Shown piece by piece: positions 1-64,000 of a DNA stretch of 64,000 bases. The stretch is taken from contig CAZDCG010000002.1 of assembly GCA_964503955.1 (NCBI GenBank), positions 269,047 to 333,046 on the forward strand, given 5' to 3'. The notes below the pieces were generated by a model. The model had not been told where the DNA came from. It saw only the letters and a list, made by a program, of their open reading frames with translations, and did no database searches. Positions within the stretch are counted from its first letter, which is position 1. Each line of letters opens with the position of its first letter. Both the position numbers and the translations under genes were made by a program. Origin of the DNA: an uncultured Gammaproteobacteria bacterium. GTDB taxonomy: Bacteria > Patescibacteriota > Patescibacteriia > VMEV01 > CAYQCH01.

Positions 1-1194
1 CGAGATCTTATTGTTAAGCGTCGCAAAAATCTTTAGCGGTTGTTCCAGGCTGCCAAGGTGTTCGACAGGTTGATGCCCAAGCTTAAGCGACCATCCTTCG
101 TGCATATAGACTTCCAGTTGAGAAAAGGTGGTTTCTCCGTCCGGAACATATACTTTCTCTGTTTCCAGATACTTGATTGCCTCCCCTTCTCTAATCTTCT
201 GAATTTCAAGATCGTTTAGAGCGCTCTGAAGCTGATCCAGCTTTTCCGCGGTTGTCTGAGCTTGCGCAATATTTCTCGCAAGATCATCAAGACTTGAGTC
301 AAGTTCTTTCCCTTCCTCATCGGGCTTTGATTGGCTCGACGGAAGCTGTTCTGGAATGCGCACCTCTTTGGCCTCTACTGGTTTCAATCGAAAAGAATGG
401 ATATGAAGATCAGGGTATTTCTTAAGCTCCTGGTATAAAACCAGGACATTCTGCACTGCAGAGGGGCTCAGGTAACTCTCTCCAAGCTGAGGCTGCTTTT
501 GCTCGGTGTAATCATAGATGATCGGCGTGTCCAGCTTGCGCGCTGCCGCTTCGTCAGGCGCAACAGAGCGGATAACAAGCCCGTTATTATCGAGCGAATA
601 AAATTCGTCTTTATATCCTAGTAATACAGTTGAAAGCTTTTCCTTGATATGGACCGTAACAGATCGAGTAGACCAGTCACGTTCAAAACGTACCTCTTCC
701 ACGCTGACCAGGTCGTTGATTGCCTTGGCAAGCGGTTCAGACCTGAAAAACAGCATGTGGGAACGCCTTATAAGCAGCCATGATCTTTTTGATATCTGTT
801 CATTGACCAGCTCCTCAAGGGTTTCAGCCGGAACATCTTTGGCTCCTTTAACCGATACGGAATCGTAGTAAAAGGTTGTTTTAAAGAAAAGGAAGCCAAA
901 CCATGTGATTGTGATGCTCAGACAGGCAATTTGCGTAATACGTAAACGGCGGCTGCTCATCCATTGAAAAATCGGCAAACGCACGCGTTTTTTCCTGTAC
1001 GGGTTGCTGAATTCCTTTTTTAATACATCTCGTTTCAGGAATGACCGGGTATTAGGTTCGGGGGCTGAACGGCCTTTAACGGGAAGCTGATAAGCGCTGA
1101 TGGTATCGATTTTACGCAAAAGAATTCTTGCCACTACCCAGATGACATTTTGATGACGGTAAAATTTCCTTTTATAACGCGATCTTGGCTTCAT
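1..1194 (-). CDS. Cell division protein FtsQ/DivIB-like (POTRA domain), 3'-partial (runs off window start). Not in supplied ORF track because its stop is off-window
   Basis: Manual reverse-complement translation from ATG at 1194-1192 gives an uninterrupted 398-codon frame to position 1 (MKPRSRYKRK...). It has a basic cytoplasmic N-terminus and one TM helix (ITQIACLSITITWFGFLFF). Downstream is a POTRA-like segment (DSVSVKGAKDVPAETLEELVNEQ...LLIRRSHMLFFRSEPLAKAINDLVSVEEVRFERDWSTRSVTVHIKEKLSTVLLGY...SLDNNGLVI), then a coiled-coil tail. An alternative start is M at 960. Confidence 0.5.
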   Translation of the reverse strand, partial: MKPRSRYKRKFYRHQNVIWVVARILLRKIDTISAYQLPVKGRSAPEPNTRSFLKRDVLKKEFSNPYRKKRVRLPIFQWMSSRRLRITQIACLSITITWFGFLFFKTTFYYDSVSVKGAKDVPAETLEELVNEQISKRSWLLIRRSHMLFFRSEPLAKAINDLVSVEEVRFERDWSTRSVTVHIKEKLSTVLLGYKDEFYSLDNNGLVIRSVAPDEAAARKLDTPIIYDYTEQKQPQLGESYLSPSAVQNVLVLYQELKKYPDLHIHSFRLKPVEAKEVRIPEQLPSSQSKPDEEGKELDSSLDDLARNIAQAQTTAEKLDQLQSALNDLEIQKIREGEAIKYLETEKVYVPDGETTFSQLEVYMHEGWSLKLGHQPVEHLGSLEQPLKIFATLNNKIS

Positions 1195-1196
1195 AA

Positions 1197-2234
1197 TCAG
1201 GTGCGTCGCCACCCAAAACCTCGGCGGACACGGCGCATGGATTCGATCAGGTAGGTGATGAAATAGCGGCCGGACAAGGGTTTGTCATGAGCCGGGACCA
1301 GATAGCGTGCATCCCCTCCAAAACCTTTTTTAAACGTTGTTATGCCATAAAAAGGATGCTTTTTATTATCAGTGTCGATTACTCCCCAAAAGCTATATTC
1401 TTTGCAGCCGCGCCGTTTTGCTTCGAGGATAGCCTGCCATTGGAGAAAATGCGCCACAGGTATTTTGCTTGGAATAGATGCTCCATGATGATAGGAACCC
1501 GCATTTCCATAATACATGATAATGGCTGAGGCTAATGTTTTGCCATCATGCTCGCCATTAAAAACAAGGACCTGATCGTCATTCCGGAACTGTTTAACTT
1601 GTTCGCGATACAGTTCGTCAGGATAAGCAATAAAAGAGTGCCGTTTATGCGTTTCTTTCATGAGCGCAAGAAAGTGGTCCAGTGCTTCCACTTCCGTAGA
1701 CGTATTGATTTTGACTCCGTCTTTTTCCGCCCGTCGTATGAGATTGCGCGTTGTTTTACGCATTTGCTTGAGCAAATCCTGCTCGTCTTGATCAAGATCC
1801 AGCTTCCAGACGAGCTCTGAAAGCATATGAATGGGCGAAATACGGAAGCCGGCTTGCTTTAACATCTCTAATGCCTCCGGTGTCCGTTCCCAGTATGGAG
1901 AAATACGGATAAAATCGAATTTATGCTCTTTCCCCCACTTTGTCAGATAAGCGAAAAGCATAAACACTGCTTCTTTGTTGAGATTGCGCAGAACCGGTCC
2001 ATACGGAATGAAGAGAAAATTACCTCGCCGGGCCCTGATTTGTTCGACAAGGCAGATACCCATCAGCGTGTTCTGCTCATACAATCCAAGGCGCAATGTA
2101 CGGAATCCCAGAGCTTCATTCATCTCGGCGGCATTCCATGATTGGAGAAATGGGGGCAAATCCTGTTCAAGCAGAAAGTGTTCCCAATCAGCTTTATTTT
2201 CGATGGTTTTGATTTGAACACGTTGATTGTTCAT
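1197..2234 (-). CDS. FemAB-family peptidyltransferase (FemX-like, aminoacyl-tRNA-dependent peptidoglycan branch formation)
   Basis: 345-aa ORF with a FemAB-like two-GNAT-lobe layout and length. Its start overlaps the stop of the upstream gene (ATGA overlap), implying translational coupling in a cell-wall operon. Confidence 0.65.
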   Translation of the reverse strand: MNNQRVQIKTIENKADWEHFLLEQDLPPFLQSWNAAEMNEALGFRTLRLGLYEQNTLMGICLVEQIRARRGNFLFIPYGPVLRNLNKEAVFMLFAYLTKWGKEHKFDFIRISPYWERTPEALEMLKQAGFRISPIHMLSELVWKLDLDQDEQDLLKQMRKTTRNLIRRAEKDGVKINTSTEVEALDHFLALMKETHKRHSFIAYPDELYREQVKQFRNDDQVLVFNGEHDGKTLASAIIMYYGNAGSYHHGASIPSKIPVAHFLQWQAILEAKRRGCKEYSFWGVIDTDNKKHPFYGITTFKKGFGGDARYLVPAHDKPLSGRYFITYLIESMRRVRRGFGWRRT

Positions 2235-3469
2235 AGCTCATTTTCAAGCAAAGCAAGAAGTCGGCTGCGTTGCTGTTTGGTGAGTTTTCGATGCGTAGGA
2301 AGGTTGAGGCTTGTCTTTGAGAGTTTCTCTGCTCTGGGACAAGTTCCCATGGCATACCCTATTTTTTCCCACATAACGGGTTTGGGAACGATAACTTGAT
2401 TATACCAGTCTCCAAGAAGAAATCCCTGTTTCTGAAAGCGAAGAATCATATGTTCCGGGTCTTCAACCTGCAAAGCGAATCGCAGGTAGACAGGGCTTGT
2501 TTGCGGCTCAACCTGCTGAAACGGAATAGCTTTCTTTTCACAGAACTCAGTATAAGCTTTTGCGTGCGCTCTTCTGATTTCATTGAGACGATGCAGCTCA
2601 TCCAGCTGCTGTTTCGCTAATCTGGCCATGCTTTGAGGCATCAGATACATTGTTTCTTTTGACGATTCGCTTGCGTACTCTTCAGGAGAATAAACTTTAT
2701 TGAGAAGGCGCAATCTTTGACAGATTCTAATCAGGATTTGTCCTATTTTAACGTTGTTCTGAAGACGGCTGAAAACAGGCATGAAGGCTGCATGGAAGAG
2801 ATTTTGCAATACCCAAAAACGCCGAGGACTTGGTAAATCACTCGTAATTTCTGCCATTCGCCTATGAAGATCCTGATTGTTGACCAGAGCCGCGCCTCCT
2901 GAAATGCTGGAGATGATTTTATCCCTTCCAAAGCTGAAAATGGCAATATCGCCGAATGTTCCGACAAGCCTGTTTTTGAAACTGGCGCCAAGGGCATGCG
3001 CGCAATCTTCGATCAGGTAGAGCTTATGCTCTTTGCAAATGGAAAGCAGCTCTTCGATATTGCCGGGGATTCCAAATGTATGCTGTACGATGATGGCTTT
3101 TGTTTTCTCCGTGATCAATGATCGCACTTGATTTGGGTCAATATTGTATGTCTTATCAATATCGGCAAAAACCGGCTTTGCGCCGTTCCATATCACCGCG
3201 TGAGGGACAACAAGACAAGTATAGCCCTGGAGAATGACTTCATCCCCTTCCCCTATTCCGCAAGCTTGAATGGCGGCGAATAATGCTTCTCTTCCTTTAG
3301 AAAACGCAAATCCTTTGCCTGAAGCTCCGTGCAGATCTTCAAATGCATGAACAAAAGCTTGTACGTGCTTTCCGGGTCGTTTTCGCAGCCAGGAGCCGCT
3401 TGCCAATAGGCGCAATGAGAGGAGTTGCTGCCGGATCGTGCTGTTTGGGGCATGTGAAATGGAAATCAT
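2231..3469 (-). CDS. DegT/DnrJ/EryC1/StrS-family PLP-dependent sugar aminotransferase
   Basis: GDEVILQGYTCLVVPHAVIW...; the SFGRDKIIS segment is the expected Schiff-base lysine motif (S-F-x-x-x-K). 412 aa, with stop/start overlaps to both neighbours. Confidence 0.75.
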   Translation of the reverse strand: MISISHAPNSTIRQQLLSLRLLASGSWLRKRPGKHVQAFVHAFEDLHGASGKGFAFSKGREALFAAIQACGIGEGDEVILQGYTCLVVPHAVIWNGAKPVFADIDKTYNIDPNQVRSLITEKTKAIIVQHTFGIPGNIEELLSICKEHKLYLIEDCAHALGASFKNRLVGTFGDIAIFSFGRDKIISSISGGAALVNNQDLHRRMAEITSDLPSPRRFWVLQNLFHAAFMPVFSRLQNNVKIGQILIRICQRLRLLNKVYSPEEYASESSKETMYLMPQSMARLAKQQLDELHRLNEIRRAHAKAYTEFCEKKAIPFQQVEPQTSPVYLRFALQVEDPEHMILRFQKQGFLLGDWYNQVIVPKPVMWEKIGYAMGTCPRAEKLSKTSLNLPTHRKLTKQQRSRLLALLENEL

Positions 3470-5082
3470 ACGTTCTTGAGATACTGCCGAAGCATGGCAA
3501 GAATTTTTGCGGCTCCCCTTCCCTCAAACAAAATAATGGTCTGGTCATCGCAAAGCTCAGCCAGGCGCTTTAATTCGCTTTGCTGCAAAAGGCGGTCTTG
3601 TGAAAACCCGGCGGCTAAAAGCTCGTGCTCGATGATATCATGCTGCGGGGTGGAAAGAATCATGGCGTAATTCGCTGTTTCAGCGATTTTTCTCGCGATT
3701 CGGCGATGGTCTTCATTCGCTTGATCCCCAAGTTCAATAACCTGGTCAAATACGACGATTTTGCGTTTTGTGGTTAGCATGGCAAGATCAGTCAATGATG
3801 TCAGAATGCCATAGGTGTTTGCATTATACGTGTCATTGATGATCAAGGATCCATTCAATTCCTGGATCTCCATTGTGCCTGGCAGAGTTGGAAGGTTATT
3901 TAACGCAGACTGAATCGTCTCTTGCGGCAAACCGATTGACCTGGCAACGGCAATCGCACCCGCCAGATTTGTCAGATGGCCGCGGCCAAAGATTGGTGCT
4001 TCGTAATCTGCTCCGTCCAACGAAAAGACTGTTTTACCTGAGGCAAAACGAACGCTCTCGGCCTTAAAATCTGATCCTTCAATGACGCTGAACGTTTTTG
4101 GTAGCATATCCCTTCTTGAGAAGGCCTGCATAAGCGGCTGGCTATCTGCATTGGCAAAAATTTGTTTTTCATCGCCTATTGCTTCAACTAATTCAAACTT
4201 CGTTTGTTCTATTTCCGCGAGAGAACCAAACAACGATAAGTGCTGATTGGACAACCCCGTAAGAACACCGTAGGACGGCGAAACCAGCTCGCAAATGCGG
4301 GCAATCTCCCCTTTTCGATAGGCACCCATCTCAACGACAAAAAACTGATGATCCGGGTGAAGCTCATCAATAATTAACTTTGCAATTCCCGCATCCACAT
4401 TCAGGTGTTCAGGTGTTTTTAGCACCTTATGCGTGGACGAGAGCAAGTGCGAAAGGTAATCTTTCATGGTTGTTTTTCCATAGCTGCCGGTGATCCCGAT
4501 GACAACAAGCTTTGGATGCGATTTGATTTTCTGCCGGGCCTTTGCCATTCGTTTTCTCATAAGCAGCAGATTCGGCAAAAAGGCAATGCCAAAGAGCAAA
4601 AGAACAATGAAGGGCTGAAGAATTTCAAGAACAAGCAATTGTTCCGGCCAGAACTGGTATTGATAGGCAATCCATATCTCCAATGCCAGTGCCGCGACAA
4701 AGAGAAACCAGATTTTTTTTGTGAATGCGGGAAGCCTGAGCATTTTTCGGCGGTATTGATGGATGGAATGGAGAACCTGAACAAGGAAAAAGAGGCTTAG
4801 GGCGACAAAAAGCAAATCAAAGACACCTTTTGGACTTGGGATATTGGCGCGGAGCAAGAGCTCCCAGGCGAGAAGAAATCCGATCAGAACTGAACGGTAG
4901 GAAGAAAAAAATAACTTCCAGAAAACAGGGGTCTTCATTTCATCAAAAATTCTGTCCGGACGATACTGCTTTAGCTGGATATAGTGGAGCCAAATCAAAA
5001 TACTGCGTCCAGCTGCGGCGATCCACAGCAGGCTGAATAGAAAAAGCGCGTACTGAAAATAAAGATGAACGAGTTGATTCAT
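3466..5082 (-). CDS. MurF/MurE-like Mur ligase whose canonical N-terminal domain is replaced by a ~170-aa polytopic membrane domain
   Basis: P-loop VVIGITGSYGKTTMKDYL (Mur-ligase GxTGTNGKTT motif) at about residue 195, then INDTYNAN and GRGHLTNLAGAIAVARSIG (MurF/MurE signatures). The N-terminal 180 aa holds about 5 hydrophobic helices (LVHLYFQYALFLFSLLWIAAAG etc.). The 538-codon frame is open throughout, so the fusion is unlikely to be a start-codon artefact. Confidence 0.7.
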   Translation of the reverse strand: MNQLVHLYFQYALFLFSLLWIAAAGRSILIWLHYIQLKQYRPDRIFDEMKTPVFWKLFFSSYRSVLIGFLLAWELLLRANIPSPKGVFDLLFVALSLFFLVQVLHSIHQYRRKMLRLPAFTKKIWFLFVAALALEIWIAYQYQFWPEQLLVLEILQPFIVLLLFGIAFLPNLLLMRKRMAKARQKIKSHPKLVVIGITGSYGKTTMKDYLSHLLSSTHKVLKTPEHLNVDAGIAKLIIDELHPDHQFFVVEMGAYRKGEIARICELVSPSYGVLTGLSNQHLSLFGSLAEIEQTKFELVEAIGDEKQIFANADSQPLMQAFSRRDMLPKTFSVIEGSDFKAESVRFASGKTVFSLDGADYEAPIFGRGHLTNLAGAIAVARSIGLPQETIQSALNNLPTLPGTMEIQELNGSLIINDTYNANTYGILTSLTDLAMLTTKRKIVVFDQVIELGDQANEDHRRIARKIAETANYAMILSTPQHDIIEHELLAAGFSQDRLLQQSELKRLAELCDDQTIILFEGRGAAKILAMLRQYLKNV

Positions 5083-5084
5083 GG

Positions 5085-5870
5085 CTACGTGGTTGATTGC
5101 CGGCGCACAAAAGCGTCTATTTCCTTCGCAAGCTCTTGCGGAATAAGGCGGACCAGATTATGTTTTTGTCCTTGAAATGTCGTAAGCGTGCTGTTTGGAA
5201 TCAAGGCGTGCATTTTCTCCGCGTCGGACAAAGGCGTGGCACCGTCTTCTGTTCCCCACAAAAGCAGGGTTTCAAGCGTGATTTGCGGCAAGAATGGACT
5301 AAGATCTTCTTCCAATACTTTGACAATAGTCTGCTTCATCACGCCTGTGGCATTGAAATAATCTTTCGATCCCGCCAAACGGTACAAGAGTTTCTTTGCT
5401 GCGGTTTCAGCCATTCTGACTCCAGGAAGGCGGAATAGCTTCTTGCCAGCCCGCGCTGCGATCGACAAAGCTTTCCGTTTAGGCGTGCGGTCATTCGTTT
5501 TGATGCCGGCTGATGCGCAGAGAATCAGCTTTTCAATCTGATAGGCGTGGTTGATTGCATACTTGATGGAAACACGTCCGCCAAAAGAATGGCCGAACAG
5601 GATCATGGACTTGATGTTTTTTGCCTCAAGAAATGCATGTACCCAGTCTCGGTAATCGGAAACCTTCCACGCCTGCGGCGGCGGAGGTGTCTGCCCAAAG
5701 CCGGGAAAATCGGGAACAATGACCGTATACCCATGCTTTGCCAATGCAGGTCCAAGCTCCGTGTAATGCGAAGAATCTGCCGGCCATCCATGAAGCATGA
5801 GAATGGTTCTTGAACCATTCCCCCATTCCCGATAATGCGCTTTTGTTCCGTTAACGGCGACACTGGGCAT
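5085..5870 (-). CDS. alpha/beta-fold hydrolase
   Basis: HGWPADSS...GHSFGG nucleophile-elbow (GxSxG) motif. Start trimmed to the internal Met (MPSVAVNG) because the longer ORF (to 5963) would overlap serS by 92 bp. Confidence 0.6.
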   Translation of the reverse strand: MPSVAVNGTKAHYREWGNGSRTILMLHGWPADSSHYTELGPALAKHGYTVIVPDFPGFGQTPPPPQAWKVSDYRDWVHAFLEAKNIKSMILFGHSFGGRVSIKYAINHAYQIEKLILCASAGIKTNDRTPKRKALSIAARAGKKLFRLPGVRMAETAAKKLLYRLAGSKDYFNATGVMKQTIVKVLEEDLSPFLPQITLETLLLWGTEDGATPLSDAEKMHALIPNSTLTTFQGQKHNLVRLIPQELAKEIDAFVRRQSTT

Positions 5871-5871
5871 T

Positions 5872-7158
5872 TTATTGGTTATTAATCGACTCCTTGCCGT
5901 CCATATACGGACGCAGAGCCTGAGGGATATAGATAGACCCGTCTTTTCTTTGATGATTTTCAAGAAGCGGAATCAGAATACGCGGAGTGGCAACAAGCGT
6001 ATTGTTGAGTGTATGGCAAACCTTCATTTCGTCGCCGTCTTTATAGCGGATATTCAGCCGGCGCGCCTGCCAATCGCCCAGATAGGAAGCAGAATGCGTT
6101 TCCCCGTAACTGTTGCGCGACGGCATCCATGTTTCGATGTCATACATGGAGACCTTTCCTGCTCCCATATCTCCCGTCGCGATGCGTAAGACACGATAAG
6201 GCAGCTCCAGGCTCGAGAGGAAATCCTCCGCGTTTTTGACCAGCTGCTCAAGCATATCAAGACCAGCTTCTTCATCCGCTTTCATGATCACAACTTGCTC
6301 AACTTTCTGGAATTGTTTTACGCGATACAGTCCATGCGCATCCTTGCCATAGCTGCCCACTTCCGTGCGGAAACATGCCGTAGCCGCGCAATAGAGGCGA
6401 GGAAGATGGCCAGACTCCAGCACCTCATCCGCGTGATAGCCGCAAAGAGGCACTTCAGACGTGCCGATCAAATAGAACGGCGGCTCTTCACGGTCCGTTT
6501 TCTGATCAAAGACGCGGAATGTTTCAGCTTCGGCAAAGGGAAAATGCCCGCTCCCCTGAAAAAAGCGTTCCTTTGCCAAAACAGGGACGTTTAGTTGCGT
6601 AAAGCCGCGCTGTCGAAGGAATGAAAGCGCGTATTGCTGCAAGGCCGTTTCAAGCTGAGCAGCTTCGTTTTTTAGCACAAATCCCCTTGTCCCCATGAGT
6701 TTGACGCCTCGCTCGACATCAATCAGGTCATGCATGAAACCAAGTTCGATATGGTCCTTGGGGGCAAAATCAAAGTCAGGCTTCTCCCCGACTTCTCTGA
6801 CAACGGTATTTGCTTCTTCACCTCCAACCGGCGCAGACGGATGAGGAATTTGAGGGATACGCAAAAGGAGGTTCTTGTATTCATCATCCACGTTCTGAAG
6901 AGCATCTTTTGCTGCATGCACTCTATTTGCGATTTCCTTCATCTCACTGATCATCGCCGCTTTTTCTTCTCCTTTTGCTGAGGCGATATTGTCCGAAGCC
7001 CTGTTTTGGACGGCCTTTAGCTCCTCGTATTCTTTAAGCAGATTTCGTCTTGATTCATCCAACTCCAGAAATCTGGACAGATCCAGTTCAATGTTCTTTT
7101 TGGAGATCGCATCTTCTACAAGCTCCCGATGTTCCCGGACAAAGCGAATGTCTAGCAT
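5872..7158 (-). CDS. serS: Seryl-tRNA synthetase
   Basis: N-terminal coiled-coil arm MLDIRFVREH...LDESRRNLLKEYEELKAVQNRASDNIA and class-II core (FRTEVGSYGKDAHGLYRVKQFQKVE; GDMGAGKVSMYDIETWMP). Start set at MLDIRF by homology to the canonical SerRS N-terminus; the 53-codon upstream extension in the ORF track is treated as leader. Confidence 0.9.
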   Translation of the reverse strand: MLDIRFVREHRELVEDAISKKNIELDLSRFLELDESRRNLLKEYEELKAVQNRASDNIASAKGEEKAAMISEMKEIANRVHAAKDALQNVDDEYKNLLLRIPQIPHPSAPVGGEEANTVVREVGEKPDFDFAPKDHIELGFMHDLIDVERGVKLMGTRGFVLKNEAAQLETALQQYALSFLRQRGFTQLNVPVLAKERFFQGSGHFPFAEAETFRVFDQKTDREEPPFYLIGTSEVPLCGYHADEVLESGHLPRLYCAATACFRTEVGSYGKDAHGLYRVKQFQKVEQVVIMKADEEAGLDMLEQLVKNAEDFLSSLELPYRVLRIATGDMGAGKVSMYDIETWMPSRNSYGETHSASYLGDWQARRLNIRYKDGDEMKVCHTLNNTLVATPRILIPLLENHQRKDGSIYIPQALRPYMDGKESINNQ

Positions 7159-7166
7159 ATATGAGC

Positions 7167-7205
7167 AAAAAGCTCGGGAAACGTGTGATATTTCGAGCTT
7201 TTTTG
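7167..7205. promoter_or_regulatory. Hairpin (A5-GCTCG-17 nt loop-CGAGC-T6) 8 nt upstream of serS start codon; possible leader attenuator or bidirectional terminator
   Basis: caaaaagctcg ggaaacgtgtgatattt cgagcttttttg is a stem extensible by A:T pairs, with an A-tract on one side and a T-tract on the other. No Shine-Dalgarno lies between it and the serS ATG. Confidence 0.25.
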
Positions 7206-7295
7206 CGGAAAAATGTGGATGTATCTTACCAGAATTGCCCTGATTTGCCCAGAAATACTTGACATTTAATAAGAAATATGATACAAAATATTTCT

Positions 7296-7300
7296 GGAGG
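7296..7300 (+). promoter_or_regulatory. Shine-Dalgarno GGAGG for small plus-strand gene
   Basis: GGAGG 4 nt upstream of ATG at 7305. A TTGACA at 7258-7263 with an AT-rich downstream region could be a -35/-10 promoter. Confidence 0.35.
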
Positions 7301-7304
7301 TCAA

Positions 7305-7532
7305 ATGAAGAAGTCACGCAAGTATCTGGCTGGGTTTCTGGCTCTTTCGTCCATTCCGATGCTTGGGTTCACCTGGATCCTAAGCATGCACATGATTATC
7401 TTCGCCGGCTTTATCCTCATGGGACCTAAGGAGGAGAAGCTTGGCGAGTCGGTCACGAGGGCCGGCCGGTGGTGGCTTAATATGTCTCTCATCGCTCTGG
7501 CTGGTGTCATCCTGATGAGCCTGCTGCGATGA
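7305..7532 (+). CDS. Small (75 aa) two-TM membrane protein, hypothetical; only plus-strand gene in the window
   Basis: MKKSRKYLAGFLALSSIPMLGFTWILSMHMIIFAGFILMG...WWLNMSLIALAGVILMSLLR. It has a basic N-terminus, two hydrophobic helices, an RBS and a downstream hairpin+T-tract. It lies in the only gap (7159-7601) between minus-strand genes. Confidence 0.4.
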   Translation: MKKSRKYLAGFLALSSIPMLGFTWILSMHMIIFAGFILMGPKEEKLGESVTRAGRWWLNMSLIALAGVILMSLLR

Positions 7533-7550
7533 GCCGGCTGATCAACACCA

Positions 7551-7605
7551 TACTCCGCTTTTGCTCCGTCCTCCCCGGACCTGCGAAAGCGGAGTTTTGC
7601 GTTAT
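7551..7605 (+). terminator. Imperfect long hairpin followed by TTTTG; candidate intrinsic terminator for the small plus-strand gene
   Basis: actccgctttt...aaagcggagtttt with an inner gtcc/ggac stem. Confidence 0.3.
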
Positions 7606-8024
7606 GAAAGCGATTGCCACTCCTCTTCCCTCAGCTTGGACGTTTTGTATAATTCAGGATGATACGCCTCAAGACGCACAATCCGTGCATGGATTCCTCG
7701 CGCTTTCAACTCGCTTTCCAGTTGATCGGTAAACGCTCTCTGATCATACCCAAGCGCGATGATGTCCGGGTTGATTGTTTCGATGATTCTGTACTTATCA
7801 TCCGGATCTCCCAGGTAGGCGGCTTTTACCAGCGGGTGGTTTTCAACCATGTTTTTTCTCTCTGTCTGGCTGAAACGAGGTTGTTTCTGTTTCACTTTAC
7901 GAACCGTGGAATCAAGCGCGATCACGGCATGAAGCTCATTACCAAGAGCTGCTGCCTGGGCAAAAAAATTCTCGTGGCCGGGATGAATACCGTCAAATGT
8001 GCCGAAGACAAGCACTTTTTTCAT
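7602..8024 (-). CDS. Cytidylyltransferase-fold nucleotidyltransferase (closest resemblance to archaeal-type FAD synthetase RibL / TagD-like)
   Basis: FGTFDGIHPGHENFF (HxGH nucleotidyltransferase motif), then ALDSTVRKVKQKQPRFSQTERKNMVE...PDIIALGYDQ, recalled as RibL-like. 140 aa. Confidence 0.55.
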   Translation of the reverse strand: MKKVLVFGTFDGIHPGHENFFAQAAALGNELHAVIALDSTVRKVKQKQPRFSQTERKNMVENHPLVKAAYLGDPDDKYRIIETINPDIIALGYDQRAFTDQLESELKARGIHARIVRLEAYHPELYKTSKLREEEWQSLS

Positions 8025-8029
8025 ACAAT

Positions 8030-9526
8030 CTACTCCTCCTTGATGGACTGAGGGCGCATCATCGGGAAAAAGACCACATCGCGAATCGAATCCTGATTCG
8101 ACAAAATCATAAAGAGGCGGTCGATCCCCACCCCGAAACCGGCTGTTGGCGGCATGCCATGTTCAAGCGCATTAAGAAAATCTTCATCAATCATCTGCGC
8201 TTCCTTGTCCCCTGCTTCGCGCAGCTTCATTTGCGCTTCAAAGCGTTCCCGCTGATCCAGCGGATCATTCAACTCTGCAAACCCGTTTCCAACTTCTGCG
8301 CCCATAATAAGCACCTGATGGCGCTGGACGATGGAAGGATCAACTTCGCTTCGTTTCGCCAGCGGAGAAATCTCCACCGGATGATTCACAAGAAAGCAAG
8401 GTTGAATCAGCTGAGGGCGGATCATCTTTTTGTACACCTGATCCACAAGGCGGCCGTAGCCGGCAGCTGGGTCGATTTCAATAGGGATGTTCTTTTCTTT
8501 AATAGCCGAGCGTAATGCGGCCACATCTTTGGTTTGCGCCAAATCAATCCCGGCATGCTTGAGGAACAGTGATCGATAATCCAGACGCGGCCAATTGCCG
8601 GAGAAATCAAGCATGGTTCCCTGGGATTCAATGGTCAGCGTTCCAAAGGTTTGCTGGATAATATGCTGATACATCTTCTCCACCAGGTCCATGAGCTGAT
8701 CATTGTTTGCATAAGCCCAATAAAATTCCATCAAGGTGAATTCCTGCAAATGCTGGGTGCTTACGCCTTCATTTCGAAACACTTTGCCGATTTCAAATAC
8801 CCGTTCAAAGCCGCCCACGATAAGGCGCTTCAAGTGCAGCTCAAGTGAAATGCGCAAATACAGATCGATGTCCAATGCATTATGATGCGTGATAAACGGC
8901 TCTGCTTCTGCGCCGCCGGGGACTTGTTCAAGCGTGGGAGTTTCAACTTCGAGAAATCCTTTGCCGGCCAGAAATGCCCTGAGATGCTGAACGAAGGCCG
9001 AACGTGTTTCGAAGAGTTTTCTTACCTCTTCGTTGACAATCAGATCGACATAGCGGTGCCGATAACGGTATTCCTCATCTTTAAGACCGTGGAATTTGTC
9101 GGGTAATGGCTTTAGGGCCTTTGAAAGAAGACGGAATGCGGAAACCTGAAGGGTTTTTTCCTCCGTTTTTGTTGTAAACAATGTACCGGTAGCCTCGAGA
9201 AAATCCGCCACATCGTTCTGTTTGAGCAATGCGTATTGCTCTTCTCCAAGCTCCTTTTTGCTGAAGAAAAGCTGTATCTCACCGCTTGCATCTTCTATTC
9301 GGGCGAATGTTGATCCTCCATGGCGGCGTAAAAGACGAATACGTCCTGCAACGGTAACAGAAGCCTGCTGTTTTGAAAGCTGGTCAAAGGATTCAAGCAC
9401 CTGCTCGATCATATACGATCGATTGCTTGAAGCCGGATATGGATCAATACCAGCAGAACGGAGATCCTCTACTTTTTTGATGCGCATCAGACGTTCATCA
9501 TTGACGGCAGATTGATCATTGGACAT
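8030..9526 (-). CDS. lysS: Lysyl-tRNA synthetase, class II
   Basis: N-terminal OB anticodon-binding domain (VTVAGRIRLLRRHGGSTFARIEDASGEIQLF) and class-II catalytic core (FRNEGVSTQHLQEFTLMEFYWAY; GFGVGIDRLFMIL). Confidence 0.9.
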   Translation of the reverse strand: MSNDQSAVNDERLMRIKKVEDLRSAGIDPYPASSNRSYMIEQVLESFDQLSKQQASVTVAGRIRLLRRHGGSTFARIEDASGEIQLFFSKKELGEEQYALLKQNDVADFLEATGTLFTTKTEEKTLQVSAFRLLSKALKPLPDKFHGLKDEEYRYRHRYVDLIVNEEVRKLFETRSAFVQHLRAFLAGKGFLEVETPTLEQVPGGAEAEPFITHHNALDIDLYLRISLELHLKRLIVGGFERVFEIGKVFRNEGVSTQHLQEFTLMEFYWAYANNDQLMDLVEKMYQHIIQQTFGTLTIESQGTMLDFSGNWPRLDYRSLFLKHAGIDLAQTKDVAALRSAIKEKNIPIEIDPAAGYGRLVDQVYKKMIRPQLIQPCFLVNHPVEISPLAKRSEVDPSIVQRHQVLIMGAEVGNGFAELNDPLDQRERFEAQMKLREAGDKEAQMIDEDFLNALEHGMPPTAGFGVGIDRLFMILSNQDSIRDVVFFPMMRPQSIKEE

Positions 9527-9536
9527 AGATCTGATT

Positions 9537-9559
9537 GAGAAAACCGCCCTGTCGGGCGG
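9537..9559 (-). terminator. GC-rich hairpin (ccgccc-tgtc-gggcgg) + UUUUCUC downstream of greA stop and 10 nt upstream of lysS ATG
   Basis: Seen on minus strand. Proximity to the lysS start implies partial termination or attenuation rather than a hard stop. Confidence 0.4.
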
Positions 9560-9588
9560 CCGAACGGGATCACGGATAAACCATTCGG

Positions 9589-10056
9589 TCAGCTAACGGA
9601 AAGAATCTGAAACGTCTGCGTTCCCGCAGGAGTTTCCACCTCTACCTTATCACCTTTTTTATGATTTAGAAAAGCCTTGCCTAGAGGCGATTCATGCGAA
9701 ATCAGACCGGCAATCGGATCCGCCTCTTCGGATCCAACTATGGTAAAGGTCTTTTGAGATCCATTGAATTTAACCTTCACGGTTGCTCCAATGCTTATAA
9801 TCCCTGAATCATCGCTTTTCTTTATAATTTCGCTGTTTTTAAGAATATTCTTGATTTCAGCAATCCGGCCGACAACAAAAGCCTGCTCTTCCTTTGCATC
9901 GCTGTATTCCGCGTTCTCAGAAAGATCGCCCATCTTAATGGCTTCTTCAATGCGAACGGTCACGGCTTTTTGCTGCTCCATCAGTGTTTCAAGTTCTTTT
10001 GCCAGCTTTTCTCTGCCTGCTTCCGTTAGGTAATGGGTATCCGTCATAAAATCCAT
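9589..10056 (-). CDS. greA: Transcription elongation factor GreA
   Basis: LTEAGREKLAKELETL...MGDLSENAEYSDAKEEQAFVVGRIAEIKNIL. Coiled-coil plus FKBP-like C-terminal domain. Confidence 0.85.
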   Translation of the reverse strand: MDFMTDTHYLTEAGREKLAKELETLMEQQKAVTVRIEEAIKMGDLSENAEYSDAKEEQAFVVGRIAEIKNILKNSEIIKKSDDSGIISIGATVKVKFNGSQKTFTIVGSEEADPIAGLISHESPLGKAFLNHKKGDKVEVETPAGTQTFQILSVS

Positions 10057-10178
10057 TTTTAGTCAATGGTGTTCAAATATAAGCAATAAGATACGTGAGT
10101 GGGCTTCTACTGTCAATTGTTCCTTATCCACAGAATCATCAAATTTTGTCAACCCTCTCTAACAAATTTGTCTGAAAC

Positions 10179-12215
10179 TCAACGAATCTCGTTGCTTCTA
10201 TTTGCGATCCACCACGCCAAAATGTCACGCGTAATTGATACGGTGATGGCGGAGCCGTCTTCTCCTTCCTCCACAAGAACGACAAAAGCAATCTGGGGGT
10301 TCTCGTTTGGAGCGTATCCGGCAAACCAGGCATGCGGATCCTTTTGCGAATGCCATTGCGCCGTACCTGTTTTTCCAGAAACTTCGATGGGCAAAGAATC
10401 GAGCGCTCGTCCGGTCCCTCGATTCACAACGCGCGCGAGAGCTGCTTGCATCACGTCAAATGCTTTTTGGCTGAACATGGCTTCGCTTAAAATAACCGGT
10501 GTTTCTTCGCCAATCATGGTTCCAGATGCGTCGGTATATCCGCGGACAAGATGCGGTTTATATAATGTCCCCCCATTCGCCAAAGCTGAATAGACGGCTG
10601 CCATCTGCAACGGAGTAACAAGCAGGTCTCCTTGTCCGATGGCGAGATGGTACGTATCCCCGATATACCATCGCTCGCCTTTCGCTTCTTCTTTCCATTC
10701 TCTGGATGGGAGAAATCCCGGTTTTTCTCCGGGCAAATCAATGCCCAGAGGCTGGGAGAGGCCGAAGCGTCTTGCATATTCCGTGATTCGATCAACTCCC
10801 AACCCTTCAAATTCCCCATATCCTCCTCCGATCATGTAGAAATAGGTATTCACGGAATCAGCAATCGCATGGTAGATATTTGTCTGTCCATGTCCGCCGG
10901 CTCTCCAGTCTGGAAAAAACCAAAGATTAATGCGCAATCCTCCCGTAGAAAGAAAGCTCGTATGTTCTGAAACAATCCCCTCCTGCAGGGCCGCGCCGGC
11001 AACAATCGGCTTAAAAGTAGAGCCGGAAGGGTACTCGCCGGAAATGGCGCGATGAATGAGCGGACGATCCGGATCTTCAATCAAAGCAGCATAATCCTGT
11101 GCGCTGATGCCGCCTGAAAAGAGATTATTATCATAGGTGGGCAAACTCACCATCGATAGAATCTCTCCATTATTGGGATTTAAGATTACGGCTGCCGCTC
11201 GCGTTTTACCGGCTTTATCAAGATGCTCCTGAATAATGGATTCGGCGGCCCGCTGGAATTCAACATCCAAAGTGGTAATAATCCCCGTTCCGTCTACCGG
11301 TGATTTCTGGCTGAGAATCTGCCTTTGCTGGCCTTTGGCATTCACTTCCTGCGACTGATAGCCAAATTCTCCCCGGAGTGTGTTTTCGTACATGAATTCC
11401 AGGCCGGTTCTTCCGACAACATCATTGAACAGATAGCCGTCATCTTTTAATTCAGCGTATTCCCCTTCACGCAAAGGAGATAAATATCCAAGGATATGAG
11501 ATAGGCTTTTTACTGGCGGATAAACGGTTGTATCATTGGGATCTTTAAATAATGGCCCTTCGGTCAGATACTCTCTTTTTGCCTGCTGGTCGACATTGAT
11601 TGCAGGTTTATCGCTGCTCCAAATTTGCAGCAAAATGGCCATATCGCGCTTTAAGCTGGATGCGACGATCAACTCTTTATCGCTTTTAAGCGAATCCTGA
11701 TACACCGTCTCTATTTGCGCCAGAAATTCCTCTAGCGAATCAGTGCGATATTCCCGTAAATAGCCTGCAAATAACTCGGAAAGCAATGCGCGGCGCTCCT
11801 CATGGTCAGCAGGGAGATATTTGGGAAGAATGGTCACAATCGTTTCAGGAACATTGCGCACGAGCGGCAACGAATAACGGTCATAGATTAATCCGCGGTC
11901 TGAGCGTACGTGAATGGTTCGGAGACGGTTGCGGTCGGCATCATCAGCGTATTCGGCTCCTCGCACAATCTGCAGCTGCGCCGCGCGTGAAAGAATCGCC
12001 GTGCAAAAGATAAGAATGACACCAAATGCCGCGGCGAAGCGCTTAAACGTAAGCACATTTCCAAGATAGCCGTCGGTTTCACCATAGAAACGGACATGGT
12101 CGTCTTCAACATCAGGACGGATAAATCCATCTTCGATCCATTCAGTGCGCTTCCGGCCGCGAAGCCGTAATGTCCGCTTGGGCAGTTCTTGAACGCGGAA
12201 GAGATCATCGGCCAT
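10179..12215 (-). CDS. mrdA: Penicillin-binding protein 2 (elongasome transpeptidase)
   Basis: SxxK active site (STFKPIV), SGN and KTG(T) motifs (SGKTGTAQ), N-terminal TM. Start trimmed to MADDLFRVQ because the longer ORF overlaps mreD by 146 bp. Genomic context mreBCD-pbp2. Confidence 0.8.
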   Translation of the reverse strand: MADDLFRVQELPKRTLRLRGRKRTEWIEDGFIRPDVEDDHVRFYGETDGYLGNVLTFKRFAAAFGVILIFCTAILSRAAQLQIVRGAEYADDADRNRLRTIHVRSDRGLIYDRYSLPLVRNVPETIVTILPKYLPADHEERRALLSELFAGYLREYRTDSLEEFLAQIETVYQDSLKSDKELIVASSLKRDMAILLQIWSSDKPAINVDQQAKREYLTEGPLFKDPNDTTVYPPVKSLSHILGYLSPLREGEYAELKDDGYLFNDVVGRTGLEFMYENTLRGEFGYQSQEVNAKGQQRQILSQKSPVDGTGIITTLDVEFQRAAESIIQEHLDKAGKTRAAAVILNPNNGEILSMVSLPTYDNNLFSGGISAQDYAALIEDPDRPLIHRAISGEYPSGSTFKPIVAGAALQEGIVSEHTSFLSTGGLRINLWFFPDWRAGGHGQTNIYHAIADSVNTYFYMIGGGYGEFEGLGVDRITEYARRFGLSQPLGIDLPGEKPGFLPSREWKEEAKGERWYIGDTYHLAIGQGDLLVTPLQMAAVYSALANGGTLYKPHLVRGYTDASGTMIGEETPVILSEAMFSQKAFDVMQAALARVVNRGTGRALDSLPIEVSGKTGTAQWHSQKDPHAWFAGYAPNENPQIAFVVLVEEGEDGSAITVSITRDILAWWIANRSNEIR

Positions 12216-12753
12216 ATGGATGCGTGACGATAAAGTATGATCGGAACCGCTTGCTGGTGAAAGAAACGGCAAGATATCCCAGAGAATAGAGCGCGGCAAG
12301 GCCGAACAGATTATAAAGAAGATATATCCACCACTCCGCCGTATGCACAAACGAAAATGACGCGCTGGGGGTAAAACGCAAAAGCAGGCTTAACAGCGCG
12401 AAGACCAGGTAGTACATCAGCCAGCCGGTTACTCCAAGCGTGACCACGGTATAGATGGATCTATTGGTGAATACGCGTTCAAATAACGCATCAACAATGA
12501 AAAGAACCGCTAATCCTGTCATGAGCGGGAGAAAAAACATGGATGATGAAGTAAGAGCAATGAGCATGGTCGAGGTCAAATAAAAGAGCATGGCAAGGCT
12601 GCGGCTGACGATTACCAATAAAAAAAGCGAAACAGCGAGTGTCAGATTCGCCTGAGAAAGCGGCCCGCCAAGCGCTGGCAGCAAAGCAACATCAAATGCT
12701 GCCGTTATGAGAACAGCTGCCGCTGCCATGAATGCCAGGAGCAAGTACTTCAT
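12205..12753 (-). CDS. mreD: Rod shape-determining protein MreD (polytopic membrane)
   Basis: 182-aa protein with 5-6 hydrophobic helices, positioned between mreC and PBP2. Confidence 0.5.
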   Translation of the reverse strand: MKYLLLAFMAAAAVLITAAFDVALLPALGGPLSQANLTLAVSLFLLVIVSRSLAMLFYLTSTMLIALTSSSMFFLPLMTGLAVLFIVDALFERVFTNRSIYTVVTLGVTGWLMYYLVFALLSLLLRFTPSASFSFVHTAEWWIYLLYNLFGLAALYSLGYLAVSFTSKRFRSYFIVTHPYGR

Positions 12754-12754
12754 A

Positions 12755-13570
12755 TTACGTTTGATTCAGAATAACGGCGACATGCAGAAGCTGTTGATAG
12801 TCGGTGATTGGACGTAATACAGCTGACTGGAACAAATCATTCGGTTCAGAAAGAATTTCCTCCACTTCTCCAATCAACAGTCCTCTGGGAATGGCCGGCT
12901 CAAGACCCGAAGTGATGACAAGCTGCCCGCTCGCAAGGATTTCTCCTTGCGGGATTTGATCAAGAATAAGGCTGAGTCCCCGCTCGCCTCTTGCTATCTT
13001 GCTCGATGGCGCCCCTCCGCTGATGGTGACAGCGACGCGGCTTTCACTGTCAGTCAGAAGACGGGCTGTTGAAGTTCTGGATAGAACTTCGTCGATTTTC
13101 GCGATCATAATACCTTCTTCAACAACAACGGCTTGATTTTCCACGATTCCGTCGCGCCGGCCGGCGTTTAAAATGAGGATAGATGGATTTTCCGGATCTC
13201 TGCCAACCACGCGGGCAATGGTTCTTGGCAATTTATTAGTTTCCGTTTCAAAGTAATCCAGAAGCTGACGAAGAGTGGCATTTTCCTGCTGAGCTGATTG
13301 CAGATTCGCGATTTGCTGCTTCAGCTCGAGATTTTCCGTTCGCAGGCGTTCATTCTCCGTCTCAAGCATTTCCCTGTCGCCAGGACCGGAGAAAACAGCG
13401 GATATCCGATTTCCAGCAGAGTAAAAAGCGCCGTACACTGGCGCTGTCACACCTGAAGCAAAAGAGGATAAACCGGCATCGAGCTGAAAGAGTTTAAGAA
13501 AAGCATAAACCAGCAGTATCGCTCCGGCTAAAATGATAATCCCTGTTGTTTTGGGGAGCCGTGGAGTCAT
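12755..13570 (-). CDS. mreC: Rod shape-determining protein MreC
   Basis: N-terminal TM, coiled coil (LETENERLRTENLELKQQIANLQSAQQENATLRQ), C-terminal beta domains, adjacent to mreB. Confidence 0.75.
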   Translation of the reverse strand: MTPRLPKTTGIIILAGAILLVYAFLKLFQLDAGLSSFASGVTAPVYGAFYSAGNRISAVFSGPGDREMLETENERLRTENLELKQQIANLQSAQQENATLRQLLDYFETETNKLPRTIARVVGRDPENPSILILNAGRRDGIVENQAVVVEEGIMIAKIDEVLSRTSTARLLTDSESRVAVTISGGAPSSKIARGERGLSLILDQIPQGEILASGQLVITSGLEPAIPRGLLIGEVEEILSEPNDLFQSAVLRPITDYQQLLHVAVILNQT

Positions 13571-13585
13571 AGCTTGCCGGCATTA

Positions 13586-14641
13586 TTAGCGGATAATGGA
13601 TTCCTGCTGCGTTGAAGCAAGGATAAGCTCAGACATGCCTTCCAAATCTTCAAGGATAATCCCGGTACCGCGCACGACGCAGGTTGCGGGATCATCAGCT
13701 ACTTGAACAGGAATGCTCATGGCTTCTGCCAGGGCCTGGTCAATCCCTTTAAGCTGAGCTCCAGCGCCAAATAGCGTAATTCCACGCTGGTAGATATCCG
13801 CCACAAGCTCAGGAGGCGTGCTTTCAAGCGTTGCTTTGACATTTTCCATCAGAAAGCGGAGCGTTCTGCTCGTGGCATGACGCACTTGTCCGTCGGTAAT
13901 CGATACTTCCTTTGGAAGGCCGGAAATCAGATTTCTTCCTCGTACTTTCATGTCCAGCGACTCCGGCAACGGCATGGCGGATCCGATTTTGATTTTTGCC
14001 TGTTCCGCCATGCTTGATCCAAGAAGCATATTGAATTCATGGCGGGCGAACTGGATAATGTCATGATCAAACTGAGAGCTTGCCAGATGCAGGCTTTTCC
14101 AGGTCACAACGCCGCTGAGCGAAATGACGGCGATTTCAACTCTCCCCCCGCCGATATCAATGACCATGGTTCCATGCGGTTCCTGAATCGGCAGACGCGC
14201 GCCAATCGCGCCGGCAATGATTTGCTCGGTCAGCAAAACTTCGCGCGCTCCGGCTCCAAGCACGGCATCTTCAACAGCTTTTTTCTCTACTTCCGTCAGG
14301 TCCAGAGGAATTGCCACAAGAATCCGGGGACGCGGCAGAAAATTGAATTGTTCTGAGTGGATTTTGTCAATGAAATACCGGATCATCTTTTCACAAACTT
14401 CAAAATCCGAGATGATTCCCTCCTGCAGCGGTGAAACGACCTCTATATGGGAAGGTGTTTTCCCCATCATTTTCTCGGCTTCCTTTCCCACCGCGAGAAT
14501 CTGATCAGTTTTCGTATTCAATGCGACAACGGACGGCTCATTGATCAAAATACCCCGGTCTTTCACGTAAATCAGGGTATTCTTTGTTCCTAAATCGATG
14601 CCGATATCACGCGAGAATCGGCCTAAAAGCCGGTTGATCAT
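13586..14641 (-). CDS. mreB: Actin-like rod-shape protein MreB (copy 1)
   Basis: IGIDLGTKNTLIYVKDRGILINEPSVVA...MVIDIGGGRVEIAVISLSG is the canonical MreB signature. Confidence 0.9.
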   Translation of the reverse strand: MINRLLGRFSRDIGIDLGTKNTLIYVKDRGILINEPSVVALNTKTDQILAVGKEAEKMMGKTPSHIEVVSPLQEGIISDFEVCEKMIRYFIDKIHSEQFNFLPRPRILVAIPLDLTEVEKKAVEDAVLGAGAREVLLTEQIIAGAIGARLPIQEPHGTMVIDIGGGRVEIAVISLSGVVTWKSLHLASSQFDHDIIQFARHEFNMLLGSSMAEQAKIKIGSAMPLPESLDMKVRGRNLISGLPKEVSITDGQVRHATSRTLRFLMENVKATLESTPPELVADIYQRGITLFGAGAQLKGIDQALAEAMSIPVQVADDPATCVVRGTGIILEDLEGMSELILASTQQESIIR

Positions 14642-15912
14642 AAACCACGGTTATCGTTCTTAAGAAGTGACTGCATGCGTGCGGCAACTTCGTTTAGAGA
14701 AATAGTATCAGCCTGCTCGGAATTGCGTTCTTTGTATTCAACTTTTCCAGCGGTTTTCTTGCTGATAATCAGGCGTACCGGCATGCCAAGCAAGTCCGCG
14801 TCCGACAATTTCGCGCCATTGGACGAGGATCGATTATCATAGAGCACCTCAATGCCAGCGCTTTGCAGCGTTTCATATGCCTGATCCGCCTGTTCAAGCA
14901 AGTCTTTATCGTCTCCTAATACCACCAGATGAGCATGGAATGGCGCCACGGTAATCGGCCAATTCAATCCTTTTTCATCAGCTGTTGCCTCAACCAGTGC
15001 ACCCATGGTTCTTGTAACACCGATTCCATAGCATCCCATCACCGGGTATTTGCGTTCTCCGTCTTCATCGGTATAAGTCAGTTCAAAATCCTTCGCAAAT
15101 TTTGTCCCAAGGTCAAAAATATTGCCGGCTTCAATCGCCTTGACCGCTTCAACCGTTTTGCCGCAATTCGGACAAGGCTCCCCTGGTTTCACCGTGGCAA
15201 TTTCATCATTCTGCGCGAACCCGCAGGCTCGGCAAAGGTGGATGGTGTCTTCACCTGCTTCGGTAATAATCTGGAATTCGTGAGAGTGCTTGTCGGTAAA
15301 ACTTCCTCCGCCTGATTCCGTTACCAGCACTTCGGAAAACCCGCAGCGCTTATACACGTTCAAATAGGCTTGAATTGCTTTTTTATAGTATTGGGCGCGG
15401 TCTTCTTCTGTTCGATGAAAGCTGTACAGATCTTTCATGATAAACTCTCGTCCTCGCAAAAGTCCGGATTTCGCGCGGGCTTCATCTCTGAACTTCGTTT
15501 GGATTTGATAAATACCAACCGGTAAATCACGATAAGACTGAATAAAACGCTTTGCCAAAGGAACAACGATCTCTTCATGCGTTGGTCCGATTGCGTATTC
15601 CCATGTTCCCCATCGGCTTTTCGTCTTAAACAAAGCATCGTACACTTCGTCAGCCCAGCGGCCCGTTGTTTCCCAGTTGGCCTTTGGATGCAAAGAAGGC
15701 ATCAGAACTTCCTGAGCGCCGATCGCGTTCATTTCCTCCCGGACAATGCTCGTAATTTTGCTGAGGACGCGGAGTCCAAGCGGAAGATAGGAGTACACGC
15801 CGGCTGTCAGTTTATCGATATATCCGGCGCGCAAAAGCAGCTGAGCGTTTTTGCTTACTTCTTCGGCTGAGACATCCTTGGTCGTTTTTGTGAAGAGCTG
15901 AGAGAGTTTCAT
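14638..15912 (-). CDS. proS: Prolyl-tRNA synthetase (short form without editing insertion)
   Basis: Class-II motifs (FRDEARAKSGLLRGREFIMKDLYSF; CYGIGVTRTMGALVE), 424 aa, a CxxC...CPNCG zinc-like segment. Confidence 0.8.
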   Translation of the reverse strand: MKLSQLFTKTTKDVSAEEVSKNAQLLLRAGYIDKLTAGVYSYLPLGLRVLSKITSIVREEMNAIGAQEVLMPSLHPKANWETTGRWADEVYDALFKTKSRWGTWEYAIGPTHEEIVVPLAKRFIQSYRDLPVGIYQIQTKFRDEARAKSGLLRGREFIMKDLYSFHRTEEDRAQYYKKAIQAYLNVYKRCGFSEVLVTESGGGSFTDKHSHEFQIITEAGEDTIHLCRACGFAQNDEIATVKPGEPCPNCGKTVEAVKAIEAGNIFDLGTKFAKDFELTYTDEDGERKYPVMGCYGIGVTRTMGALVEATADEKGLNWPITVAPFHAHLVVLGDDKDLLEQADQAYETLQSAGIEVLYDNRSSSNGAKLSDADLLGMPVRLIISKKTAGKVEYKERNSEQADTISLNEVAARMQSLLKNDNRGL

Positions 15913-15921
15913 ACAAAATGG

Positions 15922-17037
15922 CTAGTTGAAGACAGAACCGATCGCGTTAAGAATGGAACCTCCGTATGTGGCTAGATCTTTAACCGTGATAAAGACAATC
16001 AAGGCCATCAAAAGCGTGAATCCAAGTATATGGATCCAGTTTTCAAGCCCTACGCGCATTTTTCTGCCGCGCACTTTCTCAAAAATAATCAGTGCAAGGC
16101 GGCCACCGTCAAGCGCGGGAATAGGCAAAATGTTGATAACAGCCAGATTAAGCGACAACAAAGCCGTAAACTGAAGCAGCTGCACGATCCCCTGTTTTGC
16201 GACTTCGCCTGTCATGACAGCAATGCCGACCGGTCCTGCCACGTCCGCCTGAACACCCTGTCCGGTCACGAGTTTGCCAATCAATTGTCCGAAACCAGCA
16301 ACAATCAACCAAAGGAGCTCGGCGACTTTTGCCAGGCCCACAAATGGCGCCAAATACCAAGGATAAGAGACCGTACCGGTTTCAAGCAAAGCAACGCCGA
16401 TGCCGGGCTTTCCTGTTTCCTGGAGTTCTACCGGGGTAATCTCAAAGGCAAGCTCTTGACCATCACGCTCAATCAGAATCTGGCTGACAGATCCGCTTTC
16501 AGCTGATGCAAAGATTGAAGTCATCTCATCGGTTGTCCCCACGGCAGTTCCATTCACGGAACGGATGATATCTCCGGCCTGAATTCCAGCGTTCTTTGCC
16601 GGACTGCCTTCAACGGGTTCAACAACCTGGAGGGTTCGGTCTTCAATCCGCGCGAATCGGGAAATCTCGCTGTCCTGCGGCAAGGCGGTGCGGGCTCCCA
16701 TAGCAAGGACAAGACTGATAAGCACATACCCCAGAAAAACATTCATCAAGACTCCGGCACTGACAATGAGGATTTTTTGGCCGAATGTTCGATGTGAAAA
16801 ACTGCGCGGATGTTCCGGTTCATTCCCGTTTTCGCCTTTGATTTTCACGTAGCCGCCAAGCGGCAGCAGATTAATCGCGTATCGTGTTTCACCCTTGGTT
16901 CTGGAAAAGAGTCTTGGGGGGAAACCGATGCCGAATTCTTCGACATAGCAGCCGGATCTTTTTGCGGCAATAAAGTGACCCAGCTCATGCACAAGCACGA
17001 GCAGGCCAAGGACAAGAATGAAAATGAGAAGAGTCAT
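15922..17037 (-). CDS. rseP: RIP metalloprotease RseP (site-2 protease) with PDZ domain
   Basis: HELGHFIAAKR (HExxH in TM1), a PDZ segment (GSPAKNAGIQAGDIIRSVNG), a C-terminal LDGG motif. Confidence 0.85.
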   Translation of the reverse strand: MTLLIFILVLGLLVLVHELGHFIAAKRSGCYVEEFGIGFPPRLFSRTKGETRYAINLLPLGGYVKIKGENGNEPEHPRSFSHRTFGQKILIVSAGVLMNVFLGYVLISLVLAMGARTALPQDSEISRFARIEDRTLQVVEPVEGSPAKNAGIQAGDIIRSVNGTAVGTTDEMTSIFASAESGSVSQILIERDGQELAFEITPVELQETGKPGIGVALLETGTVSYPWYLAPFVGLAKVAELLWLIVAGFGQLIGKLVTGQGVQADVAGPVGIAVMTGEVAKQGIVQLLQFTALLSLNLAVINILPIPALDGGRLALIIFEKVRGRKMRVGLENWIHILGFTLLMALIVFITVKDLATYGGSILNAIGSVFN

Positions 17038-17046
17038 GTCAATGCG

Positions 17047-17619
17047 TTAAATGGTCATGATGCGCTCGGCTTTTTTCTCGGCGAGCTCATTGATTTCATC
17101 AACTTTCTGACCGGTAAAATCCTCCAGCTGTTTAAGGTAACGGAACTTGTCGTCTTCGGTGATCTCTTTTTCCTTTTCCGAATGAAGAATAGATTCTTTG
17201 ACCTTGTCTCGAACCTGGCGGATCGTGACGCGGGCCTTTTCTGCTTTTTGATTGAGAATCTTAACAAGATCTTTGCGGTTTTCTTCTGTCATTGGAGGCA
17301 TTGGGATGCGTACTACTTCCCCGTCATTTACGGGGGTATAGCCAAGGTTCGCTGAAGTAATCGCTTTCTCAATGGGTTTAAGAAGACTTTTATCCCAAGG
17401 AGCGATCATGATGGTTTTGGTATCCGGAGTCGTAATAGTCGCAAGCTGTTTGATCGGCATCATGGTTTCGTAGCTTTCAACAAGAACGCTGTCGATCAGC
17501 TCAGGATTGGCCTGGCCGGTTCTCATTTGCGAAAGTTCCTGCTTAAAATGTTCGATTGATGCGGAAAAAAGCGGTTTTTGAGCGTCGATGAATGGATTCA
17601 TAAGCCAAGATTGGATCAT
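17047..17619 (-). CDS. frr: Ribosome recycling factor
   Basis: Typical RRF sequence (SVLVESYETMMPIKQLATITTPDTKTIMIAPWDKSLLKPIEKAI...GEVVRIPMPPMTEENRKDLVKI). The true start may be the Met at about 17601. Confidence 0.9.
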   Translation of the reverse strand: MIQSWLMNPFIDAQKPLFSASIEHFKQELSQMRTGQANPELIDSVLVESYETMMPIKQLATITTPDTKTIMIAPWDKSLLKPIEKAITSANLGYTPVNDGEVVRIPMPPMTEENRKDLVKILNQKAEKARVTIRQVRDKVKESILHSEKEKEITEDDKFRYLKQLEDFTGQKVDEINELAEKKAERIMTI

Positions 17620-17632
17620 TAGTGTTGCCTTA

Positions 17633-18655
17633 TTATAGCGTAATTGCGCCTAAAAACAACTCCTGGGGTGTTTTCGGATGAATAAGGAGGGTGCGCGGAA
17701 CAAGGGTTCTTGGGAACGGGATGGTTTGCCATGACTGCCCCGCATTATCCGACTTATAAAGCACGGCCTGGTTTGCGTAGTAAATGATCGAAGGATTTTG
17801 CGGGTCCATGCCAAGAACGAGCGGAAGGAGTCTGGAATCATCCAGAAGAAGGTTCAATTTTGACCAGTTATTTCCCCCGTTCAACGAGCGGTAGAGACCG
17901 TCGCGCCCCAGTAAAAGCAGTTGGTCAGGATCATTCGCATGCGCGATCAGATCATTGAGCAATACCGTATTGCTGTAGACATAGGTCGAACTTTTTACAG
18001 GCATTTCAAGCGTTTTCCAGTTTCGTCCGTAATCTGAAGAGGAGTGGATCGAAAGCGTCGTCAGCGCGTAGATGATGGTCCCTGTCGGGATGAGCTTGAG
18101 CACAGGATGCTCGAATGTATAGACATTCTGCCAGGTGGTGCCGAAATTATCACTGCGAATGAGCGTTCCATTCGTCAGGGCGGCCATGATTGATCCCTCA
18201 TTGCGGCGGTCAAAAGCAATGTCGGAAATGGATGCGGTTGAAGGATTCGTATAAATCAGTTTCCAGCTCTCTCCCCCGTCGCTGGTTAAGAAAATCTGAT
18301 CATCGCGCGCGGCCACAACAGTCAAGTCATCCATGGATGAGATATCAATTGTTTGCACGCGTCCGGAGGTTGTGACAGGAAACCAGGTTACTCCGCGATC
18401 CTCGGTTTTAAAAATGCCTCGATCCTGCGTAGCGGCGAAAAGCAAGTCCGGATTTTCAAATGACTGTACCAGATCAAGAATATCGCTTGAAGCAAGCGTT
18501 CCGGCGCGGCCCTGAAAAGAAATAAGGCTCCTCTGTTCCCATGTCTGGCCGGCATCGGGTGAATACCAAATTCCTCCGGACGCGGGCGTAAAGCAGCTCA
18601 CTCCCAAGAGAGGCAGCAGCAAAATACTAAGCATTCTTACTCGGGCAACGTTCAT
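17633..18655 (-). CDS. Secreted BNR/Asp-box repeat beta-propeller protein (Ycf48-like / sialidase-like), probable lipoprotein
   Basis: Signal peptide ending LLGVSC; six SxDxGxxW repeats (SPDAGQTWE, SDGGESWK, SDNFGTTWQ, SDYGRNWK, LNGGNNWS, SDNAGQSWQ). Confidence 0.65.
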   Translation of the reverse strand: MNVARVRMLSILLLPLLGVSCFTPASGGIWYSPDAGQTWEQRSLISFQGRAGTLASSDILDLVQSFENPDLLFAATQDRGIFKTEDRGVTWFPVTTSGRVQTIDISSMDDLTVVAARDDQIFLTSDGGESWKLIYTNPSTASISDIAFDRRNEGSIMAALTNGTLIRSDNFGTTWQNVYTFEHPVLKLIPTGTIIYALTTLSIHSSSDYGRNWKTLEMPVKSSTYVYSNTVLLNDLIAHANDPDQLLLLGRDGLYRSLNGGNNWSKLNLLLDDSRLLPLVLGMDPQNPSIIYYANQAVLYKSDNAGQSWQTIPFPRTLVPRTLLIHPKTPQELFLGAITL

Positions 18656-19515
18656 AGGGAAATAGCAAAATGCTCTAAACGCGCGCGCAGATTCACATGA
18701 AAACCCAGATCGCGGCGGATTTCTTCGAGCAGATCAATGGATTGAACAAGTTTTTGATTCAGCATTATGTTCTTTTGTCCGGCCTGTTCAATCAGCTGAT
18801 CGCGTAAAAATTCTTGCCAATAAATGAGCCTGCGATCCCAGACAATGGATGCCTGCGCATGCGGCGTTTTCTTTTTGAAGTGTTCCGCGATGATATTGAT
18901 GCGATCGCCGGCAGACAGACCTAAAAAATCGCTGAATAGTTGCTTTTCCGTCTCACGCTCCTCATTGTCTGAATCTGCTGCCTGCTGGACAAGTTCAATG
19001 ACCTGGCAGCGGCTGATGATGGTCGGCAATAGTCTGGAAGGCCGGTGGCTTGTCAGAAAGAAAACCGCGGAAGCCGGCGGTTCCTCAAGCGTTTTCAGGA
19101 ATGCATTGGCCGCCCCCACGGACAATTCATGCGCGTCTTCAAGGAGAACAAATTTTTTCGTGCCAAGAGACGGTGAACGGTAGACATCTTTTAACATGTC
19201 GCGCATCTGTTCGATGGAAATAAGATGCTTTTCTTCCTCTCGAACAATGGATATCACATCAGGATGCGTGCCAAGTTCGTGTTGTCTGCATCCAACGCAT
19301 GAACCGCATGGTTTGTTTTGCTGTGTCTTAGAAGATGCAAACAGCGAGGCAGACGGTTGAGGATCGCAAATCCATGATCGGACGATTTGCCTGATAAGCG
19401 CCTCTTTCCCTGTTGATCGTGCGCCAAGAAATAAAAAAGCATGAGCGCCGATCCGGCCGGGATCGCGCTGAGTAAAAAGATTGAACAATGCTGAATGAAC
19501 CGATGATTCATTCAT
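18652..19515 (-). CDS. holB: DNA polymerase III delta-prime subunit-like AAA+ clamp-loader protein
   Basis: P-loop FLFLGARSTGKEAL, zinc module CGSCVGCRQHELGTHPDV, SRC-like TSHRPSRLLPTIISRCQ. Confidence 0.7.
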   Translation of the reverse strand: MNESSVHSALFNLFTQRDPGRIGAHAFLFLGARSTGKEALIRQIVRSWICDPQPSASLFASSKTQQNKPCGSCVGCRQHELGTHPDVISIVREEEKHLISIEQMRDMLKDVYRSPSLGTKKFVLLEDAHELSVGAANAFLKTLEEPPASAVFFLTSHRPSRLLPTIISRCQVIELVQQAADSDNEERETEKQLFSDFLGLSAGDRINIIAEHFKKKTPHAQASIVWDRRLIYWQEFLRDQLIEQAGQKNIMLNQKLVQSIDLLEEIRRDLGFHVNLRARLEHFAISL

Positions 19516-19517
19516 AG

Positions 19518-20543
19518 TTATTTCGTCGCCAAGACGCTTCTCTTGTACGAATCAAGGTTTTCAAGCGCGATGCCGGTTCCTTTGACCACGCAAAGCAAGG
19601 AATCATCCGCCACATAGGCCGGCACGCCGGTTGCTCGCGTGAACAGCTTGTCGATATTGCGCAAAAGACTGCTTCCTCCAGAAAAAATCATTCCTTTATC
19701 CATGACATCCGCGGAAAGCTCAGGGGGGGTTTTTTGCAAAACGTCCTTGGCGGCCTGGATAATCCCCTCAAGCTGAGGCTGGATTGCTTCCGTAATATCG
19801 TCTGAACTGATACGAATGGTTTTAGGCAGGCCGGTAATCATATCTCTTCCACGGACATCCGTGTAGAGCTTTTCATCAAGATACAAGGCGGAACCGATCT
19901 TTATTTTCACCTGCTCGGCTGTCTGCTCCCCAATCGCCAGGCCGTATTTTTTTCTGATAAATTCAGCAACGGCTTGATCCAGACGATTCCCCCCGATGCG
20001 TACGGAGGTTGAAGCCACAATGCCGCCAAGGGAGATAACCGCGACTTCTGCCGTTCCGCCCCCGATATCAACAATCATATGGCCCGAAGCGCCTCCAATC
20101 GGGATATTGGCTCCGATCGCGGCAGCGACAGGCTCTTTGATGATATAGGCGGCCTTTGCTCCTGCGGCAATAGTGGCATCAATAACCGCGCGCCGTTCCG
20201 TTGACGTAATACCCGCAGGCACGGCCACCATCACCTCAGGCCGGAAAACACGAAGACCTCCAAGAGCCTTATTGATGAAATATCGAAGCATGGCTTCCGT
20301 GGTTTTATAGTCGGCAATCACGCCGTCTTTAAGCGGGCGCGACGCGACAATGGTTTCAGGCGTTCGGCCAAGCATTTCCTTTGCTTCAGCTCCCACGGCC
20401 AGCACTTTCTTATCCAGCGTGGAAATGGCCACTACGGAAGGCTCATTGATAACAATGCCTCGCTTTGGGATATAGACGAGGACATTGGTGGTACCAAGAT
20501 CAATGCCGATTTTTTTGATGAATAGCGACATATCAGTCCGCAA
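19518..20543 (-). CDS. Actin-like MreB paralog (copy 2; Mbl/MreBH-like)
   Basis: IGIDLGTTNVLVYIPKRGIVINEPSVVA...MIVDIGGGTAEVAVISLGG. A full-length MreB, roughly half identical to copy 1 by eye. Confidence 0.85.
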   Translation of the reverse strand: MRTDMSLFIKKIGIDLGTTNVLVYIPKRGIVINEPSVVAISTLDKKVLAVGAEAKEMLGRTPETIVASRPLKDGVIADYKTTEAMLRYFINKALGGLRVFRPEVMVAVPAGITSTERRAVIDATIAAGAKAAYIIKEPVAAAIGANIPIGGASGHMIVDIGGGTAEVAVISLGGIVASTSVRIGGNRLDQAVAEFIRKKYGLAIGEQTAEQVKIKIGSALYLDEKLYTDVRGRDMITGLPKTIRISSDDITEAIQPQLEGIIQAAKDVLQKTPPELSADVMDKGMIFSGGSSLLRNIDKLFTRATGVPAYVADDSLLCVVKGTGIALENLDSYKRSVLATK

Positions 20544-22401
20544 ATCTTATCACATAATCTCTGTCTTGATCGAGTTCGTCAATAATCCGTATACCAGTCT
20601 GATTTTCCGTTGAATAGTCAAGATCTGAAGGCGCAATCGAAATGAGGCGCTTTCCCTGATTTAACGAAATGCGGTACTGATGCGGCTGGGTTCCCGGCTG
20701 TTTTTTCACCGTGAGCGCGTAACGGTGTTCCGTCTTAATCCGATCCTGCAGCCATGGTGGCAGCAGATACGTCAGTTCGGCATAACGCTCCTGCCCAGGC
20801 TCTACGGAAACAAATCCGGCAAAGACGGTTTTATCAAATTCAGCATAAACTTGAGGAGCGACATAGGAGAAAGACTTATCCTGATCCACAAATCCGGTTG
20901 ATTGGATTAATTCGCTTCCTATCGGTACATAGACGCGGACATAGGTACGGTAGCGTGTTGTTCTATAATCAAAGAATCCATTATTTTTGTAGGTCAGACG
21001 CAGCGTTGCTTCGTATTGGCCGTCTTGGCGCTCGCGCACCTGATAGGTTCTTAGACGGTCAACCAAACGGTCGGTTTTTAATGCTCCGATATTCGCATCC
21101 ACGACATAGAGGAAGTCCGTTTCCGATTGCGGAATAGAACCATCCCATTTGTGATCTGTGATGAATGCATTCAAGCCGCTGTCTTTGCTATACAGAAGGA
21201 TTTCACGGCGCGAGAGCGATTGCAAAAAAGCATTGACCACGGCCTGAGCCCCTGCTTCATCAAGATTGAGCACATGATCCTTCAGCACCAAAGAAAGATC
21301 GTTGATGATGGATTTTCGATCCTCCTCGCTGATGCCGATGCGCCAGAACTCCTGTTCAACCCGGTATTGAATCGCGTCAATAAGATTTTCCGGCGTAAAG
21401 GTGATCCCTCCAACAGTCAACGGGCCGGTAATTTCTAATAGTCGCTGGACGATATAAGGCGTTATTGCAATAACCGTATCGATGGAATCATCTCCGGTTG
21501 CCTCCTTATACATGCGTAAAATCTGCTCAGCCGAGCTCGGAAAATCCGGCGACCAGTTCGCATCGCGCAGATACAGCCATTGAACATTCGCGTATCGCTG
21601 AAGAGGCAACGGTGCGGGGATCGTTTCTTTTCCAAGCAATTGGCCATCGACACGGTAAACATCATCGGTGTAGAAGGTGGTAATCTGTCCTTTATCAAAG
21701 CTGATTCGGCCAATGGTTCCAATAAAACCGCCCGTAGGCCGCAGTTCATGCGGATTCTGCAGAAGAACAAGAATATCATGAGGCTGGCCGCTTCCCAGGA
21801 CAAACGGAATCTGTTCAAGATAAGGCTTTATCGCCAGGAATTGATCAGCAAGCTGTTGCAGGCGTGATATAAGTTCGATCAAATCCGATTGAAGGTGTTC
21901 CGGAGCAAGCTGGAGATGAAGGTTTTCAGCCTGTGAAGTGGCATTGACAAGATGGTCTCCAGCCGCAAGCACATCATCATACACATCAAGCAAAAGAGCC
22001 GGAGCGCTGCGAAAATCAAGCGTGTCAAACGAAATCGTGCGAGATAGATTATTTTTCGACAATTCAAAAACCACGGTATTGATTGAGGCAGCAAGAGTTG
22101 TCCCCGCCTTAAGACCTTCTCTATACACCCCGTAATCTGCCCGTACCACCGGTATACCCGCCATCCAGAACGATGGTTTGCGCAGGCGCTCTGCCCGGTC
22201 AAGGGAAGCTTGCAGATCGGCTAAATCCCGCAAGGCGCCGTTGATATCTGACGAGGATAAATCCGCGACAACAGATTCCGCGAGATGCTTGGCTTGAATC
22301 GCGGTGCGGAAACTGAGCGCGAGCAGAACCAAGCTGGCAGTAAGATAAACCGCCAGGATCATAATTGCTGCCATCAATAATGATTTCTTCGCAGATGTCA
22401 T
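20533..22401 (-). CDS. Large membrane-anchored extracytoplasmic protein of unknown function (possibly DUF4012-like) heading a surface-polysaccharide locus
   Basis: A 622-aa frame with N-terminal TM (LLMAAIMILAVYLTASLVLLAL) and no recognisable catalytic motif. It overlaps the downstream GT2 gene and upstream mreB2. The DUF4012 assignment is recollection only. Confidence 0.4.
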   Translation of the reverse strand: MTSAKKSLLMAAIMILAVYLTASLVLLALSFRTAIQAKHLAESVVADLSSSDINGALRDLADLQASLDRAERLRKPSFWMAGIPVVRADYGVYREGLKAGTTLAASINTVVFELSKNNLSRTISFDTLDFRSAPALLLDVYDDVLAAGDHLVNATSQAENLHLQLAPEHLQSDLIELISRLQQLADQFLAIKPYLEQIPFVLGSGQPHDILVLLQNPHELRPTGGFIGTIGRISFDKGQITTFYTDDVYRVDGQLLGKETIPAPLPLQRYANVQWLYLRDANWSPDFPSSAEQILRMYKEATGDDSIDTVIAITPYIVQRLLEITGPLTVGGITFTPENLIDAIQYRVEQEFWRIGISEEDRKSIINDLSLVLKDHVLNLDEAGAQAVVNAFLQSLSRREILLYSKDSGLNAFITDHKWDGSIPQSETDFLYVVDANIGALKTDRLVDRLRTYQVRERQDGQYEATLRLTYKNNGFFDYRTTRYRTYVRVYVPIGSELIQSTGFVDQDKSFSYVAPQVYAEFDKTVFAGFVSVEPGQERYAELTYLLPPWLQDRIKTEHRYALTVKKQPGTQPHQYRISLNQGKRLISIAPSDLDYSTENQTGIRIIDELDQDRDYVIRFAD

Positions 22402-23216
22402 GACTGTTGCGCTTTAACCGCTCGCCTGTATTTCAGGAGATAACGGAACCAATCTTTGATATGAATGCGGGTCGCTTTCTGTGTGAGGCTCTTCATGCCG
22501 GACTTATGAGCCGATTCTCTATTATAGTAGTGAATTGCGCGCGCGTCAGCATAGTAAAAGACCTGCCAGCCATGCTCCCAGCAGCGGCGGCACCAATCGA
22601 CATCGGTGAAGTACAGAAAAAACCGTTCATCAAGCAGCCCGATTTTATCAAGCGTTTCTCTACGCGCGACAAGACAGGAGCCTTGCACCCAATCGACGGG
22701 GCGGCTTGTTTCGCGGTTCCAATCCTCCATGAGGAAATGCGATACATGAGAACGCACAAAGGAAAGGACATTGAGCAGCTGGCTGCGTTGGTACAAGGGA
22801 GTCAAAAGTGAATGAAAACGCCATGCTCCCGCCTGGATCGTGCCGTTTGGATAACGCAGCTGAACCGTGCTCATGCCAATCTCCGGTTTTTGATCAAGAA
22901 ATGAGATCCATTGATCAAAGATCGGTTCAAGAAAGACCACATCGGGATTCAAGATCATAACGTATCTCCCCCGCGCTTCCCGCAACCCCGCATTGTTTCC
23001 TGCGGCATGTCCCAGATTCGCGCCTGTTTGAATAAAACGCACCTGCGGAAAGTGAGACGTGACGATTTCCTCGCACCGGTCCTGCGATCCGTTATCCACG
23101 ACAATAACCTCGATGTTAAGGTTTGTTTGATGATCAAAAATACTCTTAAGGCAGTTTTTCACCAGCCCGTCCATTTTGTAACTGAGGATGACAATGGAGA
23201 GATCCGGTCTAGACAT
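22398..23216 (-). CDS. Family-2 glycosyltransferase
   Basis: LSIVILSYKMDGLVKNCLKSI...IEVIVVDNGSQD is the GT-A N-terminal signature with DxD. Confidence 0.75.
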   Translation of the reverse strand: MSRPDLSIVILSYKMDGLVKNCLKSIFDHQTNLNIEVIVVDNGSQDRCEEIVTSHFPQVRFIQTGANLGHAAGNNAGLREARGRYVMILNPDVVFLEPIFDQWISFLDQKPEIGMSTVQLRYPNGTIQAGAWRFHSLLTPLYQRSQLLNVLSFVRSHVSHFLMEDWNRETSRPVDWVQGSCLVARRETLDKIGLLDERFFLYFTDVDWCRRCWEHGWQVFYYADARAIHYYNRESAHKSGMKSLTQKATRIHIKDWFRYLLKYRRAVKAQQS

Positions 23217-24177
23217 ATCGGCGTTTGATCATGACAGGCAATGCTTTCAGCGTTTGCGGCAGAATGGATAATGTATCGCGTTCGAACAGAGCGAGGTAAA
23301 AGAGTTTTATCAATTCATATGGAAAGACGAGCGGTAGTGCGACCAGCGGCACCTGTTTGAAAAGAAAGAAGAGATGATTACGATACGAATTTAATGAAAT
23401 ATACTGCGCCCGTTGCTTGCGATGCGCACGCATGGTCGCGAGGTTCGCTTCCGCACGGCCTGTTCTGCGATGATAGGCAATCGCTCCAGCTTCAAACCAG
23501 GCTGAATACCCGCGTGATTGAAGTCTTCCGGCTAAATCAACGTCTTCTTTGTACATGAAAAAATGCTCGTCAAAATATTCCGGATACGATCGGTCTGTTC
23601 TTGGATGGGCGATGTTCTCAAGCGCTGCTTTTTTATAGAGGGCGCAAGCGCCGCTAATCCCCCAAACGGGGCCGGAATGCAGATTGCATTCAGACAGCGG
23701 CTTGCCGGCATATTGGTCGATGACTTTGTAGTACGGAAGCTTTATCATGCCGGCTGAATCGATTTCAGGATTTTCGTTTTTTGAGCGAAGCAGCAATGGG
23801 CCAATAGAGGCAACTGAACCGTCCGCTGTACGCGACATGAGTTTTTCAAGCATATCCGCTTCAAGCACGGCATCTTGATTCAGCACCAGCACCCAAGATG
23901 ATTTTGCTGCGTGAATAGCTTTATTGTGCGCTCGGCCAAACCCTTCATTGCCGGTATTTTTGATAAGAGAAACGGACGGAAATCCTTCCTCAATTATGGC
24001 AATGGTATGATCGGCCGACGCATTGTCAACGATGATAATTTCATCCGGTTGCCGTGTTTGCGCGTACAATGAATCAAGACATGGCTTGATATCATGCTCG
24101 GCATTATAGGTGACGATGGTGACAGCAACAGTCGGCTTCATATCATTTGCGTACTTTTTCCGTAACCCAAAATCCAA
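23209..24177 (-). CDS. Family-2 glycosyltransferase
   Basis: VAVTIVTYNAEHDIKPCLDSL...EIIIVDNASAD, GT-A fold. Confidence 0.75.
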   Translation of the reverse strand: MDFGLRKKYANDMKPTVAVTIVTYNAEHDIKPCLDSLYAQTRQPDEIIIVDNASADHTIAIIEEGFPSVSLIKNTGNEGFGRAHNKAIHAAKSSWVLVLNQDAVLEADMLEKLMSRTADGSVASIGPLLLRSKNENPEIDSAGMIKLPYYKVIDQYAGKPLSECNLHSGPVWGISGACALYKKAALENIAHPRTDRSYPEYFDEHFFMYKEDVDLAGRLQSRGYSAWFEAGAIAYHRRTGRAEANLATMRAHRKQRAQYISLNSYRNHLFFLFKQVPLVALPLVFPYELIKLFYLALFERDTLSILPQTLKALPVMIKRRYV

Positions 24178-25672
24178 GATAATTCCCCGTCATCAAACGG
24201 GTTTGAGCGGCAGTAGCAGGAAATGCCCCCCAGATAATCAAGGTAATCGGCAGAGCGGCCCATTGGACAATCATCCAAAGATGTTTGATGCGCGAATGAT
24301 GGCTCGGGCGAGGAGGAAGCAGGAGCAGACTGAAAAATCCGCTTACAAAAATACCGACCATGCTCAACCCCAGCAGGTTTTCAAGAATAAAAGGACTTGC
24401 CTGCGCAAGCGCGGTTTGCTGAACCTGGGCTGGAGCCACCCAGAAAGGGAGATATCCAAGAATGGCAAGAACGATAGGTACGGTCGCCCATGAATACATA
24501 CCTTCCGTGAGATTCCAGAGATACTTGATTTTCTTTTGAAACGGAATCCCATGATCCCGCTTAAAGAAGTGCCAGACCATATATGGAAAATGTTCCGTTC
24601 CATAGGCCCATCGCCGCTGCTGCTTGTACAGGTTTTGAAAAGCGCGGGTATAGGTTTTCGCCTGTACCGTATCCATGGAAATCGGTACATACATTGGCGT
24701 TACCGTAAAATCTCCGCTATAGCGTATAAAACACTGCAGGAAAATGCGGGAATCATCGGTGACGATATCACGCTGCCAGAATCCCGCGTCAACCAGGGCT
24801 TGCATGCTCATGGCATGAGAGGAAAAAGTAAAAAGGCGGTCCGGACGGGCAAGATCGGTCATCAGCCAAAAGGTGGTGCCAAAAGCAGCAACACGCGTGA
24901 AAAAAGGCGCATCCCAGATATTATTATTGTACAAAACCACCGGTTGATACGCCGTTCTTGTCGGATTTGGATGCGTGAGAAACTTGTATGCCAGCGCGCT
25001 GAAATACTGTTCATGAACGACTGTGTCAACGTCGAAATACGAGACAATGACCTTGTCATAAGCAATGCCGCGCTCGTCCAGCAAATCCTTGGCGATATGC
25101 CCGGCCCAATGCGCATTTGCCCCCTTCCCTTTCATTTCTCCGGCAATGCCGTCGGGATGCTCCGTGATCTCAATATGCAAAAAGTCGTTCTTGTACTTCT
25201 CGTAAATGCGCCGCGGAACATCTTTTGTTTCCTGCGAAGCGCGTTCCTCTTTGCTGATCACAATGATCATTTTTGACTTGTCGTACTTTGCGCTTTTATA
25301 GGATTGAATGGATGAATCAAGCACTTCAAACGGCTCCTCATATGTTGGCAGAATGATCAGGTGGTATAACTCGTCCGCTCCTGCCATTTGAGGAACGATC
25401 TTGCTCCAGTCTTGCGCGGAATCCTGGCGATAGCGTCTCCAGCCAACGAAAATAAAGAGGACGAAGTACAAAACACGCAGGAGCCAGAGCAGCGCAAAGA
25501 CAAGGATAAATGAAATAACCCAAAGCGGCTTGATAAAACTAAGCACGATTGTGCCAAGAAACGTGCTCCAGATAAGCATTCCAGGAATCATTTCCAGGAG
25601 TCTATATTGTCGTATCGGATCGATGAGCATGTTAAAACCCGCTAGAAAGCTGATAAAGCCCCGCGATGACAA
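24143..25672 (-). CDS. Processive membrane-embedded GT2 polysaccharide synthase (cellulose/chitin/PNAG-synthase-like)
   Basis: LIILPTYEEP (PTYNE-like motif), DVD (DxD), QQRRWAYG (QxxRW processivity motif). TM helices lie at both termini. Confidence 0.7.
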   Translation of the reverse strand: MSSRGFISFLAGFNMLIDPIRQYRLLEMIPGMLIWSTFLGTIVLSFIKPLWVISFILVFALLWLLRVLYFVLFIFVGWRRYRQDSAQDWSKIVPQMAGADELYHLIILPTYEEPFEVLDSSIQSYKSAKYDKSKMIIVISKEERASQETKDVPRRIYEKYKNDFLHIEITEHPDGIAGEMKGKGANAHWAGHIAKDLLDERGIAYDKVIVSYFDVDTVVHEQYFSALAYKFLTHPNPTRTAYQPVVLYNNNIWDAPFFTRVAAFGTTFWLMTDLARPDRLFTFSSHAMSMQALVDAGFWQRDIVTDDSRIFLQCFIRYSGDFTVTPMYVPISMDTVQAKTYTRAFQNLYKQQRRWAYGTEHFPYMVWHFFKRDHGIPFQKKIKYLWNLTEGMYSWATVPIVLAILGYLPFWVAPAQVQQTALAQASPFILENLLGLSMVGIFVSGFFSLLLLPPRPSHHSRIKHLWMIVQWAALPITLIIWGAFPATAAQTRLMTGNYLGFWVTEKVRK

Positions 25673-26046
25673 GCGTGACGAGGGTAATGAACTGGCACAG
25701 AAGCGTGACGAGAATAATGAGCAGTCTGCGCTTCCTTGCCAGCAAAATGGGCAGAAAGATGCCCATTAAGAAGGTGGAAATGAGAGATAAAGGGATTCCA
25801 ACGCGCCAGAGCGACGTTTCAAATTGCAGAAGGCCCTGGTTATACGGCGATCCAAAGATCTTATTGATCAAATAGACAATCAGAAAACCTGCAAGAACTG
25901 AGAGGACATAACTGAAAACAACCGGCCAAAATACGGGAGATTTGACTGGCTGTACGCGTCTGGCGGTGTCTACGACACGCTCAACGACGGGAGGTTGTTC
26001 TATTGCGGGTAAATCAAGCTGAGGTTGTTCCTGTGTTCTCATCATA
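25632..26046 (-). CDS. Small polytopic membrane protein, hypothetical (3 TM)
   Basis: Start taken at the MMRTQEQ internal Met to avoid overlapping the synthase. Hydrophobic helices VFWPVVFSYVLSVLAGFLIVYLI, IPLSLISTFLMGIFLPILLA, LIILVTLLCQFITLVTLVIAGL. Confidence 0.4.
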
Positions 26047-26222
26047 GAATCAGCCTTATTTGGGCCGATGACCAAAGAATACCATAGCGGAGACATTAAA
26101 TCAAGCCAGATTTATTAGTCTTTTGTCAAATAGTATTTGGCTCGCTGATTGAATAAGCCCCCGCCGGGAAGGGGCCGAAATCGGCCATACCTCATCGATT
26201 CCGGCGAGGGCAAGAGTGAGAT

Positions 26223-26870
26223 CTACTCAATGATGATATCAAGAATCTTTATGTCTTCAAGCGGGTGGTCATTCGCATTGGTTTCAACGGCTGAGATGCG
26301 GTCAACAACGTCCATGCCTTCAACGATTTCGCCAAAGACCGCGTGCTTGCCGTCAAGCCATGGAGTTGCTTCCGCGGTAATGATAAAGAACTGGCTGCCA
26401 TTTGTATTTGGCCCGGCATTCGCCATAGAAATCATTCCGCGGACATTTTTGTGTCCGTTGAATTCATCGTCGAATTTGTAGCCTGGATCGCCCATACCAT
26501 GCAAATGCCATTCATCGGGATTGGTTCGGGTATTTGGATCCCCACCCTGAATCATGAAATCCGGGATCACGCGGTGAAAGAGAATGCCGTCGTAAAAATC
26601 TTCATTGGCCAGCTTCACGAAATTCGCCACGGTATTTGGGGTTGCTTCTTCAAAAAGCTGGATGCGGATATCCCCCATATTGGTTTTCATGACGGCGACA
26701 GGTCCTGCTTTGCTGGTTGATTTTACGGTTGTCTCTTCATTCATAGAAGTTGGCGGCGGCGTGACCTGCGATGTCTCACCGGCAGAATCGTAATAATAAG
26801 AATTGGAAGTCTGATTGCATGATGCGCCTGCGAAAACAAGCAGAGCAAGCATTGGGAACAAATATTTCAT
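26223..26870 (-). CDS. Cyclophilin-type peptidyl-prolyl cis-trans isomerase, secreted/lipoprotein
   Basis: Signal peptide with LLVFAGASC; cyclophilin core FHRVIPDFMIQGGDP...GMISMANAGPNTNGSQFFI. Confidence 0.85.
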   Translation of the reverse strand: MKYLFPMLALLVFAGASCNQTSNSYYYDSAGETSQVTPPPTSMNEETTVKSTSKAGPVAVMKTNMGDIRIQLFEEATPNTVANFVKLANEDFYDGILFHRVIPDFMIQGGDPNTRTNPDEWHLHGMGDPGYKFDDEFNGHKNVRGMISMANAGPNTNGSQFFIITAEATPWLDGKHAVFGEIVEGMDVVDRISAVETNANDHPLEDIKILDIIIE

Positions 26871-26978
26871 ACTCTGTTAACGGGTTAATGTGTTAGCGGG
26901 TTAACGAGTTGATTCTCCTTTCCCGCCGGGACAAAGCCCACGGCGCGCAAGGAATACACTATAACCTACATCTCTAAC

Positions 26979-28571
26979 CTATTTTTTCATCCCCTTCCCT
27001 CTGAGGAGACGGTGATAGGTGATGGCAAAGCGATGGGCTTCATCGCGGATCCGGCGCAAGAGCAGCAAGCCGGGCTCTTTCTGCGAGAGCTTCATCGGTT
27101 TTTCATTTTCTACACGATAGATTTCTTCTTCGCGTTTGGCAAGGCCGATAACGGGGATGCGCAGATTCAATTCTGTTAAAACATCCCAGGCGGCGTTCAG
27201 CTGCCCTCTCCCGCCATCGATAACAATCAGATTTGGGAGTTCTTTCTTTTCGGCAAGAAGCCTCGTATATCTGCGTCGCACGATTTCCGCCATGGAGGCA
27301 AAATCATCCTGCTGATGAACGGTTTTTATCTTGAACCGGCGGTAATTAGATTTGTCCGGTTCTCCTCCGCGGAATTGGACCATGGACCCCACATTAAACT
27401 GTCCTTGAATGGTTGAAATATCAAAGCACTCGATAACATATGGGATGCCTGTCAAATGCAAATGATCACGCAAATTGATCAAGGCGCGGTCTTCCTGATC
27501 GGTAGCATACAGGAGGTTTTTATAGACAAGATCAAGTAATTTCTTCTGTTCGCCCCGTTGCGGAACAACAATAGACACCTTTTTGCCCTTTAATTTGGTT
27601 AAATAGGCCTGCATCAGCTCATGTTCCTTAAAAAGCCTGGGCACAAGCAGGCGGTCAGGAATGGCATTCGTCTGATAATACTGGCGGACAAAGGATTCAA
27701 TCACTTCCTCCTGTTCTTCAAAGGTAAATTCCTGCTTGCCTGTCACCTGCCCTTTATCAACCTTAAAGAGCTGAACATAGACTTTATCCCCCACGGACAG
27801 CCAATGCATAATATCTTCATCAAACGCACGATGCATGGCCATTTTTTGGCGTTGGGAGAACTGCTTGAGCGATTGTATTTGATCTCGCCGCTGCTTTGCC
27901 TGCTCATATTGCTTATTGGAGGAAAACCCCTTCATTTCCTGTTCCAGGCGCTTGATCACGGATTTTGTTCGTCCCTGCAAAACGGAGACGGCAGCGCTGA
28001 TATTCTGCCCATAGAGCGTTTTTGAGATATTCCCCACGCATGGCGCGTCGCAATTGCCGATATAGAATTGCAGACAGACTGTTCTTGGAAGCTTTGCTCC
28101 GCATGTTCTGACCTTGAAAATGGATCGAAGCAGGCGCGCTGAATTTTCACGGGCCGTACCATCCGTGAACGGTCCAAAATATCGTGCGCCGTCCGGTTCT
28201 TTCTGGCGGACCGTTAGCAATCGGGGAAAATCCTCATTTGTAATTTTCAGGTACGCGTAACGCACCCCGTCTTTCAGATCGATATTATACGGGGGTTTAT
28301 GCTGGCGTATCAGCCTTGACTCAAGAATCAAGGCTTCTACCTCCGTATCCGTGACAAAGAATTCGATATGAGCGATTTCTTTGACGAGCAAGGCTGTTTT
28401 GTCCTGATGCTTCTTGCTGAAATACGAACTTACACGCTTGCGCAGCTGCTTCGCTTTTCCGATATACAGAAGTCTCCCTCGGGCATCTTTATAGAGATAG
28501 ACTCCGGGCTTGATCGGAATTTCTTTGATTTGTTGTTTCAGGACGGACTGCATGCCTGTACCTTGCCTCAA
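26979..28571 (-). CDS. uvrC: Excinuclease ABC subunit C, short form lacking C-terminal (HhH)2 domain
   Basis: GIY-YIG (GVYLYKDARGRLLYIGKAKQLRKRVSSYF), RNaseH-like endonuclease motifs (IDGGRGQLNAA; IGLAKREEEI; RDEAHRFAI). It ends right after that domain at 530 aa. Confidence 0.8.
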   Translation of the reverse strand: MRQGTGMQSVLKQQIKEIPIKPGVYLYKDARGRLLYIGKAKQLRKRVSSYFSKKHQDKTALLVKEIAHIEFFVTDTEVEALILESRLIRQHKPPYNIDLKDGVRYAYLKITNEDFPRLLTVRQKEPDGARYFGPFTDGTARENSARLLRSIFKVRTCGAKLPRTVCLQFYIGNCDAPCVGNISKTLYGQNISAAVSVLQGRTKSVIKRLEQEMKGFSSNKQYEQAKQRRDQIQSLKQFSQRQKMAMHRAFDEDIMHWLSVGDKVYVQLFKVDKGQVTGKQEFTFEEQEEVIESFVRQYYQTNAIPDRLLVPRLFKEHELMQAYLTKLKGKKVSIVVPQRGEQKKLLDLVYKNLLYATDQEDRALINLRDHLHLTGIPYVIECFDISTIQGQFNVGSMVQFRGGEPDKSNYRRFKIKTVHQQDDFASMAEIVRRRYTRLLAEKKELPNLIVIDGGRGQLNAAWDVLTELNLRIPVIGLAKREEEIYRVENEKPMKLSQKEPGLLLLRRIRDEAHRFAITYHRLLRGKGMKK

Positions 28572-28603
28572 AATGCTCGCAAGGGCAAGGAATAAATGAT
28601 CTG

Positions 28604-31600
28604 CTAGCTTCTGCGCAATCCGATATCTCCTTTCACGCTCTCCCCTTCTTTCTGAATACTGATTTGCGTAGGAAGCGGCTGGCGATCCTTTGGCGCTTCA
28701 ACGATTTCCGATTGAGTGAATCCCGGTTTTTCAGCCTTTAATACATATTTCCCCGGTTCAGGAGCAAAACGGAAACGTCCTTGATAATCCGACAGCCTTG
28801 ATGCAACCACTTTGCCAAAAGCCGGATCAATCAGCTGGAGATTGACCAGCGGCAATGGCGCATTGGTGGCGATATCGTAGACAGTTCCCCAGGCTTTTTC
28901 AGGCTTATGACGCAAGGTAAGCTGAAGCATGAAAAGAAGGATATACGCGGCCGACAAAATCCAGTTGACGGGATTTTCCGGAACAGCTGCCACGACCATC
29001 ACAGAAGCAAGCGATCCAACAAAGAGTAATGGCAAGGCAAGGAATTGACCGGCTTTCTGCAATGAGAGCCAAAGTTTCTTGAAGAGGCTGGCTGTCTGCC
29101 ATTTTTGCTCTGCATTAACAGGATCCATTGGCAGGTCAGGTACAACCAATTCCGTTGTTTGGTCGGTGATATCAACACCTCCCATGTAAACATGATCATA
29201 CTGCCCATCCTGACTGGTTCCAGTAACAATCGACGACGGGAAGGTATATTGCGGCTTTTTCACTTCAATGCGGTATGAACCAGGTTCAAGCAAAGCATCG
29301 TATTTGCCTTGTTTGTCCGTCACAAAGGTGGAAACGAGACGTTCTGAAGCACCGTCTTTCTTGTATAAGCGGACAATCGCCAAAGCAAGCGGATCTTTCG
29401 TGATAGCATCATACGCGATGCCGAAGAATCGCTGCTGCCCTTTCTTCCTTCTTCCCACTAGACCAACAAGATACGTGATCGCGTGATAGAGCAAGGTTGG
29501 CAAGTACGGAAGGTATCCCCACAAAGGAGCCGACGAGATGACAACCACGGGAGCGGCAACGGCTAATGTCTGCTGGATTTCTTCTTCTCGTTGTTCAACA
29601 ACGCGCTGCACTTCCTTGGTCACTGTCTTGATAGCCGTAACAAGCTCGCTTGAAGAAACAACGGTTTCAAAATCCGTTTGTACCTCTCCTTCTTTGGCGA
29701 TTGTCAGGGTGAATTCTCCTACTTGCACGCGCTCACTGCGCAAATCACCGGCCACGGCAATCGCCTCTACGCTGACACGCAAAGGTTCACCCGGTTGAGC
29801 TCCAAGCTGCTGAGCGCTGACATAAGCCTGCCAGACTCCGTTTGTATCGCTGACGGCCGATACGCTGATGAGTCCGTTGAAAATGAGGGTCACAACAGAA
29901 TTCGGCTCGCTTGTGCTTCCTGAGAATGCGATGCCTTCTTCCTGCTGATCAGCAAGTCCGTCAATCAGGACGGTCCGCGAGTCGTCTGTAACTTCAATAT
30001 TGAAGCTTTGACCATCGGTTGAAACGGTGGTTTGCGCGGGGCTTGGCATTGACGGACTTTGCGGCTCCGGCTGATTCAAAGAATCAATAAGCTGCTGCAA
30101 ATATTGCGGTGAAAGGCCGTCCTCTGTTGGTTCTGGGATTGGCCGAGGAAGTACCTCAGGCTGAGATTCAGGTTCCTGATCTGGTTCCGGTTCGTTCTTC
30201 GGCGTGATCAATGAAGCAATATCGACCTCAAAGTCTGCAATATTGCTGTAAATGGGTTCGGTGATTCCGGCATGATTCACGCTTGCCTGCAGCTGGATAA
30301 GAGGATTTGCCTGGGCAAGGACAGCGCTCGCTTCACTTGCCGAGAAATCATGCAAGAGAGCTGCGGTATCCAAGGCAATCTCAAATCGGATTGCGTGAGA
30401 TTGTCCCGGCTCAAGCATTGCCCAAGAGGCAGAGATGCCGTTTTGATTCGCCAGTCCGGGATCAGCTGCACCGGTTTCAGAACTTAAAGTACCATCGACT
30501 CTCAATGAACGGGGCGTATAGCTCACGTATTTAGGCAATGGAACATTTAGAATCACCTGATGAGCGTTCTTTGCGCCAGCATTACGAACGGAAGCTTCAA
30601 CAAGAATGCTCTGATGCGGCACAACAATGCCAGGTAGCTCATTTTCTGAAAGCGTCATCAAACGAATAGTCGGCAAGACGACGATCTCATCAGCCGACAA
30701 GGCTGGAATATGGATCATGCTGCTCCAGTCCGTGATCACGCCGTCAGCATTTCTGGCTCGCACACGCACTGAATACTCTTGGTCACCTTCAAGATTGCTA
30801 AAGGTATGGCTTGTCGTCTGAATCCAGTCTGATAATTGTGCTTGTGTCTGGCCGAGTACCGATACAAGCTCGAATTGAATAGCGCTTTGATTTGTCGTCA
30901 GATTGTTTATTGCTTCAACAACGGAAACCTCTACATTTGTATCCGTGCGAGAAGTTACTATCGGTGTTGGCTCAGGCATCCAAGTATAAACGTCAGGATA
31001 TACTCCGCTAGGAGTTCCCATGGATGATCCCAGATACGCAGCGATCTTGCGACCAGATATGAGTGTGTTGTGCCCCAATCCTTCTTCAGTTAATTGACGG
31101 GCCTGTGGCGAAGCAATCGTCGCAATGATTCGATTTTGAGCATCAAGCAGGTGAAACCCCTCGTGATTTGATCCCGCATAACTCCATTCATATTGCACGC
31201 GGTCATGGCTCAGCACGGTTGCCTCACCAAGATTCGGAATGTTCAAAGACTGGTGTTGAATGACCTGAGCTGGTGTCCCCTGACTCGATGAAGGTGGCGT
31301 TGCTCCATCTGGATAGTAAATTCGCGTTATGTATCCGTCTTCAGCGGACGTGGAAGCGATCTGATCACTGAACGGAGTTCCGGTTTGTGAAAGGGATGGA
31401 TATGCAGCTGATTCCAGATCTGAGTCGATTGTCTCTGAAGCGAAATAAATATTGTCACCTTCGATGATAAGCGAAGAGGCTACCTGCGCATCGCCAATTC
31501 GCGTTCCGTAAACCAAATCGGAACTTCCATTGCCATCTAGACTGAAACGGAGCAAACCAAATCCATCCTGATTGATATTGTTGCTGTAAGCACCGGCTGT

Positions 31601-34600
31601 AATTGGGAAGGTCGCATCGATTACTCTCAGCATGTACAAATCATCATTTCTTAAGAAGGCGGAGCTGCAGTTGCCTCCGTAGGAGCCATACACAAGATCA
31701 GCCGCGCCATTTCCGCCCGGATCGAGAACAAACATGTAACCATCGTCATCCGAAGTTGATTTATACGCGCCAGCCGTGATTGTCATGTCTCCGGAACCAT
31801 TGCTTCCACATCCGTAGATGTGCCCGGTAGATTCATGATGAATTACCGCCATAACAACCTCCTGATCGTTCCCCCCCATAAAGGTCGAATAGAGAAGGTC
31901 TGATGATCCGTTCCCGGAAGGATCCAGAACAGAAACAACCCCTTCGGTCCCAAACCCGGCTTTGACGGTATCAAACGCGCCAACGGTAACAGGATACGAA
32001 CCAGTATCTGAATACCCCGCCAGGTAGACAATGCCGTCATGGACATCAATACTTCTTAAAGCTTCAAATCCGCCTCCGCCCAAATATGTGGAGTATAAGA
32101 GATCATTTGCGCCGTTTCCGGCCAGATCAAGAACCATCACATAGAAGTCGATGCTGCCGTTTTGAGTAGTATCATAAGCTCCAGCCGTAGTGGGAAGATT
32201 CAATTGTGCAGGGCCGACTGCATACACAAGACCGTTTTCCACTCGAATTTCATCTCCTCCGATGATCCCGCGAGGCATAAGCCTTGTTGAATACTCCAAA
32301 ACAGATGCGTCGTTGTTGAAACGAAGGATAAATGCACCCGCATCCGCTGTGTTATCGAACGGAACTCCGCCTCCGTCCGCAATATATGGAATATCTGTTG
32401 AATGAGTCTCTCCAATGAGATAAATCTTGTCATCAGCAAAATCAAGAGAATTCAAGAGTGTTGTAGCATTTCCACCAAAGTAAGTTGCAAACTGCAAATC
32501 TCCGGCTCCGTTGCCATCAAGACTGAAGGCAGCGACATAAGAGTGGTCCGTACTATCGAACGTCTCATCATAAACTCCGGCAGTAACTGGAAAATCTACT
32601 GAGTCCGTTGATCCTGCTACGTAGACAATTCCATTCTCAACATCAAAACCGTTGACGGAATCACCCGCGCTTCCTCCAAAATAGGTTGAATAGTTTAGAT
32701 AAGGGGCGCCAGAATCCTGGATAAAACTTCCCATCGTCGTCCAATCAGATTGCGTTGTGCCGTTGTCATTTCGCGCGCACCAGTACTTTATTCCGTTCGA
32801 CAACGTGCTTACTCGCAAATACGTTATTGCATTCTTCGTGTTTGTGGCAGAGCTTGTCCCAGAGGCTTCTATATTTACATTTGCAAGACAATCCGCCGCG
32901 CTTCCACTGGAAACACGGAATTGCGTCGTACCCGTGAGCACCGAGTGAGTATAGTTAGACGCTAATATCACTACCCCTGCGCGAGTGGCCCCTTCATCTG
33001 GATAAACACGCGTCGGGGCTTCGGGAGGAACGGTCGCCGGGTCTAGTTCCGAATCAACCTCAAAGGAGATGAAAAAGGCTTCTGTTCCGCCATTGGCAAC
33101 AACGTCATAGGCATCACCACCGGTTGCAAAGGCAACAAAATCAGCAGAGTTGGTAATACCAGCCAGGGACAAATTTACCCCGTCATAATGCAGGGAATAA
33201 ACGGAATCTGCGCCCTCCCCGTCTAATTGAGTCGAAAAAGTCAGATCGTTTTGCCCATTGCCGGACGGATCCAGGATAGCCAAGAAGGCAGCGGAATCCG
33301 TGATGGATTCACCCGTCGATGTTACAAAATCGGAGCTGTTGGTTTCCCCTGCAATCGCAATGGAACCGGACGGTAATACCACGATTCCGTACGCGGCTTC
33401 ATCGGCGTCTCCGCCTATGAACGTTGAATACACTAAATCGTCGCCGCCATTGGAAGAAGGATCGATGATCACCGCGACTGCTTCAGAATTGCCGTTAAAT
33501 GATGAGCTGTACGCACCGGCTGTCGTTGGAAAGTTAGTTGAGTTGGTTAAGCCGGCAATATAGGCGATTCCTTGATCCACCTCCAGATCAAGCATGTCTT
33601 CATTGTCATCGCCTCCTAAGAAAGTTGAATATACCAGATCCCCCGACCCGTTGCCCGAAGGATCAATAATGGTAAGCGTGTCATCAAAAGGCCCGCCGCC
33701 ATAGGTGGTCTGCATCGCCTGGGCAGTCGTCGGAAAATTTGAATCGGTCGTGTAGCCAAGAATATACGCGTTGCCAGAATCAACCTCCACATCAACCGCG
33801 TCACTGGAACCGGTGCCAGTTCCAACGATGGTAGCGTACTGCAAATCAGCTGCTCCGTTACCATCAGGACTTATCAGGGCCAAAAAGATATCCGTCATCC
33901 CGTTTGCAGACTCATCATAGGCGCCGGATGTCGTCGGAAAGTCACTGCTTAGAGTAGAACCGGCGACGTAAATAATCCCACCGCCTACGTCAATTCCTCC
34001 AATATAATCGTCTTCTGCTAGCGTCCCCCCAATATACGTTGAATAGAGAAGATTCGAACCATCGGCCGCGAGACGGAATACAAATCCATCAAGAGCACCG
34101 GCATCGCTTGTAGAATCATATGCGCCAAGGCTTGTTGGAAAGTCGGCGGACGCGGTTGTACCGGCCGCGTAGACCTCGCCAGCAACAACTTTTATGCGAA
34201 GACTGCGGTGATCTCCAAAAGGTGATGCTGCATCCGTATCGGTACCGCCGATATACGTTGCATAGATCAAATCAGCATCCCCAGCCCCATCCGGCGAGAT
34301 TTTTGCGACGAACACATCGTTTGTACCGGCTAAAGATGTATCGTACGCCCCAAGTGTTGCGGGAAAATCAGCGGATGCTGTGCCGCCTGACACATAGATA
34401 TCTCCGCCCTCGACCGATATTGCGCTTGCCCAGTCATCATCCGAACCGCCTAAAAACGTTGAGTAGCTTACCCCGGCAGGGTGCAATAAATTTACCGTGA
34501 ACTCGCCCATTGAGGTCCAATCAGTCTGTTCCGTGCCATTGTCGTTGCGCGCGCACCAATAGTAGGTTTCACCATGAACAAGCCCGGAGGCTTCAAAGGT

Positions 34601-37600
34601 CGTTGGCTGATCCAATGATTCTGTGACGGCGCTTGTACCAAAATCAACAATATCAACACCGTTCACGCAATTAACCAACGAAGAGCTGCTGATTCTGTAT
34701 TCAGTGGTGCCCGTTTGAGCAGAATCTGTATACCAGGCGGAAAGGACAGGAGTTGATCTTGTGACCACAACCTGATCTTGCGGATAAATAATAAGCGGAT
34801 CCTGAAGCCCCTGCGCAGCGATGCGATACGCGACAAATTCACCTGTTGACGCGCGGTAGCCGGTTACATAGGCAAGGCTCGGGTCAATTGCGTCAATCGC
34901 ACTGTAAAACCCGGCCTCCGAATCGTCTCCATCAGGCTCGATATGAGTTGTGATATCCCAGGTATCACCGCCGTCTATCGAGAAAAAATATTGGAAGTCT
35001 AGATTGTTAGGAGCGGCTGCAAAGATATGGTCCGCGTCAGTCGCATCGATAGAAGGCCATTCAAAGAATCCCCCGGTACTGTCAATCACGCTGGTTTCCC
35101 ATGTCGCTCCTCCATCCGTTGTCTTCGCAAACATCAATGTTTGATCGGTATCATTTGTATAAACAGCATAAGCCGTAAGCTCGTCGATAACTTTGATCGC
35201 ATGTCCAAAACCGACATCTCCAACCGTATCAACATCGTTCAGAGTCCAGTTTGCGCCTCCATTGGTCGTTACAGCGGATTGGAGATCGCCATCCAAATCG
35301 TCACGATACAAAAGATAGATCGTGTTTTCATCAAATGCGTCGATCGCGTGCGGTGAGGTAATGTAGCCTGGCCCGACGGCGACCTCGGTTAAATCTCCGC
35401 CTGCATTTGTGGTAGACGTCACGTAAACCTGCCCATCCGCCTGTTTTGAATACGCAACAAAGAACGTATTGTCATCCACAACCGTAATGGCAGTATAGGA
35501 ATCAACATCATCGTCTTCATGTATGCCGATATAGGAGTCATCCGTTGTCCAAACCCAAACCTCGCTTAAAGGCCCGCCTCCGTCCCACGCATATGAAATA
35601 TAAGCAGTTCCGGAAGCAGTCGCGTCGATAGAGGTTGCGAAAACATCTGCATCAAAATCGAATTGATCCCAGGAGAATCCCCCGTTTTCAGAGAAGGCAA
35701 AGTATCCTTGACCGTTGTCTTCATCACGATAAGACGCGTAAAGATTATCCTCGTCGATCGCGACCATATCACTATCCGTCCCCGCGATATTGCCTCGTTG
35801 ATCAATGACAACTTCCGTCCAATTGCTTGTATCGATAGGGGTGGTATTTGTTTCATTCGACACGTCTCCCGTCCCAATCGCGTTTACCGCATAAACGACA
35901 AAGGTGTAATCGATGCCATTCACAAGGCCTGTTACGGTCGATTCCGGGATATCGCTGATACCGTCATCAAATACAGTGGCATTGCCCGGCCAGCCAGATG
36001 TTTCTCCGTATTCTATTACGTAATCTGTTATTGGTGATCCCCCGTCATTAGGCTCTGACCAGGTCAAGACTGCTTTACCGTTTCCAGGAGCGCCATCCAA
36101 ATCCGTGATAGCGGCGGGTGCGAATTGTCCTCCCATCCAGATTTCAAACGTTCCGGGCGCGCCCTCATGGATAGAAACCATGTCTAGCACACCATTTTTA
36201 TCCAAGTCCGCAAGCGCAGCATCAGTGCCGTGTTCTGCAACAGGAATCTGCCCTTTTGCGGAAAAATCAGGTGCCGCAGCAGAGTTGTTTAGTAAAATTT
36301 CATACCAACCATCGTTGAAACCGGGATTTGTGAATGCAACGATATCGGGATCATCGTCTCCATCAAGATCCCCTGATATGATCTCGCGGATACCATCGTT
36401 AAAAATGACATCAGGCTGAGACCAGGTAAATGAAGCACTCCCGTCGTTGGTACCAAAACTCAATGCGTCATTGGCAATGAGAAAATGATTGAAATCATCA
36501 GCGAGCAGGAACTGGTCCACAACAACATGATCCGTTGTTCCGAAATTGGCATCCGTTGAGTTGAAAGCAAAATTCGCGCTCCCGTCATTAAGCAAATATC
36601 CAACAGCATCGGTTGTCGCTCCCCCTTCGATAATGAGGTCAAGATCGTAGTCATTATCAAGATCAGCGGCATAGATCTCCAAAGAGGATGCCGTTACGGC
36701 ATAAGCCGCATCATATACCAGCTGGCTGCCATTATTGAGAAAGACAATGACATTTCCTGAAAAATACTGACTCACGGCAAAATCCATGAGCCCGTCTCCA
36801 TTGAAATCACCGGCAGCAACATCACCGAATGATACGTTATTCCCGCCCAGATCCACGGTCATCTCTGAATTGAAGTTCCCGCTGCCATCGTTCAAATGAA
36901 TTTCAATATCATTGCTTAAGTGAACGAAGATGATATCTAAATAGTCATCATCATTCATTGGAGCCAGTGAGATGTTGCGACCCTGAAGCCCCGGCTCTGA
37001 TATCACGATATCCACGGGAGAAGCAAAACCGCCAAGCCCGTCGCCAAGCCAGCGTTCCAGCCCTCCATTCATGTTAGAGATCACAAGGTCGAGATTGCCG
37101 TCTCCGTTCAAATCTCCTAATTTTACGTCGCTTGGACGCACGCCAAGACTTTGATCATTGTTGAACAATGTAGAGGAAGCATGTCCGAAATTCGCAAAAC
37201 CATTAGGCACGTTGACGGTATAGGTGAAGATATACGGGCCGTCTAACGGATCTCCCGTGGCGGCGGACAGGATCGCATTCGTAAGGGTGACGCTTACTTT
37301 TTCCCCTGCAAAATCAAATCCATCAGTTGGAGTAAACTGAACGGTTGTGTCTCCATTGCTGAACGCAAAATTTCCCAAGCTTCTGCGTCCCGTCTGGTTT
37401 CCAATCACCACAAAACTATCAGCCGTAATACTTGCCTGATCGACTGCTTCAGAAAAATCAACCGTGATGGGTGAATTGAAAGCAACACCGTTCGCGTGCA
37501 ATGACGGGGTGGTCGAAACAACAGATGGAATACCGGCGACAAAGACGGATGCCCTGACTCCAACTGCTTTATCGGATTGATATTGAGCAAGAAAGTATGA

Positions 37601-37660
37601 TGAGCATGCCAACAGAACGACAATAAACAGACTCGCTGTAAGAGCAAAGTATTTTCTCAT
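28604..37660 (-). CDS. Giant secreted surface protein 1 (3018 aa). Domain order: signal peptide, Big-like, FG-GAP/VCBS, FN3, BNR-like, SBBP-like beta-propeller repeats, FN3/DUF11-like, Pro-rich linker, Ig-like, TM, CarboxypepD_reg-like, 2TM, CarboxypepD_reg-like
   Basis: Single uninterrupted 9-kb frame. N-terminal signal peptide MRKYFALTASLFIVVLLAC. FG-GAP-like DLNGDGNLDLV/GDFNGDGLMDFAV. FN3-like VLTWSEPNDGGSPITDYVIEYG. BNR-like SENGGFSWDQ/TNGGANWT/TDGGATWE. Dozens of [Y]STFLGGSDDDWASAISVEGGDIYVSGGTASADFPATLGAYD repeats. C-terminal anchor module shared with the four downstream paralogs. Confidence 0.8.
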   Translation of the reverse strand: MRKYFALTASLFIVVLLACSSYFLAQYQSDKAVGVRASVFVAGIPSVVSTTPSLHANGVAFNSPITVDFSEAVDQASITADSFVVIGNQTGRRSLGNFAFSNGDTTVQFTPTDGFDFAGEKVSVTLTNAILSAATGDPLDGPYIFTYTVNVPNGFANFGHASSTLFNNDQSLGVRPSDVKLGDLNGDGNLDLVISNMNGGLERWLGDGLGGFASPVDIVISEPGLQGRNISLAPMNDDDYLDIIFVHLSNDIEIHLNDGSGNFNSEMTVDLGGNNVSFGDVAAGDFNGDGLMDFAVSQYFSGNVIVFLNNGSQLVYDAAYAVTASSLEIYAADLDNDYDLDLIIEGGATTDAVGYLLNDGSANFAFNSTDANFGTTDHVVVDQFLLADDFNHFLIANDALSFGTNDGSASFTWSQPDVIFNDGIREIISGDLDGDDDPDIVAFTNPGFNDGWYEILLNNSAAAPDFSAKGQIPVAEHGTDAALADLDKNGVLDMVSIHEGAPGTFEIWMGGQFAPAAITDLDGAPGNGKAVLTWSEPNDGGSPITDYVIEYGETSGWPGNATVFDDGISDIPESTVTGLVNGIDYTFVVYAVNAIGTGDVSNETNTTPIDTSNWTEVVIDQRGNIAGTDSDMVAIDEDNLYASYRDEDNGQGYFAFSENGGFSWDQFDFDADVFATSIDATASGTAYISYAWDGGGPLSEVWVWTTDDSYIGIHEDDDVDSYTAITVVDDNTFFVAYSKQADGQVYVTSTTNAGGDLTEVAVGPGYITSPHAIDAFDENTIYLLYRDDLDGDLQSAVTTNGGANWTLNDVDTVGDVGFGHAIKVIDELTAYAVYTNDTDQTLMFAKTTDGGATWETSVIDSTGGFFEWPSIDATDADHIFAAAPNNLDFQYFFSIDGGDTWDITTHIEPDGDDSEAGFYSAIDAIDPSLAYVTGYRASTGEFVAYRIAAQGLQDPLIIYPQDQVVVTRSTPVLSAWYTDSAQTGTTEYRISSSSLVNCVNGVDIVDFGTSAVTESLDQPTTFEASGLVHGETYYWCARNDNGTEQTDWTSMGEFTVNLLHPAGVSYSTFLGGSDDDWASAISVEGGDIYVSGGTASADFPATLGAYDTSLAGTNDVFVAKISPDGAGDADLIYATYIGGTDTDAASPFGDHRSLRIKVVAGEVYAAGTTASADFPTSLGAYDSTSDAGALDGFVFRLAADGSNLLYSTYIGGTLAEDDYIGGIDVGGGIIYVAGSTLSSDFPTTSGAYDESANGMTDIFLALISPDGNGAADLQYATIVGTGTGSSDAVDVEVDSGNAYILGYTTDSNFPTTAQAMQTTYGGGPFDDTLTIIDPSGNGSGDLVYSTFLGGDDNEDMLDLEVDQGIAYIAGLTNSTNFPTTAGAYSSSFNGNSEAVAVIIDPSSNGGDDLVYSTFIGGDADEAAYGIVVLPSGSIAIAGETNSSDFVTSTGESITDSAAFLAILDPSGNGQNDLTFSTQLDGEGADSVYSLHYDGVNLSLAGITNSADFVAFATGGDAYDVVANGGTEAFFISFEVDSELDPATVPPEAPTRVYPDEGATRAGVVILASNYTHSVLTGTTQFRVSSGSAADCLANVNIEASGTSSATNTKNAITYLRVSTLSNGIKYWCARNDNGTTQSDWTTMGSFIQDSGAPYLNYSTYFGGSAGDSVNGFDVENGIVYVAGSTDSVDFPVTAGVYDETFDSTDHSYVAAFSLDGNGAGDLQFATYFGGNATTLLNSLDFADDKIYLIGETHSTDIPYIADGGGVPFDNTADAGAFILRFNNDASVLEYSTRLMPRGIIGGDEIRVENGLVYAVGPAQLNLPTTAGAYDTTQNGSIDFYVMVLDLAGNGANDLLYSTYLGGGGFEALRSIDVHDGIVYLAGYSDTGSYPVTVGAFDTVKAGFGTEGVVSVLDPSGNGSSDLLYSTFMGGNDQEVVMAVIHHESTGHIYGCGSNGSGDMTITAGAYKSTSDDDGYMFVLDPGGNGAADLVYGSYGGNCSSAFLRNDDLYMLRVIDATFPITAGAYSNNINQDGFGLLRFSLDGNGSSDLVYGTRIGDAQVASSLIIEGDNIYFASETIDSDLESAAYPSLSQTGTPFSDQIASTSAEDGYITRIYYPDGATPPSSSQGTPAQVIQHQSLNIPNLGEATVLSHDRVQYEWSYAGSNHEGFHLLDAQNRIIATIASPQARQLTEEGLGHNTLISGRKIAAYLGSSMGTPSGVYPDVYTWMPEPTPIVTSRTDTNVEVSVVEAINNLTTNQSAIQFELVSVLGQTQAQLSDWIQTTSHTFSNLEGDQEYSVRVRARNADGVITDWSSMIHIPALSADEIVVLPTIRLMTLSENELPGIVVPHQSILVEASVRNAGAKNAHQVILNVPLPKYVSYTPRSLRVDGTLSSETGAADPGLANQNGISASWAMLEPGQSHAIRFEIALDTAALLHDFSASEASAVLAQANPLIQLQASVNHAGITEPIYSNIADFEVDIASLITPKNEPEPDQEPESQPEVLPRPIPEPTEDGLSPQYLQQLIDSLNQPEPQSPSMPSPAQTTVSTDGQSFNIEVTDDSRTVLIDGLADQQEEGIAFSGSTSEPNSVVTLIFNGLISVSAVSDTNGVWQAYVSAQQLGAQPGEPLRVSVEAIAVAGDLRSERVQVGEFTLTIAKEGEVQTDFETVVSSSELVTAIKTVTKEVQRVVEQREEEIQQTLAVAAPVVVISSAPLWGYLPYLPTLLYHAITYLVGLVGRRKKGQQRFFGIAYDAITKDPLALAIVRLYKKDGASERLVSTFVTDKQGKYDALLEPGSYRIEVKKPQYTFPSSIVTGTSQDGQYDHVYMGGVDITDQTTELVVPDLPMDPVNAEQKWQTASLFKKLWLSLQKAGQFLALPLLFVGSLASVMVVAAVPENPVNWILSAAYILLFMLQLTLRHKPEKAWGTVYDIATNAPLPLVNLQLIDPAFGKVVASRLSDYQGRFRFAPEPGKYVLKAEKPGFTQSEIVEAPKDRQPLPTQISIQKEGESVKGDIGLRRS

Positions 37661-37765
37661 AGATCGCGGCCTTCAAAGATCATGCATTACAAATTCATTA
37701 TAGCAAATGGGAACAACTATTTATGCACAAATAGATGCGGTATAGACAAGATAGGCGTATCTGAA

Positions 37766-40700
37766 TCAGTCATTCATGCGTCTGAGCGCGAGATCTCCTT
37801 TGACTGTTTCACCTTCTTTTCGGATATCAATTTCGCTTTCCAGCAATGCACGCGACTCTTTTTCTTCAACCACTTCCGTTTGCGCGTATCCTTCCTTCTC
37901 TGCCTTTAACACGTATTTCCCCGGTTCAGGCGCGAACCGGAAACGTCCTTGATAATCGGATAGCCTTGATGCAACCACTTTGCCGAATGCCGGATCAATC
38001 AGCTGGAGATTGACCAGCGGCAAAGGCGCATTTGTAGCGATATCGTAGACGGTTCCCCAGGCTTTTTCAGACTTTTGACGTAATTTCAGCTGCAAGAGGA
38101 ACATCAACACATAAGCGGCTGACAGAATCCAATTAATTGGATTTTCGGGAACCGCTGCCACAACAACGACAGATGCAAGCGAACCGACAAAAAGCAATGG
38201 AAGCGCGAGGAAATGGCCGGCTTTTTGGAATGAAAGCCAGATTTTCTTGAACACGTTGGCCGTCTGCCACTTCTGTTCCATATTGACCGGATCCATAGGC
38301 AGATCTGGGACAATCAGCTCGGTTGTCTGGTCAGTGATTTCAATTCCTCCCTGGTACACATGGTCATATTTTCCGTCCTGCGTAATGCCTGACACAATCG
38401 ATGACGGGAAGGTATATTGCGGCTTTTTCACTTCGATGCGGTATGAACCAGGTTCTAAAAGCGCGTCATATTTACCTTGTTTATCCGTCACAAACGTGGA
38501 AACAAGACGTTCAGCATCATGTTCTTTCTTATAGAGGCGGATGATTGCTAAAGCCAAAGGATCCTTGGTAATCGCGTCATAAGCCACGCCGAAGAATCGC
38601 TGCTGACCTTTCTTCCTTCTTCCCACTAGACCGACAAGATACGTGATCGCGTGATAGAGCAAGGTTGGAAGATATGGGAGATAGCCCCATAAAGGAGCCG
38701 ACGAGATGACAACCACGGGAGCGGCAACTGTTAATGTTTGCTGGATTTCTTCTTCACGATCCTGAATGATCTCTTCAACCTTGTTTGTAACAGCGTTTAT
38801 GAACGCGGATAATTCATTTGGAGCCGCAATTGTCTCAAAATCCGCTTCAACGATTTGTTCATTCGCTCCACGTTCAACCGTGAAGCCACCAACACTCACC
38901 CGATCGCTAAGCAAATTCCCCTTAGACGCAATCACCTGAACAGAAACATTGACTCTTTCCCCTGGGAGCAGTCCAAGTTGCTCCGCGCTCACATAGGTTT
39001 GCCAGAATCCCTCGTCATCACTGACGACGATAACGGTAATATTACCATTGAAGATAAGGGTTACCGTGCTATTCGGCTGGCTGGTTGTTCCTGAAAATTC
39101 GATCTGGCCATTGCCAACGCGCGCGATGCCTGTCACCAGCAGAGCTTCTTGTTCCTCTTCTCCTTGCTCTCGTACCACTTCAAGGGTGAAGCTTTCGCCG
39201 TCGCTTGAAACCGTTGTTATTGTTTGAGGCTCTGGTGCTGCCGGTTCCTCTAAATCATCAACGGATATGCCGATCTCATCTTCGATGAGACGGTCCACAA
39301 CCTGACCCACTTGCCCAACCTCTTCCTGCGTTGGCGCAGGGACAGATTCCTGCTCAACAGGCTTCTCTTTGGCCGGTTCAGATATTTCTTCATCAAGAAC
39401 AGGCAATGCTTCAACATCCTCAGGTTGCTCCGTGGTTTCTTCTTCAATAGGCTCGTCAACAGGCTCTTCCTCAACGGGTTGCTCTTCCACTGGCTCATCA
39501 ATAGGTTCCTCTTCTGCAGGTTCTTCATCGTTTGACTCGTCTGCAGGCGACTGCTGATTTTGTTCATTCTGCTGCTGAATCTGCTGGCGCTGCTGCTGGC
39601 TTATCCCATCGCTTTGCGAAGGAGCAGGAGCTGGGGATCCCATTGTGAAACTGTCCGCTGATGTTGAGTATTCCCCTTCCGTGTCGTTGTCATCCCAGAA
39701 TTTGATCCGCACATAATAAGTTGAGCCGTCTTGCGCAAGGGCTGCTCCGCCAAAATTGATATTTTGGCTTCGATTGCCATCAACACAATCGGCCATTGAT
39801 TGCTTGCCGCTATCCCAGATGATGCTTGCAAATGTTGAATCGGTATCATCTACCTGGACACGATACGCATTCATAACATCGCCGATATCGGGGTCATTGC
39901 AGATCGCGCTAAAAACAGGATTTGTGCTTGTAATCCCCGTAGGATTGCTTGATCCCGATTGCGCGTCCGTATCATGGATGAAAATTTCCGTCGGTGCTGA
40001 AGGAGCGGAAAAATTCGCGGGTTCAGGGAGATCAAATGCAGCAACGAATCCGTCATTTCCTCCTCCCCCGGTACCAAATACAACCGCCCCCCCTTCGGTT
40101 TCCAGATCCGGTGAAGACGTATAAGCGGAGACATAGAATCGATCGTTAGAAAGATCCAGATACGCTCCGGCATCAGATTCACTTCCACTCCCCCCAAAAT
40201 ACGTTGCGTGCACGAGGTCGGAGAGCCCTCCCCCAACAGCATTGAATCTGCCAATAATCAGATCTTTTATTCCGCCGGCATGCGTCGTTGAAAATGCATC
40301 GCTCGTCACAGGGAAACTGTCACCTCCTGATCCCAAGAATGTGAGGAGACTGTGTTCGCTTAAATGAAGTTCACCGCACCATTCGCTTTTCGTCCCCCCA
40401 AGATAGGTTCCATAGATCAAATCTTCTTCTCCATTTCCATTAAGCGACATGCGGTAAAAAAACATATCTCCATTTCCGCCGGCATTGATCTTGCTATACG
40501 CATTATTCGTTGTAGGCAGATCAGTCGAATGTGATGTTCCACAGACATAGACTTCCTGCGTTTGCTGATTTACTGCTGCGCTGAAAGCTGAATCATAATC
40601 ATCCGTTCCGCCAATGAAGGTGCCATAAGCAAGAGAAGTAACCGAGGTGCCAGACGGGTCGATTTTGAGCAGAAATCCATCGCCGTTCACATTATCAAGA

Positions 40701-43700
40701 TCAGCATCAAATGCGCCGGCAGTGACTGCGGGGAAATCTGAAGAATATGTTTCTCCTACCACATACACATAATCGCTGTCAGCCGTAATCCCCCACGTAT
40801 CATCAACGTCGCTCCCTCCCGCATAACTTGAATAAACAAGTGAAGAAGCTCCGCTGACTGTTGTATCGATGAGGGCAATAAAAACATCACCATTGATTTC
40901 ATCTTCTGTTGTGTCAAAGGCATTTGCGGTGAGCGGAAAATCAGTTGAATACGTGGATCCGGAGACAGCAACAAGGCCGTCGGATGCATGCATGGATTTC
41001 CAAAACATGAATTCAGACCCGGAGCCGCCAAGGTAGGTTGCAAAGAGCACCGTATCCAGATCTTCATTCAGCTTAGCAACATAAGCATCACCTAAAGGGT
41101 CGGGAGTCATATCATGGCCCGCTATGTCTGGAATATGGGTTGAGACAAAGAAATCAGTAGAAGAACTGATCCCAGCGATATAGACATTCCCATTCTCATC
41201 AACACGCCCCGCGCTTGCACCATCATTACCGTCACCCCCAAAATACGTGGAAACGAGTATCCCAGTCCCCTGTTCGTTGAGTTTAAAAACGACGATATCA
41301 TTCGTACCGGCCAATGCAGGCTGCATCGCGCTAGCAACAGGAAAATCGGCAGATGAACTGGATCCGATGGCGATAATATTTCCTTGCGTGTCAACCCCCA
41401 CTCCCGCCAGCTGATCTCCATCACTGCCTCCAAGCTGTGTGGCTACGGGAAGAGAGGCTGCCGGAGAAAATGAACCAAAAGCAAGCTTCATGGCAAAGGT
41501 ATCGAAGTTTGTTGTATTGTTCTGAGTTTCATCATAAGCACCAGCTGTTGTTTGATAGCCGGCGGAACTGGTTTGGCCTCCGATATAGATGTCACCATTG
41601 CCATCAATGGCCATATCCCAAGCGCTTGTTGAACCGGATCCTCCAAAATATGAGGAAAAGAGCAGATCTGAGCTTCCATTCCCACCAGGGTCCAGCTTCA
41701 CGATGACACCGTTGCTGCTCGTTTCAAATGTGGAATCAAACGCGTCCGGAGTCACAGGAAAGTTCGAAGATGTTCCGCTCGAGGTTCTTCCGGTTACGTA
41801 GATACTTCCGCTGCTATCAACGGCAACAGCCTCTGCATTGTCATTGGAGGCAGAGCTGCTTATATATGTTGAATAAACAAGGTCATTTGTTCCATTCCCT
41901 CCCGGATTCAGCCTTGCAATAACCCAATCCTCACCGCTTTCGTATGATTCGTCATACGCGCCAGCGGTCACAGGAAAGTTATTGGATTGCGTGGATCCCG
42001 CAAGGTATATGTCTCCGTTCGATCCGTGAAAAACACCACCAGCAGTGTCCCTTGCCGTACCTCCAAGAAATGTCGAATAGATCAGATCAGTCGCGCCTGA
42101 TCCTGCAGGATTGATAATTGTGACAAATAGATCAAAATTTCCGTTATGCGACGTATCAAAGGCATTTACCGATGTAGGAAAATCCACGGAACTCGTCTCG
42201 CCGAATAAAATTGCCCGGCCGCTGCCGTCTATTGCCACGTCAGCGATAAATTCATAGTCGCTGTCCGGCCCGAGAAATGTGGAATACGCCAAAGATGCAG
42301 CACCGCTCTGAGATGTATCGATTAAGGACAAAAACGCGTCCCAATTGGAATTATCACCTGTTTCGTCGTAGGCATTTGCGGTGACCGGAAATTCAAGGCT
42401 CCCTACTTCACCGACAAGATAGGCTACCCCTGCATCCGTGACATCCATGGAATAGGCATATTCCCAGTCGCTATTGCCACCAAGCACGGTTGAATAGATG
42501 AATGCAGCCCCGGACGGAGATAAGACGCTCAGAACCGCGTCACCGGAAAAATCAGGGGTGGAGGCTTGAAACTCATTAAGAACAGGATAATCCGTATCGC
42601 AGGTGCCTCCCGTAACATATGCATTGCCCGCAGCATCAACCTTTCCTTTTGTCAGATAGGTAGCACAATCCGTTCCTCCAATATAGGTCGCATAAACCAA
42701 ATCAGATACTCCATTCCCCTCCGGTGAGAGCTTTGCCACAAACCCGACTGATCCGCTCGGAGGAATCGTGTCTTGCGCTGAACCAGGCGTTGCAGGAAAG
42801 TCATCACTGTCCGTTTCCCCGAATAGGTAAATATTGCCGTTTGAGTCAACGTCAATACCGTAGGCAAAGTCAGATCCGTTGGCACCGCCAAGAACCGTGC
42901 TGTATTCAAGCAATGACGGTACGGACACCGTAAAGCTGCCCATGAATGAAAAGTCGCCATTATTACTTTCAAATTCACCATCGGATGTTCTCACACACCA
43001 ATAATACGTTGTTCCATCCGAAAGACCTGAAGCAATAAAAGATGCATTTTGGTTACTCGATACCGTAGAGCTGCTGCCGCTTGCCACAACACCGGCCCCA
43101 TCAGAGAGACAATCCGCTTCCCCGGTGGAACTAATGCGAAAATCGACAACAAGCTCTGATCCGGCATCGTCATCTAAAGCCTTCGCAACCAATTGAATCG
43201 ATGTATTGGTAACCGTTGTCCCATCCGTTGGAGACACAACGGTTGATTCGCGAGGCGCGCCGTTTCGTGTGGTCATGGCAAAGACGAGTCCATCATATAC
43301 TCCACCGAGGAAATTCGGACGCACCGAGCCATTTGTGCCCATCCCGACGGAATTAACACGTCCTGCGCCATAGATTGTCTGTGTTGTGTCATCCACCACG
43401 ATGGCTCGTCCTTGATCGGCACCCGCACCACCAAAGAGCCGATGATAACTTGAATAGAGCAAGGTGTCGCCCGCCGGGTTGACCTTGACGACGACAAAAT
43501 CTCCCTCAGCATTTTCAACGGTATTTGGGGTCGGCTGCGCAGCATTTGCCGTTACAGGGAATCGTTGCGCGTGAAGGTTTGATTGACCGATCGCGTAAAC
43601 ATTTCCCGCGGAATCAGCATCAACTCCATAAAACCAATCGCTGGCTCCGCCGCCAAACAGACTTGACCAGACAAGTGAATTTTCTCCTGTCGTTGTTGTA

Positions 43701-45478
43701 TTGAATTTCGCAATAAACGCGTCTCTCCCCCCATGAACGCCCGCAGCCGAGTACGCATCCGGAAAGTTTCCACTCAGAGGATTTTTTGTAGGAAAGCCGG
43801 TCACTGCCGTTCCTGCAAGGTACACATGTCCGGCATTCAAAGGGTCTGGCACAACACCGTATGCTATCTCAGCACCTTCCTCAGTGCCTAGATAACTAAT
43901 GTACTGAATAACTCCAGTGGAATTTGTTTTTATCAGGAGAGCATAACCAGATATCCCGATTGCTGCCGTTTGGTATCCGTTTTCAGGGAATACATCCGTC
44001 ACATTCGCAGTGGTCGTTCCTACGACATAGATATTTCCGCTATCGTCCACCTCAACATCGTATGGCACTCCGCTGATAAACTGCCTCGCGAATATTCTCC
44101 CGGTACCGGTTGAATTGATTTTGACGATGGATACGCCAAACCCCTCCTCTCCGGTTGTATGCCAGTCTTCATCCCACGAATCATCCTCCGCCAGAATTGC
44201 ATTTCCTACAGAGTCAATCGCCAATGCGTCTGCTGATCCATGAGTATAGGTTGAAAAAATAAGCGCATCGCCGTCAGCATCAAGACGTGTTAAAAATCCA
44301 TTGCTGTTAAAATCTTCTCCGATGACTCCAGGCGTCATTGGAAACGAGTCGCTTGTGGTTGTTCCTGAAATATACACGGATCCATCTGAATGAACCGCAA
44401 TTCCTGTTGCATCTTCCGCTTTGGTTGTACCTAAATACGTTGCGTAGACAAATGATGTTCCAGTGGAATTCAACTTCAAGACGAAGACATCATGATCTCC
44501 CGCGAAATTTTCCTGATAATGCCCGCTTGTCGGCGTAAGATTAGTTGAAGTCGTTTTTCCTACAACATAGAGATCTCCTGATGTATCGCGCACCATGTCA
44601 ATAATCTCGTCGTCAATATTTCCCCCAACATAGGTAGACCAGGCCACATAAGGATCGATGATCAACTCATACGATGCATCATATTCACCCAATGCGAATC
44701 CATACGAACTGTCGTCAATGATTTGATAAGAAGATTCCACCGGTTTCTTTTCTCCGTTAATCAATTGATACGTTTCCGGAGGTTTGATTCCCAGATTTCC
44801 CTGCGCCGTTTGCAGCACCAATGTTCCATCAGGATTGAGAGAAATTTTGTCGACTCCTTCAATCAATAGTTGAATTTGCGAAGGATCCGCATAAGGAGAT
44901 ACAAGATATTCGTATTTCAGCTGAGATGATTTCCCACTGTAAACAAGATCAATGCCGTCATAAAGATTCTCATAACGAATTTTTCCGAAGGTCGAAGCAC
45001 CCTGCACCCATTTATCCGGATCATTGCCAATGAAATAATTAACCTTGCCCTCTTGCTCTTCTTCTCCAGCAATCGTCACTGCACCATTGGCATTCATGAA
45101 TTTCTGGCGAATAACCGTAGTTGATACAGTATCCTCAGTTTCCCTGCTTTCTCTTTTTTTCGCAGCCCGCTCGCGCGGAGAAAGAATTTGCGAATCCTCA
45201 GAAGCTGACCGCTCGGTAATGCTGAACACAACCTCCTCAGGCGTGAAAAAAATAGATGTACCGCCGTTTCGGACGAGATATTTCACAACCTCGTCCACTT
45301 GACCGCGGTTTTCCTGAAAACTAAGTGCCAGCCCGTTCAAAAGCTGTTTGACCTGTTCCTCTGAGACAGGAGTCTCTTCGGGTGTAAACAATGATTCATT
45401 TTTATAAAGATACGCAACGGCAAATACAAAAACGATTAGAGCAAACGCTCCAATGATCCATTTGATATGTTTGTTCAT
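37766..45478 (-). CDS. Giant surface protein 2 (2570 aa). Domain order: N-terminal signal anchor, ENRGQ domain, SBBP-like repeats, uncharacterised FSAIC module, acidic E/P linker, Ig-like, shared C-terminal 3-TM/CarboxypepD_reg anchor
   Basis: N-terminal TM IIGAFALIVFVFAVAYLY, then LSFQENRGQVDEVVKYLV (the ENRGQ domain, also in gene 4). Many xSTYxGGxxxDxxxGIxVDxxGNxYIxGxTxSxDFPxT repeats. The C-terminal ~450 aa is near-identical to gene 3. Confidence 0.8.
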   Translation of the reverse strand: MNKHIKWIIGAFALIVFVFAVAYLYKNESLFTPEETPVSEEQVKQLLNGLALSFQENRGQVDEVVKYLVRNGGTSIFFTPEEVVFSITERSASEDSQILSPRERAAKKRESRETEDTVSTTVIRQKFMNANGAVTIAGEEEQEGKVNYFIGNDPDKWVQGASTFGKIRYENLYDGIDLVYSGKSSQLKYEYLVSPYADPSQIQLLIEGVDKISLNPDGTLVLQTAQGNLGIKPPETYQLINGEKKPVESSYQIIDDSSYGFALGEYDASYELIIDPYVAWSTYVGGNIDDEIIDMVRDTSGDLYVVGKTTSTNLTPTSGHYQENFAGDHDVFVLKLNSTGTSFVYATYLGTTKAEDATGIAVHSDGSVYISGTTTSDSFPMTPGVIGEDFNSNGFLTRLDADGDALIFSTYTHGSADALAIDSVGNAILAEDDSWDEDWHTTGEEGFGVSIVKINSTGTGRIFARQFISGVPYDVEVDDSGNIYVVGTTTANVTDVFPENGYQTAAIGISGYALLIKTNSTGVIQYISYLGTEEGAEIAYGVVPDPLNAGHVYLAGTAVTGFPTKNPLSGNFPDAYSAAGVHGGRDAFIAKFNTTTTGENSLVWSSLFGGGASDWFYGVDADSAGNVYAIGQSNLHAQRFPVTANAAQPTPNTVENAEGDFVVVKVNPAGDTLLYSSYHRLFGGAGADQGRAIVVDDTTQTIYGAGRVNSVGMGTNGSVRPNFLGGVYDGLVFAMTTRNGAPRESTVVSPTDGTTVTNTSIQLVAKALDDDAGSELVVDFRISSTGEADCLSDGAGVVASGSSSTVSSNQNASFIASGLSDGTTYYWCVRTSDGEFESNNGDFSFMGSFTVSVPSLLEYSTVLGGANGSDFAYGIDVDSNGNIYLFGETDSDDFPATPGSAQDTIPPSGSVGFVAKLSPEGNGVSDLVYATYIGGTDCATYLTKGKVDAAGNAYVTGGTCDTDYPVLNEFQASTPDFSGDAVLSVLSPSGAAFIYSTVLGGNSDWEYAYSMDVTDAGVAYLVGEVGSLEFPVTANAYDETGDNSNWDAFLSLIDTSQSGAASLAYSTFLGPDSDYEFIADVAIDGSGRAILFGETSSVDFPTSVNAFDTSHNGNFDLFVTIINPAGSGATDLIYSTFLGGTARDTAGGVFHGSNGDIYLAGSTQSNNFPVTAGAYDESYESGEDWVIARLNPGGNGTNDLVYSTYISSSASNDNAEAVAVDSSGSIYVTGRTSSGTSSNFPVTPDAFDSTFETSSNGVIVKLDPGGNGSSDLLFSSYFGGSGSTSAWDMAIDGNGDIYIGGQTSSAGYQTTAGAYDETQNNTTNFDTFAMKLAFGSFSPAASLPVATQLGGSDGDQLAGVGVDTQGNIIAIGSSSSADFPVASAMQPALAGTNDIVVFKLNEQGTGILVSTYFGGDGNDGASAGRVDENGNVYIAGISSSTDFFVSTHIPDIAGHDMTPDPLGDAYVAKLNEDLDTVLFATYLGGSGSEFMFWKSMHASDGLVAVSGSTYSTDFPLTANAFDTTEDEINGDVFIALIDTTVSGASSLVYSSYAGGSDVDDTWGITADSDYVYVVGETYSSDFPAVTAGAFDADLDNVNGDGFLLKIDPSGTSVTSLAYGTFIGGTDDYDSAFSAAVNQQTQEVYVCGTSHSTDLPTTNNAYSKINAGGNGDMFFYRMSLNGNGEEDLIYGTYLGGTKSEWCGELHLSEHSLLTFLGSGGDSFPVTSDAFSTTHAGGIKDLIIGRFNAVGGGLSDLVHATYFGGSGSESDAGAYLDLSNDRFYVSAYTSSPDLETEGGAVVFGTGGGGNDGFVAAFDLPEPANFSAPSAPTEIFIHDTDAQSGSSNPTGITSTNPVFSAICNDPDIGDVMNAYRVQVDDTDSTFASIIWDSGKQSMADCVDGNRSQNINFGGAALAQDGSTYYVRIKFWDDNDTEGEYSTSADSFTMGSPAPAPSQSDGISQQQRQQIQQQNEQNQQSPADESNDEEPAEEEPIDEPVEEQPVEEEPVDEPIEEETTEQPEDVEALPVLDEEISEPAKEKPVEQESVPAPTQEEVGQVGQVVDRLIEDEIGISVDDLEEPAAPEPQTITTVSSDGESFTLEVVREQGEEEQEALLVTGIARVGNGQIEFSGTTSQPNSTVTLIFNGNITVIVVSDDEGFWQTYVSAEQLGLLPGERVNVSVQVIASKGNLLSDRVSVGGFTVERGANEQIVEADFETIAAPNELSAFINAVTNKVEEIIQDREEEIQQTLTVAAPVVVISSAPLWGYLPYLPTLLYHAITYLVGLVGRRKKGQQRFFGVAYDAITKDPLALAIIRLYKKEHDAERLVSTFVTDKQGKYDALLEPGSYRIEVKKPQYTFPSSIVSGITQDGKYDHVYQGGIEITDQTTELIVPDLPMDPVNMEQKWQTANVFKKIWLSFQKAGHFLALPLLFVGSLASVVVVAAVPENPINWILSAAYVLMFLLQLKLRQKSEKAWGTVYDIATNAPLPLVNLQLIDPAFGKVVASRLSDYQGRFRFAPEPGKYVLKAEKEGYAQTEVVEEKESRALLESEIDIRKEGETVKGDLALRRMND
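38559..39920. repeat. Copy A of ~1.36-kb near-identical direct repeat (inside giant gene 2)
   Basis: Sequence identity with 46327-47665 begins at ggatccttggtaatcgcgtcataagccacgcc and ends at ...agatcgcgct. Copy A carries an extra 18 bp (ctcaacgggttgctcttc, about 39466-39483) and a few SNPs. The identical antisense ORFs 38855-39094 and 46623-46862 in the ORF track confirm it. Confidence 0.85.
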
Positions 45479-45539
45479 AGATATCCTGTCAACATCATGC
45501 GTTCATTGTAACAGACAGAGACCAGAGATCAACACGTGA

Positions 45540-48500
45540 TCAAAAGAGTCGCATCGGAATATCACCGCTGATTGTCTGGTTCTCCTTTTCAATCACCAGC
45601 TCGCCGGAAATCATACGGTGGTTTTTCGCGCCTTCAACCACTTCCGCCTGCGCATAGCCATCCTTTTCCGCTCTCACGACATACTTCCCAGGCTCAGGCG
45701 TGAATCGGAAACGTCCTTGATAATCAGAAAGACGGGAGGCAACAACTTTGCCAAAGGCAGGATCAATCAACTGGAGGTTCACAAGCGGCAAAGGCGCGTT
45801 TGTTGCAATATCGTAAACAATTCCCCACGCTTTTTGCGGTTTTTGACGCAATTTTAACTGCAGCAGGAACATCAACACGTAAGCGACGGACAAAATCCAG
45901 TTGATTGGATTCTCAGGAACTGCCGCCACGACAACAACGGAGACAAGCGACCCGGCAAAAAGCAGCGGCAAAGCCAGGAAATTGCCGGCTTTCTGCAATG
46001 AGAGCCAAAGTTTCTTGAAGATATTCGCTGTTTCCCACTTCAGTTCTGCGTTGACGGGGTCCAGCGGCAAGTCAGGGACAACCAGTTCAGTTGTCTGATC
46101 GGTGATCTCAATTCCCCCTTGGTACACATGGTCGTAAGCACCATCTTCCGAGGTCTCTGAAACGATGGATGATGGGAAGGAGTACTGGGGTTTCTTCACG
46201 TCAATGCGATACGAGCCTGGTTCAAGCAGAAAGTCGTACTTCCCTTGTTTGTCGGTAACGAAAGTAGAAACCAGGCGTTCAGACGCATTTTCTTTTTTAT
46301 AAAGACGGACGATCGCAAGAGCTAGAGGATCCTTGGTAATCGCGTCATAAGCCACGCCGAAGAATCGCTGCTGACCTTTCTTCCTTCTTCCCACTAGACC
46401 GACAAGATACGTGATCGCGTGATAGAGCAAGGTTGGAAGATATGGGAGATAGCCCCATAAAGGAGCCGACGAGATGACAACCACGGGAGCGGCAACTGTT
46501 AATGTTTGCTGGATTTCTTCTTCACGATCCTGAATGATCTCTTCAACCTTGTTTGTAACAGCGTTTATGAACGCGGATAATTCATTTGGAGCCGCAATTG
46601 TCTCAAAATCCGCTTCAACGATTTGTTCATTCGCTCCACGTTCAACCGTGAAGCCACCAACACTCACCCGATCGCTAAGCAAATTCCCCTTAGACGCAAT
46701 CACCTGAACAGAAACATTGACTCTTTCCCCTGGGAGCAGTCCAAGTTGCTCCGCGCTCACATAGGTTTGCCAGAATCCCTCGTCATCACTGACGACGATA
46801 ACGGTAATATTACCATTGAAGATAAGGGTTACCGTGCTATTCGGCTGGCTGGTTGTTCCTGAAAATTCGATCTGGCCATTGCCAACGCGCGCGATGCCTG
46901 TCACCAGCAGAGCTTCTTGTTCCTCTTCTCCTTGCTCTCGTACCACTTCAAGGGTGAAGCTTTCGCCGTCGCTTGAAACCGTTGTTATTGTTTGAGGCTC
47001 TGGTGCTGCCGGTTCCTCTAAATCATCAACGGATATGCCGATCTCATCTTCGATGAGACGGTCCACAACCTGACCCACTTGCCCAACCTCTTCCTGCGTT
47101 GGCGCAGGGACAGATTCCTGCTCAACAGGCTTCTCTTTGGCCGGTTCAGATATTTCTTCATCAAGAACAGGCAATGCTTCAACATCCTCAGGTTCCTCCA
47201 TGGTTTCTTCTTCAATAGGCTCGTCAACAGGCTCTTCCACTGGCTCATCAATAGGTTCCTCTTCTGCAGGTTCTTCATCGTTTGACTCGTCTGCAGGCGA
47301 CTGCTGATTTTGTTCATTCTGCTGCTGAATCTGCTGGCGCTGCTGCTGGCTTATCCCATCGCTTTGCGAAGGAGCAGGAGCTGGGGATCCCATTGTGAAA
47401 CTGTCCGCTGATGTTGAGTATTCCCCTTCCGTGTCGTTGTCATCCCAGAATTTGATCCGCACATAATAAGTTGAGCCGTCTTGCGCGAGGGCTGCTCCGC
47501 CAAAATTGATATTTTGGCTTCGATTGCCATCAACACAGTCGGCCATTGATTGCTTGCCGCTATCCCAGAGGATGCTTGCAAATGTTGAATCGGTATCATC
47601 GACCTGGACACGATACGCATTCATCACATCGCCGATATCGGGGTCATTGCAGATCGCGCTGAAAACCGGGGTTCCGGCTGTAAGGTCTATTGGATTTGAT
47701 AAGCCAGCCTGAGCATTTGTATTGTTGGCAAACAGGTTGGTCGGAGCTGTCGGCGCGGAGTTGGTGGCGCCAGCGCCTGCAAAATCGATACGCATGATCA
47801 ATCCCTTATCGAAACTTCCGTCAACCGTGGTCTGAAACGGAGTACCTGTCGCGGAGAATGCTTCTAAAGAATACGCCTGCATGTACCCGCCCAGATAGAC
47901 GATATCTCCTTGAACATCAACCCCCCGGAAATGCTCATCAGTACCATCCACGCCAAAAATTGAAGCGTAAATAAGATCATTAACACCGTTTCCTCCGGGA
48001 TTCAGGCGCAGGAGGTACGCATCTTGGCTAAAAAACACCTCGTTTCCATAGGTTGTCGCAGGCGTGACAAGAGGGTTGTTATCGCTGGTTGATCCGACCA
48101 GGTAGACATCTGTACCGTCGAAAGCGATGTTATTAAAGCTCTGACTGATGAAAGTCGAATATTCTAAGGCCCCTGTACCAGCAACGGCGGTGTCAAATTT
48201 AATCAGATAACCTTCACTGAACCCAGTGAAACTTGTGTCGTAAGCACCCACGGTTGTGGGGAAACCCGAACCGCCCGTATTGCCAACCACATATATCTCA
48301 CCCGTTGTTCGATCAAATGCCGCGCCGGTTACGCTTTCGCTGCTTGTTGTGCCCAGGAATGACAGGTATTGCATGTCTGTTGATCCTCCACCTGCCGGGT
48401 CAAGGCGCCCAAAAACGGTATCCAAGCTACCGTTGTGCGTTGAATCATATCCTCCAGGTAATGACGGAAAGTTGGATGAGAATGCGTCGAGGGTGAAATA

Positions 48501-51500
48501 GATCAGTCCGTCAATAGACGCCATTTTGGGGGCAAATTCATATACCGATCCGCCAATGTATGTTGAGTATTGAAGATCGGCAGCACCATTCCCAGCAGGA
48601 TCAAGCACGACGATAACCGAATCACGGATGCCTCCATTGTATGTTGTGTCATACGCGCCTGCCGTCACCGGGAAATTTGAGGTGTTCGCGTAGCCGCCCA
48701 GATACATCACTCCATCCACAACATCTTCAATATTGATCAAATCCGACGATGTGCTGCCAATGTAAGTGGAATATTCCAGCGTTGTTCCCACGCTGTCCAA
48801 ACGAAGCGCAAATCCGTCGTCAGCGCCGTTATGCGTCGTGTCATACGCCCCGAGTGTTGTCGGGAAATTAGTAGAGTTCCCCCATCCAGCAATGTAGATA
48901 TCTGTGCCGTCATGGATGATCGACCAGCTCTGCTCATTGCCTGTGCCGCCGATGTATGTCAGAAAAACCATGTCATCTGCTCCAGCGCCGTTGAACTGGA
49001 TCCCCCCAACAAGGACATCCGTGTTCGTATTATAAGTCGTATCATAACTGCCCACGGTTACAGGAATATCAGTTGAATTTGTCTTCCCCGTGAAATACAT
49101 CGTATCACCTTCAAAATCCACATCGTAAATAAAATCCTGGCCAGTTCCTCCGAGATAGCTGATGTAGTTTGGATACGGAGCCGTATGATCTTTGACGAAA
49201 GAACCCATTGCGGTCCAAGCAGACTGTTGCGTGCCATCATTGTTACGAGCGCACCAGTAGTATGTTGCATCAGGCAGGTTGCCTGTTTGATACATGGTCG
49301 GCTGCAAGATTCCTGTTGTGGTTGCGCTGGAACCAGAATCGACCACGTTAACATTGTTAACACAATCCGTGGTGCTGGAAGTTGAAACCCGGTAATCCGT
49401 TGTACCTACTGAGACATCATGCTCATACCACACAGACAAAAACACTTTCCCCGCGCGGACAGCACCATCATCGGGGAACCGCAAGATCGGCGCCACTGGC
49501 GGATTCGGCACCCCGTCAGCAAAGGTGATGCGCGTAATAACAGCATCAGTACCGCCATTGTAGGAAAAGTCATACGGATCACCCCCAACAGCCATTACTG
49601 GATAACTGTGTGATGTCATCTCCCCTGTAAAAATCAAGGACTCCGTTGACGGATCAAAAACCATACCATCATTCGCAGGCTGGGCAAACGAGTTCGGGTC
49701 ATTAGATTCGATCAAGCTGGCATAAACCAAATCATTAATGCCGTCACCAGCCGGTTCAAGTTTCATAACACCAAATGCTGATTGGGTTGAGGTCAAAACA
49801 GCATCAAAAGCGTTATCCGTGGTTGTCAGCCCGCTTCCGACTCGGCCGAATAGATAAATGAACCCTGCATTGTATTCCAGACCAAAGCCGAGCAATCCAT
49901 TGGTAAAGGTTCCATAAACAAGGTCAGATGCCCCTGTTCCGGCAGGGTTGAGGGCCAAAATGAAGCCGTCAGATGATCCTGGGTACGTGCTCACATATGA
50001 ACCGGCTGTAACTGGAAAATCAGAGGAATTTGTAAATCCAGTTGCGTACACGATGCCGCTGTTAACGGAGACACCACGGATCACTTCATTGGCCCCATTG
50101 CCGCCGACATAACTGCCGTATGTCAGATCTGAAGCGCCCGTTCCCGCAGGATTCAAACGGCCAATGTAACTGTCCCGGCCTGTATTATCTGTTGTATCGA
50201 GCGCTCCTGCTGTTGTAGGCATGTTCGTAGCAGACGTGTACATACCGAAATAGATGATGCCACTTGCGACATCCAGCGTTTCAATCGATTCGTCTGACGA
50301 ATTACCGCCGAAATATGTCGAGTACACCAAATCCGCAGATCCAGCGCCATCCGGACTCAAGCGGAACAGGAAGCCATCAGTTGAAGTATCAATAGCAGTA
50401 TCGAATGCCCCTGCCGTTGTTGGCAGCGAGCTTCCTGTGACATTTCCAGCAACATAGACATCTCCGCCGTCAATATCCATGTCGGTAGGCTGTATATTGT
50501 TCCCTGTTCCTACATAGGTACTGTACCCCAGCGTGTCTCCGGAAAGATTCAAGGTCGTCACTGTAGCGAGCAAATCTGATGCAGCATTCGTCGTATCATA
50601 AGCTCCACCCGTGGTTGGGTAATCCGTGGAATCGGATGATCCTGCGATATAAATAGTGGTCGCATCTACTTTGATGCTGCGGCCGTAATCATCAACGTCG
50701 CCTCCGATGAATGTTGAAAATACCAGGTCTGTCGCTCCCGTTGCCTGAGGATCGATTGCAACGACATACGCATCAACTTCGGCATTGAACGTCGTGTCGT
50801 AGCCCGCGCTTGTAGGAAAATCCGTCGATGAAGTGCCACCGGTCACATAGATAATCCCGTCGCTTCCTAAAGCAATCCCCATGGGAGATTCAGAACTTGA
50901 TCCGCCCAAATACATCGAATAATTAATGGCCGGCGTTGTGAGATCGACCGTAAACGATCCCATTTCCGCCCAATTGCTTGTCCATGAATTCACATCTTCA
51001 TTCTGCGCGCACCAGTAGTAGGTGTTGCCGTCAGCGATGGAGGATTCAACAACAATGCCCGTTGCTTCGTTTAAGCGGGTTGTCTCGTTGCTGCTAGCTG
51101 TATAAACGATGTTCGTGTCATTGACGCAATCCGCAAGGGAGCTGCTGCTTACGCGATAATTGGTTACGCCAAGATCGAGGTCGGCTACATACTGCGCGGA
51201 CAAGTATGGTTTGAGAGGAACCGTCGCGTTGTCAGCAGGCAGGACCTGAACAGGATCAGCGACAGGGATACAGTCTCCGCCAGGTCCAGAGGGATAAGTG
51301 TTGCCGTCGAAGTTCGCACTGAACACCGGCTGTCCGATTCCGTCATTGTAGGAATAAAAGACATCAACACCAGAACCGCTGTCATGCTGCGCGCCGGCAC
51401 CAGAAAAACGAGATCCAAAGGAGACATTGAAGTTTGAACCACCGTTGGAGTCCGCATCGTCAATCAACACCCCTCCAATTTCCCAAATACTGTCACCGGT

Positions 51501-53048
51501 AAACGCGTCGAAATTCTGCGCGTACAGCCCTGTGTCCGCGCCAGATTCATCGGTCCACAATAAGTATGGGCCGTAATAATCGTCAGCAATGATCTGAAAA
51601 TCACCAATGCTTGTTCCCGTGATCGTCTGGTTACAGGACCAGTTGCGGCTTTCACCGTCCGTATCGAAATCAAATACTTCAATGGTATTCCCCAAGCTGT
51701 AAGCTGCGTAGGCTTCATCGAAATAATCTGCGGAAATTCCGGTAACAGATTCGCTTGTGACAACCAGACGATCCCCGCGCGTATCCCAATCGAATGAAAT
51801 ATTCCCGTCTGAATCAATGCGCTGCCCGTAAATCCCCTCTTCTCCAGACTCGTCGTCTGCCCAAATGATAATAATGCCATCATTTCCGTCTCCGATCGCA
51901 ACGCCGGAGTACTTTAACGATGTGGTGTTTGTTGATACGACTTGTTCCCCCGCGCCGCTGTTCCATGTCGCGTCCAGACCAGCTGATGTGTAGCGCTCAA
52001 CAACGCCGTGTCCGTAATCAAACGTGTCGAGATTTTCCCCCAAGTCGCTCAACACGAGGACCCCATTGCCCGATGTGGCCACCATGTCGGCCGTGTTTGG
52101 GGTAAGTGTGATCGGATAGCCTACACTGACAGCTCCGGCGAATGTTACATGGTAAAGTGTTGGCGTCGTAAATGAAAACGTATCGCCAATCGTCAGCAAG
52201 ACAAAGGCCCCGCCCGCCTCATCCGGAACGACATCAAGGAATCCATTGACTGAATGAAAATTGGCGAAGCTGCCCAGTCCTGATAGCAGCGTATCCCAGA
52301 CGATGGCACCGTTGCTGCTCAGCTTCGCAAGATAAATGTCATAGCTCGACGAACCACTGTCATCTTCGCCATAAACAACAAACATGTTGCTGGAACTGTC
52401 GGACGCGATTCCCATAGCCAAATCGCCCACGCCAGCGCTGCTCAACAAGGTGTTACTATCTGTGTTTGTATTCCGCACGATGGCAAACTGTTCATCTGTG
52501 TCAGGGTTGTACAGAGTCGCCGCAACGAAATTCAGCGATGTATCCGACACCTTTTTGATTCCCGTAATTTCGCTTGTTCCTGTTGCTGGGCCACACTGCA
52601 CGTACATTTCACGATAGAGACCACCAATAGGATCGCTGCAAGAGACACTGTTCGTACACGTCGGACATTCAAGACAAGTGTTCGTCAGACCCGCACAAAT
52701 ACCCGCCTGCGGCGCGCCATCACAATAAACAGCAGTGCGGTCACCACTGGTATCAGTTACCTGGCTTGCGCCTGGATGCGCAAGCATACAGACCGTATCA
52801 TCGATCTGTGTGTAACCTAAACATTCTAATCCCAGCGATGCACAAACCTCATCCCCCGTGTCCTCTCCAGCTAACGTTGAAGTGACGACGTAATAATCTG
52901 CACCATTCGTTCCGGTAAACGGTCCGGTGACAGCCGCGATCACCTGCGCCCAGCTATTGAAAGCCTGTTGCGGAAAGAAGCGTACCCAAGCCATGGCCAG
53001 AATCACTATAGAAAAAAATGCAACAAGAACGATTCTGTTTCGCGACAT
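45540..53048 (-). CDS. Giant surface protein 3 (2502 aa). Domain order: signal anchor, Cys-rich module, SBBP-like repeats, FSAIC module, acidic linker, Ig-like, shared C-terminal anchor
   Basis: N-terminal MSRNRIVLVAFFSIVILAMAW, then a cysteine-rich stretch (about 17 Cys in ~110 aa; CASLGLECLGY...CLECPTCTNSVSC). YYWCAQN/YYWCARN modules, SBBP-like repeats, and a C-terminal region ~99% identical at DNA level to gene 2 over ~1.36 kb. Confidence 0.8.
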   Translation of the reverse strand: MSRNRIVLVAFFSIVILAMAWVRFFPQQAFNSWAQVIAAVTGPFTGTNGADYYVVTSTLAGEDTGDEVCASLGLECLGYTQIDDTVCMLAHPGASQVTDTSGDRTAVYCDGAPQAGICAGLTNTCLECPTCTNSVSCSDPIGGLYREMYVQCGPATGTSEITGIKKVSDTSLNFVAATLYNPDTDEQFAIVRNTNTDSNTLLSSAGVGDLAMGIASDSSSNMFVVYGEDDSGSSSYDIYLAKLSSNGAIVWDTLLSGLGSFANFHSVNGFLDVVPDEAGGAFVLLTIGDTFSFTTPTLYHVTFAGAVSVGYPITLTPNTADMVATSGNGVLVLSDLGENLDTFDYGHGVVERYTSAGLDATWNSGAGEQVVSTNTTSLKYSGVAIGDGNDGIIIIWADDESGEEGIYGQRIDSDGNISFDWDTRGDRLVVTSESVTGISADYFDEAYAAYSLGNTIEVFDFDTDGESRNWSCNQTITGTSIGDFQIIADDYYGPYLLWTDESGADTGLYAQNFDAFTGDSIWEIGGVLIDDADSNGGSNFNVSFGSRFSGAGAQHDSGSGVDVFYSYNDGIGQPVFSANFDGNTYPSGPGGDCIPVADPVQVLPADNATVPLKPYLSAQYVADLDLGVTNYRVSSSSLADCVNDTNIVYTASSNETTRLNEATGIVVESSIADGNTYYWCAQNEDVNSWTSNWAEMGSFTVDLTTPAINYSMYLGGSSSESPMGIALGSDGIIYVTGGTSSTDFPTSAGYDTTFNAEVDAYVVAIDPQATGATDLVFSTFIGGDVDDYGRSIKVDATTIYIAGSSDSTDYPTTGGAYDTTNAASDLLATVTTLNLSGDTLGYSTYVGTGNNIQPTDMDIDGGDVYVAGNVTGSSLPTTAGAFDTAIDTSTDGFLFRLSPDGAGSADLVYSTYFGGNSSDESIETLDVASGIIYFGMYTSATNMPTTAGALDTTDNTGRDSYIGRLNPAGTGASDLTYGSYVGGNGANEVIRGVSVNSGIVYATGFTNSSDFPVTAGSYVSTYPGSSDGFILALNPAGTGASDLVYGTFTNGLLGFGLEYNAGFIYLFGRVGSGLTTTDNAFDAVLTSTQSAFGVMKLEPAGDGINDLVYASLIESNDPNSFAQPANDGMVFDPSTESLIFTGEMTSHSYPVMAVGGDPYDFSYNGGTDAVITRITFADGVPNPPVAPILRFPDDGAVRAGKVFLSVWYEHDVSVGTTDYRVSTSSTTDCVNNVNVVDSGSSATTTGILQPTMYQTGNLPDATYYWCARNNDGTQQSAWTAMGSFVKDHTAPYPNYISYLGGTGQDFIYDVDFEGDTMYFTGKTNSTDIPVTVGSYDTTYNTNTDVLVGGIQFNGAGADDMVFLTYIGGTGNEQSWSIIHDGTDIYIAGWGNSTNFPTTLGAYDTTHNGADDGFALRLDSVGTTLEYSTYIGSTSSDLINIEDVVDGVMYLGGYANTSNFPVTAGAYDTTYNGGIRDSVIVVLDPAGNGAADLQYSTYIGGSVYEFAPKMASIDGLIYFTLDAFSSNFPSLPGGYDSTHNGSLDTVFGRLDPAGGGSTDMQYLSFLGTTSSESVTGAAFDRTTGEIYVVGNTGGSGFPTTVGAYDTSFTGFSEGYLIKFDTAVAGTGALEYSTFISQSFNNIAFDGTDVYLVGSTSDNNPLVTPATTYGNEVFFSQDAYLLRLNPGGNGVNDLIYASIFGVDGTDEHFRGVDVQGDIVYLGGYMQAYSLEAFSATGTPFQTTVDGSFDKGLIMRIDFAGAGATNSAPTAPTNLFANNTNAQAGLSNPIDLTAGTPVFSAICNDPDIGDVMNAYRVQVDDTDSTFASILWDSGKQSMADCVDGNRSQNINFGGAALAQDGSTYYVRIKFWDDNDTEGEYSTSADSFTMGSPAPAPSQSDGISQQQRQQIQQQNEQNQQSPADESNDEEPAEEEPIDEPVEEPVDEPIEEETMEEPEDVEALPVLDEEISEPAKEKPVEQESVPAPTQEEVGQVGQVVDRLIEDEIGISVDDLEEPAAPEPQTITTVSSDGESFTLEVVREQGEEEQEALLVTGIARVGNGQIEFSGTTSQPNSTVTLIFNGNITVIVVSDDEGFWQTYVSAEQLGLLPGERVNVSVQVIASKGNLLSDRVSVGGFTVERGANEQIVEADFETIAAPNELSAFINAVTNKVEEIIQDREEEIQQTLTVAAPVVVISSAPLWGYLPYLPTLLYHAITYLVGLVGRRKKGQQRFFGVAYDAITKDPLALAIVRLYKKENASERLVSTFVTDKQGKYDFLLEPGSYRIDVKKPQYSFPSSIVSETSEDGAYDHVYQGGIEITDQTTELVVPDLPLDPVNAELKWETANIFKKLWLSLQKAGNFLALPLLFAGSLVSVVVVAAVPENPINWILSVAYVLMFLLQLKLRQKPQKAWGIVYDIATNAPLPLVNLQLIDPAFGKVVASRLSDYQGRFRFTPEPGKYVVRAEKDGYAQAEVVEGAKNHRMISGELVIEKENQTISGDIPMRLF
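46327..47665. repeat. Copy B of ~1.36-kb near-identical direct repeat (inside giant gene 3), 7768 bp downstream of copy A
   Basis: Same as copy A. It encodes FSAIC-module end + acidic EP linker + Ig-like domain + TM1 + start of first CarboxypepD_reg-like domain. Confidence 0.85.
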
Positions 53049-53133
53049 AAGTTCGTGAGTGTAAAGTCAATTCTATACACAGATTATAGCATGGATGAGA
53101 AATACTCTCCGCTGACTTATCCCCTGAATATGC

Positions 53134-53160
53134 AAAAAAAGAGCAGCGATTTCGCTGCTC
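53134..53160 (-). terminator. Intrinsic terminator immediately 3' of giant gene 4: perfect 8-bp GC-rich stem (GAGCAGCG/CGCTGCTC), 4-nt loop, U7 tract on minus strand
   Basis: aaaaaaa gagcagcg attt cgctgctc read on the minus strand gives hairpin + UUUUUUU. Also A/T-flanked on plus, so it is bidirectional in form. Confidence 0.6.
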
Positions 53161-53167
53161 TTTTCTC

Positions 53168-56100
53168 TTAGCCTCGTGATGTCATCGGTACATCGCCCGT
53201 AATACGCTCATTTGTCTTTTGGACCTCGATTTCAGGGGGGATCGGGTGATGTTGATCATCTGGTGCTTCAACAACTTCCCGGACCTGCTCATAGCCTGGC
53301 TTGTTTGCCTTGATGACATACTTGCCTGGTTCCGGCATGAAGCTGTACCGGCCCTGGTAGTCAGTCAGCCGGCTGGTAACGACCTTTCCATACTGCGGAT
53401 CAATGAGCTGGACAGTTGCCAATGGCAGCACGGCGTTCGTAGCTAGATCGTACACGACACCCCATGCTTTTTGGGCATGCACACGAAGTTCAAGCTGAGC
53501 AGACAACATGCCTACATACACAATCGCAAGCAGCCAGTTGATCCAGTTATCTGGAACCGTAATGACAACCAGAATACTTGCGAGCGAGCCGATGAAGAGA
53601 ACAGGAACAGCGAGGTAGTTGCCCACTTTTTGCAGCAGCATCCAGAGTTTTTTGAGGCCGCTGCTGAGCTGCCACTGGCGCTGCGCATTGACCGGATCAA
53701 GAGGAACGTCAGGAATAACCAAGTCTTGTTCCTGCACAATTATTCCCTGTTCATTGCTGTACGCATGATAATTGCCGCCAATTTCAGAGGTCACGATTTG
53801 GCTTGGGAACGTGTATGTCGGTTTGGTCACTTCAAGTCGGTAGTTGGCAGGTTCGAGAAGCGCTTCATACCTGCCCTGCTTGTCGGAAACCTGCGTAGAA
53901 ACGAGCTTGTTGGTTTCCTTGTTGTAGATACGGATGATAGCAAGTGCTAATGGCTGCTTGGTAATGCTGTCGTAGACAGTGCCGTAAAAACGGCGGTCTT
54001 GTTTCTTCTTGCGGCCGAGAAGGCCGATCAAATACGTGAAGAAGTGATACAACAGCGTCGGCACATATGGCAGGTATCCCCACAAAGGCGCGCTGGCGAC
54101 GAGCACTACCGGAGCCGTGACAGAAAGACTTGTCTGGATTGTCTGCTGTTGTTCCTCAATAACCTGCTGAACCTGTTGTACAGCACCGATAAAGCCGGTT
54201 GTTTTCACGTCGACATCAGTGAAATCGGTCGTGATCACGTCCTCGGTCAAGCGCGTTACGTTGACCAGACCGACAACAACTTGTTCGCTGCGAAGTTCAC
54301 CTTTGGCAGCGATTGCTTCAACACGGATCTGACGTGACTGGCCTGGAAGCAAGCCGATATCATCAGCACTAACAAATGTACGCCATTGCCCGGATGCATC
54401 ACTTGTGACGATCATCGTGACAGTGTCATTGATGATGATTGTTACTGTTGTAAATGGCTCAGTAGTCGTACCACTGAATTCAACCCCATCACCATTTGTC
54501 ACCGCGTTTCCGCTCACTCCCAGAAAAGCCGTGCCTCCCTGCGTTTCCAACTCAAACGTTCCCGGGCCGGTGGTCACGTCCGTGTTACCAACCTGCGGTG
54601 ATGGTTGCGTTGGCTGGCTCGGCTTGTCCGGCTGTAGAATATCCTCGATAACGACCACTTCTTCTTTTGTTGGTGGCGCAACCGGCTCTTCCACCACATC
54701 CTCTGTTGTAACAAAGGAGTTCAACTCTGGTTCCGCAACAACAATGTTGCTGTAGGTCGGCTCGGTCGTGGAATCTTCACTTGCAATTGCCTGCAACTGC
54801 AGCTGAGGGCCGGCAGCAGCCAGAGCTTCGCGAATTTCACTCGTGTCACCTGATTCCACGCTGATGTTTTGCAGCAGCTGGAATAGATCTTCTCTGGTAA
54901 CGACAGGGGCGCGTAAGGGCTCCTTAGGCAGTCGATTTTCGTCAATCTGTGAGTCATCATCGAGAAAATCGCGAAGCATGGACTGCGTGTCAAAGGCCAG
55001 GATGAAAGAAAGCGTGTGACCAAAACCGAAGTCCAGTGTCGGCCAAATGCCAGCAACTGTTTCCTGTGTAAACTGCCCGGCATCCCCATCTGGAATTTCG
55101 CTGTTGCGTACGCCGTTTACTCGCAAAGAACCTGGAATGTAGCTCAAATACGGAGGCAATGGAACAGTTAATAACACATTGCGAGCCTGCAACGCGCCAT
55201 TATTAAGAATGTGTGCCTTCACATACAAAAGCTCATTTGGATTCACCGGACCGCTTATGCTACGGCCGTCAGCTGTTGTTACTTGGAGGTCTACAAGCAA
55301 TTCTATCGGCGCCTGAAACTCCTGCGCGCTGATCATGACATTATTGCTCCAGTCAGTTTCTACTCCGTCGTAGTTGCGCGCTCTCACGCGAGCATAATAA
55401 GCCTGGTCACGATCGGTGTTTTCAAAGACATAGGTACTGGCCTGGATCCAGTCACTTGCAATGATTGCGGAACCTGATACAGAATCCGCCGGCATGAGTT
55501 CGAACTGAACCGCGCTTTGACCTGAGGTCAAGTGATTGAGTTCTTCCGTAACCCCGACACGAATACGATCATCTACGCGTGAAATCTGAGTCAGTGTGAC
55601 GGAAGTCATATGCGTGTAGACCGATGGGAAAGTCTGACTGGAGGTCCCGCGCGTTGATCCGACAAAAGCGGCAACGCGACGTCCTTCAATCAAGGTGTTA
55701 TGAGGCAAACCACTTTCAACGACAGTGCGAACCTGTGCTTCATTAACGATCTCAAGAATGGTTTGTTGCTGATCAAGCAGGTAAAAGCCGCTGTGACCCG
55801 TTGTTGAGTAGCCCCATTCATACTGCACGCGGTCATGACCGGTCGTGCGCACGCTAACGATGGTTGGCGTGGAAAGCGACTGTGTCTGGATGCGCTGGAT
55901 GGAAGACCCGCCTCCTCCACCGCCTCCTCCGCCACAGCCGGCGCCAGCACTAGAAGGGATTTCCGTAGAAAAACCGAAGCCGTCATTGCCCCCAAAAGCA
56001 ACGGAGCTAAAATACCCACCAGAAACCGGCATATCTGACGACGTTGTCTCACCCGCTACGTACAGTACATTGGTGTCTGCAACATATGTCGCGCCTTGGT

Positions 56101-59100
56101 CATATTCCTCTCCGGATCCGCCAAAGTAGGACGCATAAACCAAATCACAAGCTCCATTTCCCTCAGGCGCAAACCGGCCAGCGACATAATCGAAACTCCC
56201 GGCGTTTATGTCTTGGTATGCATTGTCAGTCACAGGAAATCCTGATTCATAACTACCGGAGAATACCAGCGTATCCCCATCCAACGTCATTTCCGTGCAC
56301 CAGCCGTCGCCGGCTCCGCCGAGGAAAGATCCATACACTAGATCATCAGCGCCGTTTCCCCCAAGCGTAAGCTGATAGATAAACATGTCTCCAGAGCCAT
56401 TATGCGTTTCATCAAACGATCCTGCGGTGGTGACAAATGCAGGGTCATAGGTCATGCCACATACGAAGAGATCGCCAGACGGGCTTTCTGCAACCACATC
56501 GTAGGCACCATCATAATCATTATCGCTGCCGACGATCGTTCCATACACAAGAGATGTAACATCGGTTCCGGTTGGATCGATTTTCAGGACGAACCCATCG
56601 GCATTCACGGTATCGACAGTCGTGTCGAAGGCTCCTGCCGTCAAAGCCGGAAAATCAGCGGAAGCGGTTTCCCCCGCGATATAGATATTTCCGTTGTCGT
56701 CAAAATTGATGCCGCTGATCAGATCGTTCCCACTGCCTCCCACATACGTGCTGTAAAGCAGAGATGCCATGCCAGTTTCATTCGTATCGATCTTCATGAT
56801 GAAACCGTCGTTATTGGCAAGATCTCCCGTGGAATCAAAAGCATTTCCTGTCAGAGGTAGATCTGCGGATGTTGTTCTCCCGGCCAGATACACAATGCCG
56901 TTGTCGTCGACACGCATGCTTTTCCAGCCCATTTCATCTTCCCCGCTTCCTCCGACATAGGTGCCGAAGAGGACTTCATCAAGATCCGCGTTGAGTTTGG
57001 CCAAATACACATCATCATTCCCTGAATACGTCATGTCAAAACCTGAAGTATTCGGGGTATGGGTTGCAAACACATCAGCGGAGCTTGTCGCGCCGGCGAT
57101 ATAGACGTTTCCTGATGCATCTACGCGTCCCGCACGGACTGGGTCATGATCTGAGCCCCCGAAATAGGTAGCGACTAAGACACTGCTTCCGTCTGCTGAC
57201 AATTTGGCCAGAATGCCATCTTGCATGCCAGATAAATCTTCTTGCAAACCGGCATCTGCAGGGAAATCCGCAGAAAAAGTCGTACCGATCATGATGATAT
57301 TGTCAGATGTATCAAGACCGATGCCTAACAGTTGGTCATTTGCGTTTCCGCCAAAATACGTGGCAAATCCATCATACCCATCTCCCATGGTGAACATAGC
57401 TTCTTCTGTTGAAAACGGACCTTCCGTGCCCTCGTCATCCCAGAACTTGATGCGCCAATAGTAGGTTGCCCCATCATCCGCAAGTGGTGTGCCTCCGTAG
57501 GTGATATCCGCGCTTCTCGCGCCGCTTGCGCAATCAGCCATTGCTGTTCCGGAAGCCCCTGAGTCCCAAAGCACCGAACTGAAATCGTTGTCGTTATCAA
57601 CTTGAATACGGTACTTATTGAGCGTATCTCCCACATTATCGTTACAAATCGCGCTGAAAGCGGGGGTGGGATGCAAAATCCCGGTTGGGTTTGCGGATCC
57701 TTGCTGAGCGTCGGTATCGTCTACGTATAAATCGGTCGGCTCTGAAGGAGACGTATTCGGCACCGCCATGGTAAATGCATTGGTAGATAACGGATCCTCG
57801 CTCCATACGCCGACCAACCCTTCATCATCCCAGAAACGAATACGCCAATAGTACGTGGTGCCGTCTAATAACAAAGGATCCCCGCCATAATGAATGTCCT
57901 GGCTGCGGCTTCCCGCAACGCAATCCGCCATAGCCGTACCAAGAGCGCCGCTGTCCCAGATGGTTGAACTAAAATCATTTTGATCATCCACCTGGATTTG
58001 GTAGAGGTTCATGATATCCCCAGGATTGCCGTCGCGGCAGATCGCGCTGAATGCCGGTGTCGTATCGGCAATTCCTGCGGGGTTTGAGGCGCCCGCCTGC
58101 GCTGAATCATTGTTGCTATAGAGATCGATAGGAGCTGACGGAGCAATATTCTCCGGAGCCAAAGCCAGCTTCACGAAATAGGCATCAGCCCCTCCTGACT
58201 TTGCAGACTGAAAGACACCGGCAGTTGATGGAAAATTCGGATCGTTGGTATTTCCTGTGATATAGAAATTTCCGGCATCGTCCAGAGCAACTCCCATGCC
58301 ATTATCTGTTCCAGTGCTACCAAAGTACGTTGAATAGATTAGATCATCAGCGCCTTGGCTGCCAGGATGAAGCTTAACAATGACAAGTGATAACGGATCA
58401 CTGGAAAAAGCGCCATCAGTGGTAGGGAATGCTAGGCTGTTTGATTTTCCTTGAAAATAGACAACACCGTCCGTATGCACACGAAGGTCAATACACCAGT
58501 CATTGTTGACATCTCCAATAAGTGTTCCATAGGAGAGATCAGCATTTCCGTTACCTGCGGTATTGAACTTCATCACGAAGGCATCCCCCGCTCCGCTCAA
58601 AGATGTAGCATAAGCACCTGCGGTCGTAGGAAAATCAGAAGAGTTTGTTTCTCCACAAGTGAATACATCTCCATCCGGCCCCATGGCAACCCCGTACGCA
58701 TAGTCCCATCCATTGCTTCCACCGATCATTGTGCTATAAGCCAGTGATGTGATGTTCGTCCCATTAGGATCGATCCGTATAAGAAATGCATCACAGTTTG
58801 AGTCGTCAACCGTTGTATCAAATGCCCCAGCGGTCGTTACGAAATCAGCTGAACAGGTATCTCCCGTTACGTAGACATGCCCGTTTTCATCAAAAACCGT
58901 GGTCCAGCTCTCATCAAAGCCTGATCCTCCAACGTAGGATGAATAGACCAAGGATGCCGCGCCAGACTGAGTCGTATCAATGATCGTGATAAATGCGTCC
59001 CCATTATATGATTCATCCGGCCCATCCCCTACGGTATCAAAAGCATTGGGTGTAAGCACAAAGTCTGATGAATATGTAATTCCTGTGATCGCCACGCGAC

Positions 59101-62100
59101 CATTTGTGGGGTGCACGGAAAGACCGCCAAACCACCAGAAGTCCTCATAGTCAGAACCACCGACATATGTCGTAAACAAAACAGTATCGATATCTTCATT
59201 TAGCTTGACGACATACACATCAGCCAAATCCGTGTCAGGAGTTGTATCAAATCCTTGAATCACTCCGGGATACTTGGTGGAGAATGTGTCGCTTGCATAA
59301 CTTGCTCCTCCAATATAGACATTTCCATTCTCATCAACAGCTCCATTTGATGGATAGTCATCCGAATTACCACCGAGATAGGTTGAAACAAGTGCGGTGC
59401 CTGCCGTAGAATCAAGTTTTGTGATAAAAATGATGTGATCCGAGCCGGGGTTCGTTGCCTGGATGGGATTTACCATCGGAAAATTAGTTGAACTGGTCCG
59501 CCCCATCACAACCGGGTTTCCATTCGTGTCAAATCCAATCGCATTGCCAATATCTTGACCAGAACCTCCTAAAAAAGTGCCGTAAGAAATAACCTCTACA
59601 AGATCAACCGTGAATGTGCCCATCGGGGTCCAATCCCCTGTAAGATCCTCATCGTCCCCCTGCGCGCACCATGCATAGGAATTCCCATCCACAAGGGCTC
59701 CACTGACAACGGTTGCATCTGTAAATGCACTCACGACCTGGCTGCTTCCTGAAAAAACGATATTGATATCATTCACGCAGTCTGTGGTTGTACCGCTTGA
59801 AACGCGAACATGGATTAAACCAGAATCCTTTGCGTCGAAGTCGCGGAAATTGGCAACCAGAGAAGGGGTGAGTGAAATTACATTCGCTCCGTTGCTGGGA
59901 GACACCAGAACGGGGGCGGATGGAGCCTCATTCTTTGTACTGGCCTTGATGATGATACCATCCCAACTGCCACCCCGATGAGTTGGCTGGATCACACCGC
60001 TGGTCGCCATCCCTCCGGAGTTGGTGGAACCGACGATATAAGCGACTTCATTATCATCAACAAAAAGTCCGCCACCGCTATCGTATCCATACCCTCCGCT
60101 CATAACATAAAAAGACGAAAAGATCAGATCACCATCAGAGCTCAGCTTTGTCAGAAGAATATCGGTGAATGCACGGGGCTTTGTCCAAATTGCATCAGCC
60201 GTCGTAGGAAAATCATCTGAACTGCTTGCCCCTACTGCGTAAATATTTCCTGATGCATCCAAGGTAACAGCACTAAAACTCTCATCTTCAGCTCCGCCAA
60301 CATACGTCGAGAAAAGCAGGGATCCCGCTCCGCTGCTATTTGTATTAAATTTAGCAATGAAGGCTTCTTGGCCCCCATTATATGTGTTGTCATACGCATT
60401 AACGGTTGGGAATCCCGATACGGTCGTATAGCCAGCAATCACAGCCTCGCCACTATCATTGGCCGCAATTCCGTATGCAAATGAAACCGAGGCCGTGTTC
60501 ACACCGAGGGCGGAAGAATACATTAAAGAAGAACCTGTAGAATCAAAACGAGCAATAAAAGCATCTGATGATGAATTTTCTGTTGCAGCCATGTAACGGC
60601 CTGCGGTGGTTGGAAATGTCGCGTCGCGGGTTTCTCCAGCAATATAAATCGTGTTGCTTGAATCAAGCGCAATGTCATACGCCGCATCAACTCCTTCGCC
60701 ACCCAGATAGGTCGCGAACAAAAGTGCAGATCCTGCCGAATTCATCTTGGCGACAAATACGTCCGAATCACCACCATTATAAGTACTGTCATAAACGCCT
60801 AAAGATATTGGAAAGTTCCCCCAAAGCATATCCTCGCTGGATCCTGTTGAACCCGTGATATAGATGCTGCCAGAATCATCAACGGCAACGGCACGTATTG
60901 TTTCAGGCAAATCGCCACCAAACGCCGTTGAAAAGGATAAAGAATTACCATCGGCAGACAATTTGGTAATGAAGCCGTCAGTGTTCAACGTGTCAGACGG
61001 TGTTGTATCATAAGCGCCTACCGTTGTGGGGAAATCTTGAGAATTCGTCCAGCCGCCAATGATGAGCTCACCGCTATCGAGAAGGACAATATCAAGTGCC
61101 AAATCACTTTTTGCACCCCCCAGATAGGTTGAATAGATGACCGGTGAAGTGGCCGTGGAATTGATTTTGACGACGAAGGCATCTCGGGAACCGCCAAAGG
61201 TTTCGTCATAATGTCCCGCGACAGAAAACCAGTTGGTGGAGTACGTTTCCCCTGCAATGTACGCATTCCCGTCATCATCCACTTGAACAGAATAAGCATA
61301 ATCATTCGCGTTTCCTCCAAGATAGGTGCTGTAGTAGACACGAGGATCAATGACGAGCTCATGAGCAGGGTCATAGCTTCCAAGTTTAAACCCGTAGCTT
61401 AAAATGCCGTTCAGCTGATATTCAACCTCAACAGGCACTTTCTCTCCGTTAATCATCTGATAAGCTTCAGGTTTTTTGATGCCTATATCGCCGAAGTCAG
61501 AAACAAGGGCCAAGGAACCGTCTTCGGCGATCCGTAAACGATCGATTCCTTCAAATGAAACACCGATGGGCGATGGATCAGCGTTGGGCGCGACATGGTA
61601 ATCGAATTTAAGAGCACCGTCTTTGCCTGAGTAGACGAGATCAATCCCTTCGTAGAGCTGATTGTATCGAATCCTTTCGTATGTCGGCACGTTCTTTTGC
61701 CACTTGGTGGGATCATTGCCAAGCAAATAATTTACGACCCCCGGCATCTGCGCTTCGCTTGTAATTTCGGAATTCTTATTCGCACCATTAAATACCTGTT
61801 TAATAGCAAGTGTTTCCACTTTTTCATCATCCCGATTCTCCGGCCTTTTTCGCCGAGGTTCACGCTCTATGTCCTCTTCCTCCTGAGAAATACGTCGCGT
61901 CAAGGCATACATGACATGGTCCGGCGCAAAAAAGATCGTTTGCCCCTGATTTTTGACCAAAAACTTCACTACCTCATCCACCTGTCCTCGATTCTCTTGA
62001 AAACTGAGCGAGAGCCCGCTCAAGAGCTGTTGAACCTGATCATCAGAAACAGGTGCCGCTTGTTTGTCGAAAGTCAGACGTTCACTTTTGTACAGATACC

Positions 62101-62182
62101 CAATCACAAAAACGATAGCCAAAATGACTATCGCCGCCAACCACGCGAAGATGTTTTTTCTGAAAAATCTGTGGGCTTTCAT
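53168..62182 (-). CDS. Giant surface protein 4 (3004 aa). Domain order: signal anchor, ENRGQ domain, SBBP-like repeats, tandem pair of FSAIC modules, SBBP-like repeats, poly-Gly hinge, FN3/DUF11-like mid-region (shared with gene 1), Ig-like, diverged C-terminal anchor
   Basis: The N-terminal 300 aa is about half identical to gene 2 by eye (LSFQENRGQVDEVVKFLV). Internal GGGGGGGGG run. The mid-region (HDRVQYEWGY...DWSNNV...LNNGALQARNVLLTVPLPPYLSY) is homologous to gene 1. The C-terminal TM/CarboxypepD_reg module is roughly 60% identical to the others by eye. Confidence 0.8.
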   Translation of the reverse strand: MKAHRFFRKNIFAWLAAIVILAIVFVIGYLYKSERLTFDKQAAPVSDDQVQQLLSGLSLSFQENRGQVDEVVKFLVKNQGQTIFFAPDHVMYALTRRISQEEEDIEREPRRKRPENRDDEKVETLAIKQVFNGANKNSEITSEAQMPGVVNYLLGNDPTKWQKNVPTYERIRYNQLYEGIDLVYSGKDGALKFDYHVAPNADPSPIGVSFEGIDRLRIAEDGSLALVSDFGDIGIKKPEAYQMINGEKVPVEVEYQLNGILSYGFKLGSYDPAHELVIDPRVYYSTYLGGNANDYAYSVQVDDDGNAYIAGETYSTNWFSVAGHYDETFGGSRDAFVVKINSTATSPVIYSTYLGGAKSDLALDIVLLDSGELIIGGWTNSQDFPTTVGAYDTTPSDTLNTDGFITKLSADGNSLSFSTAFGGDLPETIRAVAVDDSGSIYITGSTGSSEDMLWGNFPISLGVYDSTYNGGDSDVFVAKMNSAGSALLFATYLGGEGVDAAYDIALDSSNTIYIAGETRDATFPTTAGRYMAATENSSSDAFIARFDSTGSSLMYSSALGVNTASVSFAYGIAANDSGEAVIAGYTTVSGFPTVNAYDNTYNGGQEAFIAKFNTNSSGAGSLLFSTYVGGAEDESFSAVTLDASGNIYAVGASSSDDFPTTADAIWTKPRAFTDILLTKLSSDGDLIFSSFYVMSGGYGYDSGGGLFVDDNEVAYIVGSTNSGGMATSGVIQPTHRGGSWDGIIIKASTKNEAPSAPVLVSPSNGANVISLTPSLVANFRDFDAKDSGLIHVRVSSGTTTDCVNDINIVFSGSSQVVSAFTDATVVSGALVDGNSYAWCAQGDDEDLTGDWTPMGTFTVDLVEVISYGTFLGGSGQDIGNAIGFDTNGNPVVMGRTSSTNFPMVNPIQATNPGSDHIIFITKLDSTAGTALVSTYLGGNSDDYPSNGAVDENGNVYIGGASYASDTFSTKYPGVIQGFDTTPDTDLADVYVVKLNEDIDTVLFTTYVGGSDYEDFWWFGGLSVHPTNGRVAITGITYSSDFVLTPNAFDTVGDGPDESYNGDAFITIIDTTQSGAASLVYSSYVGGSGFDESWTTVFDENGHVYVTGDTCSADFVTTAGAFDTTVDDSNCDAFLIRIDPNGTNITSLAYSTMIGGSNGWDYAYGVAMGPDGDVFTCGETNSSDFPTTAGAYATSLSGAGDAFVMKFNTAGNGNADLSYGTLIGDVNNDWCIDLRVHTDGVVYFQGKSNSLAFPTTDGAFSSDPLSLVIVKLHPGSQGADDLIYSTYFGSTGTDNGMGVALDDAGNFYITGNTNDPNFPSTAGVFQSAKSGGADAYFVKLALAPENIAPSAPIDLYSNNDSAQAGASNPAGIADTTPAFSAICRDGNPGDIMNLYQIQVDDQNDFSSTIWDSGALGTAMADCVAGSRSQDIHYGGDPLLLDGTTYYWRIRFWDDEGLVGVWSEDPLSTNAFTMAVPNTSPSEPTDLYVDDTDAQQGSANPTGILHPTPAFSAICNDNVGDTLNKYRIQVDNDNDFSSVLWDSGASGTAMADCASGARSADITYGGTPLADDGATYYWRIKFWDDEGTEGPFSTEEAMFTMGDGYDGFATYFGGNANDQLLGIGLDTSDNIIMIGTTFSADFPADAGLQEDLSGMQDGILAKLSADGSSVLVATYFGGSDHDPVRAGRVDASGNVYIAGATSSADVFATHTPNTSGFDMTYSGNDDVYLAKLNADLDEVLFGTYVGGSGEDEMGWKSMRVDDNGIVYLAGRTTSADLPLTGNAFDSTGDLANNDGFIMKIDTNETGMASLLYSTYVGGSGNDLISGINFDDNGNIYIAGETASADFPALTAGAFDTTVDTVNADGFVLKIDPTGTDVTSLVYGTIVGSDNDYDGAYDVVAESPSGDLFVCGMTYDPAFVTTAGSFDETHNGSGDMFIYQLTLGGNGADDLVYGSFLGGAGDGWCTEMTLDGDTLVFSGSYESGFPVTDNAYQDINAGSFDYVAGRFAPEGNGACDLVYASYFGGSGEEYDQGATYVADTNVLYVAGETTSSDMPVSGGYFSSVAFGGNDGFGFSTEIPSSAGAGCGGGGGGGGGSSIQRIQTQSLSTPTIVSVRTTGHDRVQYEWGYSTTGHSGFYLLDQQQTILEIVNEAQVRTVVESGLPHNTLIEGRRVAAFVGSTRGTSSQTFPSVYTHMTSVTLTQISRVDDRIRVGVTEELNHLTSGQSAVQFELMPADSVSGSAIIASDWIQASTYVFENTDRDQAYYARVRARNYDGVETDWSNNVMISAQEFQAPIELLVDLQVTTADGRSISGPVNPNELLYVKAHILNNGALQARNVLLTVPLPPYLSYIPGSLRVNGVRNSEIPDGDAGQFTQETVAGIWPTLDFGFGHTLSFILAFDTQSMLRDFLDDDSQIDENRLPKEPLRAPVVTREDLFQLLQNISVESGDTSEIREALAAAGPQLQLQAIASEDSTTEPTYSNIVVAEPELNSFVTTEDVVEEPVAPPTKEEVVVIEDILQPDKPSQPTQPSPQVGNTDVTTGPGTFELETQGGTAFLGVSGNAVTNGDGVEFSGTTTEPFTTVTIIINDTVTMIVTSDASGQWRTFVSADDIGLLPGQSRQIRVEAIAAKGELRSEQVVVGLVNVTRLTEDVITTDFTDVDVKTTGFIGAVQQVQQVIEEQQQTIQTSLSVTAPVVLVASAPLWGYLPYVPTLLYHFFTYLIGLLGRKKKQDRRFYGTVYDSITKQPLALAIIRIYNKETNKLVSTQVSDKQGRYEALLEPANYRLEVTKPTYTFPSQIVTSEIGGNYHAYSNEQGIIVQEQDLVIPDVPLDPVNAQRQWQLSSGLKKLWMLLQKVGNYLAVPVLFIGSLASILVVITVPDNWINWLLAIVYVGMLSAQLELRVHAQKAWGVVYDLATNAVLPLATVQLIDPQYGKVVTSRLTDYQGRYSFMPEPGKYVIKANKPGYEQVREVVEAPDDQHHPIPPEIEVQKTNERITGDVPMTSRG

Positions 62183-62244
62183 GCTTGTATTTTATCTAAA
62201 TCATTCCCGATTTGAAAGAACAGATATGCACAGCTTTGAATGCG

Positions 62245-64000
62245 CTATGCCTGCCGTAACCCAAGATCACCCTTGATACTTTCCCCCTCTCTTTCAATGA
62301 TGATTTGCGATGGCAGCGTCTGACGATCTTTTGGAGCTTCTATCGTCTCTGATTGCTGAAATCCTGGTTTTTCCGCCTTCAACACATATTTTCCAGGCTC
62401 AGGAGCGAATCGGAACCGGCCCTGGTAATCGGATAGCCTTGAAGCGACGACTTTGCCGAATGCCGGATCAATCAGCTGAAGATTCACCAGAGGCAAAGGC
62501 GCATTGGTGACGATATCGTAAACAATCCCCCAAGCCTTTTCAGGCTTTTGACGGAGTTTCAGCTGCAACAAGAACATCAGCACGTAAGCGACGGACAAAA
62601 TCCAGTTGATTGGATTCTCAGGGACTGCCGCCACAACAACAACTGACGCAAGCGAACCCACAAAAAGCAATGGAAGCGCGAGGAAATGGCCTGCTTTCTG
62701 CAATGTGAGCCACAATTTCTTTAAGATATTTGCTGTCTGCCACTTCTGTTCCGCATTGATTGGGTCCATTGGCAAGTCCGGAACAATCAATTCAGTTGTT
62801 TGGTCCGTAATCTCAATGCCACCCTGGTAGACATGGTCATACTGTCCGTCTTGTGAGATACCTGACAGAATCGATGACGGGAAAGTATATTCTGGCTTCT
62901 TGACCTCAATGCGGTATGAACCAGGTTCGAGAAGCGCATCATACTTTCCTTGTTTATCCGTCACAAACGTAGAAACGAGACGTTCAGATTCACCATCTTT
63001 CTTGTAGAGACGGATGATTGCCAAGGCGAGCGGATCTTTTGTAATCGCATCATAAGCCACACCAAAGAAGCGCTGCTGGCCTTTCTTGCGTCTTCCAATC
63101 AAGCCGACAAGATATGTAATCGCGTGATACAGCAAGGTTGGCAGGTATGGGAGATACCCCCATAAAGGAGCGGATGAGATGACCACCACGGGAGCGGCAA
63201 CCGTCAATGTTTGCTGGATTTGCTCCTCATTGCGTTCAACCGTTTTCACAAGCTCTTTGACCGCAAGACGAACGGCAGTAAGGGCCTGACTTGATGAGAC
63301 AATAGATGAAAATTCGGCAAGGACAGAACCGTCTGCAGCATGGGAGAGAACAAAATCTCCGACATGGACAATTTCGCTTCGCGTGTCATTGACAGAAGCC
63401 ACGGCATCGATTCTGACCGTTTGATCCATTCCAAGGTCTATGCCAAGCTGTTCAGCGCTGACATAAGTTTGCCAGAACCCTGAGGCATCTGTACGAACAA
63501 TAACAGAAACACCATTATTGAAGATTAATGTCATAACCGTGTCCGGCTGAGATGACCGGCCAATAAACTCAATCTGATCTCCTGTAACACGAGCGGATCC
63601 TGTCACTTCAAAAATCGTTCTACGGCCATTATCGGCCTCGCTCACGGCAATAGCGAAACTCTTTCCGTCGCTTGAGCTTTGTGTTGACACCTCCCGGCCC
63701 TGATCAAGCCCTGCCCCACCATTTCCAATCATTCCCCCTATTTCGCTGGTTTCTTCGCCAATGAGTTGATGAATTCCATCAATTTGGCTTGTTTCATCTG
63801 CCGTTGGCGGCAAAACAGGTTCTTGATCAGCGGGCAGCATCACCGGCGGTTCTGGAGCCACAGGGAACGATGACAGGTCTACAAATAATATTTTTTGGGA
63901 TATCACAACTGACTCGGTCTCCTGCGCGCTAACACTTGCCTGTAAGATGTACGCTGCAATTTCGCTCTCGCCATCCTGCAATTGAGTTTGTTTCAGATCA
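62245..64000 (-). CDS. Giant surface protein 5, 5'-partial (frame open to window end; ORF-track start at 63981 is an in-frame TTG, not the real start). Ig-like + shared C-terminal 3-TM/CarboxypepD_reg anchor
   Basis: The reverse-complement frame stays open through 64000 (...DLKQTQLQDGESEIA...). No signal peptide in the visible part. The C-terminal 470 aa is highly similar to genes 1-3 (e.g. WGIVYDIVTNAPLPLVNLQLIDPAFGKVVASRLSDYQGRFRFAPEPGKYVLKAEKPGF). Confidence 0.75.
   Translation of the reverse strand, partial: DLKQTQLQDGESEIAAYILQASVSAQETESVVISQKILFVDLSSFPVAPEPPVMLPADQEPVLPPTADETSQIDGIHQLIGEETSEIGGMIGNGGAGLDQGREVSTQSSSDGKSFAIAVSEADNGRRTIFEVTGSARVTGDQIEFIGRSSQPDTVMTLIFNNGVSVIVRTDASGFWQTYVSAEQLGIDLGMDQTVRIDAVASVNDTRSEIVHVGDFVLSHAADGSVLAEFSSIVSSSQALTAVRLAVKELVKTVERNEEQIQQTLTVAAPVVVISSAPLWGYLPYLPTLLYHAITYLVGLIGRRKKGQQRFFGVAYDAITKDPLALAIIRLYKKDGESERLVSTFVTDKQGKYDALLEPGSYRIEVKKPEYTFPSSILSGISQDGQYDHVYQGGIEITDQTTELIVPDLPMDPINAEQKWQTANILKKLWLTLQKAGHFLALPLLFVGSLASVVVVAAVPENPINWILSVAYVLMFLLQLKLRQKPEKAWGIVYDIVTNAPLPLVNLQLIDPAFGKVVASRLSDYQGRFRFAPEPGKYVLKAEKPGFQQSETIEAPKDRQTLPSQIIIEREGESIKGDLGLRQA

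Follow-up and report, generated by a model that had tools for sequence, protein, structure and literature searches.

Genes at the locus

The stretch of DNA analysed here (64,000 nucleotides, called the window below) contains a ligase gene flanked by the genes of a seryl-tRNA synthetase (SerRS) and an alpha/beta hydrolase on one side and by DegT, FemAB and FtsQ-like genes on the other. The features are as follows.

5872..7158, minus strand: SerRS, a conserved upstream neighbour (ORF 5872..7317; start at 7158 likely from homologue lengths)
5085..5870, minus strand: alpha/beta hydrolase, approximately 261 aa (Abhydrolase_1, E = 1.8e-30)
3466..5082, minus strand: membrane-embedded MurF-type ligase, whole gene (ORF of 538 aa, ATG start)
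4525..5082, minus strand: N-terminal five-helix membrane domain, aa 1-186, in place of MurF domain 1 (hydropathy, AlphaFold2 helices, domain profile)
4951..4977, minus strand: cytoplasmic motif 1, QLKQYRPDR, aa 36-44, right behind helix 1 (conservation in 52 homologues)
4714..4731, minus strand: cytoplasmic motif 2, PAFTKK, aa 118-123, in the loop between helices 3 and 4 (conservation in 52 homologues)
3466..4524, minus strand: MurF-type ATP-binding and C-terminal domains, aa 187-538 (motifs, alignment to T. maritima and E. coli MurF)
2231..3469, minus strand: DegT/DnrJ/EryC1-family PLP enzyme, 412 aa, with a divergent C-terminal half (PF01041, E = 1.7e-63)
1197..2234, minus strand: FemAB-family aminoacyl-tRNA-dependent transferase, 345 aa, short form (PF02388, E = 3.4e-36)
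1..1194, minus strand: FtsQ-like gene, cut by the window edge (BLASTP to FtsQ of a related locus)

The SerRS stop codon lies 1 nt ahead of the start of the hydrolase gene, whose length is reckoned from the ATG at 5870, chosen to fit the lengths of homologues. The hydrolase and MurF genes are separated by a 2-nt gap (TAG-CC-ATG), the MurF and DegT genes overlap by ATGA, as do the DegT and FemAB genes, and the junction between FemAB and the next ORF reads TGA-TT-ATG. This last ORF (1..1194) has no Pfam match and aligns by BLASTP (E = 1e-7) with the FtsQ of locus L016, in which POTRA_1 and FtsQ_DivIB_C are confirmed by Pfam. The initial annotation had described coupling of the ligase gene to DegT and FemAB genes with FtsQ downstream, and the ATGA overlaps and the BLASTP match bear this out. 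Apart from two giant ORFs in the middle and ORFs shorter than 150 aa beyond 12 kb, the annotated ORFs of the window were scanned, and none was recognised as murE, mraY or ddl.

The DegT protein scores 215.5 bits with PF01041 and 146 bits with its best NCBIfam equivalog, whose cut-off is 420, and its PDB sequence matches span only the N-terminal half (aa ~14-220). The FemAB protein scores 125.4 bits with PF02388 (cut-off 24) and matches FemA, FmhB and FemX in the PDB; with the FemX equivalog NF047883 it reaches E = 3.7e-12 and 46 bits against a cut-off of 500.

Identity of the ligase

Pfam places both Mur ligase domains above their cut-offs, Mur_ligase_M (PF08245) at aa 197-380 (E = 2.8e-28, 99.7 bits; cut-off 24) and Mur_ligase_C (PF02875) at aa 406-494 (E = 1e-6, 30 bits; cut-off 28.4); together with the P-loop GITGSYGKTT at aa 196, they assign the protein to the Mur ligase superfamily. 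With the NCBIfam murF model TIGR01143 the score is 209.2 bits, below the curated cut-off of 288.6, and relatives score 211-242 bits. The MurE models give 46-63 bits (best NF001126, 63.4), and MurE is also rejected because the best fold and PDB sequence matches are MurF. MurT is rejected at 25.7 bits (NF052464, cut-off 800); DUF1727 is absent, and instead of GatD an alpha/beta hydrolase is encoded alongside. Cyanophycin synthetase is rejected at 22.8 bits (cut-off 850), and CapB/PgsB does not occur among the best 25 NCBIfam matches. The protein is therefore MurF-type within the set of subfamilies proposed for comparison in the initial annotation.

The structural matches agree with this assignment. 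In a Foldseek search of the PDB, ranks 1-10 are all MurF (E = 3.5e-23 to 3e-19; 4qf5, 3zl8, 1gg4 and 4cvk at the top), and MurC and MurE follow from rank 11. The best PDB sequence match is T. maritima MurF (E = 7.8e-36), where aa 182-535 align with chain residues 73-420; the PDB sequence alignments begin at chain residues 73-75. Similarly, aa 187-521 align with positions 69-405 of the 418 in TIGR01143, and nothing in the protein matches positions 1-68. Since the profile alignment begins at position 69, the canonical N-terminal domain is absent.

The P-loop, GRGHLTNL (aa 366) and DTYNAN (aa 417), which the initial annotation had listed as retained, are all found, as are VVEMGA (aa 249), NQHL (aa 279), TKFEL (aa 294) and IELGD (aa 449), and these motifs line up with their counterparts in T. 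maritima and E. coli MurF. The residues T198, G199, S200, K203, E251, H281, E297, N311, Y419 and L451 are invariant in 52 homologues. The catalytic and C-terminal motif residues of MurF (E251, H281, the Lys at aa 295, D416/Y419/N422 and E450/L451/G452) are likewise conserved in this set.

Canonical soluble MurF (TIGR01143; 1GG4, 3ZL8, 4CVK, 4QF5) thus has in common with the membrane form the central ATP-binding and C-terminal domains, with the P-loop, the Mg-binding Glu and His, a Lys aligned with the carbamylated Lys, DxxYNAN and ELG, as well as the dcw position and Ddl adjacency seen in relatives. On the other hand, its domain 1 of approximately 70-80 aa, which binds the nucleotide end, contrasts with a membrane domain of 125-190 aa; its P-loop is G(T/S)NGKT rather than GS(Y/F)GKT in the members compared; and the near-constant alpha/beta hydrolase partner belongs to the membrane form.

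The N-terminal membrane domain

Pfam finds no family in aa 1-190. Kyte-Doolittle analysis gives hydrophobic segments at approximately aa 8-30, 86-106, 122-140 and 148-172 and a weaker one at 52-76, and AlphaFold2 places long helices at aa 2-37, 61-78, 87-111, 122-141 and 146-187. The predicted cytoplasmic loops contain 4, 6 and 8 Lys+Arg residues and the other loops 0, 2 and 0; these counts obey the positive-inside rule, which fits a five-helix topology with the N-terminus outside, the C-terminus inside and the ligase in the cytoplasm. The full-length model has a pLDDT of 94.8 and a pTM of 0.89, and the membrane domain reaches a pLDDT of 95 whether modelled alone or in the full-length protein. 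This pTM suggests that, in the model, the membrane domain is held in a fixed orientation to the ligase. No fold match to the domain was found in the PDB (best E = 3).

The 52 full-length homologues (26-49% identity) align over the N-terminal extension, in which Q36, K38 and P118 are invariant. Motif 1 has the consensus QLK(E/Q)YRxDR, with Q36 and K38 constant and Y40 and R44 present in at least 90% of the homologues; motif 2 has the consensus PxFTxK, in which T121 is present in at least 90%. The counterparts in non-CPR members are QxNSY and KKPLVYTxRVKR; in short-form CPR members, which keep both motifs and have lost helices, they are QLExY and WTxK. The CPR and non-CPR membrane domains are homologous (hhalign probability 96%, E = 4e-9, 166 columns). 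We propose as a signature of the subfamily an N-terminal membrane domain with the cytoplasmic motifs Q-x-x-x-Y and (F/Y/W)-T-x-(K/R), fused to a MurF-type ligase; in the protein of the window these motifs read QLKQYR (aa 36) and PAFTKK (aa 118). A profile search with the domain recovered 1,191 cluster representatives, and all that are not obviously truncated (approximately 480-590 aa) bear the domain N-terminally on this ligase. The membrane domain is therefore a conserved, confidently folded unit whose cytoplasmic side, adjoining the ligase, bears two conserved basic/polar motifs, and the fusion of a five-helix domain (aa 1-186) to a Mur ligase, first noted in the initial annotation, is real.

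It is vanishingly improbable that the fusion is an annotation artefact in which the true start is a Met near aa 175 and the preceding 170 codons are non-coding: an in-frame Met does occur there (the MRKRM of the initial annotation, at aa 175 rather than approximately 168), but the upstream region is conserved with invariant residues in more than 1,000 cluster representatives and folds at a pLDDT of 95, the shorter protein would be a MurF without any N-terminal domain, and the 2-nt junction to the hydrolase gene agrees with the long form. The internal start is rejected because of this strong conservation.

Distribution of the membrane form

The fusion is not peculiar to this operon; it defines a large subfamily across several phyla. 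The CPR-type domain alone accounts for approximately 1,200 clusters at 50% identity, and homologous membrane-MurFs occur outside Patescibacteria in Clostridia, Bacteroidales, Synergistaceae and one NC10-labelled genome. Cultured carriers include Butyrivibrio sp. FCS014, Butyrivibrio sp. INlla18 and Eubacterium yurii ATCC 43715, and the gene is also present in the complete genomes CP066685.1, CP066689.1 and OZ246405.1. In the ligase region, membrane-type members score 160-380 bits against each other across phyla and 99-146 bits against soluble MurF, even within Bacteroidales, so that they group by similarity with one another and apart from soluble MurF. Bacteroides, which belongs to the Bacteroidales like the membrane-form carriers Alistipes and Muribaculaceae, has a soluble MurF of 432 aa.

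Natural Mur fusions (MurE-MurF, MurC-Ddl, MurF-Alr) show that MurF can bear a fusion partner at its N-terminus and that the arrangement of Mur enzymes serves channelling towards the membrane (PMC10214165). Models of Mur fusions are among the NCBIfam matches (NF008896, NF008897, NF011171); these fusions join soluble enzymes, unlike the membrane domain found here. A survey of more than 140 genomes on Mur fusions makes no mention of a transmembrane form (PMC10214165), and the membrane-MurF form is apparently undescribed so far.

Gene order in relatives

Gene neighbourhoods were counted over approximately 20 kb per genome. In 70 of 82 loci, CPR and non-CPR alike, the ligase gene is directly preceded by the hydrolase gene in the same orientation, and the Ser (GHSxGG), Asp and His of the hydrolase are invariant in 63/63. 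Judged by this intact triad, the hydrolase is catalytically competent, and membrane-MurF genes are rarely without it upstream. Its translation in the window shows no hydrophobic stretch at the N-terminus. This protein, the most constant partner of the ligase, was absent from the initial annotation.

Downstream, the loci differ. Ddl directly follows the ligase in 43 of 46 non-CPR loci, whereas DegT takes this place in 32 of 39 CPR loci and never outside CPR; FemAB is present in 32 of the 39, and an FtsQ gene comes after FemAB in 23 CPR loci. Ddl is directly downstream in CPR loci L065, L088, L089 and L090 (with Alr as well in L088), and in CPR locus L050 a Ddl-like ORF is adjacent on the opposite strand. 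Within the stretches examined, Ddl and DegT + FemAB never occur together; the latter pair is a variable addition confined to CPR, where most loci have it. Every FemAB gene here is preceded by one for a DegT-type PLP enzyme, which the known Fem systems do not include. On the upstream side, 27 of 39 CPR loci have SerRS ahead of the hydrolase, and the SerRS and LysRS genes are conserved just upstream. The hydrolase and DegT genes remain adjacent in an Altimarinota genome without the ligase.

Several loci lie within cell-wall gene clusters. The non-CPR dcw cluster L047 reads FtsI-MurE-hydrolase-TM-MurF-Ddl-MraY-MurD-FtsW-MurG-MurC-MurB, and the complete Levybacteria genome L091 has MurC-MurB-MurA-GlmU-GlmS-hydrolase-TM-MurF-DegT-FemAB-MraY-FtsW-MurG-FtsA-FtsZ. 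The CPR locus L004 has a dcw cluster with MurE, MurC and MurD; there, as in L047 and L091, the membrane-MurF is the only MurF-like ligase present. In the two CPR clusters the ligase gene belongs to a run of precursor genes just upstream of mraY, and Falkowbacteria show LdcA-hydrolase-MurF-Ddl-Alr. The genomic position expected of murF, in the murE/mraY interval or beside ddl, is thus seen in L047, L004, L091, L088-L090 and 43 of 46 non-CPR loci. The hydrolase-ligase-Ddl block of non-CPR loci is mostly found outside the dcw cluster.

Probable function in the MurF step

MurF catalyses the ATP-dependent addition of a C-terminal dipeptide, normally D-Ala-D-Ala, to the MurNAc-tripeptide peptidoglycan precursor. 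The gene described here probably provides the MurF step of its organism, through a distinct, widespread subfamily in which an integral membrane domain replaces the soluble domain 1. The ligase domains retain their catalytic apparatus and lie on the cytoplasmic side, and the context in relatives (murE/mraY interval, dcw position, Ddl/Alr adjacency) points to an ordinary MurF step. The membrane domain would tether the last cytoplasmic ligase at the membrane next to MraY, and its cytoplasmic motifs may replace domain 1 in binding the (pyro)phosphate-sugar end of the substrate. The hydrolase would act with the ligase, either by forming a complex with it or by editing or processing, and in the window the FemAB-type enzyme would then attach a tRNA-delivered branch residue ahead of MraY.

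On the other hand, a second, soluble MurF like that of Bacteroides may lie elsewhere in these genomes, of which approximately 20 kb each was covered, and the score is under the curated murF cut-off. The UDP-end-binding domain of canonical MurF is missing, and therefore substrate identity with canonical MurF is not to be assumed. Similarly, Ddl is not adjacent in the window and DegT + FemAB hold its place, so the residue or residues added need not be D-Ala-D-Ala.

In reviews and textbooks, MurC to MurF are soluble cytoplasmic enzymes and MraY is the first membrane step, and the view of MurF as soluble shapes structural work and antibiotic discovery on this enzyme. An integral-membrane MurF subfamily contradicts the textbook view of all Mur ligases as soluble. 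The cell-wall gene clusters of several genomes seem to encode no MurF other than the membrane form; if it is the sole MurF, substrate recognition at the last cytoplasmic step must differ in these organisms, and the hydrolase would be an unrecognised component of precursor synthesis. Because the subfamily is present in cultured anaerobes (Butyrivibrio, Eubacterium yurii), the question is directly testable; it bears on wall building in Patescibacteria and on what the conserved pairing of DegT with FemAB signifies.

Alternative substrates and roles

The initial annotation suggested that a membrane-tethered ligase could act on lipid-linked precursors. The substrate would then be undecaprenyl-pyrophosphoryl-MurNAc-tripeptide, with or without GlcNAc, instead of UDP-MurNAc-tripeptide, and the membrane domain with its basic motifs would bind the lipid pyrophosphate. 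Such a role would agree with the complete replacement of the UDP-binding domain 1 by an integral membrane domain whose Lys/Arg-rich motifs are conserved at the cytoplasmic interface, and with the retention of this domain across phyla even as helix number varies; MurE of one CPR cluster likewise lacks most of domain 1. MurT, a Mur ligase homologue without domain 1 that acts on lipid II, may serve as a precedent by analogy. The MurT-GatD complex (lipid II isoglutaminyl synthase; PDB 6GS2, 6H5E) combines a missing canonical domain 1, a small hydrolytic partner and a membrane lipid-linked substrate; unlike the present ligase, however, MurT has no membrane helices and carries a C-terminal DUF1727 domain, and its partner is a glutaminase. 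The two are also remote in sequence by the MurT model score, and the similarity to MurT in the PDB is marginal (E = 3.5e-6, over approximately 120 residues only). The dcw gene order, with MurF ahead of MraY, is canonical, with no sign of a reordered pathway. In addition, the FemX-like neighbour, at 345 aa, is close in length to the 335-aa PDB chains of Weissella viridescens FemX, which works on the nucleotide precursor; both belong to the FemAB family, as does S. aureus FemXAB, and the similarity is distant (E = 1e-12 to 1e-7). A lipid-linked substrate is, on this evidence, unlikely.

A more far-reaching proposal, in our estimate also unlikely, is that membrane-MurF and the hydrolase constitute an unrecognised two-protein enzyme that would finish the stem peptide at the membrane, perhaps on a lipid-linked intermediate or by handing its product to MraY, and that in the DegT-FemAB form a PLP- and tRNA-dependent route would supply the terminal residues instead of alanine racemase and Ddl. 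If true, the peptidoglycan precursor would be finished differently across a large part of the bacterial tree.

Restricted to the DegT-FemAB form of the window and other CPR, the ligase might add something other than Ddl-made D-Ala-D-Ala, with the PLP- and tRNA-dependent enzymes making or modifying the incoming substrate in place of alanine racemase and Ddl. The mutual exclusion of Ddl and DegT + FemAB in the stretches examined, the complete Levybacteria precursor cluster from GlmS to FtsZ, which has DegT + FemAB and no Ddl, the conserved SerRS and LysRS genes and the hydrolase-DegT adjacency in Altimarinota are all consistent with this. However, Ddl is common in CPR, and it and Alr may sit outside the approximately 20 kb covered per genome. 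Known DegT-family enzymes act on sugars, as aminotransferases or dehydratases, and not on amino acids. FemAB proteins classically attach branch residues after MurF, a role that the order MurF-DegT-FemAB-MraY suits, and the MurF C-terminal motifs are the same as in Ddl-linked members. We regard this substitution as quite unlikely.

Finally, the membrane form might be an accessory paralogue in cells whose housekeeping MurF is soluble; together with a dedicated Ddl and the hydrolase, it might serve, for instance, to make an alternative precursor or in stress or resistance. The hydrolase-ligase-Ddl block may, by analogy, recall self-contained alternative-precursor cassettes such as the van clusters; its location outside the dcw cluster in most non-CPR loci and the soluble MurF in related families of the same order would fit. 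This role is nevertheless very unlikely: the membrane form fills the murF slot of the dcw clusters L047, L004 and L091, with no other MurF there, and occurs in CPR genomes so small that a duplicated pathway is improbable. No plasmid copies of the membrane form were found, and by its scores the Ddl next to it is of the ordinary kind and not a Van-type ligase. The Bacteroidales members cluster at 45-58% identity, which suggests long residence over recent transfer.

Structure and family assignment of the ligase

The ligase and its neighbours in the window are as follows:
3466-5082, minus strand: membrane-MurF, 538 aa, a five-helix membrane domain (aa 1-186) followed by a Mur ligase
5085-5870, minus strand: alpha/beta hydrolase
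2231-3469, minus strand: DegT-family protein
1197-2234, minus strand: FemAB protein

Judged by its sequence, the ligase part of membrane-MurF is of the MurF type. Pfam recognizes Mur_ligase_M (aa 197-380) and Mur_ligase_C (aa 406-494) and leaves residues 1-190 unassigned. Of the NCBIfam models, murF matches best by a wide margin, at 209 bits (below its curated cut-off of 288.6 bits), with profile positions 69-405 of 418 aligned; the MurE models score 46-63 bits, MurD 58, MurC 46, MurT 26 and cyanophycin synthetase 23. These scores rule out membership in the MurT, CapB or cyanophycin synthetase families and bear out the MurF-like assignment of the initial annotation, whose cited motifs are all present (GITGSYGKTT at aa 196, GRGHLTNL at aa 366 and DTYNAN at aa 417). 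The top PDB sequence match is T. maritima MurF (E 7.8e-36, aa 182-535 against chain residues 73-420), the MurF enzymes of E. coli and P. aeruginosa are also among the best, and MurF fills the first ten places among the fold matches, ahead of MurC and MurE. In addition, the family retains features that align with canonical MurF: the P-loop, an Mg-binding Glu in VVEMGA, the NQHL His, a Lys (in TKFEL) at the carbamylated-lysine position, DxxYNAN and ELG.

The N-terminal part is an integral, conserved membrane domain that replaces domain 1, the soluble domain with which canonical MurF binds the UDP end of its substrate. Both hydropathy and the AlphaFold2 model (mean pLDDT 94.8, pTM 0.89) show five long helices, at aa 2-37, 61-78, 87-111, 122-141 and 146-187, the fifth of which continues directly into the ligase. 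The predicted cytoplasmic loops carry 4, 6 and 8 Lys and Arg residues and the remaining loops 0, 2 and 0; the topology is therefore predicted to be N-out and C-in, so that the ATP-dependent domains face the cytoplasm. Among 5.8 billion proteins searched, more than 100 relatives are near full length (approximately 480-590 aa, mostly at 94-99% query coverage); those with a named source belong to Uhrbacteria, Spechtbacteria, Magasanikbacteria, Staskawiczbacteria and other Patescibacteria (CPR). Across the membrane region of a 52-relative alignment (26-49% identity), Q36, K38 and P118 are invariant and Y40, R44 and T121 nearly so. Two motifs are predicted to lie on the cytoplasmic side: LFWxYLWQLKEYRxDR (motif 1), directly after helix 1, and LxxPxFTxK (motif 2), between helices 3 and 4. 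A true start at an internal Met, the alternative raised in the initial annotation, is rejected for Met175 because the region upstream is conserved and confidently modelled (pLDDT 95.8 for the membrane domain by itself).

The membrane domain has no fold relative in the PDB by Foldseek (best E=3, TM-score <0.32), and Pfam matches it neither in the window protein nor in five relatives; a precomputed PF27394 assignment in one relative was discarded as a faint, unrelated Aq_aa27 match. Run against 1.84 billion cluster representatives, the membrane-domain profile matched 1,191 proteins at E ≤ 0.001 (752 at E ≤ 1e-10), and among these no second architecture was seen: apart from obviously truncated matches, all have a length of 480-590 aa and the membrane domain at the N-terminus. 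Public records give these proteins no other name than 'Mur ligase family protein' or 'MurF'. A targeted full-text literature search found no description of a membrane MurF, and none is described in a 2023 survey of Mur-enzyme fusions (PMC10214165).

Distribution of the membrane form

One genome per GTDB species was scanned and the best 80 loci were kept, and in all 80 the ligase carries a multi-helix N-terminus. Approximately half lie outside Patescibacteria, a split that follows NCBI organism labels and gene context and in which the MAG labels 'Saccharibacteria', 'Gammaproteobacteria' and 'NC10' may mislead. Since this half is Clostridia, Bacteroidales, Synergistaceae or NC10-labelled, an oddity of Patescibacteria alone is ruled out. 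The Clostridia include Lachnospiraceae, Oscillospiraceae, Acutalibacteraceae and Ruminococcus, and the cultured carriers are Butyrivibrio sp. INlla18, Butyrivibrio sp. FCS014 and Eubacterium yurii ATCC 43715; other non-CPR carriers are Alistipes, Rikenellaceae, Muribaculaceae, one Synergistaceae MAG and a 5.6-Mb chromosome labelled NC10.

Profile-profile comparison identifies the CPR and non-CPR membrane domains as homologous (probability 96%, E 4e-9, 166 columns), and the non-CPR counterparts of the two motifs are hMfQxNSY and KKPLVYTxRVKR. With only the ligase regions compared, the membrane forms of CPR, Clostridia, Bacteroidales and the NC10-labelled genome match one another at 160-380 bits and soluble MurF (Bacteroides finegoldii, 432 aa; Bacillus thuringiensis, 458 aa) at 99-146 bits; even within Bacteroidales, the Alistipes membrane form scores 109-127 bits against the B. 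finegoldii enzyme. By this measure the membrane forms make up a single subfamily separate from the soluble enzymes. Copies from Bacteroidales cluster with one another (45-58% identity), a pattern that speaks against very recent transfer between phyla. The copy of L078, a MAG labelled Muribaculaceae, is unlike the other Bacteroidales copies and is 76-79% identical to Lachnospiraceae copies; this contig is probably mis-binned. Carriage on plasmids or mobile elements was also rejected, as a tblastn search of 72,556 plasmids returned soluble murF only.

Gene neighbourhoods

In the window, the SerRS stop lies 1 nt ahead of the hydrolase ATG at 5870 (minus strand), and a gap of 2 nt separates the hydrolase stop from the ligase ATG. 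The tight coupling of ligase, DegT and FemAB that had been proposed from the sequence holds, with ATGA overlaps at both junctions. After a further 2-nt gap, the FemAB stop is followed by an ORF that exits the window; it has no Pfam match, and its earlier reading as FtsQ is supported by a match to the bona fide FtsQ of a related locus (E 1e-7). The mechanical ORF calls for the hydrolase (5085-5963, TTG start) and SerRS (5872-7317, GTG start) overlap by 92 nt and are over-extended; homologue lengths place the starts at ATG 5870 and near 7158.

The block hydrolase-membrane-MurF-DegT-FemAB is repeated in four related Patescibacteria loci. In one of them, the CPR locus L004, it stands within the cell-division/cell-wall (dcw) cluster, in the order MraZ-RsmH-FtsL?-FtsI-MurE-PgeF-MurC-x-MurA-[block]-DAGK-MraY-(MurD, MurL)-FtsW-MurG-x-FtsA. 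A complete Levybacteria genome, reached via DegT homologues, has a full precursor cluster, which reads MurC-MurB-MurA-GlmU-x-GlmS-hydrolase-membrane-MurF-DegT-FemAB-MraY-FtsW-MurG-x-FtsA-FtsZ. The NC10-labelled chromosome reads FtsI-MurE-hydrolase-membrane-MurF-Ddl-MraY-MurD-FtsW-MurG-MurC-MurB, so that nothing but the hydrolase and Ddl separates the gene from murE on one side and mraY on the other. In many genomes membrane-MurF occupies the murF position or stands beside Ddl or Alr. A second CPR arrangement, found via CPR Ddl genes, is LdcA-hydrolase-MurF-Ddl-Alr in Falkowbacteria and hydrolase-MurF-Ddl in a complete Roizmanbacteria genome and in Colwellbacteria. These Ddl-linked ligases are shorter (479-489 aa), and their N-terminus opens with QLExY, followed by WTxK and only two or three helices; helix number thus varies more than the motifs do.

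Several further features of these loci were observed. In L004, MurE (3309-4625) is only 438 aa long and the murE model aligns from profile position 71, at residue 36, suggesting that most of its N-terminal UDP-binding domain is missing too; the 38-nt intergenic gap between FtsI and MurE rules out a start-codon miscall. A MurL-type epimerase (16888-18264, minus strand; MurL_N and MurL_epimerase_C) adjoins MurD in the same cluster and suggests that D-Glu is made via L-Glu followed by epimerization, and L016, another CPR locus, has a glutamate racemase in place of MurL. In the Falkowbacteria locus L088, the LD-carboxypeptidase LdcA (6600-7544, Peptidase_S66; E 5.6e-33 to the muramoyltetrapeptide carboxypeptidase model) directly precedes hydrolase-MurF-Ddl-Alr, which links a peptidoglycan-recycling enzyme to the module.

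Partner proteins

Neighbour clustering places the hydrolase directly upstream of the ligase in 70 of 82 loci (36 CPR, 34 non-CPR), making it a near-obligatory partner. It is predicted to be catalytically intact by its invariant triad, the GHSxGG serine, Asp and His being kept in 63 of 63 homologues. Its family-specific motifs are LHGW, DxPGFG and DY, the closest relatives that carry a name, generic esterases and lipases, score far under any cut-off, and inspection of the translation revealed no N-terminal hydrophobic stretch. Apparent hydrolase-ligase fusions in L047 (the NC10-labelled locus) and L064 were rejected: in this high-GC DNA the ORFs had been called too long, in a frame that differs from that of the hydrolase. 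In the DegT-family protein, similarity to sugar and inosose aminotransferases is confined to the PLP-binding N-terminal half. The FemAB protein is of a short type, close in length to the FemX chains of Weissella (335 aa). In the Altimarinota locus L092 (JBFWVJ010000002.1, 9153-11224), a hydrolase 42% identical to that of the window (E 2e-57) adjoins a DegT homologue (40% identical), with no Mur ligase or FemAB gene within 10 kb of the pair; this hints that hydrolase and DegT may cooperate independently of MurF.

Implications for the MurF step

We think it reasonably probable that the cell's MurF step is performed at the membrane by membrane-MurF. The cytoplasmic motifs would stand in for domain 1 by gripping the phosphate-sugar end of the substrate, and the product would be handed straight to MraY. 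The initial annotation had suggested instead a lipid-linked substrate. This would fit both the missing UDP-binding domain and the precedent of MurT; we consider it unlikely. Within the roughly 20 kb covered per genome, Ddl and DegT plus FemAB strictly alternate downstream of the ligase: the latter pair follows it in 32 of 39 CPR loci and in 0 non-CPR loci, and a Ddl-type gene follows directly in 43 of 46 non-CPR loci (the Butyrivibrio neighbour scoring above the curated D-Ala-D-Ala ligase cut-off). DegT and FemAB might accordingly provide or alter the residues to be added in the window's organism, substituting for the Ddl route, but a branch residue added by FemX after MurF, with Ddl elsewhere in the genome, would explain the gene order equally well, and such a substitution seems rather improbable. 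In the L004 dcw cluster membrane-MurF is the sole MurF-like ligase. Judged from about 20 kb per genome, a role of the protein as an accessory paralogue seems improbable.

Other features of the window

The order MreBCD-PBP2-GreA-LysRS-SerRS-hydrolase-MurF-DegT-FemAB-FtsQ is kept in loci with only 31-47% MurF identity. Two MreB paralogues are encoded on the minus strand (13586-14641 and 19518-20543), the former in an MreB-MreC-(MreD?)-PBP2 elongation cluster. A DUF4012 protein and, after it, three family-2 glycosyltransferases (20533-25672, minus strand), flanked by the second MreB and a gene for a cyclophilin, form a possible surface-polysaccharide cluster. Four giant ORFs of 3018, 2570, 2502 and 3004 aa lie in a row at 28604-62182 (minus strand) and are followed by a 578-aa CarboxypepD_reg protein at 62245-63981. 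The two that were scanned contain fn3, FG-GAP, Big_5, DUF7948, SBBP beta-propeller and Ig_Rha78A_N domains and a C-terminal CarboxypepD_reg, and the giant ORFs look like surface or adhesin proteins.

Follow-up and report, generated by a model that had tools for sequence, protein, structure and literature searches.

CPR bacteria are already known to carry giant surface proteins: ten giants of 1392-4163 aa, localised to the membrane, have been described from Vampirococcus lugosii (PMC8080830), and proteins of more than 4900 aa from Patescibacterium danicum (PMC11809585). A role in host attachment has been proposed for CPR giant membrane proteins (PMC8080830, PMC11809585, PMC11665869), and for those of V. 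lugosii and P. danicum a part in host recognition and attachment was proposed and rapid evolution by recombination suggested (PMC8080830, PMC11809585). The tandem array that we analysed in a 64,000-nucleotide stretch of DNA (the window) comes from the same bacterial group and, like these systems, codes for very large proteins that carry interaction domains and are predicted to sit in the membrane or at the cell surface. The V. lugosii and P. danicum giants differ, as far as their descriptions extend, in having FhaB, DUF2341 and other domains, and those descriptions include no shared C-terminal module. Staphylococcus aureus (Ebh) and Mycoplasma mobile (Gli349 and Gli521) also have giant surface fibrils that transmembrane segments, and not sortase, hold in place, and the gli genes are tandem giants too; the repeat types and anchors differ from those here.

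The host is a member of the Parcubacteria (Patescibacteria/CPR), an ultra-small bacterium with a Gram-positive-type wall, in agreement with the original prediction of an uncultivated lineage. The relatives of its LysRS were all Patescibacteria, and the window contains the monoderm wall genes FemAB, Mur ligase, PBP2 and MreBCD. As predicted, five giant genes follow one another on the same strand, four as intact ORFs and the fifth cut by the window end, and their computed share of the window was 55.3%, against a predicted 55%.

28604..37660, minus strand: G1, complete giant surface protein gene, 3018 aa (ORF list, translation; Pfam Big_5, FG-GAP_3, fn3)
37766..45478, minus strand: G2, complete giant surface protein gene, 2570 aa (ORF list, translation; Pfam DUF7948, SBBP x7, Ig_Rha78A_N)
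45540..53048, minus strand: G3, complete giant surface protein gene, 2502 aa (ORF list, translation; Pfam Ig_Rha78A_N only; 14 blades by repeat HMM)
53168..62182, minus strand: G4, complete giant surface protein gene, 3004 aa (ORF list, translation; Pfam DUF7948, SBBP, Ig_Rha78A_N x2, CarboxypepD_reg x2)
62245..64000, minus strand: G5, fifth paralog, 3' part encoding its last 584 aa (translation; CarboxypepD_reg x2; 63-73% identity to the G1-G3 module)
45543..47600, minus strand: 3' part of G3, 90.8% DNA identity to 37769-39830 of G2 (blastn, 2056 nt)

The G5 frame stays open between its stop at 62245 and the window end (584 aa) and, since all five genes lie on the minus strand, the window end removes its N-terminus and not its C-terminus. 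Open frames of 7.5-9 kb cannot be due to chance, and homologues are known elsewhere. At the G2/G3 tract, amino acid identity jumps from ~30% to 91-100%, which marks it as a product of gene conversion or recent duplication. Two kilobases at 90.8% DNA identity, and 78-83% between the 3' ends of the remaining copies, could in principle fool a short-read assembler, so we considered whether the giants are pseudogenes or a chimera assembled from collapsed similar repeats. We regard this as highly improbable: the four long frames are uninterrupted, each combines a signal-like N-terminus with a complete C-terminal module, the composition of the array matches its flanks, and the same kind of tandem array occurs in independent MAGs.

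Each complete protein is built in the same order, from an N-terminal signal or anchor through a variable head, two to three SBBP propellers, an Ig-like stalk and an acidic Pro/Glu linker to the C-terminal module. Hydrophobic N-terminal segments were present in all four, as had been anticipated, and G1 additionally has a lipobox-like VLLAC19.

35843..37528, minus strand: G1 head with Big_5, FG-GAP_3 repeats and fn3 (Pfam)
44651..45319, minus strand: G2 head, DUF7948 (Pfam, E 3e-65); G4 equivalent at 61343-62002 (Pfam, E 2e-63)
50949..52871, minus strand: G3 head, Cys-rich subdomain (10 Cys, aa 69-152) followed by ~540 aa
33059..34468, minus strand: G1 propeller 1, seven blades, aa 1065-1534 (repeat HMM)
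31319..32698, minus strand: G1 propeller 2, seven blades, aa 1655-2114 (repeat HMM)
43274..44644, minus strand: G2 propeller 1, six detected SBBP blades and one gap (repeat HMM, Pfam SBBP)
40031..42910, minus strand: G2 propellers 2 and 3, 14 consecutive SBBP blades (repeat HMM)
49527..50924, minus strand: G3 propeller 1, seven blades, aa 709-1174 (repeat HMM)
47784..49169, minus strand: G3 propeller 2, seven blades, aa 1294-1755 (repeat HMM)
59945..61336, minus strand: G4 propeller 1, seven blades (repeat HMM)
58166..59590, minus strand: G4 propeller 2, seven blades (repeat HMM)
55970..57370, minus strand: G4 propeller 3, seven blades (repeat HMM)
30041..31243, minus strand: G1 conserved stalk region, aa 2140-2540, weak fn3, Ig and DUF11 signals; G4 equivalent at 54563-55969
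39209..39631, minus strand: G2 acidic Gln/Pro/Glu-rich low-complexity linker, aa ~1950-2090 (sequence); G3 equivalent at 46974-47381

The original prediction had given all five proteins one domain list (SBBP, FG-GAP/VCBS, BNR, FN3, Ig-like, DUF11-like); some of these domains are present, but they are not evenly spread. Pfam matches to SBBP and DUF7948 were confined to G2 and G4, and those to FG-GAP_3, fn3 and Big_5 to G1. BNR reached only a sub-threshold match, in G1 (a gene of its own at 17633-18655 encodes the clear BNR protein, of 340 aa), and the DUF11 signal was weak (E 0.001-0.03). Using a repeat HMM built for this analysis, we counted 14, 20, 14 and 21 SBBP-type blades in G1, G2, G3 and G4, respectively, which follow the SBBP consensus and fall in groups of seven in all four. 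The ~540 aa behind the Cys-rich subdomain of G3 had no family match, and the AlphaFold2 model of this head had a pLDDT of 42. The G1-type stalk region is common to giants of other genomes. Beta-propellers and Ig domains are generic, and adhesion is only one of their possible uses.

The blade motif and seven-bladed propellers, as well as the lipobox-like signal of G1, are shared with SBBP proteins (PF06739), including the Leptospira LipL53-type lipoproteins (NF047494). The latter differ in having a single propeller, ~470 aa and no C-terminal module, and the giants scored 116 bits against NF047494, far under its equivalog cut-off of 400. Like the RTX or type 1-secreted adhesins MpIBP, LapA and SiiE, which were among the structural neighbours, the giants are long, acidic and repeat-built with Ig-like extenders, and their membrane-proximal Ig domain gave a weak Ca_tandemer-like signal (E 3e-5 to 9e-4, below cut-off). 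Those adhesins, however, need an outer membrane and a T1SS, whereas the host is monoderm, the window has no T1SS genes, and the giants have neither tandem RTX nonapeptides nor a C-terminal secretion signal.

The predicted common C-terminal module of ~470 aa was borne out: identity is 47-73% over ~470-550 aa, versus ~30-38% in the ectodomains. It opens with an Ig domain and a helical linker; a marginal helix pair and a polybasic stretch come next, then a transthyretin-like sandwich, and a strongly hydrophobic helical hairpin leads on to the second sandwich.

28607..30016, minus strand: G1 module, aa 2549-3018; membrane-proximal Ig, helical linker, four helices, two CarboxypepD_reg sandwiches (alignment)
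37769..39178, minus strand: G2 module, aa 2101-2570, the copy used for AlphaFold2
45543..46952, minus strand: G3 module, aa 2033-2502 (alignment)
53171..54580, minus strand: G4 module, aa 2535-3004, sharing 47-49% identity with the other copies and the most divergent of the five (alignment)
62248..63657, minus strand: G5 module, last 470 aa (alignment)
38621..38725, minus strand: G2 first helix pair, AAPVVVISSAPLWGYL - PYLP - TLLYHAITYLVGLVG, marginal hydrophobicity; equivalents at 29453-29557 (G1), 46389-46493 (G3), 54014-54118 (G4) and 63094-63198 (G5)
38597..38620, minus strand: G2 polybasic stretch RRKKGQQR directly behind the second helix; equivalents at 29429-29452 (G1), 46365-46388 (G3), 53990-54013 (G4) and 63070-63093 (G5)
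38282..38596, minus strand: G2 first CarboxypepD_reg/transthyretin-like sandwich
38138..38212, minus strand: G2 strongly hydrophobic helix FLALPLLFVGSLASVVVVAAV and PENP turn (hydropathy; pLDDT 94-98)
Down to ~38081, minus strand: G2 helix INWILSAAYVLMFLLQLKL after the PENP turn, with FLALPLLFVGSLASVVVVAAV the main membrane hairpin
37769..38062, minus strand: G2 second CarboxypepD_reg/transthyretin-like sandwich, extending to the C-terminus (Pfam, AlphaFold2 model)

The AlphaFold2 model of the G2 module (pLDDT 84.7) comprised the Ig domain (residues 14-115), helices at 123-159, 167-190, 309-342 and 347-366, and sandwiches at 196-297 and 375-467. The sandwiches are a duplicated pair and resemble transthyretin-like or CnaB-like folds, including the SdrD B, CnaB and SpaA folds of sortase-anchored adhesins; all structural neighbours found are extracellular or lumenal. 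Across the family, hydrophobicity is robust in helices 3 and 4 and marginal in helices 1 and 2 (median KD 1.78 and 1.41), with E, Q or R inside helix 2 of distant members. The polybasic columns hold K/R in 50-99% of members, and the C-terminal tails of some distant members are Lys-rich.

This architecture recalls LPXTG adhesins (SdrD, Cna-type pilins, Bap), which likewise combine a signal peptide, a ligand-binding head, an Ig/CnaB-like stalk, a Pro- or charge-rich wall-spanning segment and a hydrophobic helix with basic residues behind it; the acidic Pro/Glu-rich linker could be the wall-spanning segment of the giants. Unlike in those adhesins, no LPXTG motif stands ahead of a terminal helix, and the chain continues past the helix-plus-basic element for another ~280 residues, which comprise two folded domains and a hairpin. 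The giants would therefore be held by the membrane rather than by a covalent bond to the wall. Neither the Pfam and NCBIfam scans nor the motif searches found any LPXTG, RTX, T9SS, autotransporter or SLH signal, as originally predicted.

We propose, with a probability of roughly 55% for the reading as a whole, that the giants are Sec-exported, membrane-riveted, adhesin-like fibrils with diversified heads and cytoplasmic sandwiches. The very acidic proteins (pI ~4; ectodomain pI ~4.05, with Cys pairs ~38 aa apart) would leave the cell by the Sec pathway via their N-terminal signal or anchor. The first, marginal helix pair would give one net membrane crossing, closed by the polybasic stretch as a stop-transfer signal, and place the first sandwich on the cytoplasmic face; the tight hairpin would then dip through the membrane and back, leaving the second sandwich inside as well. 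Two folded domains and three membrane passes would act as a rivet against pulling on the long extracellular fibril. In 110 family members, K+R averaged, per flank, 4.75 (in 15 aa) after helix 2, 3.12 before helix 3 and 3.26 after helix 4, and 0.05 and 0.15 in the two helix turns, a charge bias that favours cytoplasmic sandwich domains. The last 285 aa of the giants have a pI of 8.5-9.25 and zero Cys.

The same proteins and anchor might instead lie wholly outside, with both helix pairs forming true hairpins from the outer face and both sandwiches resting on the outside of the membrane; much as in a wall-binding module, their basic surfaces would attach to anionic wall polymers, lipid head groups or peptidoglycan. 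AlphaFold2 predicts helix-break-helix in the first region, and the second unit suggests by analogy that this may be a true hairpin; each of the duplicate sandwiches begins 3-8 residues behind a helix; and a basic module beside an acidic ectodomain equally suits anionic-polymer binding. Characterised proteins almost always have their transthyretin-like, CarboxypepD_reg and CnaB folds outside the cytoplasm; in carboxypeptidase D, NOMO and the N-terminal extensions of SusC/TonB-dependent transporters, the CarboxypepD_reg domains are soluble and extracytoplasmic and, unlike those of the module, lack interleaved membrane helical hairpins. We nevertheless consider this topology possible rather than probable, since it breaks the positive-inside rule at three flanks in the 110 members (~11 K+R outside versus 0.2 inside), polybasic stretches are unfavourable to translocate, and helix 2 has low hydrophobicity in most members and charged residues in distant ones.

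A profile search with the module returned 969 protein clusters at E<=1e-30, many with the module at the C-terminus of 300-3600 aa proteins. It was C-terminal in 94/109 near-full matches, N-terminal signals were found in 69/94 full-module members beginning with Met, and passengers ranged from 120 to 3300 aa. Every organism-named member was from Patescibacteria, and tandem giant arrays were seen again in related MAGs. The suggestion of an undescribed family holds in that no Pfam or NCBIfam model or solved structure covers the whole module and our literature search found no published description, but the family is not peculiar to this locus, and public databases already contain members, labelled no more precisely than hypothetical or "carboxypeptidase regulatory-like domain-containing".

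Two further readings were considered. One is that the giants are structural proteins of the envelope or of an S-layer-like coat, a layer that would shield or space the cell, with the module as lattice anchor; a very acidic surface architecture that looks abundant and combines a membrane anchor with a wall-spanning linker would suit it. We think it unlikely, as many small, unrelated passengers also carry the module, Pfam/NCBIfam scans found neither SLH nor any other S-layer domain, and five strongly diverged paralogs with different heads suit diversified binding better than one self-assembling lattice protein. Alternatively, the module could be primarily a signalling device, the passenger sensing contact and the helices addressing an intramembrane-sensing histidine kinase or being cut by a site-2 protease, with the sandwiches released or repositioned. 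In at least 12 loci of distant relatives a small Peptidase_M50 gene lies directly upstream of the module gene, in other loci the module gene directly precedes a sensor-less membrane histidine kinase and response regulator, and the module is far more conserved than its passengers. Such neighbours are absent at the giant arrays of the window and four related loci (L001, L003, L004, L006), where we found no conserved partner gene; the synteny beside rpsL-rpsG-fusA may be the inherited gene order of one clade; and no catalytic or signalling motif was seen in the module, making this reading distinctly doubtful.

The module is widespread in Patescibacteria. Under the membrane-riveted fibril reading, the divergent heads and propellers would most likely bind host or partner-cell surfaces, and the array would offer several specificities while recombination holds the anchor ends alike.

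Five consecutive genes on the minus strand make up the array. Four are complete and are numbered here by window position (G1-G4), while the fifth (G5) is cut by the window end and, because the genes lie on the minus strand, lacks its N-terminus.

28604-37660 (-): G1, complete, 3018 aa (ORF list)
37766-45478 (-): G2, complete, 2570 aa (ORF list)
45540-53048 (-): G3, complete, 2502 aa (ORF list)
53168-62182 (-): G4, complete, 3004 aa (ORF list)
stop at 62245, open to the window end (-): G5, 584 aa visible

The array spans 55.3% of the window, and its GC content is uniform with that of the flanks. Using all-against-all BLASTP, we found that the last 470-550 aa share 47-73% identity among all five proteins, and that the remaining parts of the giants align at approximately 30-38% identity. 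As the ORF list and these identities agree with it, the core of the original prediction, a tandem array of giant paralogs with a common C-terminus, is correct. Within the array, the 3' ends of G2 (37769-39830) and G3 (45543-47600) are 90.8% identical at the DNA level over 2056 nt, and the two proteins pass from approximately 30% identity across their propellers to 91-100% across their last ~680 aa. This abrupt step indicates a putative gene conversion or recent partial duplication. The anchor ends of the array are homogenised and the heads are diverging. The G2/G3 tract is also the sole spot in the array where a short-read assembly could err. Promoter and terminator scans gave signals no better than chance, and no tRNA genes or Rfam families were found in the window.

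The N-termini of G1-G4 are all basic and hydrophobic, and the signal or anchor proposed for the giants was seen in each of these complete proteins. G1 alone has a lipobox-like VLLAC19 (aa 1-19, window 37604-37660, MRKYFALTASLFIVVLLAC), its fit to the pattern [LVI][ASTVIL][GAS]C after a basic, hydrophobic signal being judged by eye; G1 may be lipid-modified at its N-terminus, and hence membrane-anchored at both ends. DUF7948 (PF25778; threshold 27 bits) was matched in G2 (220.7 bits) and G4 (214.9 bits) over profile positions 1-213 of 214, and Pfam reports it in neither G1 nor G3. The head of G1 is composed of Big_5, FG-GAP_3 and fn3 domains, and that of G3 of a Cys-rich subdomain followed by ~540 aa with no family match. 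For the G3 head (aa 25-600), AlphaFold2 had only three sequences to work from and its model was unusable (pLDDT 42), and PDB sequence searches with the G3 head, the stalk and DUF7948 returned nothing significant.

The giants had also been proposed to carry SBBP repeats. Pfam supports this for G2 (PF06739; 143.6 bits, 7 stretches) and G4 (136.7 bits, 6 stretches; gathering threshold 20.5 bits, blade motif ~38 aa), but reports no SBBP in G1 or G3. A repeat HMM built from one G2 blade, however, converged on an SBBP-type consensus with a period of 67-70 aa, and identified 14, 20, 14 and 21 blades of this same consensus in G1, G2, G3 and G4, respectively. Since the blades form uninterrupted runs of sevens (7+7, 6(+1)+14, 7+7 and 7+7+7 in G1-G4), the pattern fits two or three predicted seven-bladed propellers per protein. 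The propellers are followed by a stalk of one or two Ig_Rha78A_N-like domains and then by an acidic, low-complexity linker rich in Gln, Pro and Glu. In G1 and G4 there is also a ~400-aa region, with only weak matches to fn3, Ig and DUF11, that giants of other genomes share. The ectodomains have a pI of ~4.05 and cysteines paired ~38 aa apart, and the last 285 aa of the giants are basic (pI 8.5-9.25) and free of Cys.

Pfam and NCBIfam scans and motif searches agree with the claim that no known anchoring signal is present in these proteins. No C-terminal LPXTG was found; LPxT[GAN]-like strings occur mid-protein only and without a following helix (one is LPLTG at G4 aa 1775). Cell-wall anchor families of Pfam and NCBIfam match none of the five proteins. 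GGxGxD strings are single and scattered within propeller blades, with no RTX family match, and the window encodes no type I secretion (T1SS) genes (ABC, MFP or TolC). Neither a T9SS C-terminal domain, an autotransporter barrel, an SLH domain nor a PEP-CTERM or PGF-CTERM family was detected at E<=0.01 in any of the five proteins, which also lack PEP or PGF terminal motifs. Polymorphic-toxin and contact-dependent-inhibition readings were rejected because the C-terminus is the conserved part of the giants rather than a variable one.

The remaining 28 kb of the window consists of tightly packed, single-strand, housekeeping genes. Those for information processing encode SerRS, LysRS, a class II aminoacyl-tRNA synthetase (tRNA-synt_2b core plus HGTP anticodon-binding domain), GreA, RRF, DNA polymerase III delta-prime and UvrC, and those for the wall and cell shape encode FemAB, a Mur ligase, PBP2, MreC and two MreB paralogs; an RseP-type M50 protease and a cyclophilin are also present. 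Several flanking features have particular positions:

5872-5963: 92-nt overlap, as listed, of an alpha/beta-hydrolase ORF with the 3' end of the SerRS ORF; the true hydrolase start is probably further downstream
13586-14641 (-): full-length MreB paralog
17633-18655 (-): separate 340-aa BNR/Asp-box, Sortilin-Vps10-like propeller protein, the window's only clear BNR protein, between the DNA polymerase III delta-prime and RRF genes
19518-20543 (-): second full-length MreB paralog, 5 kb from the first
20533-25672 (-): DUF4012 protein and three GT2 glycosyltransferases, ~3 kb downstream of the array, from which UvrC, cyclophilin and a small ORF separate them

The two MreBs are accompanied by MreC, PBP2 and, where MreD would be expected, a 182-aa ORF lacking annotation; together they form a complete set of rod-shape genes, in a bacterium that is ultra-small. 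The DUF4012 and GT2 genes might serve in glycosylation of wall polymers or surface proteins. The top relatives of the window LysRS are 72% identical to it, and every named relative belongs to Parcubacteria, Pacebacteria, Paceibacterota, Uhrbacteria or the 'Patescibacteria group'; this places the host, which is uncultivated, in Patescibacteria (CPR), and its peptidoglycan is of the Gram-positive type. With such a wall, outer-membrane secretion routes are not expected. The MAGs that hold related loci L001-L005 (CAYGRO01, CAYHTI01 and CAYQCH01) are labelled 'uncultured Gammaproteobacteria bacterium', yet carry Patescibacteria-type giants with the shared C-terminal module. As all named relatives of both the module and the window LysRS are Patescibacteria, we judged this label on the three MAGs unreliable and probably wrong.

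The ~470-aa C-terminal module aligns across its entire length in all five window proteins. It runs from a membrane-proximal Ig domain through a helical linker, a marginal pair of helices (1 and 2) and a polybasic stretch to a carboxypeptidase regulatory-like (CPD-reg), transthyretin-like beta-sandwich, a strongly hydrophobic hairpin (helices 3 and 4) and a second sandwich. From a 40-sequence alignment, AlphaFold2 gave a confident model of this region in G2, its final 470 aa (mean pLDDT 84.7).

Predicted structure of the module (residues of the G2 model)
14-115: Ig-like sandwich, membrane-proximal
123-159: long helix, the linker into AAPVVVISSAP, pLDDT 55-66
161-164: helix, short turn, LWGY-PYLP region
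167-190: helix, TLLYHAITYLVGLVG plus RRKK
196-297: sandwich, first CPD-reg domain
309-342: amphipathic helix into FLALPLLFVGSLASVVVVAAV, pLDDT up to 98
between 309-342 and 347-366: four-residue PENP turn
347-366: helix, INWILSAAYVLMFLLQLKL, pLDDT up to 98
375-467: sandwich, second CPD-reg domain

CarboxypepD_reg matches (PF13620 and PF13715) exceed the gathering thresholds of 32.3 and 32.2 bits, and no Pfam or NCBIfam model covers the module helices. Among solved structures, Foldseek found none like the whole module (best query-normalised TM-score <=0.18), and a PDB sequence search with the module gave no significant match.

A word-indexed protein search, which returned 7 and 6 relatives, had suggested that the module is rare. 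This was overturned by an exhaustive profile search, in which 1.84 billion cluster representatives yielded 5343 matches at E<=0.001, 969 of them at E<=1e-30. The module is near end-to-end in 109 of 155 sequences (positions <=20 to >=290 of the module profile, A1), and in 94 of these 109 it lies <=60 aa from the C-terminus, in proteins of 316-3603 aa. An N-terminal signal is present in 69 of the 94 family members with a starting Met and a full module. Short members such as P0005 and P0006 (~480 aa) have nothing but a signal and a small domain ahead of the module. The module is therefore portable, able to join any exported passenger. The named carriers are all Patescibacteria (Parcubacteria MBI4121997/8, from adjacent genes; Uhrbacteria MBI4262473; Buchananbacteria PIS05119; and Patescibacteria HLD28114), and are annotated in the databases as hypothetical or 'carboxypeptidase regulatory-like domain-containing'. 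In the distant members P0096, P0111, P0065, P0129, P0134, P0073 and P0144, the second sandwich is followed by a hydrophilic tail of low complexity; several of these tails end in K[FVL]G, that of P0073 is Lys-rich, and P0144 carries the Cys repeat C[ND]EQGGC..WVEK twice.

Tandem module-bearing giants are also found in related MAGs, at L001 (two complete giants of 2575 and 2476 aa, and the start of a third large ORF with a head like that of G3), L004 (two giants) and L006 (three verified giants and a fourth gene, which is cut). As nearly all of 69 more distant metagenomic loci have a single module gene (300-2400 aa), the giant array is a lineage-specific expansion of a broad family. The window flanks show no synteny with those of the related arrays, and no secretion, sortase or conserved accessory gene was found in the array flanks. 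In distant relatives (L029, L041, L047, L049, L051, L052, L056, L057, L061, L063, L065 and others), a module gene of ~570-900 aa directly follows a ~215-aa Peptidase_M50 (site-2 protease-like) gene on the same strand with a gap of 0-101 bp (e.g. L047:1023-1667 then L047:1673-3145); rpsL-rpsG-fusA come directly after the module gene, and an MBL-fold gene is often further upstream. At other loci (L012:10982-12351, L014, L016 and L048), a membrane histidine kinase with HisKA and HATPase_c and no evident sensor domain begins 4-9 bp after the module gene. A response regulator is next in L012, L014, L016 and L018, and in L011 and L018 a histidine-kinase match abuts the module gene from the upstream side.

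The positive-inside rule, by which basic residues flanking membrane helices favor the cytoplasmic side, was applied to 110 family members. The 15 aa after helix 2, before helix 3 and after helix 4 contain on average 4.75, 3.12 and 3.26 K+R, versus 0.05 in the turn between helices 1 and 2 and 0.15 in that between helices 3 and 4, and the stretch preceding helix 1 is acidic. By this bias the charge pattern is best fitted by a topology in which the ectodomain would be outside, the first helix region would make one net crossing ending at the polybasic stop-transfer stretch, and both sandwiches would be cytoplasmic, with helices 3 and 4 forming a hairpin whose turn is outside. With its sandwiches in the cytoplasm, the module would act as a rivet that withstands extraction under load. 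Alternatively, the module may form two hairpins with everything outside, as the first region is predicted to be helix-break-helix and the sandwich fold is elsewhere extracytoplasmic. Helices 3 and 4 are robust as membrane helices and helices 1 and 2 are marginal (median Kyte-Doolittle 1.78 and 1.41); distant family members have E, Q or R within helix 2, and in some the C-terminal tail is rich in Lys. We weigh the cytoplasmic-sandwich topology against the all-outside one at about 60:40. Under either topology, we infer that in this monoderm the module ties the long, acidic fibril to the cytoplasmic membrane without a sortase.

Divergent heads on a common stalk and anchor would suit proteins that differ in which host or partner surfaces they bind; an S-layer-like role for the giants and a signalling role for the module are further, less likely readings. 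A host- or partner-binding role agrees with proposals for other CPR giant proteins (PMC8080830, PMC11809585 and PMC11665869), and giant surface proteins of CPR bacteria are as such a known phenomenon (PMC8080830, PMC11809585). Literature searches on the module, DUF7948 and Parcubacteria giant adhesins found no description. The particular design, comprising the SBBP propeller stacks and above all the module, is found in no curated family and in none of the papers covered by these searches. It is conceivable, though we consider it unlikely, that the module is a Patescibacteria-specific, general-purpose device rather than a passive anchor, one that accepts passengers of any size and, through cytoplasmic sandwiches, couples contact to the cell interior. 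The route could be mechanical, or could involve a site-2 protease or an intramembrane-sensing kinase. If true, the module would be a bacterial equivalent of an integrin-like receptor, and Patescibacteria would display their surface proteins mainly through it.

Much of bacterial diversity belongs to Patescibacteria, and the cultivated ones live attached to host cells; to our knowledge, how they recognize and hold their hosts is largely unexplained. The locus provides a concrete, recurrent design for the largest of their surface proteins, with a conserved membrane module that is common to hundreds of protein clusters and in no domain database. The array is moderately interesting now, and would be considerably more so if the module is a general Patescibacteria surface-display or coupling device. 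Were the module merely an anchor, it would still be a useful annotation, without surprise. If it is a general display route, it would offer a search handle with which to catalogue the surface proteins that uncultivated lineages encode, a target through which attachment could be labelled or blocked, and a testable case of cytoplasmic transthyretin-like domains.

Follow-up and report, generated by a model that had tools for sequence, protein, structure and literature searches.

How are the giant surface proteins encoded at this locus held at the cell surface? The window, by which we mean the whole 64,000-nucleotide stretch analysed, contains five paralogous minus-strand genes, ORFs A to E (Table 1), and all five products end in the same succession of parts: an Ig-like beta domain, a helical stalk, a 37-aa hydrophobic segment (segment 1), an RRKK patch, a CarboxypepD_reg (CPDreg) domain, a tight two-helix hairpin (TM2 and TM3) and a second CPDreg domain. 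The C-terminal module of these proteins thus comprises three membrane helices and two small beta-sandwich domains in ~330 residues. The strings FSG(T/S)TS... (in the Ig-like domain), AAPVVVISSAPLWGYLPYLPTLLYHAITYLVGLVG and RRKKGQQR are found in the paralog tails, and PENPxNW joins the two helices of the hairpin, with the variant PDNWINW in D. At the other end, each of the four complete proteins (A-D) begins with an N-terminal signal or anchor helix. An earlier sequence-only reading of this DNA had described five paralogs with one common C-terminal tail, and its description is borne out in coordinates and motifs.

Table 1. Genes for the giant surface proteins and the parts of their C-terminal modules (positions in the window)
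Feature	Position	Strand	Characteristics or evidence
ORF A, giant surface protein, 3018 aa	28604..37660	-	N-terminal signal/anchor helix; Big_5, FG-GAP, fn3 passengers; putative C-terminal anchor module
A: all-beta (Ig-like) domain, ectodomain end, residues 1-127 of last 480 aa	29666..30046	-	AF2 pLDDT 86-98, 10 strands
A: acidic alpha-helical stalk, 31 residues, predicted just outside membrane	29558..29650	-	AF2 helix 133-163
A: hydrophobic segment 1 (AVAAPVVVISSAPLWGYLPYLPTLLYHAITYLVGLVG), read as single crossing plus short interfacial helix	29453..29563	-	hydropathy, AF2, family dissection
A: putative basic stop-transfer patch RRKKGQQRFF	29423..29452	-	family mean net charge +4.5 over 8 aa
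A: CarboxypepD_reg/transthyretin-like domain 1 with conserved FPS...Y.G...IP.DP extension; predicted cytoplasmic	29114..29422	-	Pfam, AF2
A: basic linker helix before TM2 (AEQKWQTASLFKKLWLSLQKAGQ)	29045..29113	-	AF2, K/R census
A: TM2 (FLALPLLFVGSLASVMVVAAV), G...S pattern conserved across family	28982..29044	-	AF2, family alignment
A: predicted external loop PENPVN, 6 residues	28964..28981	-	sequence, K/R census
A: TM3 (WILSAAYILLFMLQLTL)	28913..28963	-	AF2
A: basic linker RHKPEKA, then CarboxypepD_reg domain 2, protein end; predicted cytoplasmic	28607..28912	-	Pfam, AF2
ORF B, 2570 aa	37766-45478	-	passengers DUF7948, SBBP beta-propeller, Ig_Rha78A_N
B: putative anchor module, 331 aa	37769..38761	-	85% identical to A
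ORF C, 2502 aa	45540-53048	-	open reading frame
C: putative anchor module, 329 aa	45543..46529	-	81% identical to A
ORF D, 3004 aa	53168-62182	-	passengers DUF7948, SBBP, Ig_Rha78A_N
D: putative anchor module, diverged	53171..54157	-	58% identical to A
ORF E	62245 to beyond 64000	-	cut by window end
E: putative anchor module	62248..63234	-	87% identical to A

Both small domains proved to be CPDreg-like, as that reading had supposed. PF13620 (CarboxypepD_reg) matches two stretches of ORF A (61.1 bits, E=1.3e-16) and two of ORF D (68.5 bits), above the Pfam cut-off of 32.3, and a Foldseek search matched both domains to the transthyretin-like domain of human carboxypeptidase D (5aq0) with TM-scores of 0.75-0.80. 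The AF2 model of the last 480 aa of A (mean pLDDT 87) places helices at 173-198, 321-354 and 359-378, coincident with the hydrophobic segments, in agreement with the view that these are membrane helices and not buried strands, and seven-strand, transthyretin-like beta-sandwiches at 208-309 and 387-479 (pLDDT about 90-97). The Ig-like label of the last ectodomain unit is tentative: AF2 confidently predicts an all-beta domain, but the curated families offer only a sub-threshold NCBIfam Ca_tandemer match (26 bits, cut-off 50), and there is no Pfam match at E<=1 over this stretch. The module is also internally duplicated, in that the unit of TM end, basic linker, xWG-xVYD motif and CPDreg domain occurs twice (unit 1 versus unit 2: 30% identity, E=2e-10). 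Because the alignment of the two units begins inside the helix, both CPDreg domains should face the same compartment. The helix before TM2 was considered as an amphipathic helix, but its hydrophobic moment (0.59 versus 0.50 for shuffled sequences) is too weak for that claim. Scans of the window for tRNAs and Rfam elements gave nothing of relevance to the module.

The five tails could in principle resemble each other merely through recent tandem duplication or gene conversion, with no functional meaning. Indeed, B and C are identical over an 869-nt tract and nearly so over 306 nt more, which takes in the Ig-like domain, the stalk and segment 1 and reaches into the first part of domain 1. Outside this tract, however, pairwise comparison of the paralog modules gave pS values of 0.56-0.69 with synonymous sites nearly saturated, pN values of 0.08-0.13 and dN/dS ratios of 0.05-0.11, while pN reached 0.39-0.48 in the 275 codons upstream of the modules. 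Near-saturated synonymous sites combined with such low dN/dS ratios point to purifying selection on the module instead of recent copying. Recent duplication as the cause of the similarity is refuted by these ratios and by the wide family uncovered by profile searching, in which other lineages have recognisable versions of the module at 23-50% identity, and we consider it exceedingly improbable.

That family is large. An exhaustive profile search returned 6888 cluster representatives at E<1e-3, 4067 at E<1e-10 and 1780 at E<1e-30, and the whole module was present in 159 of the 198 proteins that we inspected, namely the five window proteins and 154 others, all with the full order of parts. This order runs from an 'AP'-led hydrophobic segment through a basic cluster, an xWG-xVY(D/N) motif, CPDreg domain 1 with FPS...IP.DP and a basic linker to a TM hairpin with a 2-8-aa loop, a K-WG-VYD motif, CPDreg domain 2 and the C-terminus. 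In all 159 proteins, which range from 316 to 3603 aa, the module is C-terminal; the median number of residues beyond it is 14. The passengers in front of it are of extracellular type (Big_5, FG-GAP, fn3, SBBP, PKD, DUF3108-like and pilin-like), and an N-terminal hydrophobic helix is found in 109 of the 141 family proteins that start with Met. Within domain 1, the extension marked by FPS, DG.Y, Y.G and IP.DP, which lies outside the canonical fold, is conserved at or above 75-90% across the 159 sequences. In some homologues domain 2 is followed by a long, charged tail of low complexity; three such tails end in KFG.

All named members (Parcubacteria, Uhrbacteria, Saccharibacteria, Patescibacteria) belong to the Patescibacteria. 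The one family member whose public annotation was consulted is a 'hypothetical protein'; the names of others refer only to their carboxypeptidase regulatory-like domain. A Tn-seq supplement lists one 'carboxypeptidase regulatory-like' structural match, SEML1_0890, given without the sequence needed to place it in the family (PMC10633639). The earlier remark that this tail is not a standard anchoring mode therefore needs to be divided. It holds insofar as the module as a unit is absent from Pfam, NCBIfam and the literature searched, a limited search that leaves room for an earlier description elsewhere, but the module is not rare, given a family of this size whose named members are all Patescibacteria.

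On which side of the membrane do the two beta-sandwiches lie? By the positive-inside rule the sequence-only reading had put both in the cytoplasm, and the wider family supports this prediction. Across the 159 sequences, the three flanks beside the beta-sandwiches carry a mean of 12.1 K/R residues, as against 1.4 for the ecto-proximal flank and the 2-8-aa TM2-TM3 loop taken together, and the excess on the domain side holds in 100% of them. The opposite arrangement would place the two CPDreg domains between membrane and wall, as in characterised CPDreg and CnaB domains, with segment 1 forming a hairpin or not spanning at all and only the TM2-TM3 turn facing the cytoplasm. It draws on the fold itself, whose closest relatives (carboxypeptidase D/N, SdrD B, CnaB, SpaA) are extracellular or in the secretory pathway, and on segment 1 of the window subfamily, where 37 uncharged aa in two hydrophobic halves (KD 1.7 and about 1.4) would by hydropathy alone allow a hairpin and where AF2 confidence is low over the first half (pLDDT 39-57 in ORF A). 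Yet it would leave about 12 K/R per protein outside the cell and almost none inside, in 159/159 sequences. Moreover, in many relatives the second half of segment 1 (segment 1b) is a stretch of only 11 residues without charge behind a conserved Arg, or includes a Glu, and is thus too short or too charged to re-cross the membrane, so segment 1 is best read as a single crossing and a hairpin is excluded for those members. In a pilin-type member, AF2 models an 18-residue and a 13-residue helix at segment 1.

Amino acid composition points the same way, if circumstantially. The window ectodomains contain 2.7-4.2% K+R and 34-37% S+T+N+G, whereas the CPDreg domains of the same proteins contain 9-14% K+R and about 20% S+T+N+G and in this resemble LysRS, RRF and MreB encoded in the same window. 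Family-wide, K+R averages 5.8% in the passengers and 12.7% in the CPDreg domains, and in 99% of 149 proteins the domains have the larger share (p=4e-26). Secreted tandem CPDreg repeats, controls that may come from other phyla, have 0.8-6.2% K+R. In composition the domains are thus cytoplasm-like and unlike both secreted CPDreg repeats and their own passengers. Taken together, the charge distribution, the single crossing and the composition make a cytoplasmic location of both CPDreg domains most likely and argue strongly for a three-pass topology; an external location appears improbable.

Portable C-terminal tags of another kind are well known. Like the module, the LPXTG/sortase, PEP-CTERM/exosortase and PGF-CTERM/archaeosortase systems place a conserved motif, then a hydrophobic helix, then a basic cluster at the end of secreted surface proteins with varied passengers, and both are lineage-typical. 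Segment 1 and its basic cluster might accordingly mimic such a tripartite signal, with the passenger cut to the wall or released and the module left as a remnant or as a component of the sorting machinery. The order of parts fits this possibility, in that a conserved motif (AP..., or PLWGY.P in the window clade) precedes a hydrophobic stretch that leads into RRKK. However, about 280 well-conserved residues come after, including two more helices and two folded domains, so a sorting signal here would not be C-terminal. LPXTG, PEP and PGF motifs are lacking: no LPXTG precedes the helix in ...PLWGYLPYLPTLLYH..., where 'LPT' is unconserved (VPT, APT, IPS or APR in relatives), no NCBIfam sorting-signal family matches, and PEP-CTERM, PGF-CTERM and GlyGly-CTERM are missing from NCBIfam matches at E<=1. 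Nor was a gene for a processing enzyme found nearby, with no sortase-like gene adjacent in any of the loci examined. A sorting signal is therefore an unlikely reading, and the module probably stays uncleaved.

We favour, with a probability of roughly 0.55, the interpretation that the tail is an uncleaved, load-bearing three-pass C-terminal membrane anchor, found among named members only in Patescibacteria so far. The N-terminal signal or anchor helix would send the passenger, whose length across the family runs from about 100 aa to >3000 aa, into Sec export, until segment 1 stops transfer and the RRKK cluster remains in the cytoplasm. Transthyretin-like domain 1 would then fold at the cytoplasmic face, TM2 and TM3 would enter the membrane together as a tight hairpin, leaving 2-8 residues outside as a loop, and domain 2 would fold at the same face as domain 1. 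Because the basic linkers to the helix ends are only 7-10 residues long, both sandwiches would have to abut the inner leaflet. We infer that they may work mechanically like the head of a rivet: their folded footprint with its positively charged tethers would, together with the three helices, make long adhesin-like proteins harder to pull out under load when a monoderm-type cell attaches to other cells. The window encodes monoderm-type envelope functions (FemAB, Mur ligase, PBP2) and a Parcubacteria-like LysRS. Exact look-ups of the window's UvrC and of P0002 returned no record, and it was the relatives of LysRS that served to assign the window to an ultra-small bacterium of the Patescibacteria (CPR).

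The same topology would also permit coupling across the membrane, with the sandwiches docking a cytoplasmic partner (a cytoskeletal, elongasome, secretion or signalling protein) so that adhesin events are passed inward or the adhesin is positioned from inside. The strongly conserved extension of domain 1, outside the canonical fold in the 159 sequences, suggests a binding surface that a passive rivet would not need; the strong purifying selection on the module, the charged tails after domain 2 in some homologues and the presence of MreB (two copies), MreC and PBP2 within the window are likewise compatible with coupling. Against it, eight homologue-bearing loci had no universal neighbour gene, and mreB lay beside the homologue in none of them (0/8). 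The module and the homologue tails contain no recognisable signalling or enzymatic domain, and the MreB/MreC/PBP2 genes of the window sit 8-18 kb away in a compact, generic one-strand housekeeping block. Coupling to the elongasome or to another cytoplasmic partner, as suggested earlier, is thus unsupported; we reject the elongasome link, since mre genes do not recur near homologues in these loci, and judge coupling in general to be rather unlikely. Its boldest form, in which the module would be a phylum-wide Patescibacteria counterpart of an integrin-like link whose sandwiches bind an intracellular partner through the FPS...IP.DP surface, is doubtful. If true, the cell interior would have a mechanical or informational link to giant adhesins, and even to pilin-like proteins, while the cell attaches to its host.

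Comparison with known systems places the putative anchor in context. In carboxypeptidase D (5aq0), SdrD B, SpaA and CnaB2, the closest solved examples, the beta-sandwich fold of the module domains serves as an extracellular or lumenal spacer; the module domains differ in sitting on a basic helix end, in being K/R-rich and predicted cytoplasmic, and, for domain 1, in the family-specific FPS...IP.DP extension. Mycoplasma cells have no wall. In Mycoplasma mobile, the giant surface proteins Gli349 and Gli521 of the gliding machinery are anchored in the cytoplasmic membrane by TM segments and encoded in tandem, and the drawing of Gli521 places domains I-III first and the TM part behind them, at the C-terminal end (PMC7052211). 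Like the window proteins they are multi-thousand-residue products of tandem genes with TM segments of their own, but this is a functional analogy only, as we found no sequence relationship and transthyretin-like cytoplasmic domains are not described there. Closer in lineage is the CPR bacterium Vampirococcus lugosii, whose ten longest proteins (1392-4163 aa) are thought to mediate host recognition and attachment (PMC8080830). These too are giant predicted membrane proteins of CPR; the C-terminal module considered here is not described in that study.

The pilin-like members are a further point of comparison. An N_methyl prepilin motif is found at the start of 8 of the 141 complete family proteins, for example P0020 (27.2 bits, cut-off 21.2) and P0036, whose model has a long N-terminal helix followed by a beta-sheet. 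The N-termini of A-D lack the GFTLIE pilin motif and are ordinary signal/anchor helices. In contrast to a type IV pilin, a pilin-like protein tethered at its C-terminus would be blocked from extraction into a filament, and we know of no characterised pilin that is also held by a C-terminal three-helix anchor. The pilin-type orthologues alone share a gene context, Fpg...PAP2-ManC-YceG, in two genomes.

All cultivated members of the Patescibacteria (CPR) grow in attachment to another microbe (PMC11623550), and the surface make-up of these cells and its anchoring are therefore central to understanding them. The module provides a sequence signature by which a large, highly varied group of surface proteins can be recognised. 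At least 154 of them are verified outside the window, with lengths of 300-3600 aa and pilin-like proteins among them, and many more are indicated by the profile search. It also offers a concrete topology in which a normally extracellular fold is predicted to be used on the cytoplasmic face, and its conserved, predicted-cytoplasmic surface is a possible bait for links of epibiont adhesins to the cell interior. To our knowledge, Saccharibacteria are the one CPR lineage with genetic tools, and since homologues such as a 417-aa protein are present there, experiments on the module should be feasible.

Five tandem ORFs (A-E) encoding giant surface proteins occupy the minus strand upstream of uvrC, with gaps of 61-119 bp between them. 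At the N-terminus, each of the four complete proteins (A-D) has a basic stretch and then a hydrophobic signal/anchor helix. Adhesin-type domains are found in the long middle parts: Big_5, FG-GAP and fn3 in A; in B and D, DUF7948, SBBP beta-propeller repeats and Ig_Rha78A_N. The shared C-terminal tail described in the sequence-only reading was confirmed for all five paralogs: every string it had quoted is present in its place, and the two CarboxypepD_reg stretches of each tail score 61-68 bits with Pfam (cut-off 32.3). An AlphaFold2 model of the last 480 aa of A, computed from a 55-sequence alignment (mean pLDDT 87), renders the hydrophobic segments as helices rather than buried strands, in keeping with the transmembrane (TM) helices proposed earlier. 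Foldseek matched both small domains to the carboxypeptidase D transthyretin-like domain, and also to CnaB and SdrD-B domains; by sequence and fold, both are true members of the CarboxypepD_reg/transthyretin-like family.

Positions of features in the window, in the last 480 aa of A, and in loci carrying a homologue
Feature	Sequence	Positions	Strand	Remarks
ORF A	window	28604-37660	minus	3018 aa
ORF B	window	37766-45478	minus	2570 aa
ORF C	window	45540-53048	minus	2502 aa
ORF D	window	53168-62182	minus	3004 aa
ORF E	window	62245 to window end	minus	cut by window end
N-termini of A-D	window	37660, 45478, 53048, 62182 downward	minus	
TM2 of A	window	28982-29044	minus	
B/C exact tract	window	38558-39426 = 46326-47194		869 nt
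B/C near-identical tract	window	39481-39787 = 47231-47537		306 nt
Rod-shape and wall gene set	window	1197-26096	one strand	
MreB paralogs	window	13586-14641 and 19518-20543		
All-beta domain	A, last 480 aa	1-127		AlphaFold2
31-residue helix	A, last 480 aa	133-163		AlphaFold2
Uncertain stretch over AVAAPVVVISSAP	A, last 480 aa	between helices 133-163 and 173-198		AlphaFold2
Helix	A, last 480 aa	173-198		AlphaFold2
First beta-sandwich	A, last 480 aa	208-309		AlphaFold2
Helices	A, last 480 aa	321-354 and 359-378		AlphaFold2
Second beta-sandwich	A, last 480 aa	387-479		AlphaFold2
Prepilin-type gene	locus L003	10001-11779		
Prepilin-type gene	locus L014	8001-9572		
Second CarboxypepD_reg surface protein beside module protein	locus L015	7405-8634		
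Second CarboxypepD_reg surface protein beside module protein	locus L016	1-391		

The window genes form a compact block, nearly all on the minus strand, with housekeeping genes (SerRS, LysRS, GreA, ProRS, an RseP-like M50 protease, RRF, DNA polymerase III delta' subunit and UvrC) and envelope genes (FemAB, a Mur ligase, PBP2, MreC, two MreB copies, DUF4012 and three GT2 glycosyltransferases), the latter forming what is, for a small genome, a complete set for rod shape and wall. No tRNA genes or Rfam matches were found across the 64 kb. Among named sequences, the LysRS is closest to those of Parcubacteria, Paceibacterota, Uhrbacteria and the 'Patescibacteria group'; the organism is thus assigned to the CPR/Patescibacteria, and its wall is of the monoderm type. 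MAGs with the closest relatives of the tail (L004-L012; contigs CAYGRO01, CAYHTI01 and CAYQCH01) are titled 'uncultured Gammaproteobacteria bacterium', a title that looks wrong given the Patescibacteria-type family.

The tail, a module of about 330 residues, is a family rather than an oddity of one locus. A word-indexed search found nine relatives, a profile of these retrieved 50, and HMMER, run exhaustively over 1.84 billion cluster representatives, returned 6888 sequences at E<1e-3, 4067 at E<1e-10 and 1780 at E<1e-30, totals that are upper bounds, including single CarboxypepD_reg domains and tandem-repeat proteins. The whole module was present in 159 of 198 sequences re-scanned with its HMM (five from the window), with named members from Parcubacteria, Uhrbacteria and the Patescibacteria group. 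The 159 carriers measure 316-3603 aa (median 944), and the module is always C-terminal, with a median of 14 residues beyond it. In five proteins (P0128, P0177, P0097, P0160 and P0136), domain 2 is followed by a further 100-290 residues of low complexity with a high content of K, E, P and S, and three of these tails finish with the same KFG tripeptide. The passengers, N-terminal to the module, are varied and of extracellular type (DUF3108-like, PKD, fn3, type IV pilin-like), and 109 of 141 Met-starting proteins have an N-terminal hydrophobic helix; a 417-aa version from a Saccharibacteria MAG consists of signal peptide, short ectodomain and module. MAGs with the closest relatives (54-59% identity) encode several copies each, some of them in tandem. 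At two loci from other genomes (L015, L016), a second CarboxypepD_reg-bearing surface protein adjoins the module protein, with WxL-like, Laminin_G and CARDB proteins around them, which suggests surface-protein islands comparable to the five-gene array. As a unit, the module has no model in Pfam or NCBIfam, and we found no relative in the PDB and no description in full-text literature searches.

Between the five modules, pS was 0.56-0.69 (nearly saturated), pN 0.08-0.13 and dN/dS 0.05-0.11; in the 275 codons upstream, pN between paralogs was 0.39-0.48. Near-saturated synonymous sites with low pN rule out recent copying as the source of the likeness. The sole exception is a tract identical in B and C, with a further near-identical stretch, that spans the Ig-like domain, stalk, first hydrophobic segment (segment 1) and start of domain 1. 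The module DNA flanking it is just 66-83% identical, and the tract resembles a patch left by recent gene conversion or recombination between tandem paralogs.

The consensus opens with AP, then some 22 hydrophobic residues, (R/Q/H), a further hydrophobic run of about 11 and GRRK..R, continues with xWG-VY(N/D)S-TK-P-DLAIVRL...VTDK-GRY-FL..PG-Y and FPS...DG-Y...Y-G...IP-DP, and closes with a basic linker, TM2 (G...S), P, TM3, K-WG-VYD and the second CarboxypepD_reg domain. The G of the small-residue pattern in TM2 is conserved in at least 75% of the 159 sequences; such patterns serve tight helix packing or oligomerisation. Unit 1 (helix end, basic linker, domain 1) and unit 2 (TM3, basic linker, domain 2) share 30% identity in alignment (E=2e-10), so the module consists of an internally duplicated unit of helix, basic linker and beta-sandwich, to which TM2 adds one more helix. 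In the predicted arrangement TM2 restores the orientation. The two domains must share one side of the membrane.

Three independent lines bear on which side that is. Across the 159 sequences, mean net charge was +4.5 in the 8 residues after segment 1, +3.2 in the 21 before TM2 and +2.3 in the 7 after TM3, against -1.1 in the 20 residues before segment 1 and 0.0 in the TM2-TM3 loop (2-8 residues); the domain-side flanks held 12.1 K/R versus 1.4 elsewhere, with the domain side higher in 159/159. Hydropathy alone would permit segment 1 to form a hairpin, because in the window clade it comprises 37 uncharged residues. In many relatives its second half has 11 uncharged residues past a conserved Arg (NYL-R-YLFTQPLLLLG-RKKRK), which is His in the window proteins, or a Glu inside (LFTEPLAWLF), and the AlphaFold2 model of the pilin-type P0036 places helices of 18 and 13 residues there. 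This second half is unable to re-cross the membrane; segment 1 therefore crosses once, leaving the basic cluster cytoplasmic. As to composition, K+R and S+T+N+G amount to 2.7-4.2% and 34-37% in the ectodomains of A-D, 9-14% and about 20% in their CarboxypepD_reg domains, 10-18% and 18-25% in cytoplasmic proteins of the window, and 0.8-6.2% and 30-46% in secreted tandem CarboxypepD_reg repeats. In 149 family members the values are 5.8% and 32.5% for passengers and 12.7% and 23.3% for domains, K+R being higher in the domains in 99% of the proteins (p=4e-26). These lines support the predicted cytoplasmic placement of both beta-sandwiches proposed earlier, to which we assign a probability of about 0.8.

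The best-supported reading is that the module is probably an uncleaved C-terminal anchor. Sec would export the passenger, segment 1 would halt transfer, and TM2 and TM3 would go in as a tight hairpin, so that the two folded beta-sandwiches would be tethered flat on the inner leaflet via basic linkers of 7-10 residues. Three helices and this cytoplasmic 'rivet head' would resist extraction of proteins of up to 3600 aa that are presumably cell-binding. No AxA cleavage site stands out at the N-termini of B and D (AYLYKNESL, GYLYKSERL), so the giants may be attached to the membrane by both ends and form a giant surface loop. Seven relatives (P0020, P0026, P0031, P0034, P0036, P0038 and P0046) combine a type IV prepilin-like N-terminus (GFTLIELLV) with the same three-helix anchor, which should prevent filament assembly; the P0036 model has a 52-residue N-terminal helix followed by beta-sheet. 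Two genomes share the neighbourhood of the prepilin-type gene: Fpg lies upstream, while PAP2, ManC and YceG/MltG follow downstream.

A cleavable sorting signal is unlikely, since the module has no known motif and about 280 conserved residues follow the signal, which is thus not terminal. Like LPXTG, PEP-CTERM and PGF-CTERM, the module acts as a lineage-typical C-terminal tag, but it lacks the features that define those families. On a rival reading, which the strong conservation of the non-canonical FPS...IP.DP extension in domain 1 would allow, the module's predicted cytoplasmic face may bind a partner; the coupling to a cytoplasmic partner suggested earlier was not borne out, as the eight homologue-carrying loci share no conserved neighbour gene. 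The suggested link to the elongasome likewise lacks support, because these loci show neither a conserved neighbour nor a recurring mreB (adjacent in 0/8).

For an anchor of this kind, the closest functional analogy is with Gli349 and Gli521 of Mycoplasma mobile, giant surface proteins held in the membrane directly via their own TM segments (PMC7052211), with no sequence relationship. A Vampirococcus study goes no further than noting that giant proteins, presumed to function in attachment, are abundant in CPR membrane proteomes (PMC8080830). The module is real, was not found described, and is a probable C-terminal membrane anchor made from known folds. With it, much of the Patescibacteria surface proteome can be recognised; in a predicted location unusual for the CarboxypepD_reg family, it would put a fold that is normally extracellular on the membrane's cytoplasmic face.
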